Source: an uncultured Candidatus Saccharibacteria bacterium
GTDB taxonomy: Bacteria; Patescibacteriota; Minisyncoccia; Minisyncoccales; UBA10102
Direction of reading: 5' to 3'
Assembly: GCA_964479725.1 (NCBI GenBank)
Contig: CAYZNF010000007.1
Location: 1 to 62,539, forward strand
DNA length: 62,539 bases
Part shown: positions 1 through 62,539 of the stretch, one piece after another
Position numbering within the stretch: position 1 is the stretch's first letter
Layout: every line of letters begins with the position of its first letter
Notes under the pieces: generated by a model
What the model was told of the DNA's origin: nothing
The model's database searches: none
What the model saw: the letters and a program-made list of their open reading frames with translations, nothing else
Translations under genes and position numbers: made by a program

Positions 1-1056
1 TTAGGTTTAATAAACAAAAGAAAAAAAAAAGAAAAAGAAGAAAAAAAAGAGGATAAAAAAAGAAAAAAAAGCAATGAGAGCAAAGAAAATGAAGAGGGAA
101 AGTCTCCCAGGCAATTTGAGGAAACCCTCAAATTTTCTGTTTTTAACTGTGCCGACAGCAAAGGGCTGGAAAAAGAAAATCAGCCTTTGCACACTGCTCT
201 TTTGGAGGAAGGCGGCAGTATAAGCAATTATTACCGCTCAATCTGGGAATGCAAAGATCAAGCTCTGTTGAGCAACAGTATTGAGCTTGCTTATGGGGAA
301 TTGACGGGAGATTTGCCCCGTGAGGCAATTGTGCGTTATAGAGGCGGAGCAGGAGGAAAAGTGCATGCCTATGGGGTATACCAGTTTGTGAATGGCGCGT
401 ACCGAAAAATGATGAGCCGCGGTGATTCGAACTGGGGAGATCCGCGAAATGGCGCTTTGTTTGATATAAGAAATCAGCAATTGATTGTGGCGGAAAATAT
501 TTATAGGGAAGGGGATGCCGAATGCTGTCCTTCTGATCATGCCGTTATTTTTTACTGGTTTGACGGGAGAAAGCTTGAGGTAGAAAAAATCCTGAATGAT
601 CAGAAAAATGATATTACAAAATCAGCATTTATTCCGTTGGACCCAATCAATCTTACCTCGGCCGAGGAAAATGATATATTCCTTTGGCGGAATTATAGGG
701 ATGCTGAAGCGGAAGCAGAAATACGCTATCCTGCCAATTGGAGCGTGGAAAAGAGCAAAAACGGTATGGTTTCGTTTCGCTCTGTCGACGGCAAGGAGCT
801 GGTATTTTGCCCAAAAGGATGCTTAGCAGATACAAAGGGCTTGTATTCCCGCGATACATTGATAAATATCAGGGGAACTGCCGAAAAAGCGACGCGATCC
901 GATTTTTATAGCCGAAGCGACGAGAAATATCGAAAAACAGCGCTTTCGGCAAAGGGAACAACCCTGGAAATGCGTCTTCGCCTTGGGGACTGGAGCTATC
1001 AAGCGCCCGAAGTCTTCGAGAAGATCGTTTCGACTTTCCAATTTGTGCCGAAATAA
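1..1056 (+). CDS. 5'-truncated secreted/surface protein: LppP/LprE-like module (GDAECCPS) plus C-terminal PsbP-like module
   Basis: Frame +1 is open from base 1 (manual translation LGLINKRKKKEKEE...QPLHTALL), so the TTG at 187 is probably not the true start. Motifs YREGDAECCPS and WRNYRD..AEIRYPANW. Confidence 0.6.
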   Translation, partial: LGLINKRKKKEKEEKKEDKKRKKSNESKENEEGKSPRQFEETLKFSVFNCADSKGLEKENQPLHTALLEEGGSISNYYRSIWECKDQALLSNSIELAYGELTGDLPREAIVRYRGGAGGKVHAYGVYQFVNGAYRKMMSRGDSNWGDPRNGALFDIRNQQLIVAENIYREGDAECCPSDHAVIFYWFDGRKLEVEKILNDQKNDITKSAFIPLDPINLTSAEENDIFLWRNYRDAEAEAEIRYPANWSVEKSKNGMVSFRSVDGKELVFCPKGCLADTKGLYSRDTLINIRGTAEKATRSDFYSRSDEKYRKTALSAKGTTLEMRLRLGDWSYQAPEVFEKIVSTFQFVPK

Positions 1057-1100
1057 CGTACAATTGAAAATTGAATTGAGAATTTGTAAATTTATAATGC

Positions 1101-2090
1101 ATGTTTGATGTCATTACAATCGGTTCTGCGGTGAGGGATGTTTTTATGAGCTGCAGCAAAATTAAGGCAGTGGAAGGAAAAGAATTTCCCGCAGGAAAGG
1201 GAGCTGTGTTTCCCGTTGGAGCAAAAATAGATGTGGATGAAATGAAATTTATGGTTGGCGGAGGGGCGGTGAATACGGCGGCAACTTTCGCAAACCGAGG
1301 GATGAAAACAGGCGTGCTTGCTTCAATAGGCAAAGATATTGCGGGAGAGCAGGTAAAGAAATTTTTAAAAGAACATAAAATTTCGACGAATTTTCTCTAT
1401 GAAGATCCCCGGCTGCCGACTTCATACTCGACCGTTATTTCATTGGGAGGAGGGGATAGGACTATTTTTCGGTATAAAGGGGCAAAAGACAGTCTTGCCC
1501 ATTATCGTATCCTCTGGGATTCATTAAAAGCCAAATGGTTTTACGTCAATCATTTAGAGGATGAAAGCGCGAAGCTTTTGCCCCAAATTTTGGATTTTGC
1601 CAAAAAGAAAGGAATTAAAATTGCCTTCAATCCGGGAAGCACCCAAATTGACATGAAAGAAGAGGTGATACCCCTGTTGAAAAACATTGATGTTTTTATG
1701 GTAAATCAGGAAGAGGCATCAGCCTTTACCGATATTGCGTACAATAATAAATCAGAAATTTTCAGGAAACTCGATGAATGGGTGGATGGAATTGTTATTA
1801 TGACGAAAGGACCCGAAGGCGTGGAGGTTTCAGACGGGAAAACAATTTGGTCTGCGGAGGTATTGCCATTGGAAAAGGTTGTAGATAGGACGGGAGCGGG
1901 GGATGCTTTCGGCTCCGGGTTTGTTGCTGCTCTTATCCAAAAACCAGGGGATATTGAACATGCCATACAGTTCGCTTCGGCAAATGCCACAGGCGTTTTA
2001 ACGGCTTGGGGCGCTACAAACGGATTGCTTAAAAAAGACGACTCTCCCTTTAAACATGGCAAGTTGAATATCAAAAGTACTATGCTATAA
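1101..2090 (+). CDS. PfkB/ribokinase-family carbohydrate kinase
   Basis: GGGAVNTA N-terminal signature; DRTGAGDAFGSG C-terminal PfkB signature. Confidence 0.93.
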   Translation: MFDVITIGSAVRDVFMSCSKIKAVEGKEFPAGKGAVFPVGAKIDVDEMKFMVGGGAVNTAATFANRGMKTGVLASIGKDIAGEQVKKFLKEHKISTNFLYEDPRLPTSYSTVISLGGGDRTIFRYKGAKDSLAHYRILWDSLKAKWFYVNHLEDESAKLLPQILDFAKKKGIKIAFNPGSTQIDMKEEVIPLLKNIDVFMVNQEEASAFTDIAYNNKSEIFRKLDEWVDGIVIMTKGPEGVEVSDGKTIWSAEVLPLEKVVDRTGAGDAFGSGFVAALIQKPGDIEHAIQFASANATGVLTAWGATNGLLKKDDSPFKHGKLNIKSTML

Positions 2091-2099
2091 TTGGAGCAT

Positions 2100-2330
2100 A
2101 TGGCGAAGCAAAGCGATACAATCACTATCTCAAAAAAATACATAGAAAAAAGGGGAGGTGTGGTAATTTTAGGCTTAAAAGAATATCAAAAACTCTGCGA
2201 ACAGGCAGCGCCGATTTATCAGTTGCATGGTAAAGAGGCAAAAGAGCTCGATGAACTGGTGCGAGAAGGTATGCGAGAGTACAAGGCGGGGAAGACCACA
2301 AAAATAAAATCGTTGAACGACTTAGCTTAA
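2100..2330 (+). CDS. Putative type II antitoxin
   Basis: 76 aa immediately upstream of a RelE-like toxin; acidic/basic C-terminus (ELDELVREGMREYKAGKT) typical of such antitoxins; TGCTATAAT upstream. Confidence 0.7.
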   Translation: MAKQSDTITISKKYIEKRGGVVILGLKEYQKLCEQAAPIYQLHGKEAKELDELVREGMREYKAGKTTKIKSLNDLA

Positions 2331-2333
2331 CGC

Positions 2334-2591
2334 ATGGAAATTCAGGTTTCGGAACGCTTCAAGAAAAGCTATCATAAACTTCCCAAACGAGTGAAAGATC
2401 GGGCGAAAAAGAAGGAAGCGATTTTCCGAACGAATCCCTTTGCTGCAAGTCTTAAAACGCATAAGCTTTTGGGGAAAGAAGCAGATATTTGGGCGTTTTG
2501 GGTTAATGATTCCTACCGGATTAAATTTATCTTCCTTCCCAGCAAGGAAGTTTTATTTTTAGACATCGGTACACACAGAATTTATAAGTGA
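2334..2591 (+). CDS. RelE/ParE-superfamily (YafQ/RelE-like) mRNA interferase toxin
   Basis: 85 aa, basic; FKKSYHKL...LKTHKL...WAFWVNDSYRI...DIGTH pattern. Confidence 0.85.
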   Translation: MEIQVSERFKKSYHKLPKRVKDRAKKKEAIFRTNPFAASLKTHKLLGKEADIWAFWVNDSYRIKFIFLPSKEVLFLDIGTHRIYK

Positions 2592-2622
2592 ATGTTTTTG
2601 TAATTCTTGATAAATAATATCT

Positions 2623-3855
2623 ATGTACGGAAAACTTTCTGAAATTCTCAATGTTCCGCAAGAGCAGTTAGACGCGATAGAGTCCGAAACAATGCGACTG
2701 TTGGGAAGAGCTTCGGCAATGAAGGGTCTTGAAGAAGAAAATGGGCAATTGCTTGATAAAGCGTTTCGATCTTTGGGCAGATTGCCCCGCGATTCAAAGG
2801 AAGTGCGTGAAGCTTTATTTTCCCAAATTGAAAAACACGAGCAGGAATTATACCGCTATATCGGCATTTCTGCCCAGAGGTTTGATTTTGAAAGGGTGGC
2901 TACATCAGCCAGGGAAATTGCCACAGAAAGCGCCGGTTGGTTCTTGAAAAAAGATTACGCAAAGGAAATTCTGCAAAAGCGCCCTCCCTACAGCACAATG
3001 CATTACTTGGGATACTCGAATGCCGAGGATATGTTAAGGAAAGAGGACGTGGGAGAGGTGTTTTCTGCTTTGCGTTTTACCGAGTCAGATGACTGGATGC
3101 ATGAAACATTCGACGCGGCATATAATGGATTTACGCCGGATGCTTTTGAAGAACGGGCAATCGAATTGCGGGTTTTGGGGCCGCAATGGAAAGACATTGC
3201 CCAAAAATATGTGGCAAAGAAGCACCACAACGTGAGCCATTTAAAGGAATTTGGGATTATTTTTTTAAATCCAATCGCACAAACGGAGCCTGGCAAATTC
3301 CTGCGTGATTTTGCGCTTTTGCTCCATTATTTTCATGAAGTGGCTTTTTACAGCAAATTATTCAGGCGGTATGCTGAGCTTGATAACTTTAGCCAAAAAT
3401 TCATTTCCCTATTACGGGGGGATGTCCTTGAAAAAAACAGCGTGAAAGCGGGGGAGTGGCTTATAGTGCAAAGATATTTGTGGAAGGTTAATTCCGAGGA
3501 TCCCCGTTTGTTTTTGCCGCACGTAAACCCTGAATCAATCCATTGGAGGAAGGCCCAGGAAGATTTGGTTGCCTTCGGGAAAAGGAACGAGCAAAGCGGG
3601 CTTGAGTTTTGGGACCAGTTGTGGGCCGCCGCAGGAATTTTTCCCAGTAACGAAGGACAAAGGGAGCTGGTAAGTTTTGAGATGGAAGACAACGCTATGG
3701 GGGTAGCTTCGAGGAGCGATGGGGGAAATGAGGTATTTTATTACCACCAGCGCGAAGCCTTATGGAACCGTATTTTTGCCGCGTACGCGGGAGGGTACCC
3801 AGAACTTGAAAAATATATTATTGAAAACATGGAAAAGGGGTCTATAATGCTTTAA
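2623..3855 (+). CDS. Conserved hypothetical cytoplasmic protein (410 aa)
   Basis: Long ORF, typical codon use, between sugar-metabolism genes; possible metal motifs KKHHNVSHLKE and LLHYFHE. Confidence 0.75.
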   Translation: MYGKLSEILNVPQEQLDAIESETMRLLGRASAMKGLEEENGQLLDKAFRSLGRLPRDSKEVREALFSQIEKHEQELYRYIGISAQRFDFERVATSAREIATESAGWFLKKDYAKEILQKRPPYSTMHYLGYSNAEDMLRKEDVGEVFSALRFTESDDWMHETFDAAYNGFTPDAFEERAIELRVLGPQWKDIAQKYVAKKHHNVSHLKEFGIIFLNPIAQTEPGKFLRDFALLLHYFHEVAFYSKLFRRYAELDNFSQKFISLLRGDVLEKNSVKAGEWLIVQRYLWKVNSEDPRLFLPHVNPESIHWRKAQEDLVAFGKRNEQSGLEFWDQLWAAAGIFPSNEGQRELVSFEMEDNAMGVASRSDGGNEVFYYHQREALWNRIFAAYAGGYPELEKYIIENMEKGSIML

Positions 3856-3874
3856 AAACGAATTTCTATTTGAT

Positions 3875-4849
3875 ATGGCAAATAAAAAAGTTTTCATCAC
3901 GCGGCAGATTCCAAAGAAAGGTATTGACATGCTGGTTGAAGCGGGGCTTGATGTTGAAATTGGTTCTATGACAAAAGCGCTTTCCCAAAAAGAGATTATA
4001 AAAAGAGCCAAAGGGGCTGAAGCCCTGCTGTGCTTGCTTGTGGATAAGATTGATGAGGGGGTTTTAGCATCGCTCTTACCCGAATTGAAGATAGTGGCCA
4101 ACTATGCGGTTGGCTATGACAATGTGGATGTTAAAGCGGCAAAAGAGAGGGGTATTGTCGTTACAAACACTCCCGGCGTACTTACCGATGCGGTTGCGGA
4201 ACACACTGTGGCTTTAACCCTGGCTTTGGCAAAGCGTCTTGTGGAGGCAGACAATTATGTGCGTGCGGGAAAATACAAAGGGTGGGAGCCGGATCTTTTT
4301 GTGGGAGGAGAGTTGAAGGGGAAAGTGGCGGGTATTGTGGGGCATGGCAGAATTGGATGCCAGGTGGCGGAAATTTTCCAAAAAGGATTCGGGATGAAGA
4401 TTTTGTATCATGATGCAAATAGAGACGAGCAAGCCGAAGCAAGATGCGGCATTTCTTATGCCACACTGCATGAGCTGGCAAACCAAGCTGATGTCATAAG
4501 TCTGCATGTGCCTCTTTTACCCGCAACCCATCACTTGATAGGAGAGAAGGAATTTGGGTTAATGAAGCCGACAGCCTATTTGGTTAATACATCGCGCGGC
4601 CCCATTGTCGACGAAAAAGCCCTGGTAAGTGCGTTGAAAAAAAAGCAAATAGCGGGAGCCGGACTTGATGTGTATGAAAACGAGCCAAAGCTTACCCCTG
4701 GTTTGGCGAAATTGTCCAATGTGATCCTTACTCCCCACACTGCTTCTGCGACAAAAGAAGCCAGGGAAACTATGGCAGTAATGTCTGCGCAAAATATTAT
4801 TGCCGTGCTTTCAGGACAGACTCCCCCAAACGCAGTTGAAGTGAAATAA
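3875..4849 (+). CDS. D-isomer-specific 2-hydroxyacid dehydrogenase (D-glycerate dehydrogenase/glyoxylate reductase)
   Basis: AVGYDNVD, VTNTPGVLT, GIVGHGRIG, NTSRGPIVDE, GLDVYENEP, TPHTASAT motifs. Confidence 0.93.
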   Translation: MANKKVFITRQIPKKGIDMLVEAGLDVEIGSMTKALSQKEIIKRAKGAEALLCLLVDKIDEGVLASLLPELKIVANYAVGYDNVDVKAAKERGIVVTNTPGVLTDAVAEHTVALTLALAKRLVEADNYVRAGKYKGWEPDLFVGGELKGKVAGIVGHGRIGCQVAEIFQKGFGMKILYHDANRDEQAEARCGISYATLHELANQADVISLHVPLLPATHHLIGEKEFGLMKPTAYLVNTSRGPIVDEKALVSALKKKQIAGAGLDVYENEPKLTPGLAKLSNVILTPHTASATKEARETMAVMSAQNIIAVLSGQTPPNAVEVK

Positions 4850-4866
4850 GATAAATTTCCGGTCAG

Positions 4867-4893
4867 AGCCACCTGTCGATGCGGGTGGCTTTT
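4867..4893 (+). terminator. Intrinsic terminator
   Basis: AGCCACC...GGTGGCT stem followed by TTT, just after the dehydrogenase stop. Confidence 0.7.
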
Positions 4894-4990
4894 GAATTGG
4901 GAAAGGAATTTTGGCTAGGTGCGTCAGCATAATATAAGAGGCGCCCAATAATACCAAAATAATACAGCAATATAATACAGCAATAAAAAT

Positions 4991-5128
4991 ATGTTTCTCG
5001 TTGATCCAAGCGCGAAAACGAATTGGAAATATGTTGGAATTGTAGTTATTGTTGCAATAGCCGCGGGAAGCTGGATAATTTGGTACGCCAGCGACACCAT
5101 GGAAGAAATAAAGTCTCTTGGATTGTAA
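4991..5128 (+). CDS. Small single-TM protein (45 aa), not in the ORF track
   Basis: Manual translation MFLVDPSAKTNWKYVGIVVIVAIAAGSWIIWYASDTMEEIKSLGL; TNWKY+TM resembles N-anchors of Parcubacteria surface proteins. Confidence 0.6.
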   Translation: MFLVDPSAKTNWKYVGIVVIVAIAAGSWIIWYASDTMEEIKSLGL

Positions 5129-5256
5129 ACAAGCCGGGCAATAAATTTGTGCTTAAATCCCGCTTTGCGGCGGGATTTTGCGTGAATGTTACAATTATGA
5201 TATTATGGGAAAATTACATTTCGTAGAGTCCACGACAGCAAATTGATGGAATAAAT

Positions 5257-5769
5257 ATGCCAATTATTAAATGTTTAGACTGCGGAAAAGAGTATGAGGT
5301 GCTTGCCGTGATTCACGATTGTCCTAAAAGAAAAAACGCGGCGGTAAGCGAAGAAGAGAAAAAAGAGTGGGAGAAAAAATCATCAGTTATGAAATTTTTT
5401 GGATACGCACCCGGTCTTCCGTCTTTTTTACGATTTTACGCCTCAACCCTTGCTGTTTCTGCCGCAGCAGGACTCGCATTGGCAATATTTGGAGTTGTGA
5501 TGTTGATTTGGGGACGCTTTTCCGATGCGGCAATTTTTGACTCGCGAACCAATTTTGTTTTGACATTGTACGGAAGTATTGGATTCATCGCAGCTGCCGT
5601 GTTCTCATACGGAATTGCAAACATGAAAAAATGGATTTTGTATGCAGAAGGAGCAGCGGTAATACTGCTTATTCTGATTGGTTTTTTGCTTGGGGACATT
5701 ACTATCCCTCTTTTTGGACTTGCTCCTTTTTTGGTAGCTTTGCTTTACCGCAAAAAATTTGTCTATTAA
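5257..5769 (+). CDS. Membrane protein with N-terminal Zn-ribbon-like motif and ~4 TM helices
   Basis: CLDC...HDC at the N-terminus; hydrophobic C-terminal two-thirds. Confidence 0.7.
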   Translation: MPIIKCLDCGKEYEVLAVIHDCPKRKNAAVSEEEKKEWEKKSSVMKFFGYAPGLPSFLRFYASTLAVSAAAGLALAIFGVVMLIWGRFSDAAIFDSRTNFVLTLYGSIGFIAAAVFSYGIANMKKWILYAEGAAVILLILIGFLLGDITIPLFGLAPFLVALLYRKKFVY

Positions 5770-5946
5770 TTTATCTTACACGCCGTTTATCGCAATCATA
5801 AGAACTTCATCTATTAAAATAAAATACGATTGCCCTAGCTAAGACGTGTGTTTCATCAGCTTGCATGATTCACGGTAGGGGTGGTATGGTGAAAACGAGG
5901 AAAGTCGGTCGTTTTCGCCAATATCAGTAACGATTGAGCTTATTAT

Positions 5947-7476
5947 ATGGGATCAAAAACATTTAATTTTAGGCTTATTTTTGGTTTCGTTATAGCCATA
6001 ATGCTTGCGGGAGGGGGATTTGCGGCATATTACTTTAGCAACGAGCAAAAACAACAGCAACCCATTCAAAAAAGCCAGAATGAAGAGAAGGGCGGTGCCA
6101 CACAGTCAGAAGAGCGGGGATTGCTTCGATTTTCTTCTGTCAGCTGGGAATCATACTACAACGATGAATTTGGATTTGAGATAGGATATCCAGGACCCTC
6201 GCATGATGAGGTGCATGTCTACGCACAGTCTGAAAATAATAGGACAAGGATAGGTTTTATGGAAAAGTGGTACATGGGTCCGGTGACATGGTATAGAATG
6301 CAAATTTTTGTTGATAAAGGAAAAACTATCAAAGAGATTCTGGAAGAAAACAAGCAAGAATCGCTGGGAGTAATAGAGGATTCTAGCAAAAAAACTAGAG
6401 ATATTGTCATAGATGGATACCCCGCCAAAGAGATGAGTGTGGACACGTCGATAGGTGTATCTAAGGTCATAGTAGTAAAGCATCCTAGAAAAGATGCAGT
6501 CTTGACACTCTCTCTAAAAGAAGGAGTGTTCGAGAAAAGTATTTACGATAAAATTATTGCTTCGTTTCGTTTTGTAGAAGACACAAAAGACATCACTATT
6601 GAAGAGATAAAACAAGTTCAATACCCTCTCGGTAAGGCGACTTATTTTCAAATGGACGATCTTGTTAAGAAGCAAGAACCGGTTACCCTAGATAATGTGT
6701 TCTTTTCGGATTTAAACAGTGATAATCAAGAAGACGCACTTACTGTTTTACTGGATAATGAATATTCGCGGGTAATTGTCTTACTGAATGACAAAGGAAA
6801 ACCAGTGTTTGCGGATATGGAAAATATCCTTTTCCCTGTCAAAGATATTGCTATAGAAAACGGAGAAATTGCAATGATTTCTGCCGTCCAATCTTCTTTG
6901 GGGGATGCAGGGAGGGAAACGTGGAGGTATCGTTTTGTTGATTCAAAATTTGTGCTTGCTGAAGAATATTTTCAGCTAAAAAAACCCGATCCGAGTGAAT
7001 GGAAGACATATAGAAATGAAAAATATGGATATGAGGTGAAATATCCCGCAAATTGGCAAATTGAAACAAGGAATAAGGGTAAATATCTGAATATATGGAA
7101 AGACGCTGAATTTTATGGGGGCAGTGATATATTGAGAGTCCCCGCTCTCTTATATATTAATGTTGATGCTGAAATGAGCTTAGGAAAAAAAACACTCCGT
7201 GAATGGTATATTGAAGAGTGGGAGGAGCGAAATAAACGCAAATTTGATCCTAATGATCCAACGATAGAATCTCTTGAAGACGTCGTAAAAAATGGGTCTC
7301 CCGGTCTTGAAGTTTATACCCCAGCGGGTGGAGGTACAGCCACTTATATAACCGATGGAAATGTGATTCTTAAAATGGGTAGCAACTATCCAACTGATTT
7401 TTATGAATTTGTTTCTCCCAATGTTCGTGACTACGTTTATAAAATACGAGACACCGCGAGGTTTATTGAGAAATAA
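5947..7476 (+). CDS. Membrane-anchored multidomain surface protein (two PsbP-like modules flanking an LppP/LprE-like module)
   Basis: N-terminal TM; WESYYNDEFGFEIGYP and WKTYRNEKYGYEVKYPANW motifs; FSDLNSDNQEDA segment. Confidence 0.7.
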   Translation: MGSKTFNFRLIFGFVIAIMLAGGGFAAYYFSNEQKQQQPIQKSQNEEKGGATQSEERGLLRFSSVSWESYYNDEFGFEIGYPGPSHDEVHVYAQSENNRTRIGFMEKWYMGPVTWYRMQIFVDKGKTIKEILEENKQESLGVIEDSSKKTRDIVIDGYPAKEMSVDTSIGVSKVIVVKHPRKDAVLTLSLKEGVFEKSIYDKIIASFRFVEDTKDITIEEIKQVQYPLGKATYFQMDDLVKKQEPVTLDNVFFSDLNSDNQEDALTVLLDNEYSRVIVLLNDKGKPVFADMENILFPVKDIAIENGEIAMISAVQSSLGDAGRETWRYRFVDSKFVLAEEYFQLKKPDPSEWKTYRNEKYGYEVKYPANWQIETRNKGKYLNIWKDAEFYGGSDILRVPALLYINVDAEMSLGKKTLREWYIEEWEERNKRKFDPNDPTIESLEDVVKNGSPGLEVYTPAGGGTATYITDGNVILKMGSNYPTDFYEFVSPNVRDYVYKIRDTARFIEK

Positions 7477-7490
7477 ACACCAATAAAAAT

Positions 7491-8372
7491 GTGAGTGGTG
7501 TACAACAGGTAGTAACAAAAGAGGATGAGAGATATCCGGAAAGGTTGAAGGAAATTCCGGATGCGCCAAAGCAATTGTACTACAAGGGGAATTGGGACGA
7601 CTCTATTTTTGAGTCGTGTTTGGCTGTGGTTGGAGCAAGGAGGATGACAAGCTACGGCAAACGCGTTACCGAACAGCTAGTAGGAGAATTAGCCTCATCG
7701 GGAATTACCATTGTATCCGGGTTTATGTACGGGGTGGATGCCATGGCCCACAAAGCCGCGGTAAATGTTGGCGGGAAAACAATAGCGGTAATGCCCTGCG
7801 GCATAGATCTTATACATCCAGAATATCAAAAGGATTTGTATAAGGAAATTTTAAACAGCGGCGGTCTCGTTATTTCAGAATACGAAGGCGATACTGCCCC
7901 GGGATATTGGACGTATCCCAGGAGAAATCGAATCGTTGCCGGTCTTTCCCAGGCGATTCTTGTTGTTGAAGCGGCGGAAAAAAGCGGATCGCTGATTACC
8001 GCCAGTTTGGCAAAAAAGTTTGGGCGCACTTTATTTTCTGTACCGGGGCCAATTACCAGCGCGGTTTCGCAAGGGACTCTTTCGCTTATCGAAGACGGAG
8101 CGGTGCTGGTGAGGAACAGCGGAGTCATTCTTTCGTATTACAAAAAGCAAGCTGGCAAGACAATGCCGTTGTTTAAGGAAGAAAATGGCAGGAATGCCGG
8201 GGGAAATAAAACGGAGAAAAATATTATGGAGCACTTAAAAAGAGAGCCAATGGATCTCGACACTCTTTCTCGTGCCAGCAATATTTCGGCGGCAGAGTTG
8301 GGAACGGCGCTTTCTTTAATGCAGTTGAACGGTTTTATTGCCGAAGATGGCGGAAAATACTATGTTATATAA
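7491..8372 (+). CDS. dprA: DNA-processing protein DprA
   Basis: AVVGARRMTSYG, IVSGFMYGVD, YPRRNRIVAGLS, VVEAAEKSGSLITA; C-terminal wHTH. Confidence 0.96.
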   Translation: MSGVQQVVTKEDERYPERLKEIPDAPKQLYYKGNWDDSIFESCLAVVGARRMTSYGKRVTEQLVGELASSGITIVSGFMYGVDAMAHKAAVNVGGKTIAVMPCGIDLIHPEYQKDLYKEILNSGGLVISEYEGDTAPGYWTYPRRNRIVAGLSQAILVVEAAEKSGSLITASLAKKFGRTLFSVPGPITSAVSQGTLSLIEDGAVLVRNSGVILSYYKKQAGKTMPLFKEENGRNAGGNKTEKNIMEHLKREPMDLDTLSRASNISAAELGTALSLMQLNGFIAEDGGKYYVI

Positions 8373-8374
8373 AT

Positions 8375-9913
8375 ATGCTGATTAAAATTCCCTCTGCCGC
8401 TCACTTGGGTTTGGACTCTATTGGGGTTGATGTTGAAATAAATGTGGCAAATAGGGGACTTCCCGGGTTTGATATTGTCGGTTTGCCAGATAAAGCAGTA
8501 GACGAAAGCAAAGAAAGGGTGCGTACGGCAATTATTAATTCCGGGATCGAATTCCCTCAAAAGAAAATCATAATTAACTTAGCGCCGGCTGATATTCCAA
8601 AAGAAGGCTCTTTGTACGATTTGCCAATGGGGGTTGGCATTTTAGCGACTACTTTGCAGTTTGAAATTCCGCCAAAGAGTTTGTTTTTTGGAGAATTATC
8701 TCTCGATGGATCTTTAAGGCATACCAAGGGCGCTTTATTGTTTGCCCTTTTTGCAAAACAAGCCGGCTTTGAAAAATTGTTTGTGCCGGCTCCCTCGGCA
8801 AACGAAGCCGCTATTGTTAGGGGCATTGAAGTATATCCTGTAGAAAATATCTCCCAGATTATTGCCCACTGCAACAAGACAATTGCTATTGAGCCTGCGG
8901 TGTTCAGCGCGCCTGGCGCCGAAGAAATAGGAGCGGCTGATTTTGATATGGCAGAAATTTTGGGGCAGGAAAAAGCCAAGCGTGCCATGGAAATCGCTTC
9001 GGCGGGAGGGCACAATATTCTTTTGGTGGGAAGCCCGGGAGCCGGCAAAACAATGCTCGCGAGAGCTTTGCCCGGTATTTTGCCCCTTCTTTCAGAAGAA
9101 GAATCGCTTGAGGTAACAAAGATATTTTCTGCCGCCGGTATTATTCCTCCCGGAGGGTCTTTGGTAAGGATAAGGCCATTTCGATCTCCCCATCACACCA
9201 TTTCGCAAATTGGTTTAACTGGCGGCGGAGCAAGGCCTCAGCCGGGAGAAATTACGCTTTCCCACAGGGGTGTCCTTTTCTTGGACGAGTTCAACGAATT
9301 TCCCCGTTCCGTAGTGGAAGCAATGCGGCAGCCCTTGGAAAGCGGCTGGGTAACCATTTCGAGGAGCCGCGCGCGTGTAACATATCCATCGCGTTTCATG
9401 CTTGTTGCTTCGGCGAATCCTTGCCCGTGCGGGTATCTTAACCATCCCAAAAAATCATGCTCGTGCTCCTTAAAAGAAATCCAAAAATACAAAAAACGTA
9501 TTTCAGGCCCCATCTTGGATCGCATCGATCTGCATGTCGAGGTTTCGGATGTTGATCCCCGCGAATTGCTGCAAGATCGCATCCCGACTGCCGGCGAAAA
9601 TTCGACTGCCGTACGAGAAAGAGTGGTAAAAGCGAGAAGCATGCAAGAAGAGCGTTTCCGGGAAGAGGGAATTCATGCAAATGCTGAAATGGGAAACAAA
9701 CATATCAAGAAATACTGCAGAATGGAAAAAGAAACAGAACAGCTTTTGACCAAAGCGGCGTTGTCTTTTCATCTTTCCGCGCGAACTTATTTTAAGGTTA
9801 TTAAAATGGCCAGGACTATTGCGGATTTGGCAGAATCTCCTGAAATCCAAACTTCTCATTTGGCCGAAGCCTTGCAGTATCGATCTAAGGCATACGATCA
9901 GGAAGGAGTGTAA
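8375..9913 (+). CDS. comM: ComM/YifB Mg-chelatase-like AAA+ ATPase
   Basis: IVGLPDKAVDESKERV, GSPGAGKTM, RPFRSPHH, HRGVLFLDEF, NPCPCG, ISGPILDRID. Confidence 0.96.
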   Translation: MLIKIPSAAHLGLDSIGVDVEINVANRGLPGFDIVGLPDKAVDESKERVRTAIINSGIEFPQKKIIINLAPADIPKEGSLYDLPMGVGILATTLQFEIPPKSLFFGELSLDGSLRHTKGALLFALFAKQAGFEKLFVPAPSANEAAIVRGIEVYPVENISQIIAHCNKTIAIEPAVFSAPGAEEIGAADFDMAEILGQEKAKRAMEIASAGGHNILLVGSPGAGKTMLARALPGILPLLSEEESLEVTKIFSAAGIIPPGGSLVRIRPFRSPHHTISQIGLTGGGARPQPGEITLSHRGVLFLDEFNEFPRSVVEAMRQPLESGWVTISRSRARVTYPSRFMLVASANPCPCGYLNHPKKSCSCSLKEIQKYKKRISGPILDRIDLHVEVSDVDPRELLQDRIPTAGENSTAVRERVVKARSMQEERFREEGIHANAEMGNKHIKKYCRMEKETEQLLTKAALSFHLSARTYFKVIKMARTIADLAESPEIQTSHLAEALQYRSKAYDQEGV

Positions 9914-9922
9914 GCGAAAAAC

Positions 9923-10279
9923 ATGAAGCATAATGATACGGGAAAATTAGGCGAGGATATTGCCAAGCAATATCTCGCCAAAAAGGGGTATAAAATAATA
10001 GAGCGGAATTGGCGCACGAGATACAACGAAATAGATCTTGTTGTGGAAAATAAGGAATGGTGCGTGATTGTGGAGGTGCGGACTAAAATAGGGGAGCGGT
10101 TCGGCACGCCGGAAGAAACACTCGATTATAATAAAACGCAAAAACTTTTGCGCAATGCAAAGGCTTATGCCGCAATGAAGCGGGTAAAAAAGCCCTATCG
10201 CATTGATGCGGTTTGTGTGGTATTAAATATAGATGACACCCTTTCTCGCATAACCCATTACGAGAATGTTGCCAATTAG
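9923..10279 (+). CDS. yraN: YraN-family endonuclease
   Basis: GKLGED, IIERNWR, EIDLV, VEVRT PD-(D/E)XK pattern; adjacent to comM/dprA. Confidence 0.92.
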   Translation: MKHNDTGKLGEDIAKQYLAKKGYKIIERNWRTRYNEIDLVVENKEWCVIVEVRTKIGERFGTPEETLDYNKTQKLLRNAKAYAAMKRVKKPYRIDAVCVVLNIDDTLSRITHYENVAN

Positions 10280-10319
10280 AAAAAATGTATGAAATAGTCG
10301 GTTTTTACGTCAAATAAAC

Positions 10320-10952
10320 ATGACAAAAATTAACACAAAAACCATTGGGACGTTGCTCATTGTTCTTTTGTTCGTTGGAGGGGGCGTTTTGGCGTGGAAA
10401 ATTTTTGATGATCGGGAGGAACAGTCGTTGCAAAATCAAGAAAGCCAATCTTCTCGTGATGAACTTTTAGGGCAAGGGCTAAATATGGCACAATTGAAAA
10501 TAGGTAAGTATAAGGTGGATTCTATACAAAAAGATGGCAAGGCATGGGAAGAATTAAAATTTGAAGGTGTTGAAGAGGTTTCCTCCGCAAATTTGTACGA
10601 AGATTTCTCTAAACTGTATCCTCGATCTACAGACAAAAACAGTGAGATGTATATTAGAAATTTGCTGGTTCGAGGCGATACCATAGAAGTATCTTTTGGC
10701 GGAGATGAGACTAAGCTTACAGAGCGCATGGGTACTACTGGCGCTCTCCTTTATGCGGGCGAGCTTGTCTTTACTTTAACAGAGGATCCAAAAATAAACT
10801 TGGTGGATTTTAAATTGCAAAAAGAGGGCAGTCATTTTGGTCCCGGAACTCGTACTCGGGAAAACTTTATGGACCTATGGCCGACTGGGTTACTTGAAAA
10901 ACATGCCGATCAAGGCAATCAAGAAGCCAAAAGAATTTTAAATTATAGATAG
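10320..10952 (+). CDS. Membrane-anchored protein, GerMN-like C-terminal domain
   Basis: N-terminal TM; IEVSFGG...GTTGALLYAGELVFTLTEDPKINLVDF resembles GerMN. Confidence 0.55.
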   Translation: MTKINTKTIGTLLIVLLFVGGGVLAWKIFDDREEQSLQNQESQSSRDELLGQGLNMAQLKIGKYKVDSIQKDGKAWEELKFEGVEEVSSANLYEDFSKLYPRSTDKNSEMYIRNLLVRGDTIEVSFGGDETKLTERMGTTGALLYAGELVFTLTEDPKINLVDFKLQKEGSHFGPGTRTRENFMDLWPTGLLEKHADQGNQEAKRILNYR

Positions 10953-10958
10953 CTGTGA

Positions 10959-11018
10959 AAAGCCGTACTTTGCACAATTCTGTGCAAAGTACGGCTTTAC
11001 ACACACGGCTTTACACAC
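10959..11018. repeat. 18-bp perfect inverted repeat plus 14-bp tandem duplication
   Basis: AAAGCCGTACTTTGCACA-attc-TGTGCAAAGTACGGCTTT (10959-10998); ACGGCTTTACACAC x2 (10991-11018). Confidence 0.85.
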
Positions 11019-11047
11019 GCGGCACTAGGCGTATTGAGTAACAACGG

Positions 11048-11479
11048 GTGGTGTGGTATAAGGAAAGTGTGCAGGAAAAAAGTATTGAAAATTTAAAAGA
11101 AAATATAGCAAAGGTTCTTGAAGAGGAAGAAGAGGTTTTGTTCGCGTATATTTTTGGTTCTTTTGTGCGGGGAGATGCTATAGGAAGCAGTGATATTGAT
11201 ATTGCGGTCTTTCTATCACCCGAATCCCATGCAACTTTTTTTGAAAAACGTTTGGAACTTATGGAGAAGTTGACTCGGGGGTTAAGAAGAGATGCAGACG
11301 TAATTATATTGAATACCTCCTCTCCGTTTTTGCGGTATGCAGTTCTTAAAGAAGGTATTTTGACGGTAAATCAAGATTCGAAGGCGCGTCTTGAATTTGA
11401 GTTGAGAACTATGAATGAATATTTTGATTACAAGCCCATCTTGAAACTGTATAGAGAGCGGTTGGGCGTTGACGCATGA
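11048..11479 (+). CDS. mntA: MntA-type minimal nucleotidyltransferase (type VII TA antitoxin)
   Basis: YIFGSFVRGD...SDIDIAV; 4-nt overlap with the HEPN gene. Confidence 0.9.
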   Translation: MVWYKESVQEKSIENLKENIAKVLEEEEEVLFAYIFGSFVRGDAIGSSDIDIAVFLSPESHATFFEKRLELMEKLTRGLRRDADVIILNTSSPFLRYAVLKEGILTVNQDSKARLEFELRTMNEYFDYKPILKLYRERLGVDA

Positions 11480-11907
11480 CATCGCTTGCAAAAGAAAAAA
11501 TCTTCGAAAAACTTGAGAATTTCGGGGAATATCTAAAATATCTTCGTCAACTTGAAAAAGAAGCTGGCGAAGAAGCTGCATTTATTGCTGATTTTCGCTT
11601 GTTTGGAAGTGTGGAGCGTTATCTTCAGCTTTCGATACAATCCGTTATAGATATCGCCCATCTGCTTATTATTGATCTTAATCTTAAAAGGCCAGAGGAT
11701 AATTATGAAGCGATTTCGCTTCTCCATGACCAAAACATTGTTTCTGGCGATCTTGCGCAAATTCTTACTCGAATGATAGGATTGCGAAATATTTTAGTGC
11801 ATGAATACGGAAAAATCGATAGGGCAAAGATATATGAGGTCTTGAAGAATCAACTTTATGATTTAGAGCGTTTTCAGAAGGAAATTCTTGGGTATCTTGA
11901 AAAATAA
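11476..11907 (+). CDS. hepT: HepT/DUF86 HEPN ribonuclease toxin
   Basis: GLRNILVHEY (R-X4-H-X-Y) motif; VERYLQLSIQ. Confidence 0.9.
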   Translation: MTSLAKEKIFEKLENFGEYLKYLRQLEKEAGEEAAFIADFRLFGSVERYLQLSIQSVIDIAHLLIIDLNLKRPEDNYEAISLLHDQNIVSGDLAQILTRMIGLRNILVHEYGKIDRAKIYEVLKNQLYDLERFQKEILGYLEK

Positions 11908-11930
11908 ATTTGTCTCTCGAAGCGAATTTC

Positions 11931-12914
11931 ATGGAACAAGCAATACGGAATTTTGCCAAACAATTTGAATGGGAGCCGAAGATAGAGAACGAAGACAAGC
12001 TCCAGCGGAGTGGCAAATATCTTGTCTGTGGCATGGGAGGGTCGCATTTGGCGGGGGATATATTTCAAACCGTCGCCAACGGCTTCGATTTGTCTGTACA
12101 TCAGGATTATGATTTACCCTCCTGGCCAGACGAAACGCTAAAGAAAACTCTTATTATTGCCAGTTCGTATTCCGGCAACACCGAAGAAACAATCAGCGCT
12201 TTTGAGGAGGCGGTAAATAGAGGATATCCTGCGGCGGCAATCGCTGTTGGCGGTAAACTGATTGAACTGGCGAAAAAACATGGCGTTCCTTATATCCAAA
12301 TGCCCGATACCGGAATCCAGCCTCGCTCGGCGCTTGGTTTTTCATTTAAGGCTTTGGCAAAACTGATAGGAAGGGAAGATTTACTGCGGGAAGCAGGAGA
12401 GCTGGCTTTTGTGCTTCGTCCCGACGACTTTGAAAATCCCGGAAAGCAACTGGCGGAAATGCTGATAAAAAAGATTCCGGTTATTTATGCCTCAAATAAA
12501 AATTATTCGATTGCCTATAATTGGAAAATAAAGTTCAATGAAACGGGCAAAATTCCAGCGTTTTATAACGTTCTTCCCGAGCTTAACCACAACGAAATGA
12601 CGGGCTTTTCCGCCAGAGGCGGATCCGCCTCTGGCGGAGACGTAAAGGAGCTTTCACATAATTTTTCTTTTATAATCCTGCGAGATATCAGCGACCCGCC
12701 CAAAATACAAAAAAGAATGGAAATTCTGGAAAAATTGTATGATAATAGGGGGCTACAGGTTATTGTAGTTCCTTTGAACGGGTCTTCTGTACTGCAAAAG
12801 ATTTTTTCATCACTTTTGCTTGCCGATTGGGCGGCTTATTATACTGCCAAAAATTACGGCCTGGAGGCAGAACAAGTTCCTATGGTAGAGGAATTTAAAC
12901 GCCTTATGTTATAA
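11931..12914 (+). CDS. Bifunctional phosphoglucose/phosphomannose isomerase (SIS domains); alternative TTG start 11910
   Basis: CGMGGSHLAGD, SSYSGNTEET, QPRSALG, WKIKFNETGK, PELNHNE. Confidence 0.92.
   Translation: MEQAIRNFAKQFEWEPKIENEDKLQRSGKYLVCGMGGSHLAGDIFQTVANGFDLSVHQDYDLPSWPDETLKKTLIIASSYSGNTEETISAFEEAVNRGYPAAAIAVGGKLIELAKKHGVPYIQMPDTGIQPRSALGFSFKALAKLIGREDLLREAGELAFVLRPDDFENPGKQLAEMLIKKIPVIYASNKNYSIAYNWKIKFNETGKIPAFYNVLPELNHNEMTGFSARGGSASGGDVKELSHNFSFIILRDISDPPKIQKRMEILEKLYDNRGLQVIVVPLNGSSVLQKIFSSLLLADWAAYYTAKNYGLEAEQVPMVEEFKRLML
12609..12638. repeat. Perfect 30-bp palindrome inserted in frame in pgi/pmi
   Basis: TCCGCCAGAGGCGGATCCGCCTCTGGCGGA equals its own reverse complement; encodes SARGGSASGG. 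Confidence 0.92.
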
Positions 12915-12963
12915 GGCCCTTCTGTGGATTTGCATGGCGCGCTTGAAGAGCTATAATAACTAA

Positions 12964-13251
12964 ATGAGGAAAACAGCGATTCTTTTTATTGGTATTTTTG
13001 CCTTCTTGGTATCGGCAGGAGTTTTGAGTTACGTTTTGTTTTTTGGCCAAAGGGAAAAACAGCAATCTGCTCCTAAGGTTGCTCCGATAGAGCGGGGACA
13101 GTCTTCTGGCATGGGTGGCAATCTCTACGAAAAATCAAATAATCCGGCGGCACAGCTTCCCGACACTAATCCTTTTGAAGCAGAAACAAATCCTTTCCGG
13201 GAAACAAAAACCAATCCCTTTGAGGAGGGGTATAAAAATCCTTTTGAATAA
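12964..13251 (+). CDS. Small single-TM protein with four C-terminal NPF repeats
   Basis: TM, then PDTNPF-EAETNPF-RETKTNPF-EEGYKNPFE. Confidence 0.8.
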   Translation: MRKTAILFIGIFAFLVSAGVLSYVLFFGQREKQQSAPKVAPIERGQSSGMGGNLYEKSNNPAAQLPDTNPFEAETNPFRETKTNPFEEGYKNPFE

Positions 13252-14822
13252 TGGTTATATTCTCTCTTTTTTTGCGAAAAAGCGTTTTTCTCTTTTTGGG
13301 AGCAGGAATACTCGTGTTTGGTGGTTTGACTGCTTTTGCTGTAAGTAAAGATGACATTCAGTATCCGATAGCAGAGTTGGGACAATGCGAAAGCGAAGAA
13401 GCCTGCAAAACATACTGCGAAGAACCCGCGAACAGGAAAAGCTGTTTAGCATATGCCGCACAACACAACCTTCTTTCAAAGGAAGAGATTGAGCTTGCGG
13501 AAAAATTTGTGGAAATAAAAAACGGGCCTGGGGGATGCGTCACGGAAGAATCCTGCAAAGCATATTGCAATGAAATCTCCAATATTTCTGAATGTCTTGC
13601 TTTTGCCGAAAAACACAACCTTATGGGTGAAGATGAGCTGAAAGAAGCTAAGAAGGTGGCTAAAGCGCTCCAAGAGGGTGTTCAAATGCCGGGAGGATGT
13701 ACCACCAAGGAGCAGTGCGAAGCATATTGTGAAGACCCAAACAATCTTCCCCGGTGTATCGATTTCGCGGAAAAAGCCGGATTTTTGGAAGGAGATGAGC
13801 TGAAGGAGGCAAAACAAATCGTGAAAGCGCTGGAGGCAGGGGTAACGCTTCCTGGGGGATGCCGCCAGAAGGAAGAGTGTGAAGCTTATTGTGAGGATGA
13901 GGCAAATACAGAGGAGTGCTTTAATTTCGCAGTCGCCGCAGGTTTCATTGCGCCAGAAGAGGTTGAGGACGCGAAAAAAGTTTTGCCCCTAATGAAGGCC
14001 GGAAAAATGCCAGGAGGCTGTAAGAGCAAAGAAAGCTGTGAGGCATATTGCACAAAAGATGAAAACGTTGAAGAATGCGTGACGTTTTTCACAGAAGCCG
14101 GTTTTATGACAGCAGAGGATGCTAAGGTGTTTAGGAAAACAGGCGGCAAGGGCCCTGGCGATTGCAAGAGCAAGGAAGAATGCGAGAATTTTTGCAATAA
14201 TCCAGACAATCAACAGGTATGTTTTGATTTCGCCAAGGAGCATGGCTTGATTTCGGAGGAAGAATTAAAGAAAATGGAAGAGGGAATGGAAGGATTAAAG
14301 AAAGGCCTTGAGGAATCTCCCGCAGAAATAAAAGAATGCCTCGAAGCAAAAATTGGAACCGAAATCTTAGAAAAAATAGTGGCCGGCACTCTTATGCCTG
14401 GCCAAGAAATTGGAGATCAGGTAAGAAGCTGTTTCGATGAATTTCCCAATCAGCAGAGGCAAGATGGCGATGGACGGGGAGGATTTGAGCCTGCCAATGA
14501 TCGGGCACGAGAAATAAGGGGTCCTGGGGGTTGCTCGAGCCCCGAAGAATGCCAGACTTATTGTTCAGATCCCAGTCATAACGAAGAGTGTGGCACTTTT
14601 AAGCGTCCGGACGGGGCTGGAGATGAAAACCGTTCTTCTGGTGCGCAAGACGAGAATTTTCAGCGGATCCAAGAAGAAGAAATGAGAAAACGCATGGAAG
14701 AAGAAACGCAGCGGCGTATTGAGGAAGAAACAAGAAGACGCATGGAAATGGAAGCGGAAAGGATTAGGTTGTCTATACCGTCACCACAAGAAGGAGGAGA
14801 ACTGCACCAAGGCCAAGAGTAA
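13251..14822 (+). CDS. Secreted Cys-rich repeat protein (7 x C-x5-C-x3-C-x8-C)
   Basis: Signal peptide; repeats such as PGGCKSKESCEAYCTKDENVEEC; charged low-complexity C-terminus. Confidence 0.85.
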   Translation: MVIFSLFLRKSVFLFLGAGILVFGGLTAFAVSKDDIQYPIAELGQCESEEACKTYCEEPANRKSCLAYAAQHNLLSKEEIELAEKFVEIKNGPGGCVTEESCKAYCNEISNISECLAFAEKHNLMGEDELKEAKKVAKALQEGVQMPGGCTTKEQCEAYCEDPNNLPRCIDFAEKAGFLEGDELKEAKQIVKALEAGVTLPGGCRQKEECEAYCEDEANTEECFNFAVAAGFIAPEEVEDAKKVLPLMKAGKMPGGCKSKESCEAYCTKDENVEECVTFFTEAGFMTAEDAKVFRKTGGKGPGDCKSKEECENFCNNPDNQQVCFDFAKEHGLISEEELKKMEEGMEGLKKGLEESPAEIKECLEAKIGTEILEKIVAGTLMPGQEIGDQVRSCFDEFPNQQRQDGDGRGGFEPANDRAREIRGPGGCSSPEECQTYCSDPSHNEECGTFKRPDGAGDENRSSGAQDENFQRIQEEEMRKRMEEETQRRIEEETRRRMEMEAERIRLSIPSPQEGGELHQGQE

Positions 14823-14839
14823 TTTGTAGAAGTATTTTT

Positions 14840-15469
14840 ATGGCAAACGAACTCACTGTTTTTGTAAAAGAAGCTTTAGAAAAAGGCTCAAGCAGGAATG
14901 AGATACAACAGGCCCTTTTGCAAGCGGGCTGGCAGGAAGACCAGGTGGAAAACGCCTTGAAATCATTTTCCGACGTAACTTTTCCCGTGCCAGTGCCTCG
15001 GCCAAGACCTTACTTGCAAGCCAAAGAGGCATTTTTATATTTAATTTCTTTTATTACCCTGTATATTACCGCGTTCAGTTTTGGAGCTTTGGTTTTCAGC
15101 TTTATTGACAGGATTTTTCCCGACGCACTCTCTTATTCATATAGAGGAGGCCTAGCAGGGATACGTTTTGCGCTTGCATCAATTGTTATTGCTTTTCCAG
15201 TGTATCTTTTTGTGCAATGGAGGCTAGCCGCGGCCGCGGCAAAGGATCCTGAACGCCGCGAATCTAAAGTTAGAAAATGGCTTTCTTACCTTACCCTTGT
15301 TATTGCCGCAGGAATTATCATTGGGGATCTCATTGCCCTTGTTGCCGGTCTTCTGGGAGGAGAGCCCACTGTGCGTTTTTTCCTGAAGATCCTCACTGTA
15401 CTCGCAATTACCGGAAGTATTTTCGGGTATTATCTTTGGGATTTGCAGAAGGAAGAAAAAGAACGATGA
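14840..15469 (+). CDS. DUF5671-like membrane protein
   Basis: N-terminal helical cap (EIQQALLQAGW), AKEAFLYLISFITLY, ESKVRKWLSYLTL. Confidence 0.75.
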   Translation: MANELTVFVKEALEKGSSRNEIQQALLQAGWQEDQVENALKSFSDVTFPVPVPRPRPYLQAKEAFLYLISFITLYITAFSFGALVFSFIDRIFPDALSYSYRGGLAGIRFALASIVIAFPVYLFVQWRLAAAAAKDPERRESKVRKWLSYLTLVIAAGIIIGDLIALVAGLLGGEPTVRFFLKILTVLAITGSIFGYYLWDLQKEEKER

Positions 15470-15948
15470 AATATCCTTTGGCGGTAAAAATATTCCTGGG
15501 AATTATTATTGCCGTAATCGTTGGCGCTGTTATAGCGGGTTTTTTTCTGATTGGTTCTCCGTCCAAACAAAGAGCTATCGAACTCGACCAGAGGAGGGTG
15601 TCTGATTTACAAAGCATTTCCTACGCGGTGGATTCTTACTACTCAACCAATACCAGCTTTCCAAATACTTTTGCTCAACTGCAAGGGCAGGAATATTATA
15701 TTTCTTCCGTTGTTGACCCGAGTACAAAAGAACAGTACGGCTATCGAACGATTGATGAAAAAACGTACGAGCTTTGCGCGGTTTTTGAGACTAGCTCCGA
15801 TGATATTTCAGACCGTCGGTACGGCACTGCTCCAAAACCTTTCCAAGAAACCTGGGAGCACGGTACGGGTAGAGTTTGTTTCCCAAGGAGAATAGTTGAA
15901 GAGGGGAATCCCTCGCGAATGCCCATGCGTTCCGTGCCGGTAAACTAA
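15466..15948 (+). CDS. Membrane-anchored pilin-like protein coupled to the DUF5671 gene
   Basis: ATGA overlap; TM then GSPSKQR...DQRRVSDLQSI; YELCAVF...CF Cys pair. Confidence 0.7.
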   Translation: MKYPLAVKIFLGIIIAVIVGAVIAGFFLIGSPSKQRAIELDQRRVSDLQSISYAVDSYYSTNTSFPNTFAQLQGQEYYISSVVDPSTKEQYGYRTIDEKTYELCAVFETSSDDISDRRYGTAPKPFQETWEHGTGRVCFPRRIVEEGNPSRMPMRSVPVN

Positions 15949-16080
15949 GTTTGCATCGAAAACAAGGGGAGCGGGAGGAGCAATAATCCTCTCGTTCTTT
16001 TATTTATTCACACATCGGGTGCATTGTTTTTAATTTCTGGTACAATATAGGAATAGGTCTAATAAAATAAGGAAAATAGT

Positions 16081-16710
16081 ATGAAAATATCAAAATATCT
16101 ACATTCGTGCCTCTTGGTAGGGGAGAATGGAAAAACAGCGCTAGTGGATCCTGGTATTTATACCCAGGAGCAAAAAGCTTTAAAGGTAAAAAGCCTGAAA
16201 GATCTTGATTATGTTTTGTATACCCACAGTCATTATGATCATTTCCATCCTCCAATGCTCCAGGAGATTTTAAAGAAATTCCCTGAAGTCCAAGTTATTA
16301 CCACCCAGGATATTGCCGGGCAAATCCAAAAAGCGGGCATTCAGGCGGATGTGCAGATTGTGGGCAATGGTGAAATTGAGCTGATGGCGGCTGCCCATGA
16401 GCCGATTTTCGGTATGGAAGTCGAAAACACGGGATTTCATATCTTTGGCAAACTGACGCACCCTGGCGATTCCCTGCATTTTAATGCCACAAAAGCTGTG
16501 CTTGCTTTGCCAATTACTGCACCATGGGGAACCATGGTAGCCGCTCTTGAAAAAGCTTCGCAATTAAAGCCAAAAGTTGTTATTCCCATACACGACTGGC
16601 ATTGGAGGGAAGATGCCCAGCAGGCTTTTTATGGAATGGCAACCCAGTATTTTGAAAAACAGGGAATCCAATTCAAGGGATTGAAGCTGGGGGAAGTCTT
16701 TGAAATTTAG
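16081..16710 (+). CDS. MBL-fold metallohydrolase
   Basis: THSHYDH, HPGDSL, IPIHD. Confidence 0.88.
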   Translation: MKISKYLHSCLLVGENGKTALVDPGIYTQEQKALKVKSLKDLDYVLYTHSHYDHFHPPMLQEILKKFPEVQVITTQDIAGQIQKAGIQADVQIVGNGEIELMAAAHEPIFGMEVENTGFHIFGKLTHPGDSLHFNATKAVLALPITAPWGTMVAALEKASQLKPKVVIPIHDWHWREDAQQAFYGMATQYFEKQGIQFKGLKLGEVFEI

Positions 16711-16726
16711 GAATAGGGCATTGTAT

Positions 16727-17356
16727 ATGCCAGAAAACCTTGCTGACAGAAAGAAACGAGTTCGGAAAATTATTGCGTTTTTAATCAAGATTTTTCCAAA
16801 TGCCAGGATAGCCTTGGATTATTCAAGCAACTGGGAGTTGCTTGTCGCAGTTATCTTGTCTGCCCAGTGTACCGATAAGAAGGTAAATGAGATTACAGCG
16901 CAATTGTTCAGGAAATACAAAGCTATCGAGAATTATATCGCCGCGAATCCTCGGGAATTTGAGCAAGATATTCGTTCTGCGGGGTTTTACCGCAATAAAA
17001 CAAAAAATATTTTATCGGCGGCAAATATCATTAAAGAAAAATATGGAGGAAAGGTTCCAAATACCATGAAAGAAATTTTGGAAATTCCAGGAGTGGCGCG
17101 GAAAACAGCAAACGTAGTTCTTGGGAATGCCTACGGAGTGGTCGAGGGAATCGCAGTGGACACGCACGTAATGCGTCTGGCGCGAAAATTCGGCCTGACA
17201 GATAACAAAAATCCAGATAAAATAGAACAAGACTTAATGGCTGTTGTGCCGAAGGAAGATTGGTTTAAATTTACATATCTTTTAATAGAATACGGACGGC
17301 AAATTTGCCCGGCCAGAAAGCATGATTGCGCAAATCATCCGCTTTCAAAACTATAA
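16727..17356 (+). CDS. nth: Endonuclease III
   Basis: LLVAVILSAQCTDKKVN, HhH IPGVARKTANVV, IAVDTHV; Fe-S loop degenerate (C-x6-C-x2-H). Confidence 0.93.
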   Translation: MPENLADRKKRVRKIIAFLIKIFPNARIALDYSSNWELLVAVILSAQCTDKKVNEITAQLFRKYKAIENYIAANPREFEQDIRSAGFYRNKTKNILSAANIIKEKYGGKVPNTMKEILEIPGVARKTANVVLGNAYGVVEGIAVDTHVMRLARKFGLTDNKNPDKIEQDLMAVVPKEDWFKFTYLLIEYGRQICPARKHDCANHPLSKL

Positions 17357-18207
17357 TGAAGTTTAATTTTTACCAAAAGGGATTTACTTTAGTTGAATTG
17401 TTAGTCGTTATCGCCATCATTGGCGTTTTAGCCAGCATTGTCAGTGTTTCTCTTCAAAACCCTCAAAAGCAGGCAAGCCTAGCAGTCGCGAAACGGTTTT
17501 ATTCCCAAATTGATCATGCTCTGGGCTTTTACGCGGCAGGAAAATGGAGTTTGGATGATGGATCTGGCGCAACAATAAAAGACAATTCTGGATATGGGAA
17601 TACCGGAACATTAAGCCACTCTACGATGTGGAGGACAGAGTCTCAATGTAATTTGGGTTTTGGTGGATGTTTGGATTTTAATGGAACCGACAATCGAGTA
17701 ACATTCAGCAAAAACTTCAATATAAACGGGGCGATGACAATTTCCTTTTGGTTTAATACTCCTGATAACATTACCCAGAATCAATATTTAATGGATACTC
17801 GAGATGCGGCAGGGAATAATGGCCCCTGGTGGTTGATTAAAAACTATAATGTGGCAAGTGGAAAATGTATTTATCAATCTCAAAATCCGGGAAAAATTTG
17901 TTTTGAAAATCGTTTAGTAGTGCAAGGTACAGATTGGAAAATAAATGAGTGGAATCATCTTGTTGTGGTAGACCAATTAAGCGGATCGAAAATATACATG
18001 AACGGCAAGCTTGTTGACACCGGGACTGGTGAGTCAGCAACGGTCCCGTCAACTTTAAAAATTGGAACACGATATAATTTCGGTCAATGGTACAACGGAA
18101 TGTTAGATGAAGTGCGGATATACAGTGAAGCGTTAACGACTGCCCAAATACAGAATCTGTACGCCGAAGGTCTCAAAACCCATCAGCAGATTGCCTTACA
18201 GCCATGA
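17356..18207 (+). CDS. Prepilin-type N-methylation domain plus LamG-like jellyroll
   Basis: KGFTLVELLVVIAIIGVLAS; TISFWF, WNHLVVV, IYMNGKL, GMLDEVRIYSEALT. Confidence 0.9.
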   Translation: MKFNFYQKGFTLVELLVVIAIIGVLASIVSVSLQNPQKQASLAVAKRFYSQIDHALGFYAAGKWSLDDGSGATIKDNSGYGNTGTLSHSTMWRTESQCNLGFGGCLDFNGTDNRVTFSKNFNINGAMTISFWFNTPDNITQNQYLMDTRDAAGNNGPWWLIKNYNVASGKCIYQSQNPGKICFENRLVVQGTDWKINEWNHLVVVDQLSGSKIYMNGKLVDTGTGESATVPSTLKIGTRYNFGQWYNGMLDEVRIYSEALTTAQIQNLYAEGLKTHQQIALQP

Positions 18208-19013
18208 AGCTTAATCGAGGATTTACTTTAATTGAATTGCTGGTCGTCATTGCCATAATCGGTATTTTGGCCAGCATTGTTATCGTTTCCTTGAGCAGCC
18301 CCCAAAAAGAAGCAAAAGAAGCCGTTGCCAAACGATTTTATTCCCAAATTGACCATGCGCTGGGATTTGAAGCAGTAGGGAAATGGAGTCTTGAGTCTAT
18401 TACTGCGGGAAAGACTCCGGATGACTCTGGAAATAAAAATGATGGAGCTGTAACTGGCGCCGTCTTGGAAAGTGAAGCAAACTGTGTATTTGGCAAATGT
18501 CTGAAGTTTGATCCTACCGATGGAGCGGATTTCATTGCTCTATCGGCCAGTCAGCTTCCCACGGAACAAATTACCGTAGCTACGTGGGTAAAAGTAACTT
18601 CCCACGCAAATTATAGAAGGTTTGTCGTAAACAGGTGGGAAAATAATGCTGGAGATTGGCTTTTGTTTTCCGACAATATCAATTGGATATGGGGCATCAG
18701 GGGTGTTGGTGGTGGCCAGGTAAACAAAGTTGCTCCGCATAAAAATTCTTTAGAATGGACTTTTCTTGTCGGGACGTATGATAATGCGGCAAACACCCAG
18801 AAATTTTATGTTAACGGAATTGAAATAGGAAATCCTATGGATCCAGGGGTTGTTTTGACAAAAGCAAGCCTTACTATCAGCGATTCCGCAAGCTCTCCTA
18901 TGACCGGATGGATTGACGAAGTGAGGATATATAGCAAGGCATTGACTCTTGCTCAAATCGAACAGCTATATGCTCTTGGGCTGGAAAAATACTCTTTGGC
19001 GGCTAAAAAGTAA
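18204..19013 (+). CDS. Second prepilin-LamG paralogue
   Basis: RGFTLIELLVVIAIIGILAS; TVATWVK, WTFLVGTYD, FYVNG, GWIDEVRIYSKALT. Confidence 0.9.
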   Translation: MKLNRGFTLIELLVVIAIIGILASIVIVSLSSPQKEAKEAVAKRFYSQIDHALGFEAVGKWSLESITAGKTPDDSGNKNDGAVTGAVLESEANCVFGKCLKFDPTDGADFIALSASQLPTEQITVATWVKVTSHANYRRFVVNRWENNAGDWLLFSDNINWIWGIRGVGGGQVNKVAPHKNSLEWTFLVGTYDNAANTQKFYVNGIEIGNPMDPGVVLTKASLTISDSASSPMTGWIDEVRIYSKALTLAQIEQLYALGLEKYSLAAKK

Positions 19014-19052
19014 AGTAGTTCTTTTTTGGTTTATGTTTTAGACTAAAGGTAT

Positions 19053-20204
19053 ATGCAAAGGGGAATTGCCACGTTTACGTTAGACACAGGAAAATGCCCT
19101 CCATGGCTTTTTGAGCGTATGGTAAGGCTGGGGCGCGAAATGGCTCGCGTGCTTGTGGAGGAATACGGCCCCGACGAATTTATCAAGCGTATGGCAGATC
19201 CTGTATGGTTCCAGTCGCTTGGGACTGTGCTTGCTTTTGATTGGAATGCATCGGGTTTGACGACGATTTTGACAGCGGCTCTCAAAGAAGCGTTGCGGGG
19301 GCAAGAAAGGCAATACGGTATTTTTATTACCGGAGGCAAAGGAAAAACATCGAGAAAAACTCCCGACCAAATCCAGCAGTGGGGCGAAAGACTGAATATG
19401 TCGCCAGAATACGTGTTTAATTTGCAGTATAATTCAAAGATGGCGGCAAAAGTGGACAGCTCTTTGATTCAGGATGGATACCAGATTTATCATCACACTT
19501 TCTTTTTTTCAATCAATGGTGCGTGGACGGTTGTTCAGCAGGGTATGAACCAGTTAAACCAAACAGCACGGAGGTACCATTGGCATTCTGAAAACGTAAA
19601 AGATTTGGTGCAAGAGCCTCATTCCGGTATTTCTTCCCAGGAGTTTGGAGACAGGGTTTTGAATTTAGTTTCGAAAGACAGCGCGGAAAACCGCAATATT
19701 TCTTCTCAATTGGTAAACGCAAGCTATGACACCCTGCTTAAAGATTTACAGCTTTTGAGAAGACATATGGGTCCTGTTTCAAGCATGGTTTCTGTAAAAA
19801 ATGGCAGGGGAGAACAACTAACGTTGGCAAATTTTAACAGAATAGAATTTAAGCATCATGTCGTAGAGCAGGAGAACTTTTCTAAAAGCAAGTATTTGGA
19901 GCGTATTTTTGCTAAGGTAACCTATCAAAAACCGCAAAATTATGAGCAATTGGTTGCTTTGGAAGGAGTGGGGCCAAAAACAATTCGGGCGTTGGCGTTG
20001 GTGGCCGAACTTATTTACGGAGCGGAGACTTCATATGAAGATCCCGCGCGTTATAGCTTTGCCCATGGAGGGAAAGACGCCACCCCTTATCCCGTTGATA
20101 GGAAAACATATGACCAGACAATAAGCACTTTGCAAAACGCGGTGCGCCGAACCCAATTGGCGCCTTCCGAAAAAGATAAAGCTTTGCGTAGATTGAGTGT
20201 CTAG
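19053..20204 (+). CDS. DUF763 family protein (predicted HhH-containing nucleic-acid enzyme)
   Basis: GKCPPWLFERM, WFQSLGTVLAFDWNASGLTT, LEGVGPKTIRALAL, FAHGGKDATPYPVD. Confidence 0.88.
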   Translation: MQRGIATFTLDTGKCPPWLFERMVRLGREMARVLVEEYGPDEFIKRMADPVWFQSLGTVLAFDWNASGLTTILTAALKEALRGQERQYGIFITGGKGKTSRKTPDQIQQWGERLNMSPEYVFNLQYNSKMAAKVDSSLIQDGYQIYHHTFFFSINGAWTVVQQGMNQLNQTARRYHWHSENVKDLVQEPHSGISSQEFGDRVLNLVSKDSAENRNISSQLVNASYDTLLKDLQLLRRHMGPVSSMVSVKNGRGEQLTLANFNRIEFKHHVVEQENFSKSKYLERIFAKVTYQKPQNYEQLVALEGVGPKTIRALALVAELIYGAETSYEDPARYSFAHGGKDATPYPVDRKTYDQTISTLQNAVRRTQLAPSEKDKALRRLSV

Positions 20205-20339
20205 CGGTGAAAGAATACGCTTTTTATGACACGTTCGCTTGCTCCGGCGGCAAGCTCACTCCATCCTCGGCAAATTTTTGCATAAGCAAAACCAAGCAAT
20301 TTACCTGCGGGGGTCTTTAAAAAACGTATTCTTTCACCG
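20205..20339. mobile_element. MITE/REPIN-like element, 135 bp, 15-bp perfect terminal inverted repeats
   Basis: CGGTGAAAGAATACG ... CGTATTCTTTCACCG, extending imperfectly inward; no ORF inside. Confidence 0.7.
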
Positions 20340-20390
20340 TCGAACTTTATTCGTATAATTTGTGTAAATTAGCGTATTGGCGTCGAATGT

Positions 20391-20822
20391 ATGAAACTTA
20401 TTTTAAACGACAAAAACAAATATATTCTTGCGGTCAGCAAGGGAGAAGAAATACGAGAACAGCTAAAACTATTATGTGAAACGCGAAAAATCGAGGCCGC
20501 GTATTTTTCCATGATAGGGGCAGTAAACGATTTGGAGCTTTGGTGGTATGATATCTTAAAGAAGCGGTACAAAAAGAAAACATTTGCGGAACAGCTTGAG
20601 ATTGTTTCCATGATGGGAAATGTCGGAGTGTTGAAAGAAGAAATAGTTATACATACCCACGGAACATTTTCAGACAAGAATTATAAGGTGTACGGAGGGC
20701 ATGTGAATTACGGTGTTGTGTCTGGGGCGTGCGAGGTGGTTTTGGAAAAGATCGACGGCAAAATTATCCGAGAATATGACGAAGAAGCAGGTCTTAATTT
20801 GATGTGCCAAACGGTTGTATGA
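20391..20822 (+). CDS. PPC/DUF296 domain protein
   Basis: GEEIREQL, IGAVND, LEIVSMMGNV, HTHGTFSD, YGGHV, ACEVV. Confidence 0.88.
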   Translation: MKLILNDKNKYILAVSKGEEIREQLKLLCETRKIEAAYFSMIGAVNDLELWWYDILKKRYKKKTFAEQLEIVSMMGNVGVLKEEIVIHTHGTFSDKNYKVYGGHVNYGVVSGACEVVLEKIDGKIIREYDEEAGLNLMCQTVV

Positions 20823-21478
20823 AAATTTCGATAAACATTTCAATCAATACGATCATAAGGTTTTTGATTACAAGCGATCTTGCCCTTTCGACCGGCTGGG
20901 GATTTATTGCCCCTATTTTCGCGATTTTCTTGACCCAGCAGATTGTTGGGGGCGATGCCAGAGTTGCAGGGTTTGCCGCGGGACTCTACTGGATAGTCAA
21001 GTCTATTGTCCAGCCGTTCGTTGCGCGATATTTGGATAAAAACCACGGAGAAATAGACGACTTTTATTTCCTTGTAGGAGGACTTTTTATTTCTGCCATT
21101 GTGCCGCTGGGATATTTATTTATAACATTGCCCTGGCAGTTGTATGCCGTGGAAACTGTCCATGCATTGGCTATGGCTTGCGTTGTGCCGACATGGGCAG
21201 GTATTTTTACCCGTCATATTGATAAAGGCCAGGAAGCCTTTGAATGGAGTGTTGAAAGCACGGGCTTGGGGTTTGGAGCGGGAGTAGCGGGGATTCTTGG
21301 GGGAATTTTGGCTGCAAGCTTTGGATTCCAATTTGTATTTATCCTTGTAAGCATGTTTACCATGCTATCTGTTATAATTCTTTTCCCGATTCGTCCCTTG
21401 ATTATTCCAAAGGGACATCGCCTGGTACGCCCTGCGCTCAAAAAGCCTCCTTTTGCCGACGAAAAAGGATCGTTTTAA
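20819..21478 (+). CDS. Half-size (6-TM) MFS-type transporter
   Basis: VARYLDKNHGE loop motif; six hydrophobic segments; ATGA overlap. Confidence 0.8.
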   Translation: MKISINISINTIIRFLITSDLALSTGWGFIAPIFAIFLTQQIVGGDARVAGFAAGLYWIVKSIVQPFVARYLDKNHGEIDDFYFLVGGLFISAIVPLGYLFITLPWQLYAVETVHALAMACVVPTWAGIFTRHIDKGQEAFEWSVESTGLGFGAGVAGILGGILAASFGFQFVFILVSMFTMLSVIILFPIRPLIIPKGHRLVRPALKKPPFADEKGSF

Positions 21479-21526
21479 GAATTCCTGCCCCGGACAACGG
21501 ATTCCTTCGGGGAGTCTGCCGGCTTA

Positions 21527-21871
21527 TTATTTATAAAAAATTACGTTTGCCAACATGTATTCTCCGTCATGGGAAATTGAAAGTTCATGCTTCCACTTTG
21601 ACGAGGATTTTTTACCGTTCGGAAATTTTGCAATATAGGGTTTCCCGTTTTCTTCGTACAGTATTTTTATTTCCAGCCATTTTCCAGGAAGAATGCCAAG
21701 CGCCTTTATTGCCGCTTCTTTCGCGGCAAAAATGCTGGCAAGACGCTGTACTTTTGCGTACTCGATTTCTTCAGGGTAAAAAGCAGTTTCAACAAAATGT
21801 TCCTTGTTTGCCTTTAGAGCTTTCTCAAAGGCGGGAATATACACCAAATCAGATCCTAATTTGATATTCAT
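21527..21871 (-). CDS. acpS: Holo-ACP synthase (4'-phosphopantetheinyl transferase)
   Basis: LGSDLV, FYPEE, FAAKEAAIKALG, NGKP, LSISHDGEY. Confidence 0.88.
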   Translation of the reverse strand: MNIKLGSDLVYIPAFEKALKANKEHFVETAFYPEEIEYAKVQRLASIFAAKEAAIKALGILPGKWLEIKILYEENGKPYIAKFPNGKKSSSKWKHELSISHDGEYMLANVIFYK

Positions 21872-21911
21872 AAATGTATCATATCCCATGTGGAGCCGGA
21901 AGCGCAAACTC

Positions 21912-21940
21912 TTGCATTTGTATTAAAATTGTGGTATAAT
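21912..21940 (+). promoter_or_regulatory. Sigma70-type promoter with extended -10
   Basis: TTGCAT-N17-TATAAT preceded by TG. Confidence 0.75.
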
Positions 21941-21967
21941 AAATCTACAAGGCGTGAGGAGGAAGAA

Positions 21968-22156
21968 ATGCAAATAGAGTTCTTTTGGTTTTCGGTCGCT
22001 TGTACTGCTTTTGCGGCGCTGTTTATTTGTGTAATTGTACGCGATGTACGACGAAAACAACTTTCTGCAGGGATTCTGCTGATGGGTATACTAGTGAATG
22101 CTCTGGTGCTCTATATGTATTTTCTGTTCATTTTCGATTTTCTGCGGCCAGGATAG
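21968..22156 (+). CDS. Small 2-TM membrane protein (62 aa)
   Basis: GAGGAGG RBS, consensus promoter upstream, hairpin GGCCAGCTC...GAGCTGGCC downstream. Confidence 0.65.
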   Translation: MQIEFFWFSVACTAFAALFICVIVRDVRRKQLSAGILLMGILVNALVLYMYFLFIFDFLRPG

Positions 22157-22229
22157 ATTGGCAAGGCCAGCTCCATATGAGCTGGCCGCTTTGTTTTATA
22201 GAATGGCAAGGTGTAGTACAATAGTAGCT

Positions 22230-23003
22230 ATGGCACAGTATTATTTTGGCAAACGCACGAGAAATGTGTATGATCCTTCCTCCAGAGAGCCTTATGCTTT
22301 GAGCAGATCGCGATTGGAAACATTTTTGAATTGTCCTCGATGTTTTTATGTTGACAGGCGATTGGGTGTGGACAAGCCACCCGGGTATCCTTTTAGCTTA
22401 AACTCTGCCGTTGACGCTTTGCTCAAGAAAGAATTTGATGTACATAGGTTAAAACAGACAAAGCATCCGCTAATGGAAGCATACGGCGTTGACGCCGTGC
22501 CCTTTGATCATGAGAATATCAACGAGTGGCGGGAAAATTTCAAGGGCGTGCAGTATTTGCACAAGCCCACCAATTTTTTGGTTACCGGCGCCGTTGATGA
22601 TATTTGGGTAAACCCAGAAGGGGAGTTGATTGTGGTGGATTACAAATCCACAAGCAAAAACGGGGAAGTGAATATTGATGCCGAATGGCAGAAAGCCTAC
22701 AAAAACCAGATGGAAATTTACCAATGGTTATTGCGCCGGAACGGTTTTTCTGTTTCAGCCACAGGATATTTTGTATATGTAAACGGAAAAACAGATGTGG
22801 CGGCTTTTGACGGCAAGCTTGAGTTCGACGTAAAACTTATACCTTACACCGGTGATGATTCGTGGGTAGAAGATGCCTTGGCAAAGGCAAAAGAATGCCT
22901 TATGGGTGCCGTTCTTCCTCCAATGAACGGGACTTGCGACTATTGTTTGTATATTAAATCTATAGCAGAAGTTTTGCGCCCCTTTGCCAAGAAAACCGCT
23001 TAG
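22230..23003 (+). CDS. PD-(D/E)XK nuclease, RecB/AddB/Cas4-like with Fe-S cysteines
   Basis: LSRSRL...CPRCFY; GAVDDIW, VVDYKST, QMEIY; C-terminal CDYC. Confidence 0.88.
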   Translation: MAQYYFGKRTRNVYDPSSREPYALSRSRLETFLNCPRCFYVDRRLGVDKPPGYPFSLNSAVDALLKKEFDVHRLKQTKHPLMEAYGVDAVPFDHENINEWRENFKGVQYLHKPTNFLVTGAVDDIWVNPEGELIVVDYKSTSKNGEVNIDAEWQKAYKNQMEIYQWLLRRNGFSVSATGYFVYVNGKTDVAAFDGKLEFDVKLIPYTGDDSWVEDALAKAKECLMGAVLPPMNGTCDYCLYIKSIAEVLRPFAKKTA

Positions 23004-23076
23004 CTTAGCTAAGCAGTACATCCCATATTGATTTTTGCAGAAGAGAATGCTGTAGTATGGGCAGAGGGGGTGTATC

Positions 23077-23250
23077 ATGACTAAATTTTGGTTCAAGGGG
23101 TGCAAGCACTGCGGGGGCGACCTGTACGAGGTTTCCGACCTTGGCGAGCGCTACGTCAAGTGCCTGCAGTGCGCCCGAGGGGTGTACGACACGGAAGATA
23201 TAAAGGGCGCAGTAAAACAAACAGGCAAGAAGGGCAAGAAAGCGGCCTAA
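23077..23250 (+). CDS. Small Zn-ribbon protein (57 aa), not in the ORF track
   Basis: Manual translation MTKFWFKGCKHCGGDLYEVSDLGERYVKCLQCARGVYDTEDIKGAVKQTGKKGKKAA; GAGGGGGTG RBS. Confidence 0.75.
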   Translation: MTKFWFKGCKHCGGDLYEVSDLGERYVKCLQCARGVYDTEDIKGAVKQTGKKGKKAA

Positions 23251-23370
23251 TTGCGTCTCTTGCCCAGGTAATTCGGCTCGGTGCGCGTTTCGCGTTCCGA
23301 GCCGTTTCATTGCGTAAAAAACGGGTATAGTCTATTCTTGAGATACAGCTAGTCTAGAGGGGAGGGAGTT

Positions 23371-23625
23371 ATGCTTTGGCCAAAGAGTTGTCCTAGATGC
23401 GGGCGAGGGGACTTGCGTACCGCAGAGCAGGCCCCCAGGGATTGGGATGTCATTTGTCAGCAATGCGGTCATCACCTTACTCAAGAAGAGCTGGTGAATT
23501 TGGTCAGAGGATTTTCCGGCGACAGAGCCGCTCCTAGTATCGCTGGAAAGGTTCCTCGCGAAGGCCATCACATCGGAAAAATGAAAACAAGAGGAGTGCC
23601 AAGATCTAAACTCAAAGCAAGCTAA
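23371..23625 (+). CDS. Small Zn-ribbon protein, paralogue of 23077
   Basis: W.K.CxxC..GDL...CxQC; GGAGGGAG RBS; TTGCGT-N17-TATTCT promoter candidate. Confidence 0.72.
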   Translation: MLWPKSCPRCGRGDLRTAEQAPRDWDVICQQCGHHLTQEELVNLVRGFSGDRAAPSIAGKVPREGHHIGKMKTRGVPRSKLKAS

Positions 23626-23717
23626 GCTGGGCTTGCAAGAGAAATCTTGCCCGATACGCTTTGAACGTGTCGGGCGTTTGTTTGACACTACTGAATAGAA
23701 GTACGTATAATAGCAGT

Positions 23718-23984
23718 ATGGAAGCGAACAATGGAAAAGACATAACAATTGAGGATCTGGCGGGGATGATCCAGAGAGGCTTTGAAGAAACTGCCAAGAA
23801 AGCAGATATGGATGCGCAATTCGCGGAAGTATACGCTCAATTCGCTGCTGTTGATAATCGCTTTCATGGCATCGAACAGAGATTGGAAAGAATTGAAAAT
23901 CTTTTGATTGATGACCATCAGCATCGCATTGCAAAACTCGAAGAGGATGTTAGAGTTCTCAAGGATGCGCTGAATATGAAATAA
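23718..23984 (+). CDS. Small coiled-coil hypothetical protein
   Basis: TIEDLAGMIQRGF...RIAKLEE; TTGACA-N18-TATAAT ends 6 nt upstream of the ATG. Confidence 0.75.
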   Translation: MEANNGKDITIEDLAGMIQRGFEETAKKADMDAQFAEVYAQFAAVDNRFHGIEQRLERIENLLIDDHQHRIAKLEEDVRVLKDALNMK

Positions 23985-24058
23985 TAGGCGGATGGTTAAT
24001 TGATAAGTATTTCTGCCCTAATGGGGCAGTTTTTTAATATCAATGTATAATGGAAGCA

Positions 24059-27000
24059 ATGGATGGAAAAAAGACGACCGGAAAATTTGAGGAACTCTAC
24101 GCAAAGCTCAATCCGGAGCAAAAAGAAGCTGTAGATACGATTGAGGGGTCTGTAATGGTTATCGCGGGTCCTGGGACAGGCAAGACCCATGTTTTGACAT
24201 TGCGTATCGCAAAAATACTTCTTGAGGCCGATGTTAATCCGGAAAATATTTTGGCGTTAACATTCACCGATGCCGCGGCATATGAAATGAAGCGGCGTCT
24301 CGGAGAAATTATCGGCGGGTCTGCCGCCCATGGGGTGGAAATTTTTACTTTCCACGCTTTTTGCAACGATATTATACAGCAGAATCCTGAAGATTTTCCT
24401 GAAATTATCGGATCGGTTCCTGTTGGAAACCCCGATCGCGTGCGCTTGGCCAGGGAAATTTTAGAAAAGGGCAAGTTTAGCCTTTTGCGGCCATTTGGCT
24501 CTCCTTTGTATTACGTATATCCTTTGCTAAAAATCGTGAGCGATTTGAAGCGAGAAGGAATCGCGAAGGAGGCTTTTGAAAAAATGGTGCAAAGGCAGGA
24601 AGAGCAATTCCAGGCCAACGACGAATTGTTTTACGCCAACGGCATACGCCAGGGAGAATTAAAGAGCAAATACAAAAGTTTGGAGAGGCAGGTTGCGAAA
24701 AATAAAGAAGTGGCTGTGTTTTATGCTATGTACCAAGAAGCGTTGGCCGCGCACGGGTTTTACGATTATGATGACATGATCTTGAAAGTGGTGGAGCGAC
24801 TTTCTGCGGATGAAGATTTGCTTGTGTCGTTGCAGGAACGTTATCATTATATTCTGGCCGATGAACACCAGGACGTGAACAATGCCCAAAATACGGTTTT
24901 GGAGTTTTTATGCAATTATTCTGACGCGCCAAACCTGTTTATTGTAGGCGATGAAAAGCAGGCGATTTTTCGTTTCCAGGGAGCGTCGCTTGAGAATTTT
25001 TTATATTTCCAAAAAAGGTATCCTAACGCAAAAATTATAAGGCTGTGGCGCAATTATCGGTCTTCCCAAAATATTTTGGACGCCGCTTCCGCGTTGATGG
25101 CGCAGGAAAAAAAGTTTTTGGTTGCCGAAGGCAAAAATGATATTGAGGCAAAGATACGAGTATATGGGCTTTCGAATGAGAGTGAGGAAATGGGCTTTTT
25201 GGCAAATGCCATTAAAGAAAAAATTAGTGGGGGAGCCAGCGCCAAGGAAATTGCGGTGCTGTATAGGGACAATAAAGACGCTGAACCCGTATCCTTTGCT
25301 TTAAAGCGGGCTGGATTGTCGTTTGCGATTGAAGCTGATGAAGAAATTTTGGCTGACGAAGATATTGAAAAAATAATTGACATACTCCAGGCAATTGGCG
25401 ACTTTGGGAATGAAAATTTGCTTATTAAGATATTGCATATAGATTTTCTCAATATTCTGCCATTGGAATTTTATAAGCTTGTGAGGTGGGCGAAGGAACA
25501 GCGCAAAAATTTGTATGATGTTCTTGAGAACGTAGAGAAAATTGACTCTTTGGGTGAAAGTTCAAAGAAAAAAATACATGAGTTGTACGACAAACTTTCG
25601 AGCTGGAGCTCAAAAAGCCATTATACTTCTTTGCTTGAATTGGCGGAAGAAGTCATGCGAGAATCGGGGTTTTTAAAAGAAATGCTTTCCCGCCAAAATT
25701 CACCGCAAAAATTGGCTAAAGCCCGTAGGCTTTTGCATTTCATACAATCCTTGCTTGGGAGACATAGGCAATATAAGCTTTCCGAATTTTTGGAATATTT
25801 ACCCATTTTGAAAGAAGGAGGAATTTCCTTGAAACAAGGGCCATCAGCGCTGGAAGCAAGCGAAGGAGTGCGTTTGATGACAGCGCACAAGTCAAAAGGG
25901 CGCGAGTTTGATTATGTTTTTATTATTAAAGCGAACCAGGGCAAATGGGGAGGCAAGAGAATGCCAAAGCAATTTACTTTGCCCGCTGACACCAGGCTTG
26001 CTTCATCCATGGAGGAAGATGATGAAGAAAGAAAACTGTTTTTTGTGGCGCTTACGAGAGCGAGAAAAGAAGTGATAATTTCTTTTGCAAAAGAGAACGA
26101 TGAGGGAAGAATGCAGCTACCCAGCCGGTTTCTTGAAGAACTGGGGGACGGGATAAAAATAGTAGAAAATGTGCCAACGAAAGCACAATCCGTGAAAGAG
26201 GAGATATTGCTTCGAGATATAAAAGAGCCAAAAAAGCCGCCATTGGAGGACAAGAAATTTTTGAGAGAAACTTTTTTAGGCAAGCCCTTTTCCGCAACGG
26301 CGCTTAATAATTATATTGAATGCCCTTGGAAGTATTTTTATATAAATCTTGTGGGGATTCCTGTTGTACGTACAAAATTCCAGGCGTATGGGACAGCGGT
26401 GCATGAAACTCTCAAGGATTTTTTTGACGCTTTTAAGAAAGATGGCGACACGACAAAAGAATATTTACTGTCGCGTTTCGACAGGCAACTTTCAAAGCAA
26501 ATGCTCAACGAGGAAGACTTTAATCGTCTTGAGGAACGAGGAAAGAAAAGCCTTTCAGGATACTATGATTTTTATTATCCTGTCTGGATTAAAAATACCC
26601 TTAACGAATTTATCATTCCCGAAGTTGCGCTTGATGCGAATACTCAACTGACGGGGAAATTGGACAAGATAGAGATTTTGCCAGATGGCTTGCTGATTAA
26701 CGTGGTGGACTATAAAGCGGCCAAGCCTTTATCCCGCAACCAAATTGAGGGAAGGGTGGGCAACGCAAATGGCCCGCCTAGACTCGCTGGCGAGGCTAGC
26801 GCTTATAAGAGACAGCTCGTGTTTTACAAACTGCTTGTGGACAAATTTTTTGCAGGCAAATATAAAATGGTTTCGGCTGAACTCGATTTTATTGAGCCAA
26901 ATGAAAGGGGATACTACAAAAAAGAGCGGTTTGAAATTACTGCAGGCGAAGTGAAGGAATTGGAGGAATTAATTAAGAAAGTAGTAGGGGAGATCATGAA

Positions 27001-27088
27001 TTTCGCTTTCTGGGATAAATCTTGCGGTGTCAAGGACTGCCAATTCTGTGCTTTGCGGCAAGCAGGAATGCCTCATATTTCCGCTTGA
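24059..27088 (+). CDS. UvrD/Rep SF1 helicase fused to C-terminal PD-(D/E)XK nuclease (AddA/AdnA-like)
   Basis: AGPGTGKT, ILADEHQD, VGDEKQAIFRFQGA, NYRS, MTAHKSKGREF, FFVALTRA; GKLDKIE/VVDYK; CPW...C..CQFC. Confidence 0.93.
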   Translation: MDGKKTTGKFEELYAKLNPEQKEAVDTIEGSVMVIAGPGTGKTHVLTLRIAKILLEADVNPENILALTFTDAAAYEMKRRLGEIIGGSAAHGVEIFTFHAFCNDIIQQNPEDFPEIIGSVPVGNPDRVRLAREILEKGKFSLLRPFGSPLYYVYPLLKIVSDLKREGIAKEAFEKMVQRQEEQFQANDELFYANGIRQGELKSKYKSLERQVAKNKEVAVFYAMYQEALAAHGFYDYDDMILKVVERLSADEDLLVSLQERYHYILADEHQDVNNAQNTVLEFLCNYSDAPNLFIVGDEKQAIFRFQGASLENFLYFQKRYPNAKIIRLWRNYRSSQNILDAASALMAQEKKFLVAEGKNDIEAKIRVYGLSNESEEMGFLANAIKEKISGGASAKEIAVLYRDNKDAEPVSFALKRAGLSFAIEADEEILADEDIEKIIDILQAIGDFGNENLLIKILHIDFLNILPLEFYKLVRWAKEQRKNLYDVLENVEKIDSLGESSKKKIHELYDKLSSWSSKSHYTSLLELAEEVMRESGFLKEMLSRQNSPQKLAKARRLLHFIQSLLGRHRQYKLSEFLEYLPILKEGGISLKQGPSALEASEGVRLMTAHKSKGREFDYVFIIKANQGKWGGKRMPKQFTLPADTRLASSMEEDDEERKLFFVALTRARKEVIISFAKENDEGRMQLPSRFLEELGDGIKIVENVPTKAQSVKEEILLRDIKEPKKPPLEDKKFLRETFLGKPFSATALNNYIECPWKYFYINLVGIPVVRTKFQAYGTAVHETLKDFFDAFKKDGDTTKEYLLSRFDRQLSKQMLNEEDFNRLEERGKKSLSGYYDFYYPVWIKNTLNEFIIPEVALDANTQLTGKLDKIEILPDGLLINVVDYKAAKPLSRNQIEGRVGNANGPPRLAGEASAYKRQLVFYKLLVDKFFAGKYKMVSAELDFIEPNERGYYKKERFEITAGEVKELEELIKKVVGEIMNFAFWDKSCGVKDCQFCALRQAGMPHISA
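26773..26800. repeat. Imperfect GC-rich hairpin inserted in frame in the helicase-nuclease gene
   Basis: CCCGCCTAGACTCGCTGGCGAGGCTAGC encodes PPRLAGEAS just before YKRQLVFY. Confidence 0.6.
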
Positions 27089-27177
27089 CATAGCCCGCAT
27101 ACTGTTTTGTTCGCTCGACAGAGGGAAGGAGTTTTGCTAATGTAAGGGCGATCCGGCAAACGGAGAAGGAGGGAGAG

Positions 27178-28110
27178 ATGCTGATTCTAGTGCTTGGCTT
27201 GCTCGGGATTACGTCAACTGGCTCCCAATTGAGCCAGAAAGTTGTCGTGAGCAGGCTCCCGCTGGGCTTTGCCTTTCTTCTGCAGGCGATCATTGTGTCG
27301 CTTGCGGGGATGGCGATCTCATGGATTTCGGGTGGGCTGCGCTTTGACGCCGCTCTGCTGTGGATTACTGGGTTGGGATTTGTCCACTCTGTGGCTATTT
27401 GGAGCAGGTGGAACGCGTACAAGGACACCCTGGGCGACACGGCGCTGATGCTCCCCATGGGGGCGGCGTTCGGCACCCTGCTCGCCATTTTTGTGGCAGG
27501 GGAGTTCGCGCGATACGCCGAGAAGCCGGTGCTTATTGGCGGATTTGCGCTTATGTTGGTTGCCATGTTCCTGCTGGCACGGGAACGCGACGCCGAAAGG
27601 AAAGGACGTGTTCGCTGGGGACGCAAAGTTGCCATTGCGGTAATCCTGCTTGGGGTTACCGTGGTTGGCATTAAGGTAGCGGCCCTGGGCTTTCATGTGT
27701 CCATGTTGGGCCTTGAAATGGAGCGGTCGCGTATGGCCTTTGGACAGTTCATTCCGTATTTCTCGGCCGGGTATTTGCTCTTTGCGTTCCTGGTGGCCGC
27801 GAAAACGCTCATTTCCCAGGGAGGGTTGCACGGCTTCTTGCCAGCCAAAGGAGCATGGACGGGTGTGGTGATGACGGCATTTGCCGTTTCGGCGGCAGTG
27901 TATGTCTTCACTGCATTTGCCATGTTCTACGCCTTTGGCCAGGGCGCTCTGGTTGTCCTGACTGAAGGCGCGCGAACCCTTCCCTCCACAGTTATTTCGG
28001 TTGTACTGGGGAAGATCCAGTACCGCGAATGGGGCGTCTTGACAAGGCCCAGGATGGCAGCGTTTGCCGCGGGGAGCGTGGGCATACTGCTCCTCGTGGT
28101 TGGACGGTAG
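27178..28110 (+). CDS. ~10-TM membrane protein (DMT/EamA-like), GC-richer than neighbours
   Basis: Hydrophobic throughout; strong GGAGGGAG RBS; TTGACA upstream; own terminator. Confidence 0.7.
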   Translation: MLILVLGLLGITSTGSQLSQKVVVSRLPLGFAFLLQAIIVSLAGMAISWISGGLRFDAALLWITGLGFVHSVAIWSRWNAYKDTLGDTALMLPMGAAFGTLLAIFVAGEFARYAEKPVLIGGFALMLVAMFLLARERDAERKGRVRWGRKVAIAVILLGVTVVGIKVAALGFHVSMLGLEMERSRMAFGQFIPYFSAGYLLFAFLVAAKTLISQGGLHGFLPAKGAWTGVVMTAFAVSAAVYVFTAFAMFYAFGQGALVVLTEGARTLPSTVISVVLGKIQYREWGVLTRPRMAAFAAGSVGILLLVVGR

Positions 28111-28117
28111 GGAGTAT

Positions 28118-28160
28118 GTGCGTGCGGGAGATGGTGCGAAAGCGCCACTCCCGCACGCAC
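28118..28160 (+). terminator. Long hairpin with GAAA tetraloop
   Basis: GTGCGTGCGGGAG-a-TGGTGC-GAAA-GCGCCA-CTCCCGCACGCAC, then TTATTTTT. Confidence 0.75.
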
Positions 28161-28221
28161 GTTATTTTTAAATGGACAGAAACAAAAAAAGCCGTTAGAA
28201 TTACGGGCAGATTACTATACT

Positions 28222-28944
28222 ATGAAACAAACAGAAGAGTTAATCGTAATAGCTTTGGGAGGATCAATTGTTGTGCCTCATCTGTCGGACGACGGGGGAA
28301 TAAATATTGATTTCTTAAAGAGTTTCAGAGATTTTATTATATACGAAATAGGCAAGGGCAAACGATTTGTTTTGATTGTCGGGGGAGGAAAGACAACTCG
28401 TATATACAATAAATCCGCGGCTCAAGTGGTGCCGGTGTCAAATGAGGACTTGGATTGGATTGGCATTCACGCCACCCGTCTCAACGCGCATCTTTTGCGT
28501 ACAATTTTTGCAAAAGAGGCGTATCCCGTTATTATCGACCACGATCCTTCTGTGCGTGAAGTCGCGGCTTTGCGGCGAAAGAAAACAAGCCTCTTTTTGG
28601 CCTCCGGCTGGAAGCCAGGCTGGTCAACCGATTATGTGGCGGTGCGTTTGGCCCAAAAATTTGGCGCAAATACAATGCTGGATGCCGGAGATGTGCCGTT
28701 TGTATACGACAAAGATCCAAAAATACACCAGGACGCAAAGCCAATACGAAAAATTTCCTGGGCAGAATACAGGAAACTTATCCCATCTGAATGGTCTCCT
28801 GGCATGGCAACTCCCATTGATCCCGTTGCTTCAGGGCTAGCTCAAAAAACAAAGCTTACCGTAAAAATGTTCAAAGGAACCGATTTGGCAAATTTCGAAA
28901 ACGCAGTCGAGGGAAAAGAGTTCGAGGGAACGGTAATACAGTAA
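28222..28944 (+). CDS. pyrH: UMP kinase (archaeal-type)
   Basis: IALGGSIV, IVGGGKTTR, IGIHATRLNA, GWKPGWSTD, VYDKDPK, PIDPVA. Confidence 0.92.
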   Translation: MKQTEELIVIALGGSIVVPHLSDDGGINIDFLKSFRDFIIYEIGKGKRFVLIVGGGKTTRIYNKSAAQVVPVSNEDLDWIGIHATRLNAHLLRTIFAKEAYPVIIDHDPSVREVAALRRKKTSLFLASGWKPGWSTDYVAVRLAQKFGANTMLDAGDVPFVYDKDPKIHQDAKPIRKISWAEYRKLIPSEWSPGMATPIDPVASGLAQKTKLTVKMFKGTDLANFENAVEGKEFEGTVIQ

Positions 28945-28991
28945 TTCCCAATGTCTAATAACTAATTAGAAATTGGAAATTAGATATTTTT

Positions 28992-30056
28992 ATGAGCTTA
29001 TCTGTCGGGATTGTTGGGCTTCCTAATGTAGGAAAATCGAGCTTGTTTCGGGCGCTTACGGCAAAGCCGGTTGAAGTTGCCAATTATCCTTTTGCCACAA
29101 TTGACCCTAACGTCGGCGTGGTAAAAATGCCAGATGAAAGATTAGATAAACTGGCCGCTTTTTTCCATTCAAAAAATATTGTGCCTGCTATTGTTGAATT
29201 TGTTGATATAGCGGGGCTTGTGAAAGGGGCGCACGAAGGGGAGGGATTGGGAAATAAATTTTTGACGCATATTCGCGAAGTAGCGGCAATTGTGCATGTT
29301 GTGCGATGTTTTGAAAACCCCGATATTATCCATGTGGAAAATAGGGTAAATCCTCTTGAAGATATTGATACCATAAACACGGAGCTTATTTTGAAAGATA
29401 TTGAAACTTTGGAAAAGCGCTTGGAAACCATACATAAAGATGTGCGCGCGGGAAAAAAAGAAGCCGTTGTCCAAGAACAAGCGTTGGCAGGGTTAAAAGA
29501 ATACTTTAACCAGGGAAAGTTTGCCAGGGAATATTTTGAGCAATTTCCAGAAAGCGCCGAAATACTGAAAGAACTCCAATTTTTAACCGCAAAACCTGTG
29601 ATATTCTTGCTGAACGCCGATACAGAGATCGTGTCAAACAGCCTGAAGCAAAAAATAGAAAGCCAGGGAGCAAGCTATCTAGCCATGAATATCAAAGATG
29701 AAATGGACATGGCCGGGCTTTCTGCCGAGGAGGCAAGAGAGCTTGGTATGGAATCGAAGCTCCCTTTGCTCATTAAAAAAGCGTACGAGATTTTGAATTT
29801 GATTACGTTTTTGACTACCGGGGAAGACGAATCAAGGGCATGGACAATAGCTCGCGGGACAAGCGCTCCGCAAGCGGCGGGAGTTATTCATACGGATTTT
29901 GAAGAAAAATTCATAAAGGCTCTTGTAATTCCCTGGGATAAATTGCTCGAGACTGGGAGCTACGCCGAAGCAGCGTCGCGAGGATGGGTAAGGACAGAAG
30001 GCAGAGAATATATTGTGCAAGACGGCGATGTGATCGAAGTAAAGCACGCTGCATAA
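28992..30056 (+). CDS. ychF: Redox-regulated ATPase YchF
   Basis: GIVGLPNVGKSS, ANYPFATIDPN, VDIAGLVKGA, GLGNKFL, AAGVIHTDF. Confidence 0.97.
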   Translation: MSLSVGIVGLPNVGKSSLFRALTAKPVEVANYPFATIDPNVGVVKMPDERLDKLAAFFHSKNIVPAIVEFVDIAGLVKGAHEGEGLGNKFLTHIREVAAIVHVVRCFENPDIIHVENRVNPLEDIDTINTELILKDIETLEKRLETIHKDVRAGKKEAVVQEQALAGLKEYFNQGKFAREYFEQFPESAEILKELQFLTAKPVIFLLNADTEIVSNSLKQKIESQGASYLAMNIKDEMDMAGLSAEEARELGMESKLPLLIKKAYEILNLITFLTTGEDESRAWTIARGTSAPQAAGVIHTDFEEKFIKALVIPWDKLLETGSYAEAASRGWVRTEGREYIVQDGDVIEVKHAA

Positions 30057-30062
30057 AGCAAA

Positions 30063-30103
30063 CAGGCAACTTAGGGAGCAGGCAACTTAGGGAGACTAAG
30101 TTG
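30063..30103. repeat. 16-bp tandem duplication ending in a REP-like hairpin
   Basis: CAGGCAACTTAGGGAG x2; CAACTTAG-ggaga-CTAAGTTG. Confidence 0.75.
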
Positions 30104-30195
30104 GGCGCAGAATCAAGGCGGGCGGTTGTTTTTTGCTAAAAATTTTGTTTTTGGTAAACTTGAGATGGAATACATATTATGCAGGAGGGTTTGCC

Positions 30196-30375
30196 ATGGC
30201 AGGGGGGATACAATGGAAAATGGCAGTCGAGGGAAAGGAAGGATATTGCCTGTTTTGCAGGGAGCCTATTAATATGGGGCAAGAATATTGTACTTTCCAA
30301 TGCGGGAGCAAGGGGCATAGGATATGCTGCGAGGCGTATCTTGCGCCCTCCATTGCTCTTGCGCCGTCATATTAG
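30196..30375 (+). CDS. Small Cys/His-rich zinc-finger-like protein (59 aa)
   Basis: AGGAGG RBS; CLFC...CTFQC...HRICC. Confidence 0.6.
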   Translation: MAGGIQWKMAVEGKEGYCLFCREPINMGQEYCTFQCGSKGHRICCEAYLAPSIALAPSY

Positions 30376-30445
30376 CACCTTGCTCAAGGGTGTCTGCCTC
30401 ACGGCCGGCACCCTGGCTATTTAAAAGACAGTTAAAAAACAGCCA

Positions 30446-31627
30446 ATGAAATTTTTTGAAATTACAAAACAGAGCAAAAAATCAAAAGCACGGACGGGTA
30501 TTTTGAGGACAAGCCATGGCAAAGTGCTGACCCCTTCTTTTGTGCCTGTAGCTACAAAGGGCACATTGAAGTCTTTGCCGCCAAAAGATATTAAAGAAAT
30601 TGGCGTGCAGATTGCTTTCGTAAACACGTTCCATTTGACCATTTACCCGGGAGTAGATGTTTTAAAAAAGTTTGGAGGGGTGCATAAGTACGCAAAATTG
30701 GATATTCCTTTAATGAGTGACTCTGCAGGATTTCAAGTGTTTTCTTTGGGTCAGGAAAAACCTGGTAAAAAGATAAAGACGCGCGAGGGGGATGAAGCTT
30801 TGCTTTTGGGCATATCGGAAGATGGGGTAAAATTCCGCTCGCCCCGCGATGGCAAAGAAATTCTGTTCAGCCCCGAGTTTTCAATAAAAAACCAGGAAAA
30901 AATAGGAGCAGATATTATGATGGCCTTTGACGAGTGCATTTACGGCACAGCTAGTCATGAATACACGAAATCAGCCACGGAAAGAACGCACCGCTGGCTT
31001 TTGCGATGCATAAAAGAGAAGAGCAAGAAGAAACAATCAGCAACCCGCCTCGACGCGAAGTCTTCGGCGAGGCAGGTCAACAATAAGCAATTTCTGTATG
31101 GGATTGTGCAAGGAGGGAGATTCAAGGATTTGCGGGAAGAGTCGGCAAAATTCGTTTCCGCACAAAATGTGGATGGAGTGGCGATTGGCGGGGTGTCTGT
31201 AGGCGAAACAAAAAAAGAAATGCGAGAGCAGGTAAAATGGACTATGCCTTATTTGCCGCAAGAAAAACCAAGACATCTCCTTGGAGTGGGAAGGGCGGAA
31301 GATATCTTAGATTTAATAAAAGAGGGGATTGATACGTTCGATTGCGTTGAACCGACGCGCTTGGCTCGCAATGGCACTGTTTTTCAGAAGAGGGGAAAAA
31401 GCTTTGTACGCTTGGATATCGGCAAATCAGCATTCCTTAACAATAAGAATCCCATACAAAAGGATTGCCGTTGTTATACCTGCCAAAATTTTTCCTTGTC
31501 GTTTGTCCACCATCTTTTTAAAGAAAGGGAGCTTTTGGGATGTTATCTTGCCACTTATCACAATCTGCATTTTTTCAGCCAGTTTTTCATCTCTCTTCGA
31601 AAAGACATCGAAAGGGGAGTGTTGTAA
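30446..31627 (+). CDS. tgt: tRNA-guanine transglycosylase
   Basis: TPSFVPVATKG, NTFHL, SDSAGFQVFSL, MAFDEC, YGIVQGG, PRHLLGVG, FDCVEPTR, DCRCYTC. Confidence 0.96.
   Translation: MKFFEITKQSKKSKARTGILRTSHGKVLTPSFVPVATKGTLKSLPPKDIKEIGVQIAFVNTFHLTIYPGVDVLKKFGGVHKYAKLDIPLMSDSAGFQVFSLGQEKPGKKIKTREGDEALLLGISEDGVKFRSPRDGKEILFSPEFSIKNQEKIGADIMMAFDECIYGTASHEYTKSATERTHRWLLRCIKEKSKKKQSATRLDAKSSARQVNNKQFLYGIVQGGRFKDLREESAKFVSAQNVDGVAIGGVSVGETKKEMREQVKWTMPYLPQEKPRHLLGVGRAEDILDLIKEGIDTFDCVEPTRLARNGTVFQKRGKSFVRLDIGKSAFLNNKNPIQKDCRCYTCQNFSLSFVHHLFKERELLGCYLATYHNLHFFSQFFISLRKDIERGVL
31043..31077. repeat. GC-rich hairpin inserted in frame in tgt
   Basis: ACCCGCCTCGACGCGAAGTCTTCGGCGAGGCAGGT encodes TRLDAKSSARQV before QFLYGIVQGG. 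Confidence 0.75.
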
Positions 31628-31631
31628 TTTC

Positions 31632-31670
31632 AGCTATGCTAAATTTACACGATCGTGGATTTTTTGTATA
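31632..31670. repeat. CACGATCGTG-core imperfect palindrome (copy 1), overlapping the promoter of the PaaX-like gene
   Basis: AGCTATGCTAAATTTACACGATCGTGGATTTTTTGTATA. Confidence 0.75.
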
Positions 31671-31677
31671 ATGAAGT

Positions 31678-32223
31678 ATGGATGAATATGCGAGGAAAAA
31701 ATTATTAGCACTGTTATTTGCTGGTATGGCGCTAGGATTTTCTTATACTCCCCAGCGTCGTCAAAAAATTTATAGCTCCACAAAGAGATATTTAAAGTAT
31801 CTTGACGAGCGTAAATTAAAAAACGAGATTCGAAAAATGTATCGTACCAAACTTATAAGATATAAAGAGAATTCCGACAAATCTATTACGCTTATATTAA
31901 CGGATAAGGGTAAAATGAAAGCGTTGACGTATCGCTTTGAGGAGATGACTATTTATCCTCCCAAAAAATGGGATGGCAAGTGGAGGATTGTCATCTTTGA
32001 CATTCCAGAAAAATTAAGGCAGGGGAGAGACGCTCTTCGCACTAAACTTATTCAAATTGGTTTCCTGGAATTCCAAAAAAGTGTTTTTGTTTTTCCGTAC
32101 CCATGCGAAAATGAACTAGACTTTATTATCGAATTTTTTAATCTCCGTCCCTATGTAAGAGTGGGTATATTGGAAAACATTGATAATGCAGCCGATCTTA
32201 AACATAAGTTCGATCTTCCTTAG
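31678..32223 (+). CDS. PaaX-family wHTH plus Cas2-like ferredoxin-fold protein
   Basis: LILTDKGK wing; KWDGKWRIVIFDIPE...RDALR..L...GF...QKSVFV.PY; no CRISPR array nearby. Confidence 0.88.
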   Translation: MDEYARKKLLALLFAGMALGFSYTPQRRQKIYSSTKRYLKYLDERKLKNEIRKMYRTKLIRYKENSDKSITLILTDKGKMKALTYRFEEMTIYPPKKWDGKWRIVIFDIPEKLRQGRDALRTKLIQIGFLEFQKSVFVFPYPCENELDFIIEFFNLRPYVRVGILENIDNAADLKHKFDLP

Positions 32224-32240
32224 AAGATATCTGATTATAA

Positions 32241-32292
32241 AATTTAGCTATACATAAAAGCCACGATCGTGGCTTTTATGTATAGCTAAATT
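32241..32292. repeat. Perfect 52-bp palindrome with CACGATCGTG core (copy 2)
   Basis: AATTTAGCTATACATAAAAGCCACGA|TCGTGGCTTTTATGTATAGCTAAATT. Confidence 0.92.
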
Positions 32293-32352
32293 GAAGATGG
32301 ACGCTTGCGTTGCCCATTGAATATTTTGGGAATTTGGGTATATAATGCGCCA

Positions 32353-33099
32353 ATGAAGATTACAGAGGTAAAAACAAGCAAGATTACAGACCAGAATCAT
32401 GATATCCTGGAGGTTTTGGATGCCTATTTGCCGCGGCTTCAAGAAGGCACGGTTGTCGCTGTAACTTCAAAAATTGTGTCTATTTGTGAAGGAAGAATGG
32501 TGCCATTCAGAAGCAAGGAAGAGAAAGATGAGATTATCAAAAAAGAAGCTGACTATTATCTTCCCAGTGAAATAAATAAATATCACGTTTGGCTCACCAT
32601 AAAAAACAGTATTATCATTTTTTCTTCGGGAGTAGATGAATCGAATGGAAACGGGTATTTAGTGCTCTGGCCATCTGATCCTCAAAAATGGGCAAATACC
32701 ATTCGAGAGCATTTGGCAAAAAAGCATAGCCTGCAAAAAATAGGCGTAATTATAACGGATACTAGCAGTATGCCGCTGCGGCGGGGGCAAAAAGGCATTG
32801 TCCTTGCGCACAGCGGTTTTTATGCGCTTAACGACTATGTCGGCAAGCCGGATATTTTCGGCAGGGTGCTGAAAATAACAAAAGCGGCTGTTGCGGATGC
32901 ATTGGCAACCGCGTCTGTGCTAGTTATGGGCGAGGGGAATGAGCAAACTCCTCTCGCGCTAGTCGAGGATATTCCTTTTGTGCAATTCCAGGGCAGGAAC
33001 CCTACCCAGGAGGAATTGGCAGAACTTCGCATTGCCATTGAAGACGACTTGTTCGGCGAAATGGTTTCGGGAGTAAGGTGGGAAAAGGGTGGAATATGA
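32353..33099 (+). CDS. Coenzyme F420-0:L-glutamate ligase-like (CofE family)
   Basis: VAVTSKIVSICEG, SGVDESN, GVIITDT...PLRRG, VADALA, VMGEGNEQTP. Confidence 0.85.
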   Translation: MKITEVKTSKITDQNHDILEVLDAYLPRLQEGTVVAVTSKIVSICEGRMVPFRSKEEKDEIIKKEADYYLPSEINKYHVWLTIKNSIIIFSSGVDESNGNGYLVLWPSDPQKWANTIREHLAKKHSLQKIGVIITDTSSMPLRRGQKGIVLAHSGFYALNDYVGKPDIFGRVLKITKAAVADALATASVLVMGEGNEQTPLALVEDIPFVQFQGRNPTQEELAELRIAIEDDLFGEMVSGVRWEKGGI

Positions 33100-33509
33100 A
33101 ACGTGTTTTGGTTTTTGGCATATTCGACGGCATCCATGATGGCCACCGCCATTTTTTTAAAGAGGCGAGGGTTTTTGGCGATGAGCTTGTGGTTGTTGTG
33201 GGGCGCGACGATATTGCCAAAGTCTTAAAAGGAAAAATTCCAAGAAAGTCCGAAGAACAGCGAATCCGCGACTTGAAAGCAGAAACTCTGGTTGATTTGG
33301 CAGTGCTTGGGGATGAACAGCTTTCCACCTATAAAGTTGTGGAGGATTTGCAGCCTCATGTGATTTGTTTGGGGTACGACCAGGAAGCTTTTGAGAGGGA
33401 TTTGAGGGCTTGGATCGAGGCAAACAACCCTTCCATTGAAGTAAACATTCTTTCTGCACTCAAACCAGACGAACTCCATTCTTCGATTTTATACGGGAAA
33501 AACGGGTAA
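33096..33509 (+). CDS. Cytidylyltransferase-like nucleotidyltransferase (archaeal FAD synthase RibL-like)
   Basis: FGIFDGIHDGH, VVVVGRD, AVLGD, ICLGYDQ, HSS. Confidence 0.85.
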   Translation: MKRVLVFGIFDGIHDGHRHFFKEARVFGDELVVVVGRDDIAKVLKGKIPRKSEEQRIRDLKAETLVDLAVLGDEQLSTYKVVEDLQPHVICLGYDQEAFERDLRAWIEANNPSIEVNILSALKPDELHSSILYGKNG

Positions 33510-33553
33510 AAACCATTTACAAAACCCTCTTTTAAAGGTATTATGTATACGGC

Positions 33554-34288
33554 ATGCATATCAGCTTAAAGCCAGAAATTATCGGGTATTTTCTCGGGTT
33601 GCCAATTGCCAACAGCCTTATTTTGTCGTTGATAGTAACTCTTTTGCTGGTTGGCCTTGCTATTCTAGCGGTAAAATCGTTGAAAATGGCGCCGGGTAAA
33701 ATTCAGAATAGCGCGGAATCTCTTATTGAGACTCTTTTGGATTTTATGGCCAACGCCTTGGGAGACCGGAAACAAGCAATGCAATTTTTTCCGTTGGTTG
33801 CATCGTTTTTTTTGATTATTTTGTTCAACAACTGGGTGGGCGTGATGCCGGGGGTGGGATCCATTATGCTTGAGGGATCCCACGCGGAACGCTTTCCTTT
33901 GTTCCGCGCGGCAAACAGTGATTTAAATACAACGCTTGCCTTGGCGTTTGTTTCCGTCATTGCCATACAATGGTACGGTGTGCGAAAATTCGGATTTTTC
34001 GGGCATTTTTCAAAATTCTTTGTTTTTACCAAAGGGCCCATACAGCTTTTTGTGGGTTTGCTGGAGTTGGTGGGGGAGTTGGCGAAAGTGCTTTCGTTTT
34101 CTTTTAGGTTGTTCGGGAATGTTTTCGCGGGAGAGGTCTTGCTGGTTACCATTATGACTCTTGTGCCTATTATCGCGCCTTTGCCTTTCTTTTTGCTCGA
34201 ATTTTTTGTAGGATTCATTCAGGCGCTGGTATTTTCCATGCTTACTTTGGTGTTTTTAAAAATTGCGACCGAAACAGCCGAACACTAA
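33554..34288 (+). CDS. atpB: ATP synthase Fo subunit a
   Basis: FRAANSDLNTT, LSFSFRLFGNVFAGE, FIQALVF. Confidence 0.96.
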   Translation: MHISLKPEIIGYFLGLPIANSLILSLIVTLLLVGLAILAVKSLKMAPGKIQNSAESLIETLLDFMANALGDRKQAMQFFPLVASFFLIILFNNWVGVMPGVGSIMLEGSHAERFPLFRAANSDLNTTLALAFVSVIAIQWYGVRKFGFFGHFSKFFVFTKGPIQLFVGLLELVGELAKVLSFSFRLFGNVFAGEVLLVTIMTLVPIIAPLPFFLLEFFVGFIQALVFSMLTLVFLKIATETAEH

Positions 34289-34363
34289 TTTTTTTCTTCC
34301 TTGGGTTTAAAAAAGCTCAAGGAAGGGAAAAATTCCCAAAGGTCCTTTCGAATTCTCAATTAA

Positions 34364-34600
<237 letters not shown>

Positions 34601-34701
34601 CGAAAGCGATGTCTATAGATACTTACCCCGCCTTGCGGGCCGATATTTCTCGACTCATTCGCAGGCGGGGGGAGTAAATAGCCAGTAATATTACGGATTA
34701 A

Positions 34702-35217
34702 ATGTCTGAATTATTTTCACAACTAGGAATTGATTGGAAACTTTTGATAGCCCAAGCGGTTAATTTTCTCATTGTCCTTGTGATTTTGCATAAGTTCGTA
34801 TTTACGAAGTTAATAAAACTTATGGAAGAGCGCCGCGAAAGGATTGAAAAAGGATTGGCCATGCGCGAGGAAGCGGAAAAAGAATTAGCCAGGGCGCACG
34901 AAATGAGACGAAATGAGATTGAAAAAGCCAAAAAAGAAGCCGAGGCGGTTATTGCCCAGGCAAAGACCCTTGGGGCAGAAAGGGAACGTCAATTAGTCGC
35001 GAAAGCCAGGGAGGAAGCGGAGAAGATATTATATGGCGCAAAAGAAGATATCAAGCGTGAAACCCAAGCTGTATTGCAATCTGCCAAGGAAGATATTCTT
35101 GCCATGGCGATGATTGCGGCAGAGAAGGTTATTGACCGGAGCATTACCCAGGAAGACCGGATCCGCATGATGAAAGAAGTAATGGAGTCAATTGAAAAAG
35201 AATATGGCAGGAAATAA
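34702..35217 (+). CDS. atpF: ATP synthase subunit b
   Basis: QLGIDWKLLIAQAVNF, ERRERIEKGL, long coiled coil. Confidence 0.95.
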   Translation: MSELFSQLGIDWKLLIAQAVNFLIVLVILHKFVFTKLIKLMEERRERIEKGLAMREEAEKELARAHEMRRNEIEKAKKEAEAVIAQAKTLGAERERQLVAKAREEAEKILYGAKEDIKRETQAVLQSAKEDILAMAMIAAEKVIDRSITQEDRIRMMKEVMESIEKEYGRK

Positions 35218-35593
35218 AAGTCAATCGTACGCCCAGATTTTGCTCGGGCTTGTAAAGGATTCTTCGCTGAAAACCGACGAAAAAGCAAAAAAATTTGTCC
35301 AGCTTTTAAGGAAGCGGGGCGATACAAAGCTTTTTTCCAGGATCTTGCGCGAATTTGAGCGGCGGTGGGAATCGGCAGGGGAAAAAACAGCCCGTGTCGT
35401 TTCTGCCAAAAAACTGGAAGGCTCTGTGCGCGAGGCGACAGAAAGGTCGCTGAAAGAACTTGGGTATCAAATGAAAGAAGAAACAAACCCTGAACTTAAG
35501 GAGGGAACCGCGATATTTTTGGGGAAGGATTATTTAATAGACGGAAGCGTGCAGGGCAAGCTGCGTGAGCTTTGGAGGCAAACAATAAAATAA
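35204..35593 (+). CDS. atpH: ATP synthase subunit delta (short form)
   Basis: Operon position; VVSAKKL...NPELKEG...LIDGSVQGKL. Confidence 0.85.
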   Translation: MAGNKSQSYAQILLGLVKDSSLKTDEKAKKFVQLLRKRGDTKLFSRILREFERRWESAGEKTARVVSAKKLEGSVREATERSLKELGYQMKEETNPELKEGTAIFLGKDYLIDGSVQGKLRELWRQTIK

Positions 35594-35595
35594 CA

Positions 35596-35707
35596 AATTG
35601 CTAATTGCTAATTGCTAATTGCTAATTGCTGATTGTTTATTGAGATAACGTATGCGGTTACAATCGACAATCGACAATCAACAATTAACAATTATCTATC
35701 AGCAATT
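35596..35707. repeat. Heptamer tandem repeats forming an inverted pair
   Basis: (AATTGCT)x5 at 35596-35630; degenerate inverse ACAATCG/ACAATTA/AGCAATT at 35660-35707. Confidence 0.8.
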
Positions 35708-35713
35708 AATTCT

Positions 35714-37258
35714 ATGGATAAAAGTTTTATAGACGTACTAAAACAGCAGATGGAAGGAATAACGGTTGAAACCAAGGGTGAGGAGATCGGCCGTGTTTCG
35801 AGCGTTGCAGACGGCATTGTTCAGATTGAAGGGCTTCCCAACGTAAAATTCTCCGAAATGGTGTTGGTTGGACAATGGCCGCTTGGAACCAACGAAAAAG
35901 CAAAGTCGTTTCCAGCTATGGTTTTGAACCTCGAAGAATATACGGCAGGAGCTGTGCTATTTGAGGGAGAAGCGGAGGTAAAAGAAGGAGATGTGGTGAA
36001 GCGAACAGGAAAAGTTCTTTCGGTGCCTGTGGGCGAACAATTACTCGGAAGAGTAGTAAATTCATTGGGTCAGCCAATTGACGGTCGAGGACCGCTTTCA
36101 AATAAGGAAATGGAAATGTTTCCTATTGAACGCCCCGCTCCTTCGGTAATGGATCGAGAGGGGGTGAATACTTCAATGGCAACCGGATTGAAAGTTATTG
36201 ATGCTATTATTCCCATCGGACGGGGCCAGAGAGAGCTTATCATCGGAGACCGTCAAATCGGAAAAACAGCTATTGCACAAGATACCATCTTGAATCAGTT
36301 GAATGAGCCTGCAGAGCGCCGGCCGATTTGTATTTATGTCGCAATTGGGCAAAAAGCCGCAAAAGTTGCACAGCTAGTGCAGGAACTACGAGCGCGCGGC
36401 GCAATGGATTATACCATTGTTGTTTCAGCTACCGCGTACGATCCCGCTCCCTTGTGGTACATTGCTCCGTATGCTGGAACCAGCATGGGAGAATATTTCC
36501 GCGATAAAGGGAAGGATGTGCTGATTATATACGACGACCTTTCAAAACATGCCCAGGCGTGGCGTGAAATTGCATTGCTTTTGAGAAGGCCGCCTGGAAG
36601 AGAAGCGTATCCCGGAGATGTGTTTTATCTTCATTCCAGATTGCTTGAACGTGCCTCAAAGCTCTCCAAAGAAAAAGGAGGCGGCTCTTTAACTGCGCTC
36701 CCTATCATCGAAACGCAAGCAGGAGACGTATCCGCTTATATTCCAACCAACGTTATTTCTATTACCGACGGGCAAATTTATCTCGAGCTCGACTTGTTTG
36801 CAAGAGGGCAAAGGCCTGCGGTAAACATCGGTCTTTCCGTTTCTCGTGTGGGGTCTGCGGCCCAAACAAAAGCGATGAAAAAAGTTGCAGGGCAGTTGAA
36901 ACTCGAACTTGCGCAATACCAAGAGCTTGTTGCGTTTGCCCAATTTGCCCAGGACTTGGATCCCGCAACGCGCCAGCGAATTACGAGAGGAGCCCGATTA
37001 ACCGAATTGCTCAAACAATCCCAGGGAGTGGTGTTGCCGTTTGAAGAGCAGGTAGCTGTAATTTTTGCAGGCACGCAAGGGTTTGCAGATGACATTCCGC
37101 TTGAAAAAGTAAAGGAATTCGAGACAAAGCTTTTGGATTATCTTCGAGATAACCAAAGCGCACTGTTGGCAAAAATCCGTGAAACGCGCGATTTCCCAGA
37201 AGAGGTTCAACAGGAAGCCCGCCAGGCAATCGAAGCATTTGCAAGTAACTTTAAGTAA
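35714..37258 (+). CDS. atpA: ATP synthase subunit alpha
   Basis: [49 protein letters not shown]. Confidence 0.98.
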
Positions 37259-37291
37259 AATCATCAAGCTGTTGCAACTTCATAAAGAAAT

Positions 37292-38257
37292 ATGGCGTCA
37301 AAGAGGCAATTGCGAAGCAAAATTCAATCGGTAAAGAATATCAAGCAGATAACGCGTGCAATGCAAATGGTGGCTGCGACAAAAATGAGAAAGTCGCAGG
37401 ACGTTGCCTTGGGCGCCAGGCCTTATGCAAAAAATGCGCTTGCTTTGCTTTCGCATATTATCCAATACAAAAAGAATGGGGACATTTCGTTCAGTTCTTT
37501 GGAGCAACCTAAAGAATCCGCAAAAAAAGTATGCTTAGTTGTCATTACGAGCGACAAGGGCCTTGCTGGAAGTTTTAATGGTTCCGTATTGCGGCTTTCA
37601 TCAAATATATTTCAAGAATTGCGCGGAAAAGGTGAAGCTGTCGATATCGTTGCGGTCGGGAAGAAAGGAAAAGATTTTTTTGCAAAAAGGGGATCTGCTC
37701 CTGTGGCTGAATTTTTAAAATTTTCAGATATTGTGCAAATTCATGCTATAGCTCCCTTATCCCAGTGGATTTTGAGCGCATATGAAAAAGGGGAGTATAA
37801 AAAGATAATTTTTTGCTCAATGCAATTTGTTTCAGCTCTTGTGCAAAAAGCAGAAACAAATGAGATTCTTCCTTTGAATGTGGAACAGTTGAATAAAATT
37901 GTGGAAGGAATCATCCCGAAAACTGGAAAATACGCTGAGCTGGCAAAAGAGCAACCTGCCTCGCCGGCAGACGGGTCTGCGAGCAATCATGCCGTTGATT
38001 ACATCTTTGAGCCATCAAGAGAGCAGATCGCAGAAGAATTGGCAAGAGATTTGGTGCGAATGGAAATTGCCCATTTGATATTTGAAAGCAATGCTTCAGA
38101 GCATTCTGCCAGAATGGTAGCCATGAAAAATGCTACCGACAACGCGCAAAATATGCAAGAAACCTTGACCCTCGCCTTAAACAAGGCAAGGCAAGCGGCC
38201 ATTACCCAAGAAGTCGCAGAAATTTCAACAGCAAAAGAAGCACTAACGAGCGAATAA
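37292..38257 (+). CDS. atpG: ATP synthase subunit gamma
   Basis: ITRAMQMVAATK, SDKGLAGSFN, SEHSARMVAMKNATDNA, RQAAITQEV. Confidence 0.97.
   Translation: MASKRQLRSKIQSVKNIKQITRAMQMVAATKMRKSQDVALGARPYAKNALALLSHIIQYKKNGDISFSSLEQPKESAKKVCLVVITSDKGLAGSFNGSVLRLSSNIFQELRGKGEAVDIVAVGKKGKDFFAKRGSAPVAEFLKFSDIVQIHAIAPLSQWILSAYEKGEYKKIIFCSMQFVSALVQKAETNEILPLNVEQLNKIVEGIIPKTGKYAELAKEQPASPADGSASNHAVDYIFEPSREQIAEELARDLVRMEIAHLIFESNASEHSARMVAMKNATDNAQNMQETLTLALNKARQAAITQEVAEISTAKEALTSE
37954..37976. repeat. Degenerate GCCGGC-centred palindrome in frame in atpG
   Basis: ACCTGCCTCGCCGGCAGACGGGT encodes PASPADG in the variable loop before DYIFEPS. Confidence 0.5.
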
Positions 38258-38264
38258 CAAAATC

Positions 38265-39727
<1,463 letters not shown>

Positions 39728-39735
39728 GCATTACT

Positions 39736-47371: not shown

Positions 47372-48235
47372 ATGAAACCTGAAAATTTGAGGACAAAAAT
47401 ATTTTTGGACAGCGGAGATCCAGAAGAAACGCGGGAAGCAATAAAATTGCTGGGTTTTCTTGACGGCCAAACAACAAACCCTTCGTTGATTGCCAAAAAC
47501 CCCAATGCTAAAGAACGTCTGGAGGAAAATGAGAAATTTTCCCTCGCAGAGCTTTTAAGCTTGTATCGGGATGTTGTGGTGGAGATCTCTGGTCTTATTC
47601 CTGACGGCTCCATATCGGTGGAAGTATATGCTGACAATGCGGCAAAAGCGGAGGATATGATAGCGCAAGCAAGAGTCATGTCGCGCTGGGTGCCAAATGC
47701 CCATATTAAGTTCCCGGCGACAGCAGAAGGAATTAAAGCCGCAAAGCAGGCCTTAGCCGAAGGGATACGGGTAAATATGACCCTGTGTTTTTCCCAGGAG
47801 CAGGCGGCGGCCGTATATTCTGCTACAAAGGGGGCAAAAAGGGGAGAGGTGTTTGTTTCTCCTTTTGTTGGAAGGTTAGACGACCAGGGCGAAAACGGAG
47901 TGGATCTCGTTGAAAATATTTTGCGGATGTATGCAAGAGGAGATGGCCACGTTGAAGTGCTTGTTGCGTCAATACGCAATAAGGAGCATATGATGCGCTT
48001 GCTACAATTAAAGACGGATATTATTACTGCTCCATTGAAAGTTTTGCGGGAATGGGCAGAGCATGGGGTTGTGCTGCCTGAAAATTCTTATCGTTACCCC
48101 CTGGAAAATCGTTTGAGACTTCCTTATAATCCTCTGGATTTGAAGCAATCGTGGGAAAACTTTTCCCTGGAGCATAGCCTTACGGATAAGGGCATCGAAC
48201 GTTTTTGCGTCGATTGGAACAATCTTCTCGCATAA
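47372..48235 (+). CDS. tal: Transaldolase family protein
   Basis: IFLDSG, GQTTNPSL, HIKFPAT, VNMTLCFS, FVSPFVGRLDD, LVASIR. Confidence 0.92.
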   Translation: MKPENLRTKIFLDSGDPEETREAIKLLGFLDGQTTNPSLIAKNPNAKERLEENEKFSLAELLSLYRDVVVEISGLIPDGSISVEVYADNAAKAEDMIAQARVMSRWVPNAHIKFPATAEGIKAAKQALAEGIRVNMTLCFSQEQAAAVYSATKGAKRGEVFVSPFVGRLDDQGENGVDLVENILRMYARGDGHVEVLVASIRNKEHMMRLLQLKTDIITAPLKVLREWAEHGVVLPENSYRYPLENRLRLPYNPLDLKQSWENFSLEHSLTDKGIERFCVDWNNLLA

Positions 48236-48267
48236 TCGCGAATTTCGTGGTATCTTAAGGAGGAAAT

Positions 48268-49191
48268 ATGGAATACGATGTGGTGATTGTCGGCTCTGGC
48301 GCCGCAGGCCTTTCGGCGGCGTTGTATGCTGGCAGGTACAAACTGAAAACACTGGTTATCGAAGGAAAATTTGGCGGAGAAACGGCAACTGCCGGTGTTA
48401 TTTGGAATTACCCGGGCGTAAAAAACGTTGACGGGTATGACCTGATGAAAACAATGAAACAGCAGGCAAAGGATGTGGGAGTTGAGTTTATGGACGGTTT
48501 GGTGGAAAAAATAACTAGAGCGGATAAGAATTTTATTGTTTCGACAAAGAAAAAGGAGGTTTTAGCCAAATCCGTAATTTTGGCTATTGGCGCAAAACGC
48601 CGTCATCTAAATCTGCCAAATGAAGCGGAACTCACAGGCAAAGGCGTGCATTATTGCGTTACATGCGACGGGCCCTTGTTTGGGGGTAAAACAATTGCAA
48701 TGGTTGGAGGAGGGGATTCGTCGGTAAAAGGTATCAATTTTTTGGCAGACTATGCCGCGAAAATCTATTTTATCGTAAGGGATAATAAAATTACCGCCGA
48801 ACCCATCAACCGAGAGCAAATGGATAAGTTGGGAGATAGGGTGGAAATTCTTTTCGAGACTGCAATAAAAGAAATTGTGGGAAAAGATATGCTGGAGAAA
48901 GTTCTTCTTTCAAGACCATATAAAGGATCAGAAGAGCTTATGCTTGATGGGTTGTTTATCGAAATTGGTTTTGATCCCGACAAAACATTCGCAAACCAGC
49001 TTGACTTGCGTTTAAATCCTCAAGGATACATGGAAGTGGATAATCTTATGCAGACAAATGTTTCGGGTATATTTGCCGCGGGTGATGCTACGCTATTGTT
49101 CGGAGGGTTTAAGCAGGATATAACCGCGGCGGCTTTGGGCGCTGTTGCGGCCACTTCGGCTTATGAGTATATTAAGAAAATAGCATCGTAA
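48268..49191 (+). CDS. trxB: Thioredoxin reductase-family FAD oxidoreductase
   Basis: GSGAAG, NYPG, GKGVHYCVTCDG, VGGGDS, GIFAAGD. Confidence 0.9.
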   Translation: MEYDVVIVGSGAAGLSAALYAGRYKLKTLVIEGKFGGETATAGVIWNYPGVKNVDGYDLMKTMKQQAKDVGVEFMDGLVEKITRADKNFIVSTKKKEVLAKSVILAIGAKRRHLNLPNEAELTGKGVHYCVTCDGPLFGGKTIAMVGGGDSSVKGINFLADYAAKIYFIVRDNKITAEPINREQMDKLGDRVEILFETAIKEIVGKDMLEKVLLSRPYKGSEELMLDGLFIEIGFDPDKTFANQLDLRLNPQGYMEVDNLMQTNVSGIFAAGDATLLFGGFKQDITAAALGAVAATSAYEYIKKIAS

Positions 49192-49205
49192 AAATATAAA
49201 AAATC

Positions 49206-49856
49206 ATGAAAAGCATTCTTTTATGGGTAGGCGCTGGTTTTTTGGTAGTCGGAGGGCTTTTTGTCGTGTTAATGATAGCCAGCCCTTCTTCGACTGATTC
49301 GCAAGACATCGTTCTTGCTATTCCCGTATCGGAAAAAGACCATATAAAGGGTAACCCTTTAGCCAAGGTTACTCTTGTTGAATATGGGGATTTTCAGTGT
49401 CCTGCCTGCCGTGTATATGCTCCTACTGTGAAAAATTTGAGTACGGAATTCGGCGACCAGCTTCGCGTGGTTTACAGGCATTTTCCTCTTGTCCAGCATA
49501 AACAGGCGCCTCTTGCGGGACAAGCTTCGGAGGCCGCGGCTCTCCAAGGAAAATTTTGGGAAATGCACGACATACTGTATGAAAAACAGAATGAATGGGC
49601 GGGAAAAAGCGATGCTGAAGAAAAATTCGCGGGATACGCGACTTCCCTTGGGCTTGATGTCGAAAAATTCAAGCAGGATATGAAGTCCAACGACACGAAA
49701 AAGAAAATTGAGGATGACTTTGACGGCGGATTGCGATCCGGCATGCCCCAAGGAACCCCTACATTTTTCTTTCAAGATAAAAGGATAAATACTCCCCGCA
49801 CTTATGAAGAATTTGAAAAACTTATTAACAAAGCCTTGGCTCAAACCAATTCCTAA
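49206..49856 (+). CDS. Membrane-anchored DsbA-family protein
   Basis: EYGDFQCPAC, YRHFPL, GTPTFF. Confidence 0.92.
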   Translation: MKSILLWVGAGFLVVGGLFVVLMIASPSSTDSQDIVLAIPVSEKDHIKGNPLAKVTLVEYGDFQCPACRVYAPTVKNLSTEFGDQLRVVYRHFPLVQHKQAPLAGQASEAAALQGKFWEMHDILYEKQNEWAGKSDAEEKFAGYATSLGLDVEKFKQDMKSNDTKKKIEDDFDGGLRSGMPQGTPTFFFQDKRINTPRTYEEFEKLINKALAQTNS

Positions 49857-50286
49857 GTGGATTGTCGCAGTATTGTTTTTTGCGGCACTGGTGGGGTTTC
49901 TCGATTCTTTTTATCTGACTCTCCAGCGGTATATGGGGTTTGAGATTTCTTGTACTATTTTGGAGGGGTGTAATCAGGTAAGCCAAAGCGCGTATTCGGC
50001 GATTTTCGGCATACCCCTTTCTTTAGTCGGCTGTATCTATTATTTTTTGATGCTTCTGTGCGGTATTGCGTTGTTTGATGGAAAGCGCCCGGCGTTCCTT
50101 TTGGTCATTGTCTTACTTTCGGGGCTTGGGGTTGCCAGTGCGGCATGGCTTTTGTATGCCCAGGCATTTTTAATAAAGGCTTTCTGCATATACTGCCTGC
50201 TGTCGGCGGTTGCCTCACTGGTCTTACTGGCAACGTCTTTTATTTCATACAAAGTTTATGCAGGTTTCTTAAATGACAGACATTAA
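49804..50286 (+). CDS. Vitamin K epoxide reductase (VKOR) family protein
   Basis: C-x5-C..V..S, IFGIPLSLVG, FCIYCLLS. Confidence 0.9.
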   Translation: MKNLKNLLTKPWLKPIPKWIVAVLFFAALVGFLDSFYLTLQRYMGFEISCTILEGCNQVSQSAYSAIFGIPLSLVGCIYYFLMLLCGIALFDGKRPAFLLVIVLLSGLGVASAAWLLYAQAFLIKAFCIYCLLSAVASLVLLATSFISYKVYAGFLNDRH

Positions 50287-51109
50287 AAATGCTTCAGGAG
50301 AGGTTGAACGGTTTGAACAGCAAAAACTTTGCAATTCTCTTCAAAAGGCCGGGGCTCCTCCTGATTTAGTAAACAAAGTGTGCCAGAGAGTAGAGCATGA
50401 GGTTGTAGAGTGCGCCACCACCGAAGATATTTTCAAGCGTGCTTACCATTATTTGGCAAAAGAAAATCTTGCCGCTGCAGCGCGATACCGTCTGCGGCGC
50501 GCGTTGATGGATTTGGGTCCAGCGGGTTTTTTGTTTGAGCAGTATATTGAAGCAATCCTGCGCCAGTATGGGTACAAAACAAAAAGGGATGTCATAGTAA
50601 AGGGGCATTGCGTTGCGCATGAGATTGATATTTTGGCAAATTCCGACAGTGCACATTATTTTATTGAAGCAAAATATCATAATGAGCGTGGATTGAAGAC
50701 GGACGTAAAGACTGTTATGTATATGTATGCCAGGATTCTTGACATTGCCAAGGCGGAAGAATCCCGTGAGTCAGTAAAAATTTCCCATAAGGCTTGGCTG
50801 GTAACCAATACGAAATTTACCACGAATGCCATACAGTACGCCGTCTGCATGGATATAAAGCTCACGGGATGGAATTATCCCGCAGGAGAAAGTTTGGAAG
50901 CTTTGATAGTCAAAAAAAACCTGTATCCTGTAACCGTGTTAAAATCTATGGATAAAGCCTCAAGAGAGCAGTTTGCCAAGAACAATCTGATGTTTGCCAA
51001 GGATATTTTGCGTTATTCAGACAATGAGCTTGTTTCGCGCTTTGGGGTGGCTACAAAAGCCGCCAGGCGTATCACGCAAGAAGTCGAAGCATTAATCCAT
51101 CCGCTATAA
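50273..51109 (+). CDS. ATP-cone plus Mrr-type restriction-endonuclease-fold protein
   Basis: KNASGEVERFEQQKL.NSL..AGA (ATP cone); GFLFEQY, HEIDI, IEAKYH, LVTNTKFT. Confidence 0.85.
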   Translation: MTDIKNASGEVERFEQQKLCNSLQKAGAPPDLVNKVCQRVEHEVVECATTEDIFKRAYHYLAKENLAAAARYRLRRALMDLGPAGFLFEQYIEAILRQYGYKTKRDVIVKGHCVAHEIDILANSDSAHYFIEAKYHNERGLKTDVKTVMYMYARILDIAKAEESRESVKISHKAWLVTNTKFTTNAIQYAVCMDIKLTGWNYPAGESLEALIVKKNLYPVTVLKSMDKASREQFAKNNLMFAKDILRYSDNELVSRFGVATKAARRITQEVEALIHPL

Positions 51110-51111
51110 AT

Positions 51112-51612
51112 ATGAAAATTCAAAAACAGAAAAATATAGCGGGAGTTTTATTGTTCGTGGTGCTAGGGGGAGTAGTTCTTGGAGGCATTGTATTTTTGCT
51201 GTTTGGCAGTTTTGCAAACCAAAATAATTCTCCAAGCGGCAATTCTCAAAATCCTGACGGAGTAATATCCAACAACGGCTTGCATTGGCACGCGCGTTTG
51301 GCAATTAAAATAAAGGGTGAGAATCGGGATATTCCGGCAAATATGGGTTTGGGAGCGGTGCATAATCCCATACACACCCATGACAGTACCGGCGAAATAC
51401 ACTATGAATTTGGCGGCACCGTACGAGAGCAGGACATAAAGCTAAAGAAATTTTTTGATGCGTGGGGAAAGCAGTTTTCGAGTACATGCGTCCTTGATCG
51501 TTGCAATGGGCCCGAGGGGCAGGTTAAAATGCTCGTGAATGGCGTTCCAAACAACGAATTCGAAAACTACATTCCCAAAAACGGGGACAATATAGAGATT
51601 GTGTTTGAATAA
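51112..51612 (+). CDS. Membrane-anchored His-rich hypothetical protein
   Basis: TM; LHWHARL, IPANMG, PIHTHDSTGEIHYE, C-x4-C. Confidence 0.75.
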   Translation: MKIQKQKNIAGVLLFVVLGGVVLGGIVFLLFGSFANQNNSPSGNSQNPDGVISNNGLHWHARLAIKIKGENRDIPANMGLGAVHNPIHTHDSTGEIHYEFGGTVREQDIKLKKFFDAWGKQFSSTCVLDRCNGPEGQVKMLVNGVPNNEFENYIPKNGDNIEIVFE

Positions 51613-51633
51613 CCATAGTTAATTTTATATTCT

Positions 51634-51672
51634 GGCTATGCAGAAATTGGACGATCGTGAGTTTTTTGTATA
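51634..51672. repeat. CACGATCGTG-family repeat (copy 4), solo, one core mismatch
   Basis: GGCTATGCAGAAATTGGACGATCGTGAGTTTTTTGTATA. Confidence 0.7.
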
Positions 51673-51708
51673 TCTAAAAAACAGTAATTTTGGCGCTAAT
51701 TAGACATA

Positions 51709-52137
51709 ATGAAAGCGATACTTTTCGATTTGTTTGGAGTGGTGGTGATTCCTGAAAGGGGATTGGGTACATCAAAAGATTTAAAGATTGATGGACGGAT
51801 GAGTGAAAAAATTCAAGAGTTAAAAGCAGCAGGTGTGCAATGCTATGCCGCTACTAATTTGGAAAAATCTGTTGTTGATTATCTTGCAGAAGAAAAAGGA
51901 TTGAAAAAACTTTTCGACGGGATTTTTTCTTCTTCGTCGGTGGGATATTCAAAAAGCGATCCCAAATTTTTTGAGACTGTTTTGGCGCTAATTGGCAATC
52001 CGCTCCCAGAAGAAGTGCTGTTTTGGGATGATTCTATTGAGAATGTGGAGATAGCAAGAAGCCTGGGCATTAAGGCGGAACTTTATACAAGTTTCGATGA
52101 TTTTCAAAAGAAAATGAAAGAACTCGCAAGTTCTTAG
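51709..52137 (+). CDS. HAD-superfamily hydrolase (cap-less)
   Basis: ILFDLFGV, ATN, SKSDPKFF, FWDDSIENV. Confidence 0.85.
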   Translation: MKAILFDLFGVVVIPERGLGTSKDLKIDGRMSEKIQELKAAGVQCYAATNLEKSVVDYLAEEKGLKKLFDGIFSSSSVGYSKSDPKFFETVLALIGNPLPEEVLFWDDSIENVEIARSLGIKAELYTSFDDFQKKMKELASS

Positions 52138-52167
52138 TGTTTGATACTCGCGTAGTGAAATGGAACA

Positions 52168-52680
52168 ATGTCAAAAAAAATACTGTTGAATGTAAAACCT
52201 TTTCAAGAAACTCTTCATGGAGGGTATTGCGGGCCGGCAAGCTTGAAAATTGTGCTGGCGTATTTTAGCGTGGAAAAGAGCGAAGAAGAAATTGCGGAAT
52301 TGTGCGGAAGAGATTCTGAATTGGGAACGGATGACGCAGGATTGAAAAACGCGGCGGAGCATTATGGATTTAAGGTAGAAATAAAAAATAATGCTGAATT
52401 TGCGGATATTGAAGAATGGCTGAAAAGAAAAGTGCCTGTCATTGTAGATTGGTTTACGAGAGGTCGTTCTGATTATTCTGATTCTGAAGTTGCAGATGGC
52501 CACTATTCTGTCGTTGCAGGATTAGATGATGAAAATATTTATCTCCAAGATCCTGAAATAGGCGGGATGCGGGTTATAGATCGTGATGATTTTATGAAAG
52601 TTTGGTTTGATTTCAGTGGCAAATATATTACTTCGTGGGACGATATGATTATCCGCCAAATTATTGCGGTTTATAAATGA
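52168..52680 (+). CDS. Peptidase C39-like cysteine protease
   Basis: FQET...YCGPASL, PVIVDW, GHYSVV, LQDP. Confidence 0.85.
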   Translation: MSKKILLNVKPFQETLHGGYCGPASLKIVLAYFSVEKSEEEIAELCGRDSELGTDDAGLKNAAEHYGFKVEIKNNAEFADIEEWLKRKVPVIVDWFTRGRSDYSDSEVADGHYSVVAGLDDENIYLQDPEIGGMRVIDRDDFMKVWFDFSGKYITSWDDMIIRQIIAVYK

Positions 52681-52681
52681 T

Positions 52682-52900
52682 ATGGATTTGCCATTCGGAG
52701 TTTATGAACACTATAAAGGAAAGCGATATCGGGTGATTGGAGTGGCAAAGCATAGTGAAATGCTAGAGGATCTTGTGGTGTATGAAGCCCTCTACGAAAA
52801 TCCTAAATCAAAGCTTTGGGTAAGGCCTCTCGAAATGTTTTTGGCGGAAGTTGATGTTGCGGGGAAAAGGACTCCTCGATTTAGCTATATTGGATCATAA
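52682..52900 (+). CDS. DUF1653 family protein
   Basis: GVYEHYKGKRY.VIGVAKHSE...VVYEALY...WVRPLEMF. Confidence 0.9.
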   Translation: MDLPFGVYEHYKGKRYRVIGVAKHSEMLEDLVVYEALYENPKSKLWVRPLEMFLAEVDVAGKRTPRFSYIGS

Positions 52901-52967
52901 GAAGCAGGCTAGAAAATTTGCCATTTCTCAAGTATAGTAAAAAGAAAGTATGTTACCCTGGTAATGT

Positions 52968-53663
52968 ATGGATAATCCCATTCTGTCAGTCAAAAATCTT
53001 AGTGTACAATTTAATGGAGAGAAAATACTGTCCGACATTGCTTTTTCTTTAGAAAAAGGAATGGCAATGGCTATTGTAGGACCCAATGGAGCCGGGAAAA
53101 GCGTTTTATTTAAGGCTCTTTTGGGATTGATTCCTTATTCGGGGGAAATTGTCTGGCAAAAAGGAATTAAAGTAGGCTATGTGCCCCAGCGACTCGCGGT
53201 AGATCATGAACTTCCCCTAAGCGTGCGTGAGTTTTTGCGGTTGAAAGGAAACGAAAAAGAAATACAGGAAGCTCTTTCGTTGGTAGACATTCATGACGCT
53301 TTATTGCTTAATCGTCCTTTTGGATTTTTGTCGGGAGGAGAGATTCAAAGAGTACTGGTGGCCTGGGCGATTATTGGAAACCCCGATGTATTATTGTTTG
53401 ATGAGCCGGTTGCCGGAATTGATTTGGGCGGGGAGGAAACAATTTATAATCTTATGTTTCGTTTGCACACCGAAAGAGGTCTTACTTTGTTGCTTATTTC
53501 CCACGATATCGATATTGTGTATCGTTATACCGATACAGTGCTTTGCTTAAATAAGATTCCCGTGTGTTTTGGCAAACCCGAAGAAGCTCTGACGGCCGAG
53601 AGCCTGGGAAAACTGTATGGAGCTGCGGCATTAGTCCGCCATCAGCATCGCAAAAATGCATAA
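52968..53663 (+). CDS. znuC: Zn/Mn ABC transporter ATPase
   Basis: GPNGAGKS, GYVPQ, LSGGE, LLFDEP, ISHD, His-containing tail. Confidence 0.88.
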   Translation: MDNPILSVKNLSVQFNGEKILSDIAFSLEKGMAMAIVGPNGAGKSVLFKALLGLIPYSGEIVWQKGIKVGYVPQRLAVDHELPLSVREFLRLKGNEKEIQEALSLVDIHDALLLNRPFGFLSGGEIQRVLVAWAIIGNPDVLLFDEPVAGIDLGGEETIYNLMFRLHTERGLTLLLISHDIDIVYRYTDTVLCLNKIPVCFGKPEEALTAESLGKLYGAAALVRHQHRKNA

Positions 53664-53671
53664 TTATTTAT

Positions 53672-54457
53672 ATGATTTCTTTTGATCAAACATTATTGCT
53701 TGCATTAGCATCCGGAAGTTTTATTGGAGCTGCGGCAGGGTATCTTGGGTCTTTTATGGTATTGAGGCGCATGGCTTTGGTGGGGGATGCGCTTTCTCAT
53801 GTGGCTCTGCCTGGAATAGCAATTGCTTTGCTGCTCGAGATCAATCCCTTTATAGGGGCGTTCCTGTTTTTATTTGTAGCGGCGCTAGCTATATGGGGCA
53901 TTGAAGAAAAAACGAAACTGCCTACCGAAGCTTTAGTCGGAGTTTTTTTTACGCTAAGCCTAGCCATTGGAGTGCTTATAACCCCTGAACCCGAGCTCCT
54001 GGAAGCTTTGTTTGGCAACATCGAAGGGGTGGGAATCTTTGACGCGCTTATGGGAATTGTCCTTGCAATAACAGTTTTTGCAATTGCGTACTTGATTAAA
54101 AAGGGGTTATTGCTGGGAATAGTTTCACGCGATTTGGCGGAGTCATCTCGTATCCCGACAAGGCTTATCAATTTGATTTTTCTGCTTTTGGTAACCACTG
54201 TGGTGGCGTTGGGGGTGAAGGTAGTTGGAACTCTTCTTATGGGAGCTATGGTAGTGGTGCCGGCTGTCGCAGCAAAAAACTTTTCCCATCAGTTTGGAGC
54301 TTTTTCTTTTTTGAGTGTTTTATTTGGAACAGCAAGCGTGGTCGGCGGGATCATTCTTGCTAACTTGTACAATCTTTCTCCTGGTCCCGTTATTGTATTA
54401 GTTTCGGTAATGTTTTTTGTGATATCTCTTATTGCACGGCTCGTTCGCAAAGGCTAA
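53672..54457 (+). CDS. znuB: Zn/Mn ABC transporter permease
   Basis: RRMALVGDALSHVALPG, LFGNI, KVVGTLL, PGPVIV. Confidence 0.9.
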   Translation: MISFDQTLLLALASGSFIGAAAGYLGSFMVLRRMALVGDALSHVALPGIAIALLLEINPFIGAFLFLFVAALAIWGIEEKTKLPTEALVGVFFTLSLAIGVLITPEPELLEALFGNIEGVGIFDALMGIVLAITVFAIAYLIKKGLLLGIVSRDLAESSRIPTRLINLIFLLLVTTVVALGVKVVGTLLMGAMVVVPAVAAKNFSHQFGAFSFLSVLFGTASVVGGIILANLYNLSPGPVIVLVSVMFFVISLIARLVRKG

Positions 54458-54461
54458 TAAT

Positions 54462-56606
54462 ATGGCAAACGAAAATCTTAAAGTTTTATATACCTGTCCT
54501 ATGCACCCCGAAGTTATGCAGGATAGGCCTGGGATGTGCCCAGAATGCGGAATGCAGCTCGTGAAACATACAGCGCACAGCGCGAAACACGAAACGCAAG
54601 ATAAATCCTCCTTCGCTAAAGCTTCGGCGGGTAAACATGCAGGACATTCTACGGCAATGTTTTTTAGAAAATTCTGGGTAAGTTTCATTTTGACTGTTCC
54701 GGTTATTCTCTATTCTGATATTTTTCGAAATCTATTTGGTTTTGGTCTTCCGACCCTGGAAATCGGAAATTTGAAATTGGAAATTATGATCCCGGCTATG
54801 CTGGGTTCAATAGTTTTTTTCTATGGCGGCTGGGTTTTTCTCGCTGGAGCATGGAGAGAAATTCAAGGCAAATTGCCTGGCATGATGACTCTCATTGGCA
54901 TTGCGGTTACCTCTGCATATCTTTGGAGCGTCTATGCGGTATTTACAGGCGCTGAAGCTTTGTTTTGGGAACTCACGACTTTGGTTACCATCATGCTGCT
55001 TGGCCATTGGCTGGAGATGCGGGCTGTTTCAGGAGCTCAAGGTGCGCTAAAGGAATTATCAAAATTGCTTCCGGATACCGCCGAACTGATTCGCAATGGA
55101 CAGACACAAATCATCCCTCTTTCTGAGCTTCGAGAGAATGACGTCGTGCTCGTGCGGCCGGGAGCAAAAATACCAGCCGACGGAAAAATCGTAGACGGGG
55201 ATTCGGATGTAAACGAATCAATGATAACAGGGGAGTCAAGGCCGGTTTCAAAAAAAACAGGCGATTCTGTTATTGCCGGCACCATCAACGGCGACGGAGC
55301 GCTTAAAATTAAAGTTGTCAGCATCGGAGAAAAAACATTTCTTTCGGGCGTCATGCGTTTGGTAGCCGAAGCCCAAGCATCAAAATCACGCCTTCAAATG
55401 CTTTCAGATAGAGCAGCTTTTTATTTAACCATTATTGCAGTTGTGGGAGGTTTTGTAACGTTGGTTGCATGGATTCTAGCTGATTCAGAGTTTAGTTTTG
55501 CGGTAGCTCGTCTTGTTGCTGTGCTTGTTATTGCTTGTCCGCATGCCTTGGGCCTTGCAATACCTCTGGTGGCTTCGATTTCTACAACCAAAGCTGCGCA
55601 AAACGGTTTCCTTGTAAAACAAAGACTTAGTTTGGAGGCTGCACGAACTATTGATACGGTGCTTTTTGACAAAACCGGAACTTTAACAAAAGGAGAATTC
55701 GGAGTTGTTGGGATGTGGGGTGTGCAGGGGCACAAGGAAGAGGAAGTCTTAAGGCTTGCAGCTTCTCTTGATACTTTGTCTGAACACCCTATTGCAAAAG
55801 CTGTTGTTGGTAAGGCTAAGGAATTAGGGTTTACTCTTTTGAGTCCTAAAAAATTTGAGGCAATCAAAGGTAGGGGGGTCAAAGCTCTGCTTGAAGATAG
55901 GGAGGTTATGGCGGGAGGGCCAGCGCTTCTTGAAAACGAAAATATTGCTATTCCCCAAGAGCTTTTGGGGCGAGTTCAGGATGCTGGCAAAAAAGGGCAA
56001 ACTGTTGTTTTCGTCTTGCAAGAAAAAACACTCATAGGCATGATTGCTCTCGCTGACATAATCAGAGAAGAATCTCGTGAAGCAGTGAAGGCATTGAAGG
56101 ATATGGGTGTCCGTACCGCAATGATCACCGGAGACTCTGAAGATGTTGCGAAATGGGTCAGCCATGAATTGGGGATTGATGAATACTTTGCAAGAGTATT
56201 GCCTCATCAAAAATCAGAAAAGGTGAAGGAGCTCCAAGAGAGAGGCCTGCGTGTGGCTATGGTGGGGGATGGTATCAACGATGCGCCGGCCCTTACTCGA
56301 GCTGATCTTGGAATTGCCATTGGAGCTGGCACGAATATCGCTATTGAATCGGCCGGAATTATCTTAGTCCGCAATGATCCTCGGGATATCGTAAAAATTG
56401 TTAAGCTGTCTCGCATGACGTATTCAAAAATGATCCAAAATCTATTCTGGGCGACCGGCTACAATATTATTGCATTGCCTTTGGCGGCAGGCGCTCTTGT
56501 ATTTAAAGGCATTCTGCTTGAACCGGCTGTTGCAGCCGGCCTAATGTCGGTTAGCACGGTTATCGTGGCAGTGAACGCGCTTTTGCTTCGAAAATCCCGA
56601 CTCTAA
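54462..56606 (+). CDS. copB: P1B-3 (CopB-type) heavy-metal P-type ATPase with N-terminal HMBD
   Basis: YTCPMHP...CPECGM, TGES, CPHALG, DKTGTLT, SEHP, GDGINDAPAL, YN, MSVST. Confidence 0.92.
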   Translation: MANENLKVLYTCPMHPEVMQDRPGMCPECGMQLVKHTAHSAKHETQDKSSFAKASAGKHAGHSTAMFFRKFWVSFILTVPVILYSDIFRNLFGFGLPTLEIGNLKLEIMIPAMLGSIVFFYGGWVFLAGAWREIQGKLPGMMTLIGIAVTSAYLWSVYAVFTGAEALFWELTTLVTIMLLGHWLEMRAVSGAQGALKELSKLLPDTAELIRNGQTQIIPLSELRENDVVLVRPGAKIPADGKIVDGDSDVNESMITGESRPVSKKTGDSVIAGTINGDGALKIKVVSIGEKTFLSGVMRLVAEAQASKSRLQMLSDRAAFYLTIIAVVGGFVTLVAWILADSEFSFAVARLVAVLVIACPHALGLAIPLVASISTTKAAQNGFLVKQRLSLEAARTIDTVLFDKTGTLTKGEFGVVGMWGVQGHKEEEVLRLAASLDTLSEHPIAKAVVGKAKELGFTLLSPKKFEAIKGRGVKALLEDREVMAGGPALLENENIAIPQELLGRVQDAGKKGQTVVFVLQEKTLIGMIALADIIREESREAVKALKDMGVRTAMITGDSEDVAKWVSHELGIDEYFARVLPHQKSEKVKELQERGLRVAMVGDGINDAPALTRADLGIAIGAGTNIAIESAGIILVRNDPRDIVKIVKLSRMTYSKMIQNLFWATGYNIIALPLAAGALVFKGILLEPAVAAGLMSVSTVIVAVNALLLRKSRL
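54606..54631. repeat. Palindromic mini-element in frame in copB
   Basis: TCCTCCTTCGCTAAAGCTTCGGCGGG encodes SSFAKASAG; 17-nt exact match (54615-54631) to 42361-42377. Confidence 0.8.
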
Positions 56607-56706
56607 CTCGTTTTTTTAAATTATTTTTAATCCGGCACCTAAAAGTGTCAAGTTTTTGCGTTTCATACGTTATATATGTATAAGACCATATTCAAACGGA
56701 TTTTTC

Positions 56707-56859
56707 ATGAATACCAGCGAGGCAATGATTTTGCTAGCTGTCCTCTTCGCCATTGTGATGAGCGCTTTGACAAGCTGGCGAAGTAATACCCAGACCGAAA
56801 AAGCCGTGGTGTCTTCGCGTGTCGGAAAAATCCTTGCCCGATTCGGAATTTTTCTCTAA
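56707..56859 (+). CDS. Possible small membrane protein (50 aa)
   Basis: Hydrophobic N-terminus; convergent with HU; no family recognised. Confidence 0.4.
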   Translation: MNTSEAMILLAVLFAIVMSALTSWRSNTQTEKAVVSSRVGKILARFGIFL

Positions 56860-56926
56860 ATGTCGCGCTTAACCAAAAACTCCGCTCAAGAAGCGGAGAT
56901 TTTGGTGTAGTGGAAAACAGACACTC

Positions 56927-57202
56927 TTATTTTTTAAAGGCGTCTTTAAGTGTTTTTCCGGCGCTGAACTTGGGGACGATAGCCGCTTTGATTTGGATCT
57001 TTTCGCCGGTTTTTGGATTTATGCCTTGTCTTGCCGAGCGCTTTGAGGTTTTGAACGTCCCAAAGCCGGTAAGCGTAAGGGTATCGCCCTTCTTTAGGGT
57101 TGTCTTGACCGTTTCAATGAAGGAATCCAATGCTTTATTGGCTTGCGTCTTGGCAATACCCGCTGTTTGCGCCATTGTGTCTATAAGCTGATCTTTTGTC
57201 AT
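56927..57202 (-). CDS. hup: HU family DNA-binding protein
   Basis: MTKDQLI, LTGFGTF, RQGINPKTGEKIQI, PKFSAGKTLK. Confidence 0.97.
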   Translation of the reverse strand: MTKDQLIDTMAQTAGIAKTQANKALDSFIETVKTTLKKGDTLTLTGFGTFKTSKRSARQGINPKTGEKIQIKAAIVPKFSAGKTLKDAFKK

Positions 57203-57401
57203 AGTGTTTTCGAATACGGATTATAGGTTGCTTGCGACCTTTACAGCTATTATACTCAAAAATAGCAGAAAAGCACTAGAGCTGGGAGTTTTTGCAAAAA
57301 AAGGTTTAGAGCTTTCAGCCTTATCTTGACTGTACTTTTGAGTTTATCTGTGGTATGCTGAAATAAAGAATAACTAACTATTAAACGCAATTACTCCACT
57401 T

Positions 57402-57563
57402 ATGGAAGCATACTGCGTCAAGTGCAAAGCGAAAAAAGAAATGGCAGACGCCGTTTCTACAGAAATTAATGCCAGGGGAGGCGGAAAAAGGCCCGCGATG
57501 AAGGGAAAGTGCCCCACTTGCGGTAAGGTTATGATGAGAATATTGCCAAAAGCAACTGCGTAA
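57402..57563 (+). CDS. DUF5679-like small Zn-ribbon protein (53 aa), not in the ORF track
   Basis: Manual translation MEAYCVKCKAKKEMADAVSTEINARGGGKRPAMKGKCPTCGKVMMRILPKATA. Confidence 0.85.
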   Translation: MEAYCVKCKAKKEMADAVSTEINARGGGKRPAMKGKCPTCGKVMMRILPKATA

Positions 57564-57636
57564 GTATAGCGATAACAGTATTAAATCCGCTCTTTAAAGG
57601 AGTCTCTGCCTTTGGGGCGGGTTTTTTTATTAGGCA

Positions 57637-58488
57637 GTGCCGAAACGAACTATACAATGGGGGATTGCAGCCATATTGCTGTTTTTAGCAGTATGGCTCT
57701 GGAGCTTGCTGCTTGATAAAAGGCAGGTTTTTTCAGTAACATTTTTTGACGTGGGGCAGGGTGACTCCATCTTCATTGAAACTGAACATGGTCATCAAAT
57801 TCTTATTGACGGAGGTCCTGACGGCAAGATAGTTGAAAAACTGGGGCAAGTATTGCCTCCCGGAGACAAAAAACTGGATCTTGCCATAATAACCCACCAA
57901 GACAACGACCATGCCGGCGGATTTATACCGCTCTTTAAAGCTTATGATGCTGATCATGTAATGTGGACGGGCATGGCCAAGGATACTGAAATATTTGAGG
58001 CGCTTTCGCGAAGTTTAAGAGAGGAGGAGCGGCAAGGAACGGTTTTACACACGGCCCATGCCGGGCAAATAATTTCGTGGGGGGAGGCGAATGCTTCAAT
58101 TGAAGTTTTGCACCCCGAGAAACCAGACAAAGATAACGGGCTTGGCGGTTCCAACGAGAATTCGGTTGTTCTGTTGCTTAAAAAGGGCGGGAAAAGTTTT
58201 TTATTCACTGCTGATATAGAGAAGAAGGCCGAGGCATACTTGCTTTCAAAGGAAGAGGATGTGCGAGCGAATGTGCTTAAGGTGGCTCATCATGGAAGCA
58301 AATCCTCTACCAGCAATCCTTTTGTTGCCGCCGTTAAACCCGAAATAGCAGTAATACAAGTGGGGCAGAAGAATAAATATGGCCATCCCGATGCAAAGGT
58401 TCTTGAAAGCCTTAGGCGATATGGTATAAATGTATTCAGGACAGACGAAGAGGGTGATATAAGAATAAGAATTACAAATGGCAAATAA
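57637..58488 (+). CDS. ComEC/Rec2-type MBL-fold hydrolase (stand-alone)
   Basis: FFDVGQGDS, LIDGG, THQDNDHAGG, NENSVV, FTADI, KVAHHGSKSS, YGHP, RTDEEG. Confidence 0.9.
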   Translation: MPKRTIQWGIAAILLFLAVWLWSLLLDKRQVFSVTFFDVGQGDSIFIETEHGHQILIDGGPDGKIVEKLGQVLPPGDKKLDLAIITHQDNDHAGGFIPLFKAYDADHVMWTGMAKDTEIFEALSRSLREEERQGTVLHTAHAGQIISWGEANASIEVLHPEKPDKDNGLGGSNENSVVLLLKKGGKSFLFTADIEKKAEAYLLSKEEDVRANVLKVAHHGSKSSTSNPFVAAVKPEIAVIQVGQKNKYGHPDAKVLESLRRYGINVFRTDEEGDIRIRITNGK

Positions 58489-58496
58489 CAAATATT

Positions 58497-59102
58497 ATGG
58501 CGCATTTTAAAGAAGAAAAGACGCTGGTCATGATTAAGCCCGATGGCATCCAGCGAACGCTCGTTGGAGAAATTATTAAAAGGTACGAGAGGGCGGGACT
58601 GAAGCTTGTTGGCATGAAAATGTTTGTTCCCGAGAAAGACAAGGTGGAGCAGCATTATCTTATTGATCCCGAATGGAAACGCAAAGTAGGGGAAAAAGCC
58701 ATTGAAAGCTACAGAAAGCGCAATTTACAGCCGTCTTCCGAAAACCCGATTGAGGTGGGAGAACGGGTTTTAGACGGGTTACGCCGCTATATGACATCTG
58801 GACCGGTGGTGGCAATGGTGTGGCAGGGAGCGCACGCGGTGGAACTTGTGCGCAAACTGACAGGAAGCACAGAACCCTTAACATCAGACGTTGGGAGTAT
58901 TCGCGGGGATTTTGTGCTTGATTCTTACCGTATGGCCGATGTGGACGGCAGGGCAGTAAGAAATCTTATTCACGCTTCGGGTTCAACCGATGAAGCCGAA
59001 AAAGAGATTGTCCATTGGTTCTCAAAAGAAGAAATTATAAACTACAAGCTTGTGCAGGAAAGCATACTGTATGACGTAAATCTCGACGGAATTTTGGAGT
59101 AG
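58497..59102 (+). CDS. ndk: Nucleoside-diphosphate kinase
   Basis: TLVMIKPDG, MTSGPVV, GSIRGDF, RNLIHASGS. Confidence 0.95.
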   Translation: MAHFKEEKTLVMIKPDGIQRTLVGEIIKRYERAGLKLVGMKMFVPEKDKVEQHYLIDPEWKRKVGEKAIESYRKRNLQPSSENPIEVGERVLDGLRRYMTSGPVVAMVWQGAHAVELVRKLTGSTEPLTSDVGSIRGDFVLDSYRMADVDGRAVRNLIHASGSTDEAEKEIVHWFSKEEIINYKLVQESILYDVNLDGILE

Positions 59103-59289
59103 CCCTTGCCATGGTTGTTTGGCAGATGCTACTATATAAGTAGCCCTATTTCTTTTTCCATTTTGATTTCCGCATTACGTTTTTTTATGGGAGCCGGGTA
59201 TGTTCTGTTGCCGTGGCAATAGGGCCAAGGCGCCCACCTGGATTATTCCGGGTAATCAAAGTGGAGGGGAGTGGGGTTATTTTATTAGA

Positions 59290-59604
59290 TTATTTTTGAA
59301 TGTTTTTTGCCGTATTTTCGATACGCTGGGCTTCTGTTTTTATAAGATCGCCGTCGTACTCGCCGCTATGAGCGTGGCTGCCCCTATAGCTCGGAGCTTT
59401 TTGGTCGAGGTGAAGGTTTATAGTGGCTGTGCCATAACGCTCCGGCACCCAGCAATAGGCGTGAAATTTGGGGAAAAGTCCATAGGACATTTTTCTGAAA
59501 AAACGCAATTCTCCTGTTTTATCGTCTTGCCCATCTGGGGTATAGCCGCATTCCCGCATAACGTTAACAATATGTTGAGTAGTTAATGGAATAGTAAATT
59601 TCAT
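59290..59604 (-). CDS. Conserved hypothetical protein (104 aa)
   Basis: MRECGY...FPKFHAY...LHLDQKAPSYRGSHAHSGEYDG; only long ORF between ndk and sigma. Confidence 0.75.
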   Translation of the reverse strand: MKFTIPLTTQHIVNVMRECGYTPDGQDDKTGELRFFRKMSYGLFPKFHAYCWVPERYGTATINLHLDQKAPSYRGSHAHSGEYDGDLIKTEAQRIENTAKNIQK

Positions 59605-59773
59605 ATTTCAATAATAACATAAGACCGTAAGACTCTCATCTTTTTCCTGTCAGTTCATGTATACAGGTAATCGGAGGGGGATTCTTTGCACAAAGCTTAA
59701 ATTCTTGCATTATAGGATGAATTTGCTATAAGGAAAATAAAGCCCCATATAAATAGAGGCAAGTTGCGGCATT

Positions 59774-60283
59774 ATGGCATTTTCGAATGAGTCGCAAGAA
59801 CAATTTTTGACAGCGTATGACCAGCACGCGGATGCTATTTTTCGTCACTGTTATTTTCGCGTGTACGATAGGGAATTGGCCAATGATTTAATGCAGGACA
59901 CTTTTACAAAGACCTGGCAGTATATTCTTCACGGAAGCGAGGTAAAAAACATCCGCGCCTTTTTATATAGGGTGGCAAATAACCTTATTATAGACCATTC
60001 CCGTAAGAAAAAGACCATTTCTTTGACTGTTTTGCAAGAAAAAGGGTTCGATCCGCGTCATGACGATAGGGAATCGCTTGCGAGCAATATTGATGCCAAA
60101 GCAGTAGTTGCGTTACTCGAGAAATTGGACAAAAAATACCAGGATGTCATAGTGATGCGGTATATTGACGAATTGTCTCCCAAAGAAATAGCCGAAGTGT
60201 TGGGGGAGACTGAAAACAATATATCTGTGCGTATACACAGGGGGTTGCAAAAGGCCCGCGAATTTTTGCGGGAAAATATATGA
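59774..60283 (+). CDS. ECF-type RNA polymerase sigma-70 factor
   Basis: DAIFRHCYFRV, DLMQDTFTKTW, RAFLYRVANN, DELSPKEIAEVLG...VRIHRG. Confidence 0.95.
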   Translation: MAFSNESQEQFLTAYDQHADAIFRHCYFRVYDRELANDLMQDTFTKTWQYILHGSEVKNIRAFLYRVANNLIIDHSRKKKTISLTVLQEKGFDPRHDDRESLASNIDAKAVVALLEKLDKKYQDVIVMRYIDELSPKEIAEVLGETENNISVRIHRGLQKAREFLRENI

Positions 60284-61353
60284 AAGAGAAACTGCAGGAC
60301 TTTAATAATATAGATGTGCGAGAAACCGAAATATGGTTTCAAGATTTGCTAAAGAAAGAGCAGGTTTCTTCCTTTGCTCTGTCGCACCAAGAGAAGGAAG
60401 CCGGAAGGGAGTTTTTACTCCGCCTTATTGAGGACTCTTCTTTTTCGCAAAAACCCTTTTCTTTGGCATGGGTGTTTGGATCTGTGCCGCGAAGACTTGC
60501 TTTTGCATCTTTTTGCATCGCCCTGGTTTTGCAGGCAGGGGGTATGGCAATGGCCAACAAAGCTTTGCCCGGCGAACCCTTATATATGGTAAAAGTTACC
60601 GTAAACGAATCCTTGCGTTCCGCATTTATGTTTTCTCTGGAGGATAAAGCGTATTGGGAGGCGGACCGTATAGACAAAAGGTTTCAGGAAGCGGAACGGC
60701 TTCTTGTAAAAAATAAACTTAATGACAGGAAAACCGTTCAAATAATTGAGGGCTATATTAACCAGCATGCTGACGCACTTTTCACCTTAGGCGAAAAACT
60801 TGAGAAAAAAGAAGGAAGGTTTGATGAGACAGCCGCGGCATTTGCGCAGGCAGTGGGCGCTTTGGAGGTGCATGGGAATATCTTAGCTGTTTTAGACAAG
60901 CAAATGCCGGAATCCCCGCTGGAATCTTTAATAAGTACCGTTGACACGCATCAAACGGCTTTGGAGAAGGAATATAATCGCATCCATCATGATTACGCGG
61001 TTACGGAATCTTCTTCCCAAGAAAGCATAGCTACCCTGAAAAATGCGACAGATTCAGCCATGCTGGAAGCCGAAGAAAAGCTTTCGAGCGCAAATGCGTT
61101 TCTAGCGGCGTACGAAAAGAATTCAACATCGGAAAAGACTGCGGCGCAAAAAGCCAGGGCATATGCCTTGCAAGCAGAAGAATTAATCCAGCACGGCAAG
61201 GGAAAATTTGAGGCGATTGAAACATATCACGAAGCGTGCGATGACTTCCATGCCGCCCAAAAAGACGCTTACAAGGCTTACGCGTTTATCCGCACGGTTA
61301 GTGCGCTCGAAGAAGAGGGTTTCGCGACATCAAATATACTGATAGAAATTTAG
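60280..61353 (+). CDS. DUF5667-domain membrane protein (putative anti-sigma)
   Basis: 4-nt overlap with sigma; TM then ALPGEPLYMVK..VNE, RFQEA. Confidence 0.82.
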   Translation: MKEKLQDFNNIDVRETEIWFQDLLKKEQVSSFALSHQEKEAGREFLLRLIEDSSFSQKPFSLAWVFGSVPRRLAFASFCIALVLQAGGMAMANKALPGEPLYMVKVTVNESLRSAFMFSLEDKAYWEADRIDKRFQEAERLLVKNKLNDRKTVQIIEGYINQHADALFTLGEKLEKKEGRFDETAAAFAQAVGALEVHGNILAVLDKQMPESPLESLISTVDTHQTALEKEYNRIHHDYAVTESSSQESIATLKNATDSAMLEAEEKLSSANAFLAAYEKNSTSEKTAAQKARAYALQAEELIQHGKGKFEAIETYHEACDDFHAAQKDAYKAYAFIRTVSALEEEGFATSNILIEI

Positions 61354-61368
61354 GGTATTGCAAAAATT

Positions 61369-62352
61369 ATGGATTCTTCTTTGGAACTGCAGAAAACTGA
61401 AAAGCAGTTTCTTAATATGCTTGAAAAAGCGAAGGTTTCTTCATTGATTTTATCAGAACAGGAAAAAAATGAGGGCAAAAAACTGCTAACCGAATTCATG
61501 GCACTAAAAAGGGAGGAAGTTTCTCCTATATTTTTCTTTAAACCCGTCGGAGCGATAGCCCTTGCTATCGCTTTATTTTTGACCGGAGGCGCTGGAGTGG
61601 TATTCGCGGCGCAGGAGGCTCTTCCTGGGAGTCCATTTTACCAAGTAAAAATGCACGTCAACGAAAGACTCCGTTCCGTGATTGCTTTGTCCCCTAAAGA
61701 AAAAGCCCGTTGGGAGATTGAGCGCGCCAATCTGCGTTTGCAGGAAGCGGAAGAGCTTTCTGTTCGAGGAAAATTCGATTCAGTAGCCGCATTGGAAATA
61801 GATGAATATTTAGGAGAACATATTAAGAAGGTGCAGGAAATCAGTTTTGCTCTCCAAGAGAGCGGTAAAGAAGGCGAGGCTCACGCTTTGTATTCGGATC
61901 TTGAGGTTGTTCTTGCCACTCACGGAAAGATTTTAGGTAATTTGAGCCTGAATACGTCAAAACAGGAGCAATTGGAACTAGGCAGTACGATTGCCAATAT
62001 TCAAGCGTATACTGAGGTTATGGCTAGGGATCAGGAAGTTGCAAATATCGGTTATGCGGTCAGCAAAAAGACGGCGGAGCAGGCAATGGAAGCGGCCGAA
62101 CGGGAAATGGATGAAACAAAACTGTATATTGGCAAGAATAAAAATAAAGTGGGGCGATATATGCGTGCCGATATCGAAGCGCAATTAGAAGAGGCTGAAA
62201 AATTCTTTGAAGAGGGGAGAGACAATGTGGAGGCGAAAAGATATAAAAATTCCCTTGTTTCCTTCGAAAAAGCAGTAAGCGTGGCAAAAGGAGCGCAAAT
62301 CCTTCTGGAAACAAGCATCCGCATCAAAAAAGATCTCGGCCCTCAGAATTAG
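61369..62352 (+). CDS. Second DUF5667-domain membrane protein
   Basis: TM then AQEALPGSPFYQVK..VNE, RLQEAE. Confidence 0.82.
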   Translation: MDSSLELQKTEKQFLNMLEKAKVSSLILSEQEKNEGKKLLTEFMALKREEVSPIFFFKPVGAIALAIALFLTGGAGVVFAAQEALPGSPFYQVKMHVNERLRSVIALSPKEKARWEIERANLRLQEAEELSVRGKFDSVAALEIDEYLGEHIKKVQEISFALQESGKEGEAHALYSDLEVVLATHGKILGNLSLNTSKQEQLELGSTIANIQAYTEVMARDQEVANIGYAVSKKTAEQAMEAAEREMDETKLYIGKNKNKVGRYMRADIEAQLEEAEKFFEEGRDNVEAKRYKNSLVSFEKAVSVAKGAQILLETSIRIKKDLGPQN

Positions 62353-62539
62353 CAAGCTCTTAGAGTAGGGTCCCAAGCAATCCAAGAAGGCCAATAATGA
62401 CAAGGAGTGAAATTTTCCAGGCGTTAGTGTTCATAAATACGCCGAAGAACTATTCTTTGTGCGTACTGCGGCAAAGGCTAAATTTTGGTCGCAATTACTG
62501 AACGCCGCTCGAACCTTTTTTGAACAAAATCCCTGATTG

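Follow-up and report, generated by a model that had tools for sequence, protein, structure and literature searches.

A double hairpin inside the pgi/pmi gene

The window (the whole 62.5-kb stretch of DNA analysed) carries on its + strand, at 11931..12914, a bifunctional PGI/PMI gene (pgi) encoding a protein of 327 aa. The protein matches the Pfam models bact-PGI_C (PF10432, 5.9e-42) and PF01380, scores 221.6 bits with NCBIfam TIGR02128 (cutoff 213.9), and has two SIS domains that carry the catalytic motifs conserved in the PGI/PMI family; its closest named relatives belong to Ca. Wildermuthbacteria and other Patescibacteria. Within the conserved NHNEMTGF motif (12585..12608, + strand), whose columns are invariant in the orthologue alignment, His220 (12588-12590) aligns with His219 of the P. 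aerophilum PGI/PMI. Straight after this motif, beginning seven residues past its histidine, the protein continues in frame with SARGGSASGG (residues 227-236), as the first-pass annotation of this DNA had read it. The alignment to 1TZB, the sole solved homologue, stops at GF226, and in the predicted structure the insert lies in the only coil with pLDDT <50, which answers the check on a structure model that the annotation had suggested.

These ten residues are encoded by TCCGCCAGAGGCGGATCCGCCTCTGGCGGA (12609-12638, + strand), a perfect reverse-complement palindrome of 30 bp for which shuffling gave 0 matches. Both the perfect symmetry and a GC content far above that of the gene (73% versus 43%; 0.733 in the palindrome and 0.432 in the rest of pgi) had been pointed out beforehand and hold. 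The symmetry drops to background level past ±3 nt into the flanks. Each 15-nt half folds into its own hairpin (stem 6 bp, loop 3 nt): hairpin 1 (12609..12623) is TCCGCC-AGA-GGCGGA, with a purine-rich loop (DNA fold -5.9 kcal/mol, z = -4.6), and hairpin 2 (12624..12638), TCCGCC-TCT-GGCGGA, is an inverted copy of the same unit with a loop of the form T-Y-Y. Both are of the T subtype, and as single-stranded DNA the complete element (12609..12638) folds at -17.5 kcal/mol (z = -6.7). It is the single GC-rich double hairpin of the window, against 0 expected; searches of the 62.5 kb for further copies, half-copies and generalised double hairpins returned none, and Rfam gave no relevant match over the palindrome region.

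Filled and empty pgi alleles

The element occupies the same pgi site in 13 of 111 orthologues, and the other 98 lack the ten residues. In alignments of filled and empty alleles at the DNA level, the insertion point in GF|DV falls directly after the Phe codon and before that for Asp, with neither duplication nor loss at the junctions: the left codon TTT (Phe226; 12606..12608, + strand) and the right codon GAC (Asp; 12639..12641, + strand) are both present in empty alleles. Because the Phe226 codon is found there, it is target sequence and no part of the element. The earlier view that a miniature palindromic repeat had been inserted into a core enzyme with preservation of the frame is therefore upheld by the 98 orthologues without these residues. 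The clean 10-aa indel sought in the orthologue alignment is exact in P0112 only, the remaining filled alleles showing secondary losses of 1-4 aa. The qualifier 'recent' is not borne out: at least 13 diverged orthologues are filled at this site, the window's own allele has lost ~4 residues downstream of the insert, and the groundwater metagenomes from which the window comes showed no empty allele.

Filled alleles are scattered on the gene tree, and the subtype of the element does not agree with that tree. Between near-identical strains, a filled allele departs from its empty counterpart within a patch of ~80 nt and shows 100% identity elsewhere, so that a mosaic patch, and no bare 30-bp indel, separates the two; these comparisons did not catch an insertion or excision in the act. 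The stems of the pgi element are invariant while the flanking codons vary, and the probability of exactly these stem codons arising by chance is ~1e-5 per lineage. Judged from these sequence patterns, what is conserved in pgi is a unit of DNA and not of protein.

Size, spread and structure of the repeat family

A pattern scan recovered at least 126 sites in at least 120 stretches, all of them MAG or SAG DNA. The family pattern is TCCGCC-NNA-GGCGGA followed by YCCGCC-TNN-GGCGGR, i.e., two inverted 15-nt hairpins with a spacer of zero length; in general form, [T/C]CCGCC-NNA-GGCGG[A/G] is followed by the same unit on the other strand. The 120 listed stretches comprise 52 from CPR and 18 from Omnitrophota, besides PVC-group phyla, Ignavibacteria, Chloroflexota and others, and the matches listed cover more than ten named groups, at least 10 of them outside CPR. 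The designation 'CPR element' is thus too narrow for a repeat of which CPR accounts for 52 of 120 listed loci. Copies lie in intergenic DNA as well as inside genes, and they also occur in MFD-series contigs of 0.7-1.65 Mb (L022, L044, L101 and L106) and in one single-cell genome. In the window's own groundwater metagenomes, each run yielded 144-516 contigs that matched in the element only; depth reached 1,200-80,000 at the element versus ~5 over the pgi gene, the flanks of the contigs became discordant outward from 12605/6 and 12638/40, and Logan contigs break within the element. The expectation that the palindrome would be found elsewhere is amply confirmed by these sites and by hundreds of metagenome contigs, with the reservation that the part of this genome covered here, the 62.5-kb window, holds a single one. 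Related CPR DNA amounting to 220 kb contained no doublet, and phage carriage was limited to 3 IMG/VR contigs; among 50,697 phage and 72,556 plasmid records, none matched over the full length.

Across the family, the stems are fixed or co-vary and the two loops vary independently. The closing pair of hairpin 2 (E16/E30) is T-A in 92, C-G in 25 and another combination in 9 of the 126 listed copies, and variant stems carry compensatory changes; on the strength of this covariation in sequence, we conclude that the hairpin structure is maintained. The consensus of the hairpin 1 loop is [A/G/C][A/G]A. Perfect palindromes make up 17 of the 126 listed copies, against 16.7 expected from loop pairing, and given that the loops vary independently, the perfect symmetry of the window's copy is due to chance. 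The feature by which the element was first recognised is therefore incidental, and the conserved unit is the pair of hairpins rather than the 30-bp symmetry. Among the listed copies, those within one MAG share loops in 8 of 26 pairs versus 5% between MAGs (p = 3e-5), and four pairs of identical copies within a MAG sit in unrelated flanks. When L002 was compared with L211 for inversion of a nested 21-nt piece, both orientations scored alike (10 versus 12), which favours neither.

Insertion junctions and reading frame

At the listed sites, the flanks show a junction preference of TT|RA, with T at -2 in 103/122, A at +2 in 93/122 and a purine at +1 in 91/122. The left TT and the right AA are inverted with respect to each other, not direct, and neither the filled/empty comparisons in pgi nor the flank logo of the family contain a target-site duplication. 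When the 126 listed copies are divided into coding and non-coding by ORF length, and not by gene calls, frames 0/1/2 are occupied 63/5/10 times in long ORFs (≥150 aa) and 17/15/16 times in short ones. The favoured frame, used by 63 of the 78 copies in long ORFs, gives S-A-x-G-G-S-A-x-G-G, and does so on either strand. An explanation of the frame bias as pure selection had to be corrected, since the phase of the target alone predicts ~50/27/1, i.e., ~64% in frame 0; the excess in frame 2 (10 versus ~1 expected) hints at spurious ORFs among the long ones. Host genes are varied core genes, among them rpoC, dnaE, uvrA/B/C, mfd, recG, pheT (twice), cysS and dnaJ, and on predicted translation the copies within genes would usually be read as a harmless flexible Ser/Ala/Gly loop. 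None of the sequencing runs listed for pgi was an RNA run. The stretch L034 is a ribosomal-protein operon.

Proposed mobilisation and alternative explanations

These copies form a dispersed family of 30-bp double hairpins, and we consider it probable that the family is mobile, has moved horizontally, is mobilised in trans and is selfish. Such an element would be, or would recently have been, copied and pasted within genomes, and would reach other lineages by horizontal transfer as well as with gene segments exchanged in homologous recombination. An enzyme acting in trans, of the HUH/Y1 type or functionally similar to it, may recognise the hairpins as they fold in single-stranded DNA and join them seamlessly to the target, and the element may persist as selfish DNA where its translation does no harm. 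Hairpins and seamless insertion, two traits of IS200/IS605-type (Y1 HUH) elements, are both seen; the TT|RA preference is symmetric, and such TT...AA junctions are hard to square with the target rule of Y1 enzymes, which is one-sided; no matching TnpA was found. Among the window and the tested RAYT clade, no mobilising enzyme for the TCCGCC element was found.

REP and REPIN sequences are short hairpin-forming repeats arranged in inverted doublets (PMC3337134, PMC3116915), an architecture that the element shares along with insertion without target duplication, and the window itself encodes a Y1_Tnp/RAYT-like protein (46402-47124), so that a REPIN moved by a RAYT, possibly by this very transposase, had to be weighed. 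This gene, however, has in its flanks another hairpin in four copies, the GTAG-headed AGTAAGG-TTTAA-CCTTACT, and because its flanking hairpins differ, it was rejected as the driver. Lineage-specific flanking hairpins of their own were likewise found for 50 of 80 metagenomic RAYT relatives, and TCCGCC hairpins stood beside none of the RAYT-like genes inspected (the window gene, its L053 homologue and 0/80 of the relatives). As a control, the RAYT's own REPs showed no depth spike, although at 19 nt they are possibly too short to register. Whereas REPINs are extragenic and GTAG-headed and have a cognate single-copy RAYT gene with the same REP in its flanks, the element lacks the GTAG head, has the flank tTT and is often intragenic, mostly lying in long ORFs among the listed copies; its near-identical 30-mers are common to many phyla and more than ten named taxa, unlike the lineage-specific REPINs, which together with their RAYTs are described as passing mostly by vertical inheritance (10.1101/2022.05.22.493013). 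The REPIN reading is already contradicted for the tested RAYT clade, and we hold it to be very unlikely. MITEs arise as elements made only of transposon ends, and the 30-mer, in which a sequence X is joined to its own reverse complement, could be a minimal one: the terminal inverted repeats of a DDE transposon, 15 bp each, would abut with no internal sequence and be moved by its transposase. The element does share terminal inverted repeats with MITEs, but it differs from them in having no target-site duplication in the pgi comparisons and flanks (TT/AA) that are inverted instead of direct; with no parent element or transposase bracketed by the paired copies in L012, L034 and L103, we give this origin a very low probability indeed.

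Spread without a dedicated enzyme is conceivable if the stable double hairpin stalls replication and the nascent strand jumps to another copy through 2-3 nt of T/A microhomology, replicates the hairpins there and returns to its first template; the remainder would fall to horizontal transfer and to gene segments exchanged in homologous recombination. T-rich and A-rich junctions on the two sides, the lack of a duplication, the lack of a cognate enzyme, the mosaic recombination patch that carries the insert between near-identical strains and the low density of copies in most of the CPR DNA sampled all agree with such a process; nevertheless, 2-3 bases are very little to account for sharp, identical 30-bp boundaries at 126 listed sites spread over more than ten named taxa, and hundreds of copies per metagenome together with identical copies at unrelated sites suggest something efficient, so that we regard an enzyme-free route as unlikely. 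The 13 orthologues filled at one site and the perfect palindrome of the window's copy could also be taken for an old enzyme loop peculiar to pgi, with a regulatory hairpin in DNA or mRNA, or for symmetry produced by quasipalindrome correction through template switching. The same 30-mer, however, recurs in dozens of unrelated genes and spacers and the filled alleles are scattered on the tree; the pgi-specific reading is already contradicted by the distribution of the family and is highly implausible. Quasipalindrome correction is unneeded as well, since perfect copies occur at chance frequency (17 against 16.7) and call for no correcting process. As to an artefact of assembly or sequencing, palindromes can confuse assemblers and the Logan contigs do break inside the element, but the reading frame is preserved, the flanks are orthologous, the same structure appears in Illumina assemblies of many studies, in the MFD contigs and in the single-cell genome, and stem covariation and frame bias accompany it; the probability of an artefact is close to negligible. 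Our preferred reading remains the family of double hairpins mobilised in trans.

Discussion

The TCCGCC element is a real, RPE-like and ultra-small repeat family, apparently without earlier description: a search of the published literature for this sequence found no prior account, only analogues. RPEs, reported from Rickettsia species as ten sequence families of ~150 bp, are palindromic selfish repeats that lie in frame in unrelated housekeeping genes and are translated as extra segments compatible with the fold (PMC10969869). The analogy with Rickettsia that the first-pass annotation drew is apt in that the TCCGCC element, too, lies in frame in unrelated protein-coding genes; it does not extend to length, RPEs being characterised by ~100-150 bp and a conserved encoded peptide in each family, or to restriction to Rickettsia, the element being a 30-bp (10-aa) pair of mini-hairpins in more than ten named bacterial groups. 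Closer in shape are the DHEs of chytrid and fission yeast mitochondria, GC-rich two-hairpin units in AT-richer genomes that occasionally lie in genes and are near-identical across species, differing in a loop (PMC10085805). The element is likewise GC-rich with two adjacent hairpins, whereas DHEs belong to mitochondria, sit for the most part in spacers or rRNA genes and have no sequence relationship to it; as its hosts are bacterial chromosomes and it often lies in ORFs, it is an analogue of the DHEs and not a member. PARCELs, coding DNA with dyad symmetry whose patchy occurrence in distant microbes is attributed to horizontal transfer (PMC2996958), resemble it in all three respects but differ as tandem 25-residue amphipathic domains of surface proteins from single 30-bp insertions in housekeeping genes. 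We tentatively propose that the element may represent a new class of ultra-small (30-bp) mobile DNA, which would consist of nothing but two protein-recognition hairpins, cross phyla of uncultivated bacteria, spread by a transposition or recombination activity so far linked to no repeat family, and supply 10-residue loops to essential proteins (RNA polymerase, DNA polymerase III, tRNA synthetases, ribosomal proteins). Hairpin-capable mobile repeats of ~20-30 nt, sometimes nested, were reportedly described in cyanobacteria by Elhai et al. (2008, Genome Res); these are said to be confined to heterocystous cyanobacteria, to differ in sequence and not to have been presented as translated inserts crossing phyla.

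If this reading is true, the element would rank with the smallest known interspersed repeats showing the behaviour of mobile DNA, with an unusual constancy of sequence over more than ten named bacterial groups and access to the most conserved genes, and RPE-like 'selfish DNA in proteins' would not be peculiar to Rickettsia but widespread among uncultured lineages, CPR and Omnitrophota included. It poses the question of which factor recognises a hairpin of 6-bp stem and 3-nt loop and inserts the pair seamlessly at TT|RA. In practical terms, the element breaks short-read assemblies and inflates apparent protein divergence, and it could mark gene flow between episymbionts and their neighbours. 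As the loops and one co-varying stem pair are all that sets one copy apart from another, the family also offers a natural dataset for hairpin-constrained evolution.

A frame-preserving double hairpin in a flexible loop of PGI/PMI

At positions 12609-12638 the window carries TCCGCCAGAGGCGGATCCGCCTCTGGCGGA, a perfect palindrome over 30 bp that lies in frame within the gene for a bifunctional phosphoglucose/phosphomannose isomerase (PGI/PMI; 11931-12914, 327 aa; Pfam bact-PGI_C, 5.9e-42; TIGR02128 above cutoff). It encodes SARGGSASGG directly 3' of the NHNEMTGF motif and has a GC content of 0.733, compared with 0.432 in the remainder of pgi, all of which confirms the description in the first-pass annotation. 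The palindrome pattern was matched in 0 of 100 dinucleotide-preserving shuffles. That annotation overlooked that each half of the palindrome is its own hairpin, TCCGCC-NNN-GGCGGA. As ssDNA, each 15-nt half folds by itself (-5.9 kcal/mol) and the whole 30-mer reaches -17.5 kcal/mol (z = -6.7); adjacent pairs of GC-rich hairpins with 6-bp stems occur in the 62.5-kb window only at this element, and not at all in shuffles.

In an AlphaFold2 model of PGI/PMI (mean pLDDT 88.5), the sole segment below 50 comprises residues 218-235, and the insert (residues 227-236) lies in coil, preceded by strand 211-215 and followed by helix 237-242. The alignment with the sole solved homologue, Pyrobaculum aerophilum PGI/PMI (1TZB), stops at GF226, and His220 of the window protein aligns with 1TZB His219, a catalytic residue in the structural literature. 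Thus, the insert is near the active site in sequence, yet is predicted to sit within a flexible, length-variable loop, and its retention in many lineages argues that it is tolerated. Immediately upstream of pgi is an MNT/HepT nucleotidyltransferase-RNase toxin-antitoxin pair (11048-11907), separated from an unannotated gene by an inverted repeat (10954-11003; 23-nt arms, 96% complementary, 4-nt spacer). Downstream, a 523-aa protein without a Pfam match (13251-14822) repeats a Cys-rich module (…PGGC…E.C..YC…N…C..FA…G…) some eight times.

Filled and empty alleles of pgi

The nearest relatives of the window protein are PGI/PMI of Patescibacteria (Ca. Wildermuthbacteria and others; 56-71% identity). 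Among the 111 best matches with a recognisable motif, 98 have an uninterrupted GF|D[VAI]xDSTxxLS (empty alleles) and 13 carry SA[KRGAQ]GG[SP]A[SFTP]GG between GF and D (filled alleles). We compared the DNA of ten filled alleles and one empty allele at this site. The insert reads TCCGCC-NNN-GGCGGA-[T/C]CCGCC-NNN-GGCGG[A/G] in every filled allele compared, and the codons beside it (Asn, Thr, Gly, Phe, Asp, Val) show free synonymous variation. Given the peptide and the codon usage of the window, exactly these eight stem codons would arise by chance with a probability of ~1e-5 per lineage, so it is the DNA rather than the peptide that is conserved. The left Phe and right Asp codons are already present in empty alleles in the DNA alignments, so that the orthologues display a clean 10-aa indel: an insertion of exactly 30 bp whose junctions show neither target duplication nor loss. 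The loop from GF to the next F-x-F motif is 12 residues long in empty alleles. It grows to 22 (exactly +10) in the filled orthologue P0112, to 20-21 in most filled alleles and to 18 in the window, which shows that insertion was followed by small secondary deletions. The earlier reading of a miniature palindromic element inserted in frame was therefore right, and its dating as recent is not supported: the site is filled in 13 orthologues, the window allele has since lost residues, and none of the four groundwater metagenome runs containing the window yielded an empty pgi allele. A look-up of RNA runs for pgi listed none.

In the pgi of orthologue P0108 (locus L212), a decayed element keeps hairpin 1 and, from hairpin 2, the loop with its left arm (SAKGGPAS); the right arm of hairpin 2 and about ten downstream codons are deleted, restoring the normal protein length of 320 aa. 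In the pgi of orthologues P0003 and P0005 (loci L002, 6655-6720, and L211), an extra 21-nt GC-rich piece (+7 residues) is nested at the exact centre of the element, GGCG|GA. One allele has CCCGCCTGCCGGCTGGGCAGG, the second CCCTGCCCGACGGCGGGCGGG, and these two pieces align about equally well in either orientation.

Filled alleles are scattered over the gene tree, and the nearest neighbours of seven filled orthologues (P0007, at 98% identity, P0030, P0046, P0080, P0091, P0108 and P0112) are all empty. Between P0007 and P0009 the initial 674 nt are 100% identical; the two differ in the insert and ~48 nt downstream and are then identical again, a mosaic tract typical of homologous recombination. 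The element subtype is also at odds with the gene tree. The window element (T/T, loops AGA/TCT) is one base off that of P0112, whose backbone is ~60% identical, and pgi relatives nearer to the window carry the T/C subtype with an AAA loop.

A cross-phylum family with conserved hairpins

A scan of one genome per GTDB species with TCCGCCNNNGGCGGANCCGCCNNNGGCGG, restricted to that pattern, found at least 126 distinct sites in at least 120 loci; every record among the matches listed is a MAG or SAG. By the labels in record titles, the loci belong to CPR/Patescibacteria, including Saccharibacteria (at least 52), Omnitrophota (at least 18), 'uncultured Gammaproteobacteria' (at least 11), Planctomycetota (at least 5), Kiritimatiellae and Chloroflexota (at least 4 each), Ignavibacteria (at least 3), Verrucomicrobiota, Lentisphaerae and Bacteroidota (at least 2 each), and Acidobacteria, Firestonebacteria, Desulfotomaculaceae, Deltaproteobacteria and Eubacteriales (at least 1 each), with at least 12 unclassified. 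With loci in at least ten named groups outside CPR/Patescibacteria, the element is not CPR-specific as had been proposed. Locus GC spans 0.33-0.70 among the matches listed. Mis-binning or assembly artefact is ruled out as the source of this spread, as the hosts include 0.7-1.65 Mb contigs of the MFD series (L022, L044, L101, L106), presumably long-read assemblies, and one single-cell genome.

In Logan contigs of the four groundwater runs, summed word depth over 12605-12658 is 1,200-80,000 versus ~5 over the remaining pgi, and 144-516 contigs per run matched, mostly by the element alone. Their non-matching parts begin at 12605/6 and 12638/40 and agree poorly with one another, indicating a wide variety of source contexts. 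Logan contigs also break within the element. In IMG/VR the family is rare, with 3 contigs; the full-length element has no match in 72,556 plasmid and 50,697 phage records, no Rfam family covers it, and a literature search for its sequence found no description, which may be because all sampled hosts are uncultured.

In the matches listed, the search pattern leaves the stems without variation. Loop 1 reads [A/G/C][A/G]A and loop 2 reads T[C/T][C/T/G], so that each strand presents a purine-loop hairpin and then a pyrimidine-loop hairpin. The loops vary independently in these matches (complementary in 17/126 versus 16.7 expected); the perfect symmetry of the window copy, to which meaning had been attached, is a coincidence within the family. 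Co-variation marks the closing pair of hairpin 2 (T-A 92, C-G 25, other 9, among the matches listed), and degenerate neighbours have other compensated stems, e.g., CCCTCC/GGAGGG and CCCGCT/AGCGGG; the hairpins themselves are the maintained feature. In the matches listed, the left flank is rich in T (at -2 in 103/122) and the right flank in A (at +2 in 93/122), with complementarity at background past ±3 nt. Flanking residues are present without an insert at the pgi site and, judged against E. coli and B. subtilis sequences, also in ValRS (GYF|NP), CysRS (I|D), PheT (YF|D) and RecG (M|K); TT|RA is thus preferred at junctions and does not belong to the element. In the Omnitrophota MAG BS750m-G21 (L080, 7360-7460; L103, 680-780 and 2390-2490), the element occupies the midpoint of inverted arrays built from a heptamer-like repeat, (GGTTACA/GGTTTCA)n-TTT-[element]-AAA-(CCTGTAA)n, which makes it the apex of a far longer composite palindrome.

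Reading frame and host genes

With ORF length as a proxy for coding status, ORFs of at least 150 aa among the matches listed hold 63 copies in the SAxGGSAxGG frame, which is identical on both strands, 5 in the PPxADPPxAE frame and 10 in the RQRRIRLRRK frame, versus 17/15/16 in short ORFs. The frame bias is partly mechanical: TT|RA falls in codon phases 375/202/5 in window genes, because one phase would create TAA or TGA. The observed 63:5 is far above the 1.9:1 from target phase alone, so selection also acts against the Pro/Asp-rich frame. Some of the 'long ORFs' in GC-rich contigs may be non-genic, as the excess in frame 2 suggests.

Pfam matches were found in 19 of 20 host ORFs scanned (none for L056) and identify RNA polymerase β', DNA polymerase III α, UvrA, UvrB, UvrC, Mfd, RecG, PheT (two copies in one gene), CysRS, class I and class II aaRSs, DnaJ, HsdR, E2 acyltransferase, ArsA, GH57 and a solute-binding protein; DnaK (L077) was judged by eye from its translation. 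A Patescibacteria ribosomal-protein operon (L034, 1-4400) has three copies in 6.6 kb, two of them C-terminal tails of proteins named by eye from translations as L5-like (…GFPISAKGGPASGGK) and S3-like (…GEVFSAEGGSARGGEGH). In three Ignavibacteria proteins (L044, 6021; L062, 390; L101, 2838), the element follows a Phe and occupies equivalent positions within a C-terminal domain that ends in …SGVYFY and may resemble a T9SS sorting domain; this is the second same-site occupancy in homologous sequences, besides pgi.

Mechanism of spread

Among the matches listed, same-MAG pairs share an identical 30-mer in 5/26 cases versus 3% between genomes (p = 9e-4) and the same loop pair in 8/26 versus 5% (p = 3e-5). 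Four identical same-genome pairs with unrelated flanks are left in these matches once larger-repeat pairs are removed, as copy-and-paste within a genome predicts. In a Kiritimatiellae MAG (L012, 4587 and 6408; L073, 7325), the element lies inside a larger repeat whose copies have one flank identical over at least 40 nt, which means that some copies did not arise as independent 30-bp insertions.

The data establish that the 30-bp insertion at TT|RA is seamless, that the hairpins are maintained, that unrelated sites are occupied in large number, that copies within a genome resemble each other and that the family extends across phyla. We infer mobilisation in trans, through an activity that would bind the folded hairpins in single-stranded DNA and join ends with no duplication, in the manner of HUH/Y1 transposases. 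A DDE-type 'ends-only MITE' is disfavoured, as target duplication is absent. The window encodes a Y1_Tnp/RAYT-like protein (46402-47124, 240 aa; Pfam 28.4 bits versus a cutoff of 23; HUH motif NHYHLIV), flanked by four copies of the GTAG-headed hairpin AGTAAGG-TTTAA-CCTTACT (46328-46346, 46355-46373, 47120-47138, 47343-47361), which is the classic RAYT/REP arrangement in a CPR genome; the region (46300-47361) lies between 6-phosphogluconolactonase-like and transaldolase genes. More than 500 relatives of this gene were detected in metagenomes, and 50 of 80 (220 kb) have their own recurring lineage-specific flanking hairpins. TCCGCC hairpins are absent in all 80, and this clade is rejected as the driver. 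Since the junctions are symmetric and neither the window gene nor its 80 relatives supplied a mobilising enzyme, spread by microhomology or template switching stays alive beside mobilisation in trans.

Rickettsia RPEs are in-frame palindromic selfish DNA within housekeeping genes (PMC10969869); the element behaves functionally like them, but is five times shorter and is not confined to one lineage. Its architecture is similar to that of REPINs (PMC3337134, PMC3116915) and of mitochondrial double-hairpin elements (PMC10085805), but features that define each of them are missing. Like PARCELs, it is dyad-symmetric, patchily distributed coding DNA; tandem domain arrays are a feature of PARCELs (PMC2996958) that sets them apart. 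The element is noteworthy for its size, host range, the genes reached and its mechanism.

Other features of the window

A PaaX-like (Cas2-like domain) gene (31678-32223) is bordered closely by two palindromes, a perfect one of 52 bp on its downstream side (32241-32292; AATTTAGCTATACATAAAAGCCACGA with its complement) and a related imperfect one upstream (31635-31670); they have the core ACGATCGTGG in common and may be operator or terminator sites. The + strand carries about 70 of the 75 ORFs of at least 70 aa in a non-overlapping set for 1-62539. GC skew stays positive along the full length and cumulative skew climbs steadily, as though the entire contig belonged to a single replichore.

Follow-up and report, generated by a model that had tools for sequence, protein, structure and literature searches.

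Four genes in the window, the whole 62,539-nt stretch of CPR DNA that was analyzed (a Candidatus Wildermuthbacteria contig; GC content, 43.7%), carry short out-of-place segments in frame, all on the forward strand: a UvrD-type helicase-nuclease gene (ORF 24050-27088), tgt (ORF 30446-31627), atpG (ORF 37292-38257), and the copper P-type ATPase gene copB (ORF 54432-56606). The first-pass annotation had listed these four peptides, and all of them are present where it placed them and are extra with respect to orthologs.

In-frame segments in four host genes

The first segment, E1 (positions 26774 to 26800), is a 27-nt GC-rich insert encoding the 9 residues PPRLAGEAS within the PD-(D/E)xK nuclease domain of the helicase-nuclease, directly 5′ of the conserved YKRQL motif; in the alignment, none of the 60 best homologs carries it. 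Its GC content is 0.70 compared to 0.42 in the gene, and as single-stranded DNA it folds into a 9-bp interrupted stem that scores z = -0.66 against 200 shuffles, the measure also used for the other three segments. Both arms of E1 are new sequence, not copied from its flanks, and the 5′ arm, CCCGCCTAGACTCG, is similar to the 5′ arm of E2, CCCGCCTCGAC(G/T)CG. A search of 2.2 Mb of loci and of viral contigs turned up no second copy of E1. The second segment, E2 (31043 to 31078), is a 36-nt in-frame hairpin, TRLDAKSSARQV, at a hypervariable loop of tgt (GC content, 0.69 compared to 0.42 in the gene). The ortholog alignment shows it as a 12-residue insert relative to P0007 and P0009, and P0002, P0005, P0017, and others have no insert of any kind at this site. 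E2 is the only one of the four whose hairpin clearly beats the shuffles (z = -2.7). Residues 202 to 212 of the predicted TGT structure, placed between a helix and a strand, have pLDDT values of less than 50; the model shows the E2 insert within a predicted disordered loop, in agreement with the first-pass proposal that such elements create new protein loops. For E2, the sample searched gave a partial match of 17 nt and no more, located in a high-GC contig.

The third segment, E3 (37954 to 37977), is a 21- to 24-nt GC-rich insert encoding (Q)PASPADG in a variable loop of atpG, where it adds 7 or 8 residues compared to the orthologs in loci L081, L082, and L086; PASPADG was found in 0 of 56 atpG representatives. 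Its GC content is 0.75 compared to 42% in the host gene, and it forms a single 5-bp stem (z = -0.63), which CGTC abuts on the complementary strand. E3 and E2 have the 13-nt sequence ACCTGCCTCGCCG in common, on opposite strands. The fourth segment, E4 (54603 to 54632; about 30 nt), encodes (K)SSFAKASAG and lies, as the domain layout of copB shows, within the interdomain linker that joins the N-terminal metal-binding domain to the first membrane helix. This site is empty in about half of 60 copB orthologs, and the peptides found there in orthologs form a series of increasing degeneracy, while the copB gene of L084 has an intact hairpin, TCCGCCTTCGCTAAAGCTACGGCGGA, at the same site. E4 itself forms no hairpin here (z = +0.55). 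The copB insert could date from a single old insertion that several orthologs inherited, without repeated hits at the site.

At the level of sequence comparison, the ortholog alignments show each of the four segments to be an insertion, at a site of hypervariable length. GC content is 69 to 75% in E1 to E3, exceeding the 99th percentile for windows of 30 nt, and 42% in their host genes; in E4, it is no more than 53%. The first-pass description of all four as hairpins holds for E2, whereas E3 and E4 are not true hairpins. E1, E3, and E4 fold no better than their shuffles; in these, it is the sequence rather than a hairpin that is conserved. An unbiased census of 12 syntenic genes in five genomes found five real internal inserts of at least 5 residues, and all five were GC-rich repeat or hairpin sequences. 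Between two assemblies of this organism there are seven SNPs, one of them inside E2 (position 31055), and E1 to E4 are present in both, with no gain or loss of an element. This, together with the decay of E4 (see below), gives no support to the earlier label of an active family.

Further palindromes and the intergenic array

A 30-nt perfect palindrome, TCCGCCAGAGGCGGATCCGCCTCTGGCGGA, lies in frame (SARGGSASGG) at positions 12609 to 12638 in pgi, a bifunctional PGI-type SIS-domain gene (ORF 11910-12914), and is a fifth in-frame element, absent from the first-pass list. It folds strongly (z = -7.45), has a GC content of 0.77 compared to 0.43 in its host gene, and occurs twice in L125 and twice in L092. 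The alignment of PDB entry 1tzb to the PGI-type protein ends exactly at this insert.

The intergenic array at 42087 to 42500 consists of two tandem units of about 220 nt (81% identity), each with four GC-stemmed hairpins. It is strongly structured (z = -7.8), and we read it as a BIME-like cluster of hairpin repeats. Unit A opens with hairpin H1a (42087 to 42118; z = -3.2), which begins 8 nt past the stop codon of a DUF5665 gene, and a 43-nt exact copy starting at 42317 places the identical H1b (42317 to 42348) at the opening of unit B. The second hairpin of unit A, H2A (42121 to 42159), has GCCCGC/GCGGGC arms and an enlarged loop (z = -2.4) and can be aligned to its counterpart H2B (42351 to 42378; GCCCGCTTTTGCTAAAGCTTCGGCGGGC). 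The 17-nt identity noted earlier between copB and the array is exact: GCTAAAGCTTCGGCGGG occurs at 54615 to 54631 in E4 and at 42361 to 42377 in H2B. Array stems three and four had no match in 2.2 Mb of loci. Rfam 15 gave no hit at gathering score anywhere in the window, and only chance-level hits in the region from 40780 to 42570. The suggestion that the hairpins terminate the array blocks found no backing, as there was a single weak terminator-like match and such sites were not above shuffles.

Another GC-rich hairpin, CCCCGCCT...AGGCGGGG (34626 to 34670; z = -2.7), lies in the atpE-atpF spacer, which is about 100 nt long here compared to 15 to 17 nt, free of hairpins, in L081 and L082. It is real, as are the H1 hairpins, in line with the first-pass annotation. 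Across the window, GCTTCGGCGGG with at most one mismatch was found 7 times compared to 0.83 expected, and none of 100 shuffles reached 7; the bare CCCGCCT motif was not enriched (11 found, 7.7 expected). Altogether, the window holds about 10 copies of all families in its 62.5 kb of this genome.

Repeat families beyond this genome

By their sequences, the repeats fall into at least three families, i.e., family i (E4 and the array hairpins H1 and H2B), family ii (E3), and family iii (the 12609 palindrome). The proposal of a single shared family therefore stands only in part: recurrent GC-rich repeats are indeed shared with the array, but a profile of family i gave no match to E1, E2, or E3. The core of family i, matched by E4, H1, and H2B, is the 24-nt hairpin CCGCCTYCGCTRAAGCTWCGGCGG, which folds into a 6-bp outer stem, a 3x3 internal loop, and an inner GC stem. 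A strict 24-mer pattern occurs in at least 120 metagenome stretches of 32 to 72% GC with unrelated flanks and also in 16 viral contigs, and fewer than one chance match is estimated from the information content of the pattern. A profile built from the metagenome copies recognizes E4 (30.8 bits, E = 3e-8), H2B (20.4 bits, E = 5.6e-5), and, as a variant, H1a (16.5 bits, E = 1e-3). H2B is identical at 30 of 32 positions to copies in L200, L143, L168, and L136. Judged by this profile and by its fold, E4 is a decayed family-i copy that has lost its stem and is shared with copB orthologs.

As the comparisons show, these sequences are found again in genes and genomes that are unrelated. More than 15 unrelated host genes carry family i in nearly identical form, at positions that are likewise unrelated. 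The in-frame hosts include atpD, dnaE, ileS, gltX, prfA, grpE, tig, and queA, and those confirmed by Pfam include DnaE, a class-I tRNA synthetase, GrpE, PEP synthase, a release factor, GltX, RNase HII, a MiaB-like enzyme, QueA, and trigger factor. For example, a family-i copy in frame in atpD of L081 makes a 9-residue insert that both the window and L082 lack. The core of E3 (37955 to 37977) is identical at 23 of 23 positions to L084 14719 to 14741, where it is read in the same frame as PASPADGS in a thioredoxin-like ORF, an unrelated gene in another genome. At least two of the four segments are members of families with copies in unrelated genes of other bacteria. The recurrence that the first-pass annotation expected within one genome extends far beyond it. 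Copy density is low, with a handful of copies in about 140 kb of Wildermuthbacteria DNA, and four intergenic family-i copies directly abut tRNA genes.

Intragenic copies show filtering for frame and for stop codons. Among the matches listed, about 19 of 46 low-GC family-i copies sit in ORFs of at least 190 codons, and 19 of 19 such copies are in stop-free frames, 12 of them in frame +3 (ASAEATAGK type), six in frame -3 (AEALAKAG type), and one in frame -2. All insert lengths are multiples of three, and removal of the elements in silico restored no broken gene.

Origin of the elements

The edges of family i bear on how the copies arise. The 5′ edge is sharp, with Y at position -1, and the 3′ side has a conserved asymmetric tail, R-Y-A-A-G at +1 to +5. 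Among the matches listed, exact direct repeats of at least 3 nt border 1 of 44 low-GC copies and none of 71 high-GC copies, pairing extends at most one base beyond the stem with no terminal inverted repeats other than the hairpin, and the family has no terminal GTAG or CGTC, with GTAG occurring only inside the hairpin of W=A variants. Because there is no target duplication and no terminal repeat beyond the hairpin, and because of the sharp 5′ edge and the 3′ tail, a single-strand, hairpin-recognizing mechanism of the HUH type would be the best fit, and the edges appear most compatible with it. We infer that copies arise by transposition-like spread and not by another copying process.

Mobilization as REPs by a RAYT (HUH Y1 transposase), as proposed in the first-pass annotation, would suit the size, the imperfect palindromes, the BIME-like clustering, and the lack of target-site duplication; intragenic REPs have been reported (PMC3733652), and a RAYT-like gene is present in the window at 46402 to 47124 (PF01797 score, 28.4 bits; cutoff, 23; HYH and Tyr motifs present). 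However, this gene has AT-rich GTAG hairpins of its own on its flanks, GTAGTAAGGTTTAACCTTAC, which are unrelated in sequence to the GC-rich repeats and confined to its surroundings, and no GC-rich repeats flank it within the window. Its protein scores 25 bits against NCBIfam REP_Tyr_transpos, far below the cutoff of 80, and had 0 homologs among 3,638 ORFs beside about 140 family-i copies. The gene is therefore not an evident partner of the GC-rich repeats, and given also the missing terminal tag and a cross-phylum identity that is atypical for REPs, this explanation is unlikely.

The sequence may instead be kept as a nucleic acid signal (a protein-binding site, an RNA-stability, processing, or terminator hairpin, or a ribosome pause) with the peptide as a by-product. 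Exact 24-mers across contigs of 32 to 72% GC with a conserved asymmetric 3′ tail, the copies next to tRNA genes, the start of H1 just after a stop codon, and the structured array would all agree with this. On the other hand, intragenic copies decay, as seen in the lost stem of E4 and the graded peptides of copB orthologs, there is no consistent T-run, terminator-like sites do not exceed shuffles, and neither the host genes nor the positions of the copies are related; we regard a retained signal as improbable. Origin in place, by slippage or template switching that makes local GC-rich palindromes in hypervariable loops with no mobile source, is a small chance. It would account for the length variability at all four sites, the uniqueness of E1 in the sample, and the unremarkable z-scores of E1, E3, and E4, but not for the exact E3 match in an unrelated gene, the near-identity of family i across unrelated hosts, or the new sequence in the E1 arms. 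Translational bypass elements, such as those of Magnusiomyces mitochondria, need not keep the frame and may contain stop codons. That the inserts are likewise taken out of the mRNA or passed over by the ribosome, as their GC-rich, hairpin-like nature within AT-rich coding sequence and the position of E1 beside a catalytic motif might suggest, is very improbable, since every intragenic copy is frame-preserving and free of stops and deletion of an element never repairs a gene.

Among known elements, intragenic REPs and Rickettsia palindromic elements come closest. Ordinary REPs are species specific and typically exceed 100 copies per genome. REPs and BIMEs are GC-rich imperfect palindromes of 20 to 40 nt associated with RAYT transposases, single or clustered and mostly intergenic with some copies in known genes (PMC2817692, PMC3733652, PMC8266576, PMC3116915), and their hallmark is a GTAG (or CGTC) tetranucleotide conserved at one end of the repeat (PMC3733652). 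Family i has the size and stem-loop of REPs, as do E2, H1, H2A, and the 12609 palindrome (z = -2.4 to -7.5), and E1, E3, and E4 are unremarkable. The likeness thus covers size, palindromic form, and clustering, but the elements here lack the terminal tag and a flanked RAYT, are sparse, lie within genes in about 40% of low-GC family-i copies, and keep an identical core over a wide range of GC content. Unlike species-specific REPs, such exact 24-mers point to a possible functional constraint or an unrecognized source. Rickettsia palindromic elements, about 100 to 150 bp long, were originally reported as in-frame palindromic repeats in many unrelated protein genes. They are restricted to Rickettsia and have CGTC ends, and their in-frame insertion in protein genes has been summarized (PMC3733652). 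The elements here resemble them as palindromic repeats in frame in many unrelated, apparently functional genes, where they add peptide segments, and in occurring also between genes, but they are 21 to 36 nt long, lie in a CPR genome, and include a family common to very different bacteria. The Coxiella QMITEs are MITEs that make in-frame fusions, and MITEs of 150 to 400 bp have terminal inverted repeats and direct repeats (PMC5896051). They too are nonautonomous repeats that overlap ORFs and alter protein sequence, but the elements here have neither terminal inverted repeats nor target-site duplications. Short GC-rich palindromes also occur in AT-richer mitochondrial genomes, occasionally in coding sequence and translated, and include the yeast GC clusters with optional clusters in VAR1. 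Repetitive hairpin-forming elements are found in sponge mitochondria (PMC2800124) and coding palindromes in those of Nematomorpha (PMC6649704). The scattered, partly coding arrangement is alike, but these are organellar and unrelated in sequence, and the analogy implies no relation.

The best explanation, to which we give a probability of roughly 60%, is that the segments are intact or decayed copies of several families of very short GC-rich, mostly palindromic, REP-like nonautonomous elements. Elements of about 21 to 36 nt would land in intergenic DNA, alone or clustered as in the array at 42.1 to 42.5 kb, and inside genes, where only stop-free, frame-keeping copies would survive, in tolerant surface loops or linkers, and be translated as small Ala/Ser/Gly/Pro-rich loops. 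Since at least two of the four segments are in recurrent repeat families, small selfish repeats may be adding loops to essential proteins. A bolder and more doubtful possibility is that micro-elements of about 24 to 31 nt, without terminal repeats, target duplication, a GTAG/CGTC tag, or a linked transposase, spread between distant phyla by an unrecognized mechanism and are the main source of new loops in CPR housekeeping proteins. CPR genomes are small and streamlined, yet all sizeable lineage-specific inserts in conserved genes of one five-genome syntenic block were GC-rich repeats. If this holds genome-wide, micro-repeats would be a main route to new surface loops in CPR proteins and a source of error for CPR gene annotation, alignment, and phylogeny. 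Finally, a 24-nt core in contigs of such different GC content raises the question of how so short a sequence spreads or persists across phyla, which is testable with the consensus and the list of host genes.

In-gene segments and their sites in orthologs

Four segments encoding out-of-place peptides, which the first-pass annotation had located in the helicase-nuclease (E1, 26774-26800), tgt (E2, 31043-31078), atpG (E3, 37954-37977), and copB (E4, 54603-54632) genes, are present there both as peptide and as DNA. The GC content of E1 to E3 is 69-75%, compared to 42% in the host genes, and lies above the 99th percentile of 30-nt windows; that of E4 is 53%, and that of the window, whose genes are almost all on the plus strand by Pfam mapping, is 43.7%. 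The nearest tgt, helicase, and copB homologs came from Candidatus Wildermuthbacteria and other Parcubacteria. A tgt scan of the genome collection found no close relative (best match, 55% identical), and the loci from that scan, mostly Firmicutes, served as background only.

Ortholog alignments showed sites without the insert for E1, E2, and E4, and extra residues relative to syntenic orthologs for E3. First, the 27-nt E1 (PPRLAGEAS) lies immediately N-terminal to the conserved YKRQL nuclease motif of the helicase-nuclease and is missing in 60 of the 60 best homologs, the closest of which is only 53% identical. Second, E2 is a 12-aa (36-nt) insert in tgt relative to the homologs P0007 and P0009, which read KKKQSA-INDQQFLYG compared to KKKQSA-TRLDAKSSARQV-NNKQFLYG in the window; the nearest orthologs are insert-free, and other relatives carry different GC-type inserts, at the E2 loop and at other loops. 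The AlphaFold model of the window TGT has a mean pLDDT of 83.7, with values below 50 at residues 202-212, the loop that connects helix 171-201 to strand 216-221. Third, E3 adds 7-8 residues to atpG relative to three syntenic orthologs; PASPADG was found in none of 56 representative gamma subunits, and the loop is very variable at this position. Finally, HEGHD and KHAGHS bound the linker in copB that is the E4 site; it is empty in about half of 60 orthologs and occupied by related or degenerate peptides in others.

To this can be added a census of 12 syntenic genes aligned between the window and four related loci, in which internal inserts of at least 5 aa present in no more than half of the genomes were counted. 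There were five real cases (E2, E3, an element in atpD of L081, and a repeat-type tgt insert and a hairpin in L086), and each of the five is GC-rich repeat or hairpin sequence; three further items were start-codon artefacts. In-frame hairpins in genes of relatives include a 51-nt double hairpin, RDAAPLMRGEPRPEGRG, in tgt of L085 (~1090-1140; GC 0.71 compared to 0.40; -37.6 kcal/mol) and a 33-nt hairpin, CCTGTCCACCCCTGGGGTGGACAGG, at residue 29 of a cytidylyltransferase gene of L086 (15121-15552). In a related Wildermuthbacteria genome, L082, a diversity-generating retroelement with bAvd and reverse transcriptase genes (5427-6830) lies ~3 kb upstream of tgt.

Hairpins and repeat families

The description of the four segments as hairpins holds for E2, which is clearly structured (z = -2.7, negative values being more stable than shuffled sequences of like composition). 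It does not hold for E1 (z = -0.66) and E3 (z = -0.63), which are ordinary, or for E4 (z = +0.55), which is not a hairpin. The related hairpins reported outside genes are real, both H1 (42087-42118, with a copy at 42317-42348; z = -3.2) and the one between atpE and atpF (z = -2.7), as is H2A (42121-42159; z = -2.4). No coding hairpin of the window is stronger than a 30-nt perfect palindrome at 12609-12638 (z = -7.45), which the first-pass annotation does not list and which lies in frame (SARGGSASGG) in a PGI-type SIS-domain gene. The bare motif CCCGCCT, tried as a family marker, was not enriched. Two very stable intergenic GC hairpins, at 28117-28160 (-39.1 kcal/mol) and 41060-41098 (-33.0 kcal/mol; both energies for 44-nt windows), are unrelated in sequence to the families described below.

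The intergenic array (42087-42500) is strongly structured as a whole (z = -7.8) and consists of two ~220-nt units, 81% identical, each with H1, an H2 hairpin (H2A, or H2B at 42351-42378), and two further long GC-stemmed hairpins. H1 and H2 are copies of a 24-nt hairpin family that includes E4 (family i); the loci searched contain no match to the other two stems. The array may be read as a hairpin-repeat cluster comparable to a BIME, and an RNA function is possible too; the window contains no tRNA and no Rfam family at gathering score, Rfam E-value matches being at chance level. The proposal that hairpins terminate the array blocks fared poorly: a single weak match to a terminator-like site was found, and shuffles contain such sites at least as often.

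The notion of one family was not supported, at least three sequence families being distinguished: E4 and the array hairpins share a single profile, and E1 to E3 fall outside it. The 17-mer common to the copB element and the array is indeed identical, and GCTTCGGCGGG with at most one mismatch is enriched in the window (7 compared to 0.83 expected). Built solely from metagenome copies, a profile recovered E4 (30.8 bits, E = 3e-8), H2B (20.4 bits, 5.6e-5), and the two copies of H1 (16.5 bits, 1e-3 each), and did not find E1 to E3 in the window. Recurrence beyond this genome was borne out. The pattern CCGCCTYCGCTN{0,6}RAAGCTWCGGCGG, for which fewer than one chance match was estimated from its information content, occurs in at least 120 metagenome stretches with unrelated flanks and host genes (contig GC, 0.32-0.72), and also in 16 viral contigs. 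For instance, copB of L084 has at the site of E4 an intact hairpin, TCCGCCTTCGCTAAAGCTACGGCGGA, encoding KSAFAKATAD, and the window E4 (TCCTCCTTCGCTAAAGCTTCGGCGGG) is this sequence with a broken stem. In L081, a Wildermuthbacteria contig, atpD contains CCGCCTCCGCTGAAGCTACGGCGG in frame (TPASAEATAGK), which adds 9 aa that the window and L082 versions of the gene lack, and one atpG representative (P0389) has SASAKATADK in the loop where the window has E3. Among the matches listed, about 19 of the 46 family-i copies in contigs below 48% GC sit within open frames of at least 190 codons. Ten hosts were confirmed by Pfam: DnaE, a class-I aminoacyl-tRNA synthetase, GrpE, PEP synthase, a release factor, GltX, RNase HII, a MiaB-like enzyme, QueA, and trigger factor. 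Some copies adjoin the ends of tRNA genes (Ser, Gly), within a few bases or with a ~4-nt overlap (L136 551-574, L168 2835-2863, L159 1564-1587, and L108 1758-1781); these are 4 of about 30 intergenic low-GC copies among the matches listed.

E1 to E3 were grouped loosely (family ii) because E2 and E3 have 13 nt in common, on opposite strands, and the 5′ arms of E2 and E1 are alike. The E3 core, CCTGCCTCGCCGGCAGACGGGTC, matches L084 14719-14741 at 23 of 23 positions, in the same frame (PASPADGS), in a thioredoxin-like ORF whose alignment to the Synechococcus VKOR thioredoxin domain breaks off at the insert; E3 is therefore either recent or constrained. No second copy of E1 was found in the loci sampled. 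The 12609 palindrome has two copies in each of the low-GC contigs L125 and L092 (family iii). On viral contigs, exact or near-exact patterns of E1, E2, E3, and the palindrome gave no matches, and those of a permissive E2-type pattern were put down to chance in GC-rich DNA and discarded.

The window also holds a separate intergenic repeat family, in which a palindrome (CACGATCGTG) precedes a T-run and GTATA, at 31626-31670, 32240-32288, 40864-40908, and 51628-51672. Within the second copy, positions 32245-32288 form a perfect palindrome of 44 nt (-30.5 kcal/mol), and these repeats are possibly shared terminators or operator sites. Repeats within coding sequence include five Cys-rich ones, spaced 150-162 nt, in an ORF without Pfam match (13251-14822, 523 aa), and a tandem pair of paralogous pilin-like genes (17326-19013; N-terminal methylation motif and Laminin_G_3) is 76% identical over 176 nt.

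Flanks, reading frames, and age

Among the matches listed, the base 5′ of the family-i core is a pyrimidine in 115 of 115 copies and pairs with the base 3′ of the core in 85-93%. Further upstream there is no conservation, and downstream a tail, R-Y-A-A-G, is conserved. Direct repeats of at least 3 nt surround 1 of 44 low-GC and 0 of 71 high-GC copies among these matches. This flank profile means that the element is asymmetric and has neither a target-site duplication nor any terminal inverted repeat outside the hairpin. Apparent duplications at E2, E3, and E4 (CAAC, GAGCAA, and TAAA) were suggestive, but the 115-copy profile shows none. The core has stop codons in two of six reading frames, intragenic copies occur in stop-free frames only, mostly the two Ala-rich ones, and deleting the element from apparently intergenic copies restored a long gene in none. 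Intragenic copies are thus frame-preserving, and we infer from sequence that they are translated.

The organism has another public assembly (GCA_016188315.1), which spans window positions 21389-41245 with 7 mismatches and no indels, and 51821-62539 at 100% identity except for one 52-nt indel. E1 to E4 are in both assemblies, and no presence/absence polymorphism at elements was found between them. Neither this nor the decay of E4 lends support to the earlier description of the family as active. The copB orthologs form a graded peptide series (SAFAKATAD, SAFIKDTAG, STSLSAG, PDKAMAG, and others), which fits either a single ancient insertion or several hits on the same site. GC hairpins make up 0.3% of the sequence compared, yet they hold two of the seven SNPs, at 31055 (E2) and 23300 (hairpin 23274-23304), a hint that mutation or sequencing error is raised in them; A/C differences account for five of the seven. 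The 52-nt indel (60153-60204), which is no repeat element, falls in a gene of the sigma-70 family (59774-60283); the segment is absent from contig L344 of the other assembly, where the gene is truncated, and either strain variation or misassembly could account for it. Contig L343 of that assembly stops at window position 41245, where a small glutaredoxin-like ORF begins (ATG at 41252), ~150 nt beyond the 41060-41164 hairpins and 840 nt ahead of the array, and nearby repeats may have caused the break.

The RAYT-like gene and comparison with known elements

An ORF at 46402-47124, a RAYT-like gene for a Y1 (HUH) transposase, matches Pfam Y1_Tnp (28.4 bits; cutoff, 23), with HYH and Tyr motifs, and matches the NCBIfam REP-associated tyrosine transposase model weakly (25 compared to 80 bits). 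Hairpins of its own, AT-rich and GTAG-tagged (GTAGTAAGGTTTAACCTTAC), lie on both sides of it, and within the window they occur only around this gene: upstream at 46323-46376 (2.5 tandem copies), at the stop codon (47119-47139), and 220 nt downstream (47338-47364). A RAYT with GTAG-tagged REPs on its flanks is the classical arrangement (PMC3733652, PMC2817692), and, judged from its sequence, the stretch 46300-47364 is a REP-RAYT unit carried by a CPR genome. The gene gives no support to the suggestion that a RAYT mobilizes the GC-rich elements, because its REPs are AT-rich and unrelated to them; no RAYT was found near other family-i copies among the matches listed.

In-frame palindromic repeats (RPEs) are known from Rickettsia (PMC3733652), REPs have been reported inside known genes of several species, including a CGTC class without a dedicated transposase (PMC3733652), and MITEs are also able to alter proteins (PMC5896051). 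No description of the present elements was found in the literature searched by sequence words and by CPR with REP or MITE. Their size is far below that of RPEs and MITEs; unlike REPs, they have no evident cognate RAYT, and family i has no GTAG/CGTC end tag. They differ from all three in residing in a CPR genome and in a family-i core that is identical across very different bacteria. The best reading is that they are REP-like micro-repeats that would insert widely, both in genes and between them, with selection retaining only harmless in-frame copies in loops; the insertion itself is what we infer.

Follow-up and report, generated by a model that had tools for sequence, protein, structure and literature searches.

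The locus analysed here raises the question of why a gene for a small, putatively DNA-binding protein should lie between two palindromes of one family, and what its protein does with them. The gene and four palindrome copies (A to D, Table 1) were found in a 62.5-kb stretch of DNA, referred to as the window, for which the original prediction had offered two readings: a mobile system laid out like RAYT genes and their REP palindromes and driven by a Cas2-fold nuclease, or an autoregulated operator network.

Table 1. The bracketed gene and the palindrome copies in the window
Feature	Position	Strand	Description	Evidence
PaaX_M-protein gene	31678..32223	+	181 aa	ORF call; Pfam, NCBIfam, AlphaFold, Foldseek
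Copy A	31632..31672	+	imperfect palindrome merged with the gene's promoter; dyad 31652/31653	inverted-repeat, promoter and repeat-family searches
Copy B	32241..32292	none	perfect 52-bp palindrome; dyad 32266/32267	inverted-repeat search, RNA folding
Copy C	40864..40908	+	degenerate solo; exact CACGATCGTG, TTTACA hexamer, poor -10 (CTAACC)	
Copy D	51628..51672	+	degenerate solo; reads GACGATCGTG, one change from CACGATCGTG	

A PaaX-type protein without an effector domain

The predicted combination of a winged helix-turn-helix with a Cas2-like fold is borne out by profile, model and structure searches. PaaX_M (PF20803), which Pfam names “PaaX central Cas2-like domain”, is the sole Pfam match of the protein (residues 96-166, E 1.2e-22, 80 bits against a cut-off of 24). 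The AlphaFold model, built on 24 homologues, has a mean pLDDT of 79, with 88-95 over residues 101-181 and just 45-56 over residues 11-40. It predicts an N-terminal winged helix of three helices and a beta-hairpin wing (residues 3-74, including the low-confidence residues 11-40), and after the wing the C-terminal half is modelled as a beta-alpha-beta-beta-alpha-beta domain. In a Foldseek comparison with the PDB, E. coli PaaX (8a39) and Rv0674 (3kfw) come out on top, with many Cas2 chains after them, and a profile comparison relates the N-terminal part, weakly, to QsrR and YodB, two winged-helix regulators of the HxlR type.

Membership in either PaaX proper or Cas2 fails on the absence of an effector domain, on scores below cut-off and on the lack of a paa or cas context. 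The PaaX equivalog model (TIGR02277) yields a partial match of 33 bits against an NCBIfam cut-off of 264.55, and the Cas2 model (TIGR01573) 22 bits against 24.5, with residues 102-138 alone aligned; the PADLOC Cas2 models give partial alignments with an E-value of 4e-5 at best. No PaaX_C or other C-terminal effector domain was matched by Pfam, the protein ending at residue 181, nor any HUH/Y1_Tnp, transposase or recombinase domain, and a PDB sequence search with the Cas2-like domain returned no match. The gene is flanked by tgt (TGT) and an F420-ligase-like gene, with cytidylyltransferase-like and YchF genes also among its neighbours, and not by the cas1-CRISPR array context of Cas2. There are no paa catabolic genes near it and, as had been noted originally, no CRISPR-like array in the window.

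Likeness to Cas2 and VapD thus consists of the predicted ferredoxin-like Cas2 fold, of FDIPE and QKSVF motifs that align with the first 40 residues of the Cas2 models, and of D108, the aspartate that ends beta-1, which is invariant in the alignment of the 24 homologues laid on the AlphaFold model and occupies what we take to be the position of the Cas2 metal-binding residue. The fused winged helix sets the protein apart from Cas2, as do the score and the missing array, and the database name “CRISPR-associated endonuclease Cas2” that some homologues carry is probably an over-call.

The closer comparison is PaaX, the repressor of phenylacetate catabolism in E. coli and Pseudomonas (PDB 8a39, 3L09), with which the protein shares an N-terminal winged helix and a central Cas2-like dimerisation domain. 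E. coli PaaX consists of a winged helix, a dimerisation domain and an effector domain, binds the 39-bp site TGATTC-N27-GAATCA, and represses its own Px promoter, with RNA polymerase blocked (PMC9493321). A long palindrome over its own promoter is also what the present gene possesses, as a putative operator of about 42 bp. PaaX differs in its length of about 305 aa, including a C-terminal effector (phenylacetyl-CoA) domain, and in its paa context. The gene described here differs further in the conserved centre of its palindrome, which is no known feature of the E. coli PaaX operator, in the second copy of the site after the stop codon, and in having several paralogues per small genome, each with private palindrome arms. 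The protein probably works like PaaX, yet it is not PaaX itself. HrcA-CIRCE palindromic operators offer another comparison: there, too, a conserved inverted repeat might serve as DNA operator and RNA hairpin alike, but HrcA belongs to an unrelated protein family and CIRCE lies upstream of target operons, not on both sides of the regulator gene.

Palindromes at both ends of the gene, and the promoter

In the window, the imperfect palindrome predicted over the promoter (copy A; arms 31635-31655 and 31650-31670) is 76% complementary, and the perfect palindrome predicted after the stop (copy B) has 26-nt arms that are 100% complementary without a spacer, beginning 18 nt past the stop codon. As an RNA hairpin copy B folds at -35.4 kcal/mol (z -10.9). 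It contains neither a -35 nor a -10 hexamer. The sequence in its interior, AAAAGCCACGATCGTGGCTTTT, is shaped like a bidirectional intrinsic terminator and is also found 3' of the homologue in locus L020. A repeat finder independently placed 31626-31670, 32240-32284, 40864-40908 and 51628-51672 in one family, the last three being 76, 62 and 76% identical to copy A, respectively, and CACGATCGTG occurs 3 times in the window against 0.02 expected, a count reached in 0/100 shuffles. The two solo copies that had been predicted are thus present, although copy D departs from CACGATCGTG and both are weak palindromes, whose hairpins, folded as RNA, reach about -10 kcal/mol (z about -2). The 39-nt consensus originally written for the four copies is one base out of register and finds no match at up to 3 mismatches. 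Copy C sits in a 460-bp ORF-free gap, directly 5' of a structured, GC-rich stretch (40915-41178), and copy D lies 42 nt past the stop of ORF 51112..51612 and 54 nt before the gene for a HAD-type hydrolase (51709..52137). Rfam has no match on the window or on the gap after copy C, and the window holds no tRNA or tmRNA genes.

The bracketing is confirmed, and it is far broader than one gene. For the 181-aa protein, a 90% database yields at least 847 relatives at E<=1e-5, assigned to Patescibacteria wherever they are named, and clustering at 50% identity divides the family into 4,736 clusters. All homologues had their flanks inspected in 79 Patescibacteria loci from species-representative genomes (80 homologues), and nearly all homologues have a palindrome 5' of the gene and a second one directly past the stop. 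The matching upstream and downstream segments score above the 99th percentile of the null, in which flanks were paired across different loci, for 60/80 homologues (median 21.5, null mean 9.6), and where the elements are asymmetric, the two copies stand in direct register. Conversely, 87 of the 104 strong core-centred palindromes in the 1.14 Mb scanned adjoin a family gene. A second subfamily (at least 309 members, one of them on a 621-kb contig, about 30% identical to the window protein) shows the same bracket. The check that had been proposed, namely to collect PaaX-like genes across CPR, hence finds that each has its own flanking pair, and cognate solo copies exist as well. Literature searches retrieved no description of a regulator gene bracketed by its own palindromes.

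The palindromes have a conserved centre and variable outer arms. CGATCG is the centre of 38/61 upstream and 50/71 downstream copies, and the remaining centres are CTATCG, CGATAG, CTATAG, CGGTCG, CGGCCG and AAGCTT. Self-complementarity is 60-100% up to position 21 from the dyad and falls to background beyond it, giving a unit of about 42 bp. The consensus of the CGATCG class is C.AAAA...TACGATCGTA...TTTT.G, with outer arms that vary between loci. Within a genome, up to five paralogues were found in the fetched loci, 31-75% identical to each other and each with its private arms, whereas orthologues in different genomes, up to 91% identical, retain their arms. The centre follows the protein clade, from CGATCG to CTATCG/CTATAG and then to AAGCTT/CGGCCG, the last two being the centres of the second subfamily. 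A mutual-information comparison of protein columns with half-site bases was not informative; the columns that ranked highest were simply those with the most variation.

The neighbourhood of the gene is not a constant one. Across the 79 loci the neighbour genes are unrelated housekeeping genes (304 neighbours in 237 clusters). Members of the Staskawiczbacteria orthologue group keep one position, with an M50-like protease gene on one side and rpsL-rpsG on the other.

The upstream copy forms part of a promoter. Copy A overlies a sigma-70-like promoter with 11/12 hexamer matches, consisting of a -35 TTTACA (31644-31649), a spacer of N17 and a -10 TATAAT (31667-31672), and the ATG follows 5 nt after the -10, so that the mRNA is probably leaderless. 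Among the homologue loci, 37 have a promoter-like site with at least 9/12 hexamer matches, and in 23 of these the -35 hexamer is centred 12-17 bp 3' of the dyad, so that it coincides with the right outer arm. In 13 loci the distance from the end of the -10 to the ATG is exactly 6 nt, a spacing that points to leaderless mRNAs. The register is a different one for copy A and in the second subfamily, where the dyad precedes the ATG by 25-28 nt and the right outer arm forms the -10. In either register, a protein bound to the palindrome would cover the polymerase site. A good -10, correctly spaced, accompanies 48% of the upstream copies, 20% of the downstream copies and 5% of control positions; an antisense, leftward -10 in the left arm is not enriched (9-11% against 5%).

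Proposed autorepression and its alternatives

The reading that we favour, with a confidence somewhat above even, is that of a minimal PaaX-type autorepressor with an operator embedded in its promoter and a second, promoter-less site that serves as a 3' boundary or terminator. The gene product would be a minimal repressor, with a DNA-reading winged helix and a Cas2-like dimer domain but without an effector domain, and its dimer is predicted to bind the palindrome of about 42 bp. The two winged helices would read the outer arms, which differ between paralogues, and the conserved CGATCG centre would lie under the conserved Cas2-like dimer core. Bound to the upstream copy, which overlaps its own, mostly leaderless, promoter, the protein would shut off its own synthesis. 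The downstream copy may set a 3' boundary, through hairpin termination, through a protein roadblock or both, and possibly pairs with the upstream site. Solo copies would be further binding sites, a minority of them at promoters. The private arms of the paralogues, the centres that track the clades and the lack of a wobble bias fit such a dimer, with winged helices on the arms and the Cas2-like core on the centre. In the upstream copies, mismatches of the G.T and A.C kinds are equally frequent (46:46), which argues for a constraint on double-stranded DNA. The distance from dyad to dyad (592-756 bp) has no helical phasing (p 0.5) and thus lends no support to a strict loop.

The operator half of the original alternative is accordingly better supported for the upstream copy, by the phasing to the hexamers and by the size it shares with the PaaX operator, and the “network” half is weaker: a -10 at the family's usual distance accompanies only 5/34 solos, about the chance level. 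The scarcity of promoters at solos, their presence in convergent spacers and inside genes, and their near-identity with sharp edges all count against autorepression, and simple autorepression leaves a site on both sides of the gene unexplained.

The solo copies have to be considered in this light. About a dozen true cognate solos are present in the fetched loci (a raw count of 26 against 1 with arm-shuffled queries, about half of the raw count being mis-assigned flanking copies). The window has 2 solos, and 17 were counted in the 1.14 Mb surrounding family genes. Metagenome contigs scanned with ACGATCGTGRRTTTTTTG yielded 120 loci, many of them chance matches that fall in genes of unrelated organisms and extend little or not at all as palindromes; about 20 CPR-like contigs carry extended palindromes, and a family gene adjoins in 3 of these. 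Solos therefore probably outnumber flanking copies genome-wide; roughly estimated, a genome would hold about 20 solos and about 8 flanking copies. Solos occupy spacers of all three kinds (tandem, divergent and convergent), often directly 3' of gene ends, and some are located in genes: cysS, a giant gene and, in two lineages, the linker of rsmA. Within a genome, solo and flanking copies are identical at 38-43/44 positions, asymmetric positions included, and the edges of the solos are sharp, with identity at background beyond about +/-25 nt and limits of 45-60 bp. In sharpness and near-identity they resemble copied repeats more than a typical regulon. Two cognate solos in different genomes (L003 at 14737, L020 at 15863) lie 82-85 nt 5' of homologous genes, which encode a small protein with a C-terminal DeoR-like helix-turn-helix.

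These properties bear on a REP/RAYT-like system without a HUH enzyme, in which the palindromes would be low-copy extragenic repeats recognised by the protein encoded between them, perhaps as extruded hairpins or a cruciform. The Cas2-like domain would nick, copy, homogenise or maintain the palindromes, promoter binding would be a secondary regulatory use, and the gene would be domesticated and vertically inherited, as RAYTs are. We consider this unlikely. The REP-like layout that had been predicted is genuine: as in RAYT/REP (REPIN) systems, the gene is nested between cognate palindromes, one palindrome family goes with each gene type and so with each paralogue, the gene is vertically inherited and single-copy per type, and extra palindromes are scattered in intergenic DNA. 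The direct register of the flanking pair, the sharp-bounded and near-identical solos, their probable excess over flanking copies, their positions in convergent and divergent spacers and inside genes, the lack of promoter features at most of them and the invariant D108 all speak for it. So, to a degree, do the differences between upstream and downstream copies of a locus, which are symmetric in 43 cases against about 17 expected from independence, weak evidence for a hairpin or cruciform constraint, but the complementary share among double differences is only 41% against 33% by chance.

Against it stand the absence of a transposase or recombinase domain, and of the HUH/Y1 domain of RAYTs in particular, and, on the counts given above, an apparently low density of solos, in place of tens to hundreds of copies. 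The fixed promoter phasing of the upstream copy is no REP property, and the direct register of the flanking copies likewise differs from RAYT/REP systems. Furthermore, no evidence of mobility or nuclease action emerged, leaving the mobility and the Cas2-fold nuclease of the original prediction without positive support. Empty sites, whose search in close relatives it had suggested, were looked for in four groundwater samples of the source population, where contigs are fragmentary, and no excised or empty form was found; the population is invariant across the 4 samples, without any form lacking the gene or a solo. There are no near-identical gene copies within one genome, synteny is kept within an orthologue group, and a search of IMG/VR viral contigs found no family members. 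Aligning contigs to the 60-nt element in order to count copies recovered the locus itself alone.

CGATCG-type palindromes lie in the rsmA/ksgA coding sequence, at the inter-domain linker, at about 2274 in L007 and about 3892 in L099, two lineages with proteins that are 50% identical. In the L099 group (L099, L080, L113, L127, L188) 52 nt are identical in all five contigs, the RsmA proteins being 77-80% identical. Compared with a homologue that lacks it, the palindrome is not an insertion and occupies an existing linker, which again counts against the REP-like interpretation. A separate palindromic insertion, 42 bp long, in frame and centred on a GCGAAGC mini-hairpin (CGCCCGCCAAAGTTTTTGCGAAGCAAAAATTTAGGCGGGCAAT), is present in the rsmA genes of L188 and L113 and missing from those of the close relatives L099, L080 and L127; it is a different element, and its presence or absence amounts to a clean insertion polymorphism.

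A device that acts at the level of RNA appears decidedly unlikely. The hairpins in the transcript would serve as terminators or 3'-UTR stabilisers, and the Cas2/VapD-like domain would bind or cut a hairpin with a CGAUCG loop, resulting in post-transcriptional autoregulation. RNase activity has been reported for Cas2 and VapD proteins. The stability of the copy B hairpin, the AAAA-stem-TTTT family consensus with its bidirectional-terminator shape, the frequent position of solos just past gene ends, and a slight, marginal excess of G.U over A.C on the sense strand of downstream copies (61:40, p 0.046) agree with such a device; the last is also compatible with an added terminator role of the downstream copy. 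The upstream copy, however, lies 5' of the inferred transcription start and thus outside the gene's own mRNA, and it is free of wobble bias. Hairpin energy and T-tracts are alike in upstream and downstream copies, and the conserved loop and stem together with the 42-bp symmetric extent are a better fit to a DNA-binding dimer.

Very improbable is a recombination cassette, in which the palindromes would be sites of a host site-specific recombinase, the gene the cassette, and solos empty sites or deletion scars. Their format, inverted arms on either side of 6 central bp, resembles that of tyrosine recombinase core sites, the flanking copies are direct repeats, and the neighbourhood is as variable as described. 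In addition, a clpB and htrA-like pair lies directly upstream of the family gene in some contigs (L003, L010, L111) and upstream of gene-less solo palindromes in others (L166, with three tandem copies, and L189). Recombinase sites, however, conserve their arms and vary their centre, the reverse of what is found here. No recombinase gene is linked to a family gene, orthologues hold their position within a class, and the excised form is absent from the population. Finally, that the palindromes are ordinary terminators that coincide with the gene is scarcely credible: the window does hold other long terminator-like palindromes (e.g., 10954-11003 and 41491-41523), but their sequences are unrelated to copies A-D, and the tie of CGATCG-type palindromes to the gene family over 79 loci and two subfamilies contradicts it.

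Patescibacteria (CPR) are uncultivated and have tiny genomes with few recognisable regulators. For a minimal autorepressor of the kind favoured here, the predicted 42-bp target of each family member can be read directly from its flanks, and these targets, with a promoter model that includes leaderless starts, make regulation in Patescibacteria testable in vitro on synthetic DNA. The family is large, is present in several copies per genome and is often mislabelled as Cas2 or PaaX in databases. Should it be true that the Cas2-like domain acts on the palindromes, this would be a new kind of repeat-maintaining system.

Other elements in the window and its community

A genuine RAYT/REP-like unit exists in the same window, 14 kb from the PaaX_M gene (46307-47364). 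Its ORF 46402..47124 (240 aa) matches Pfam Y1_Tnp, the IS200-like HUH transposase, above cut-off (E 2e-6), and the product has HYH and Y..NP motifs. It is bracketed by a palindrome of its own, AGTAAGGTTTAACCTTACT, in two tandem copies upstream (46328-46373), with a variant at the stop (47120-47138), another at 47343-47361 and none elsewhere in the window.

The surroundings of copy C hold further structured DNA. The GC-rich stretch past it, 40915-41178, is free of ORFs, folds with an MFE of -104 kcal/mol (z -3.5) and has a terminator-like hairpin at its end (41144-41164); possibly it represents an unknown small RNA. Directly 5' of copy C, the gene 40222-40788 has weak scores (E about 1e-5) to DUF6036 / AbiEii-like nucleotidyltransferases, a family that includes the toxins of type IV toxin-antitoxin systems. 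An ORF-poor stretch at 42087-42470 consists of a tandem duplication of about 219-230 bp and holds two identical 43-nt segments with palindromic ends (GCCCGCC...GGCGGGC). Searches of the fetched loci with nhmmer found no relatives of the GC-rich stretch or of this 42.1-42.5-kb repeat. The palindrome at 10954-11003 (TGTGAAAAGCCGTACTTTGCACA/TGTGCAAAGTACGGCTTTACACA; 23-nt arms, 96%) lies beside a short tandem repeat, between ORF 10320..10952 and a gene for a Pol-beta-type nucleotidyltransferase (11048..11479).

In the runs X1-X4, contig depth rises 10-60 fold over 31898-32111, which encodes the Cas2-like domain, and over 41250-41336, in a glutaredoxin gene, an effect of cross-matching by related genes from other members of the community; for the former this indicates that the PaaX_M family is abundant in the groundwater community. 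One X3 contig contains a C-type element with 2 differences in a different context.
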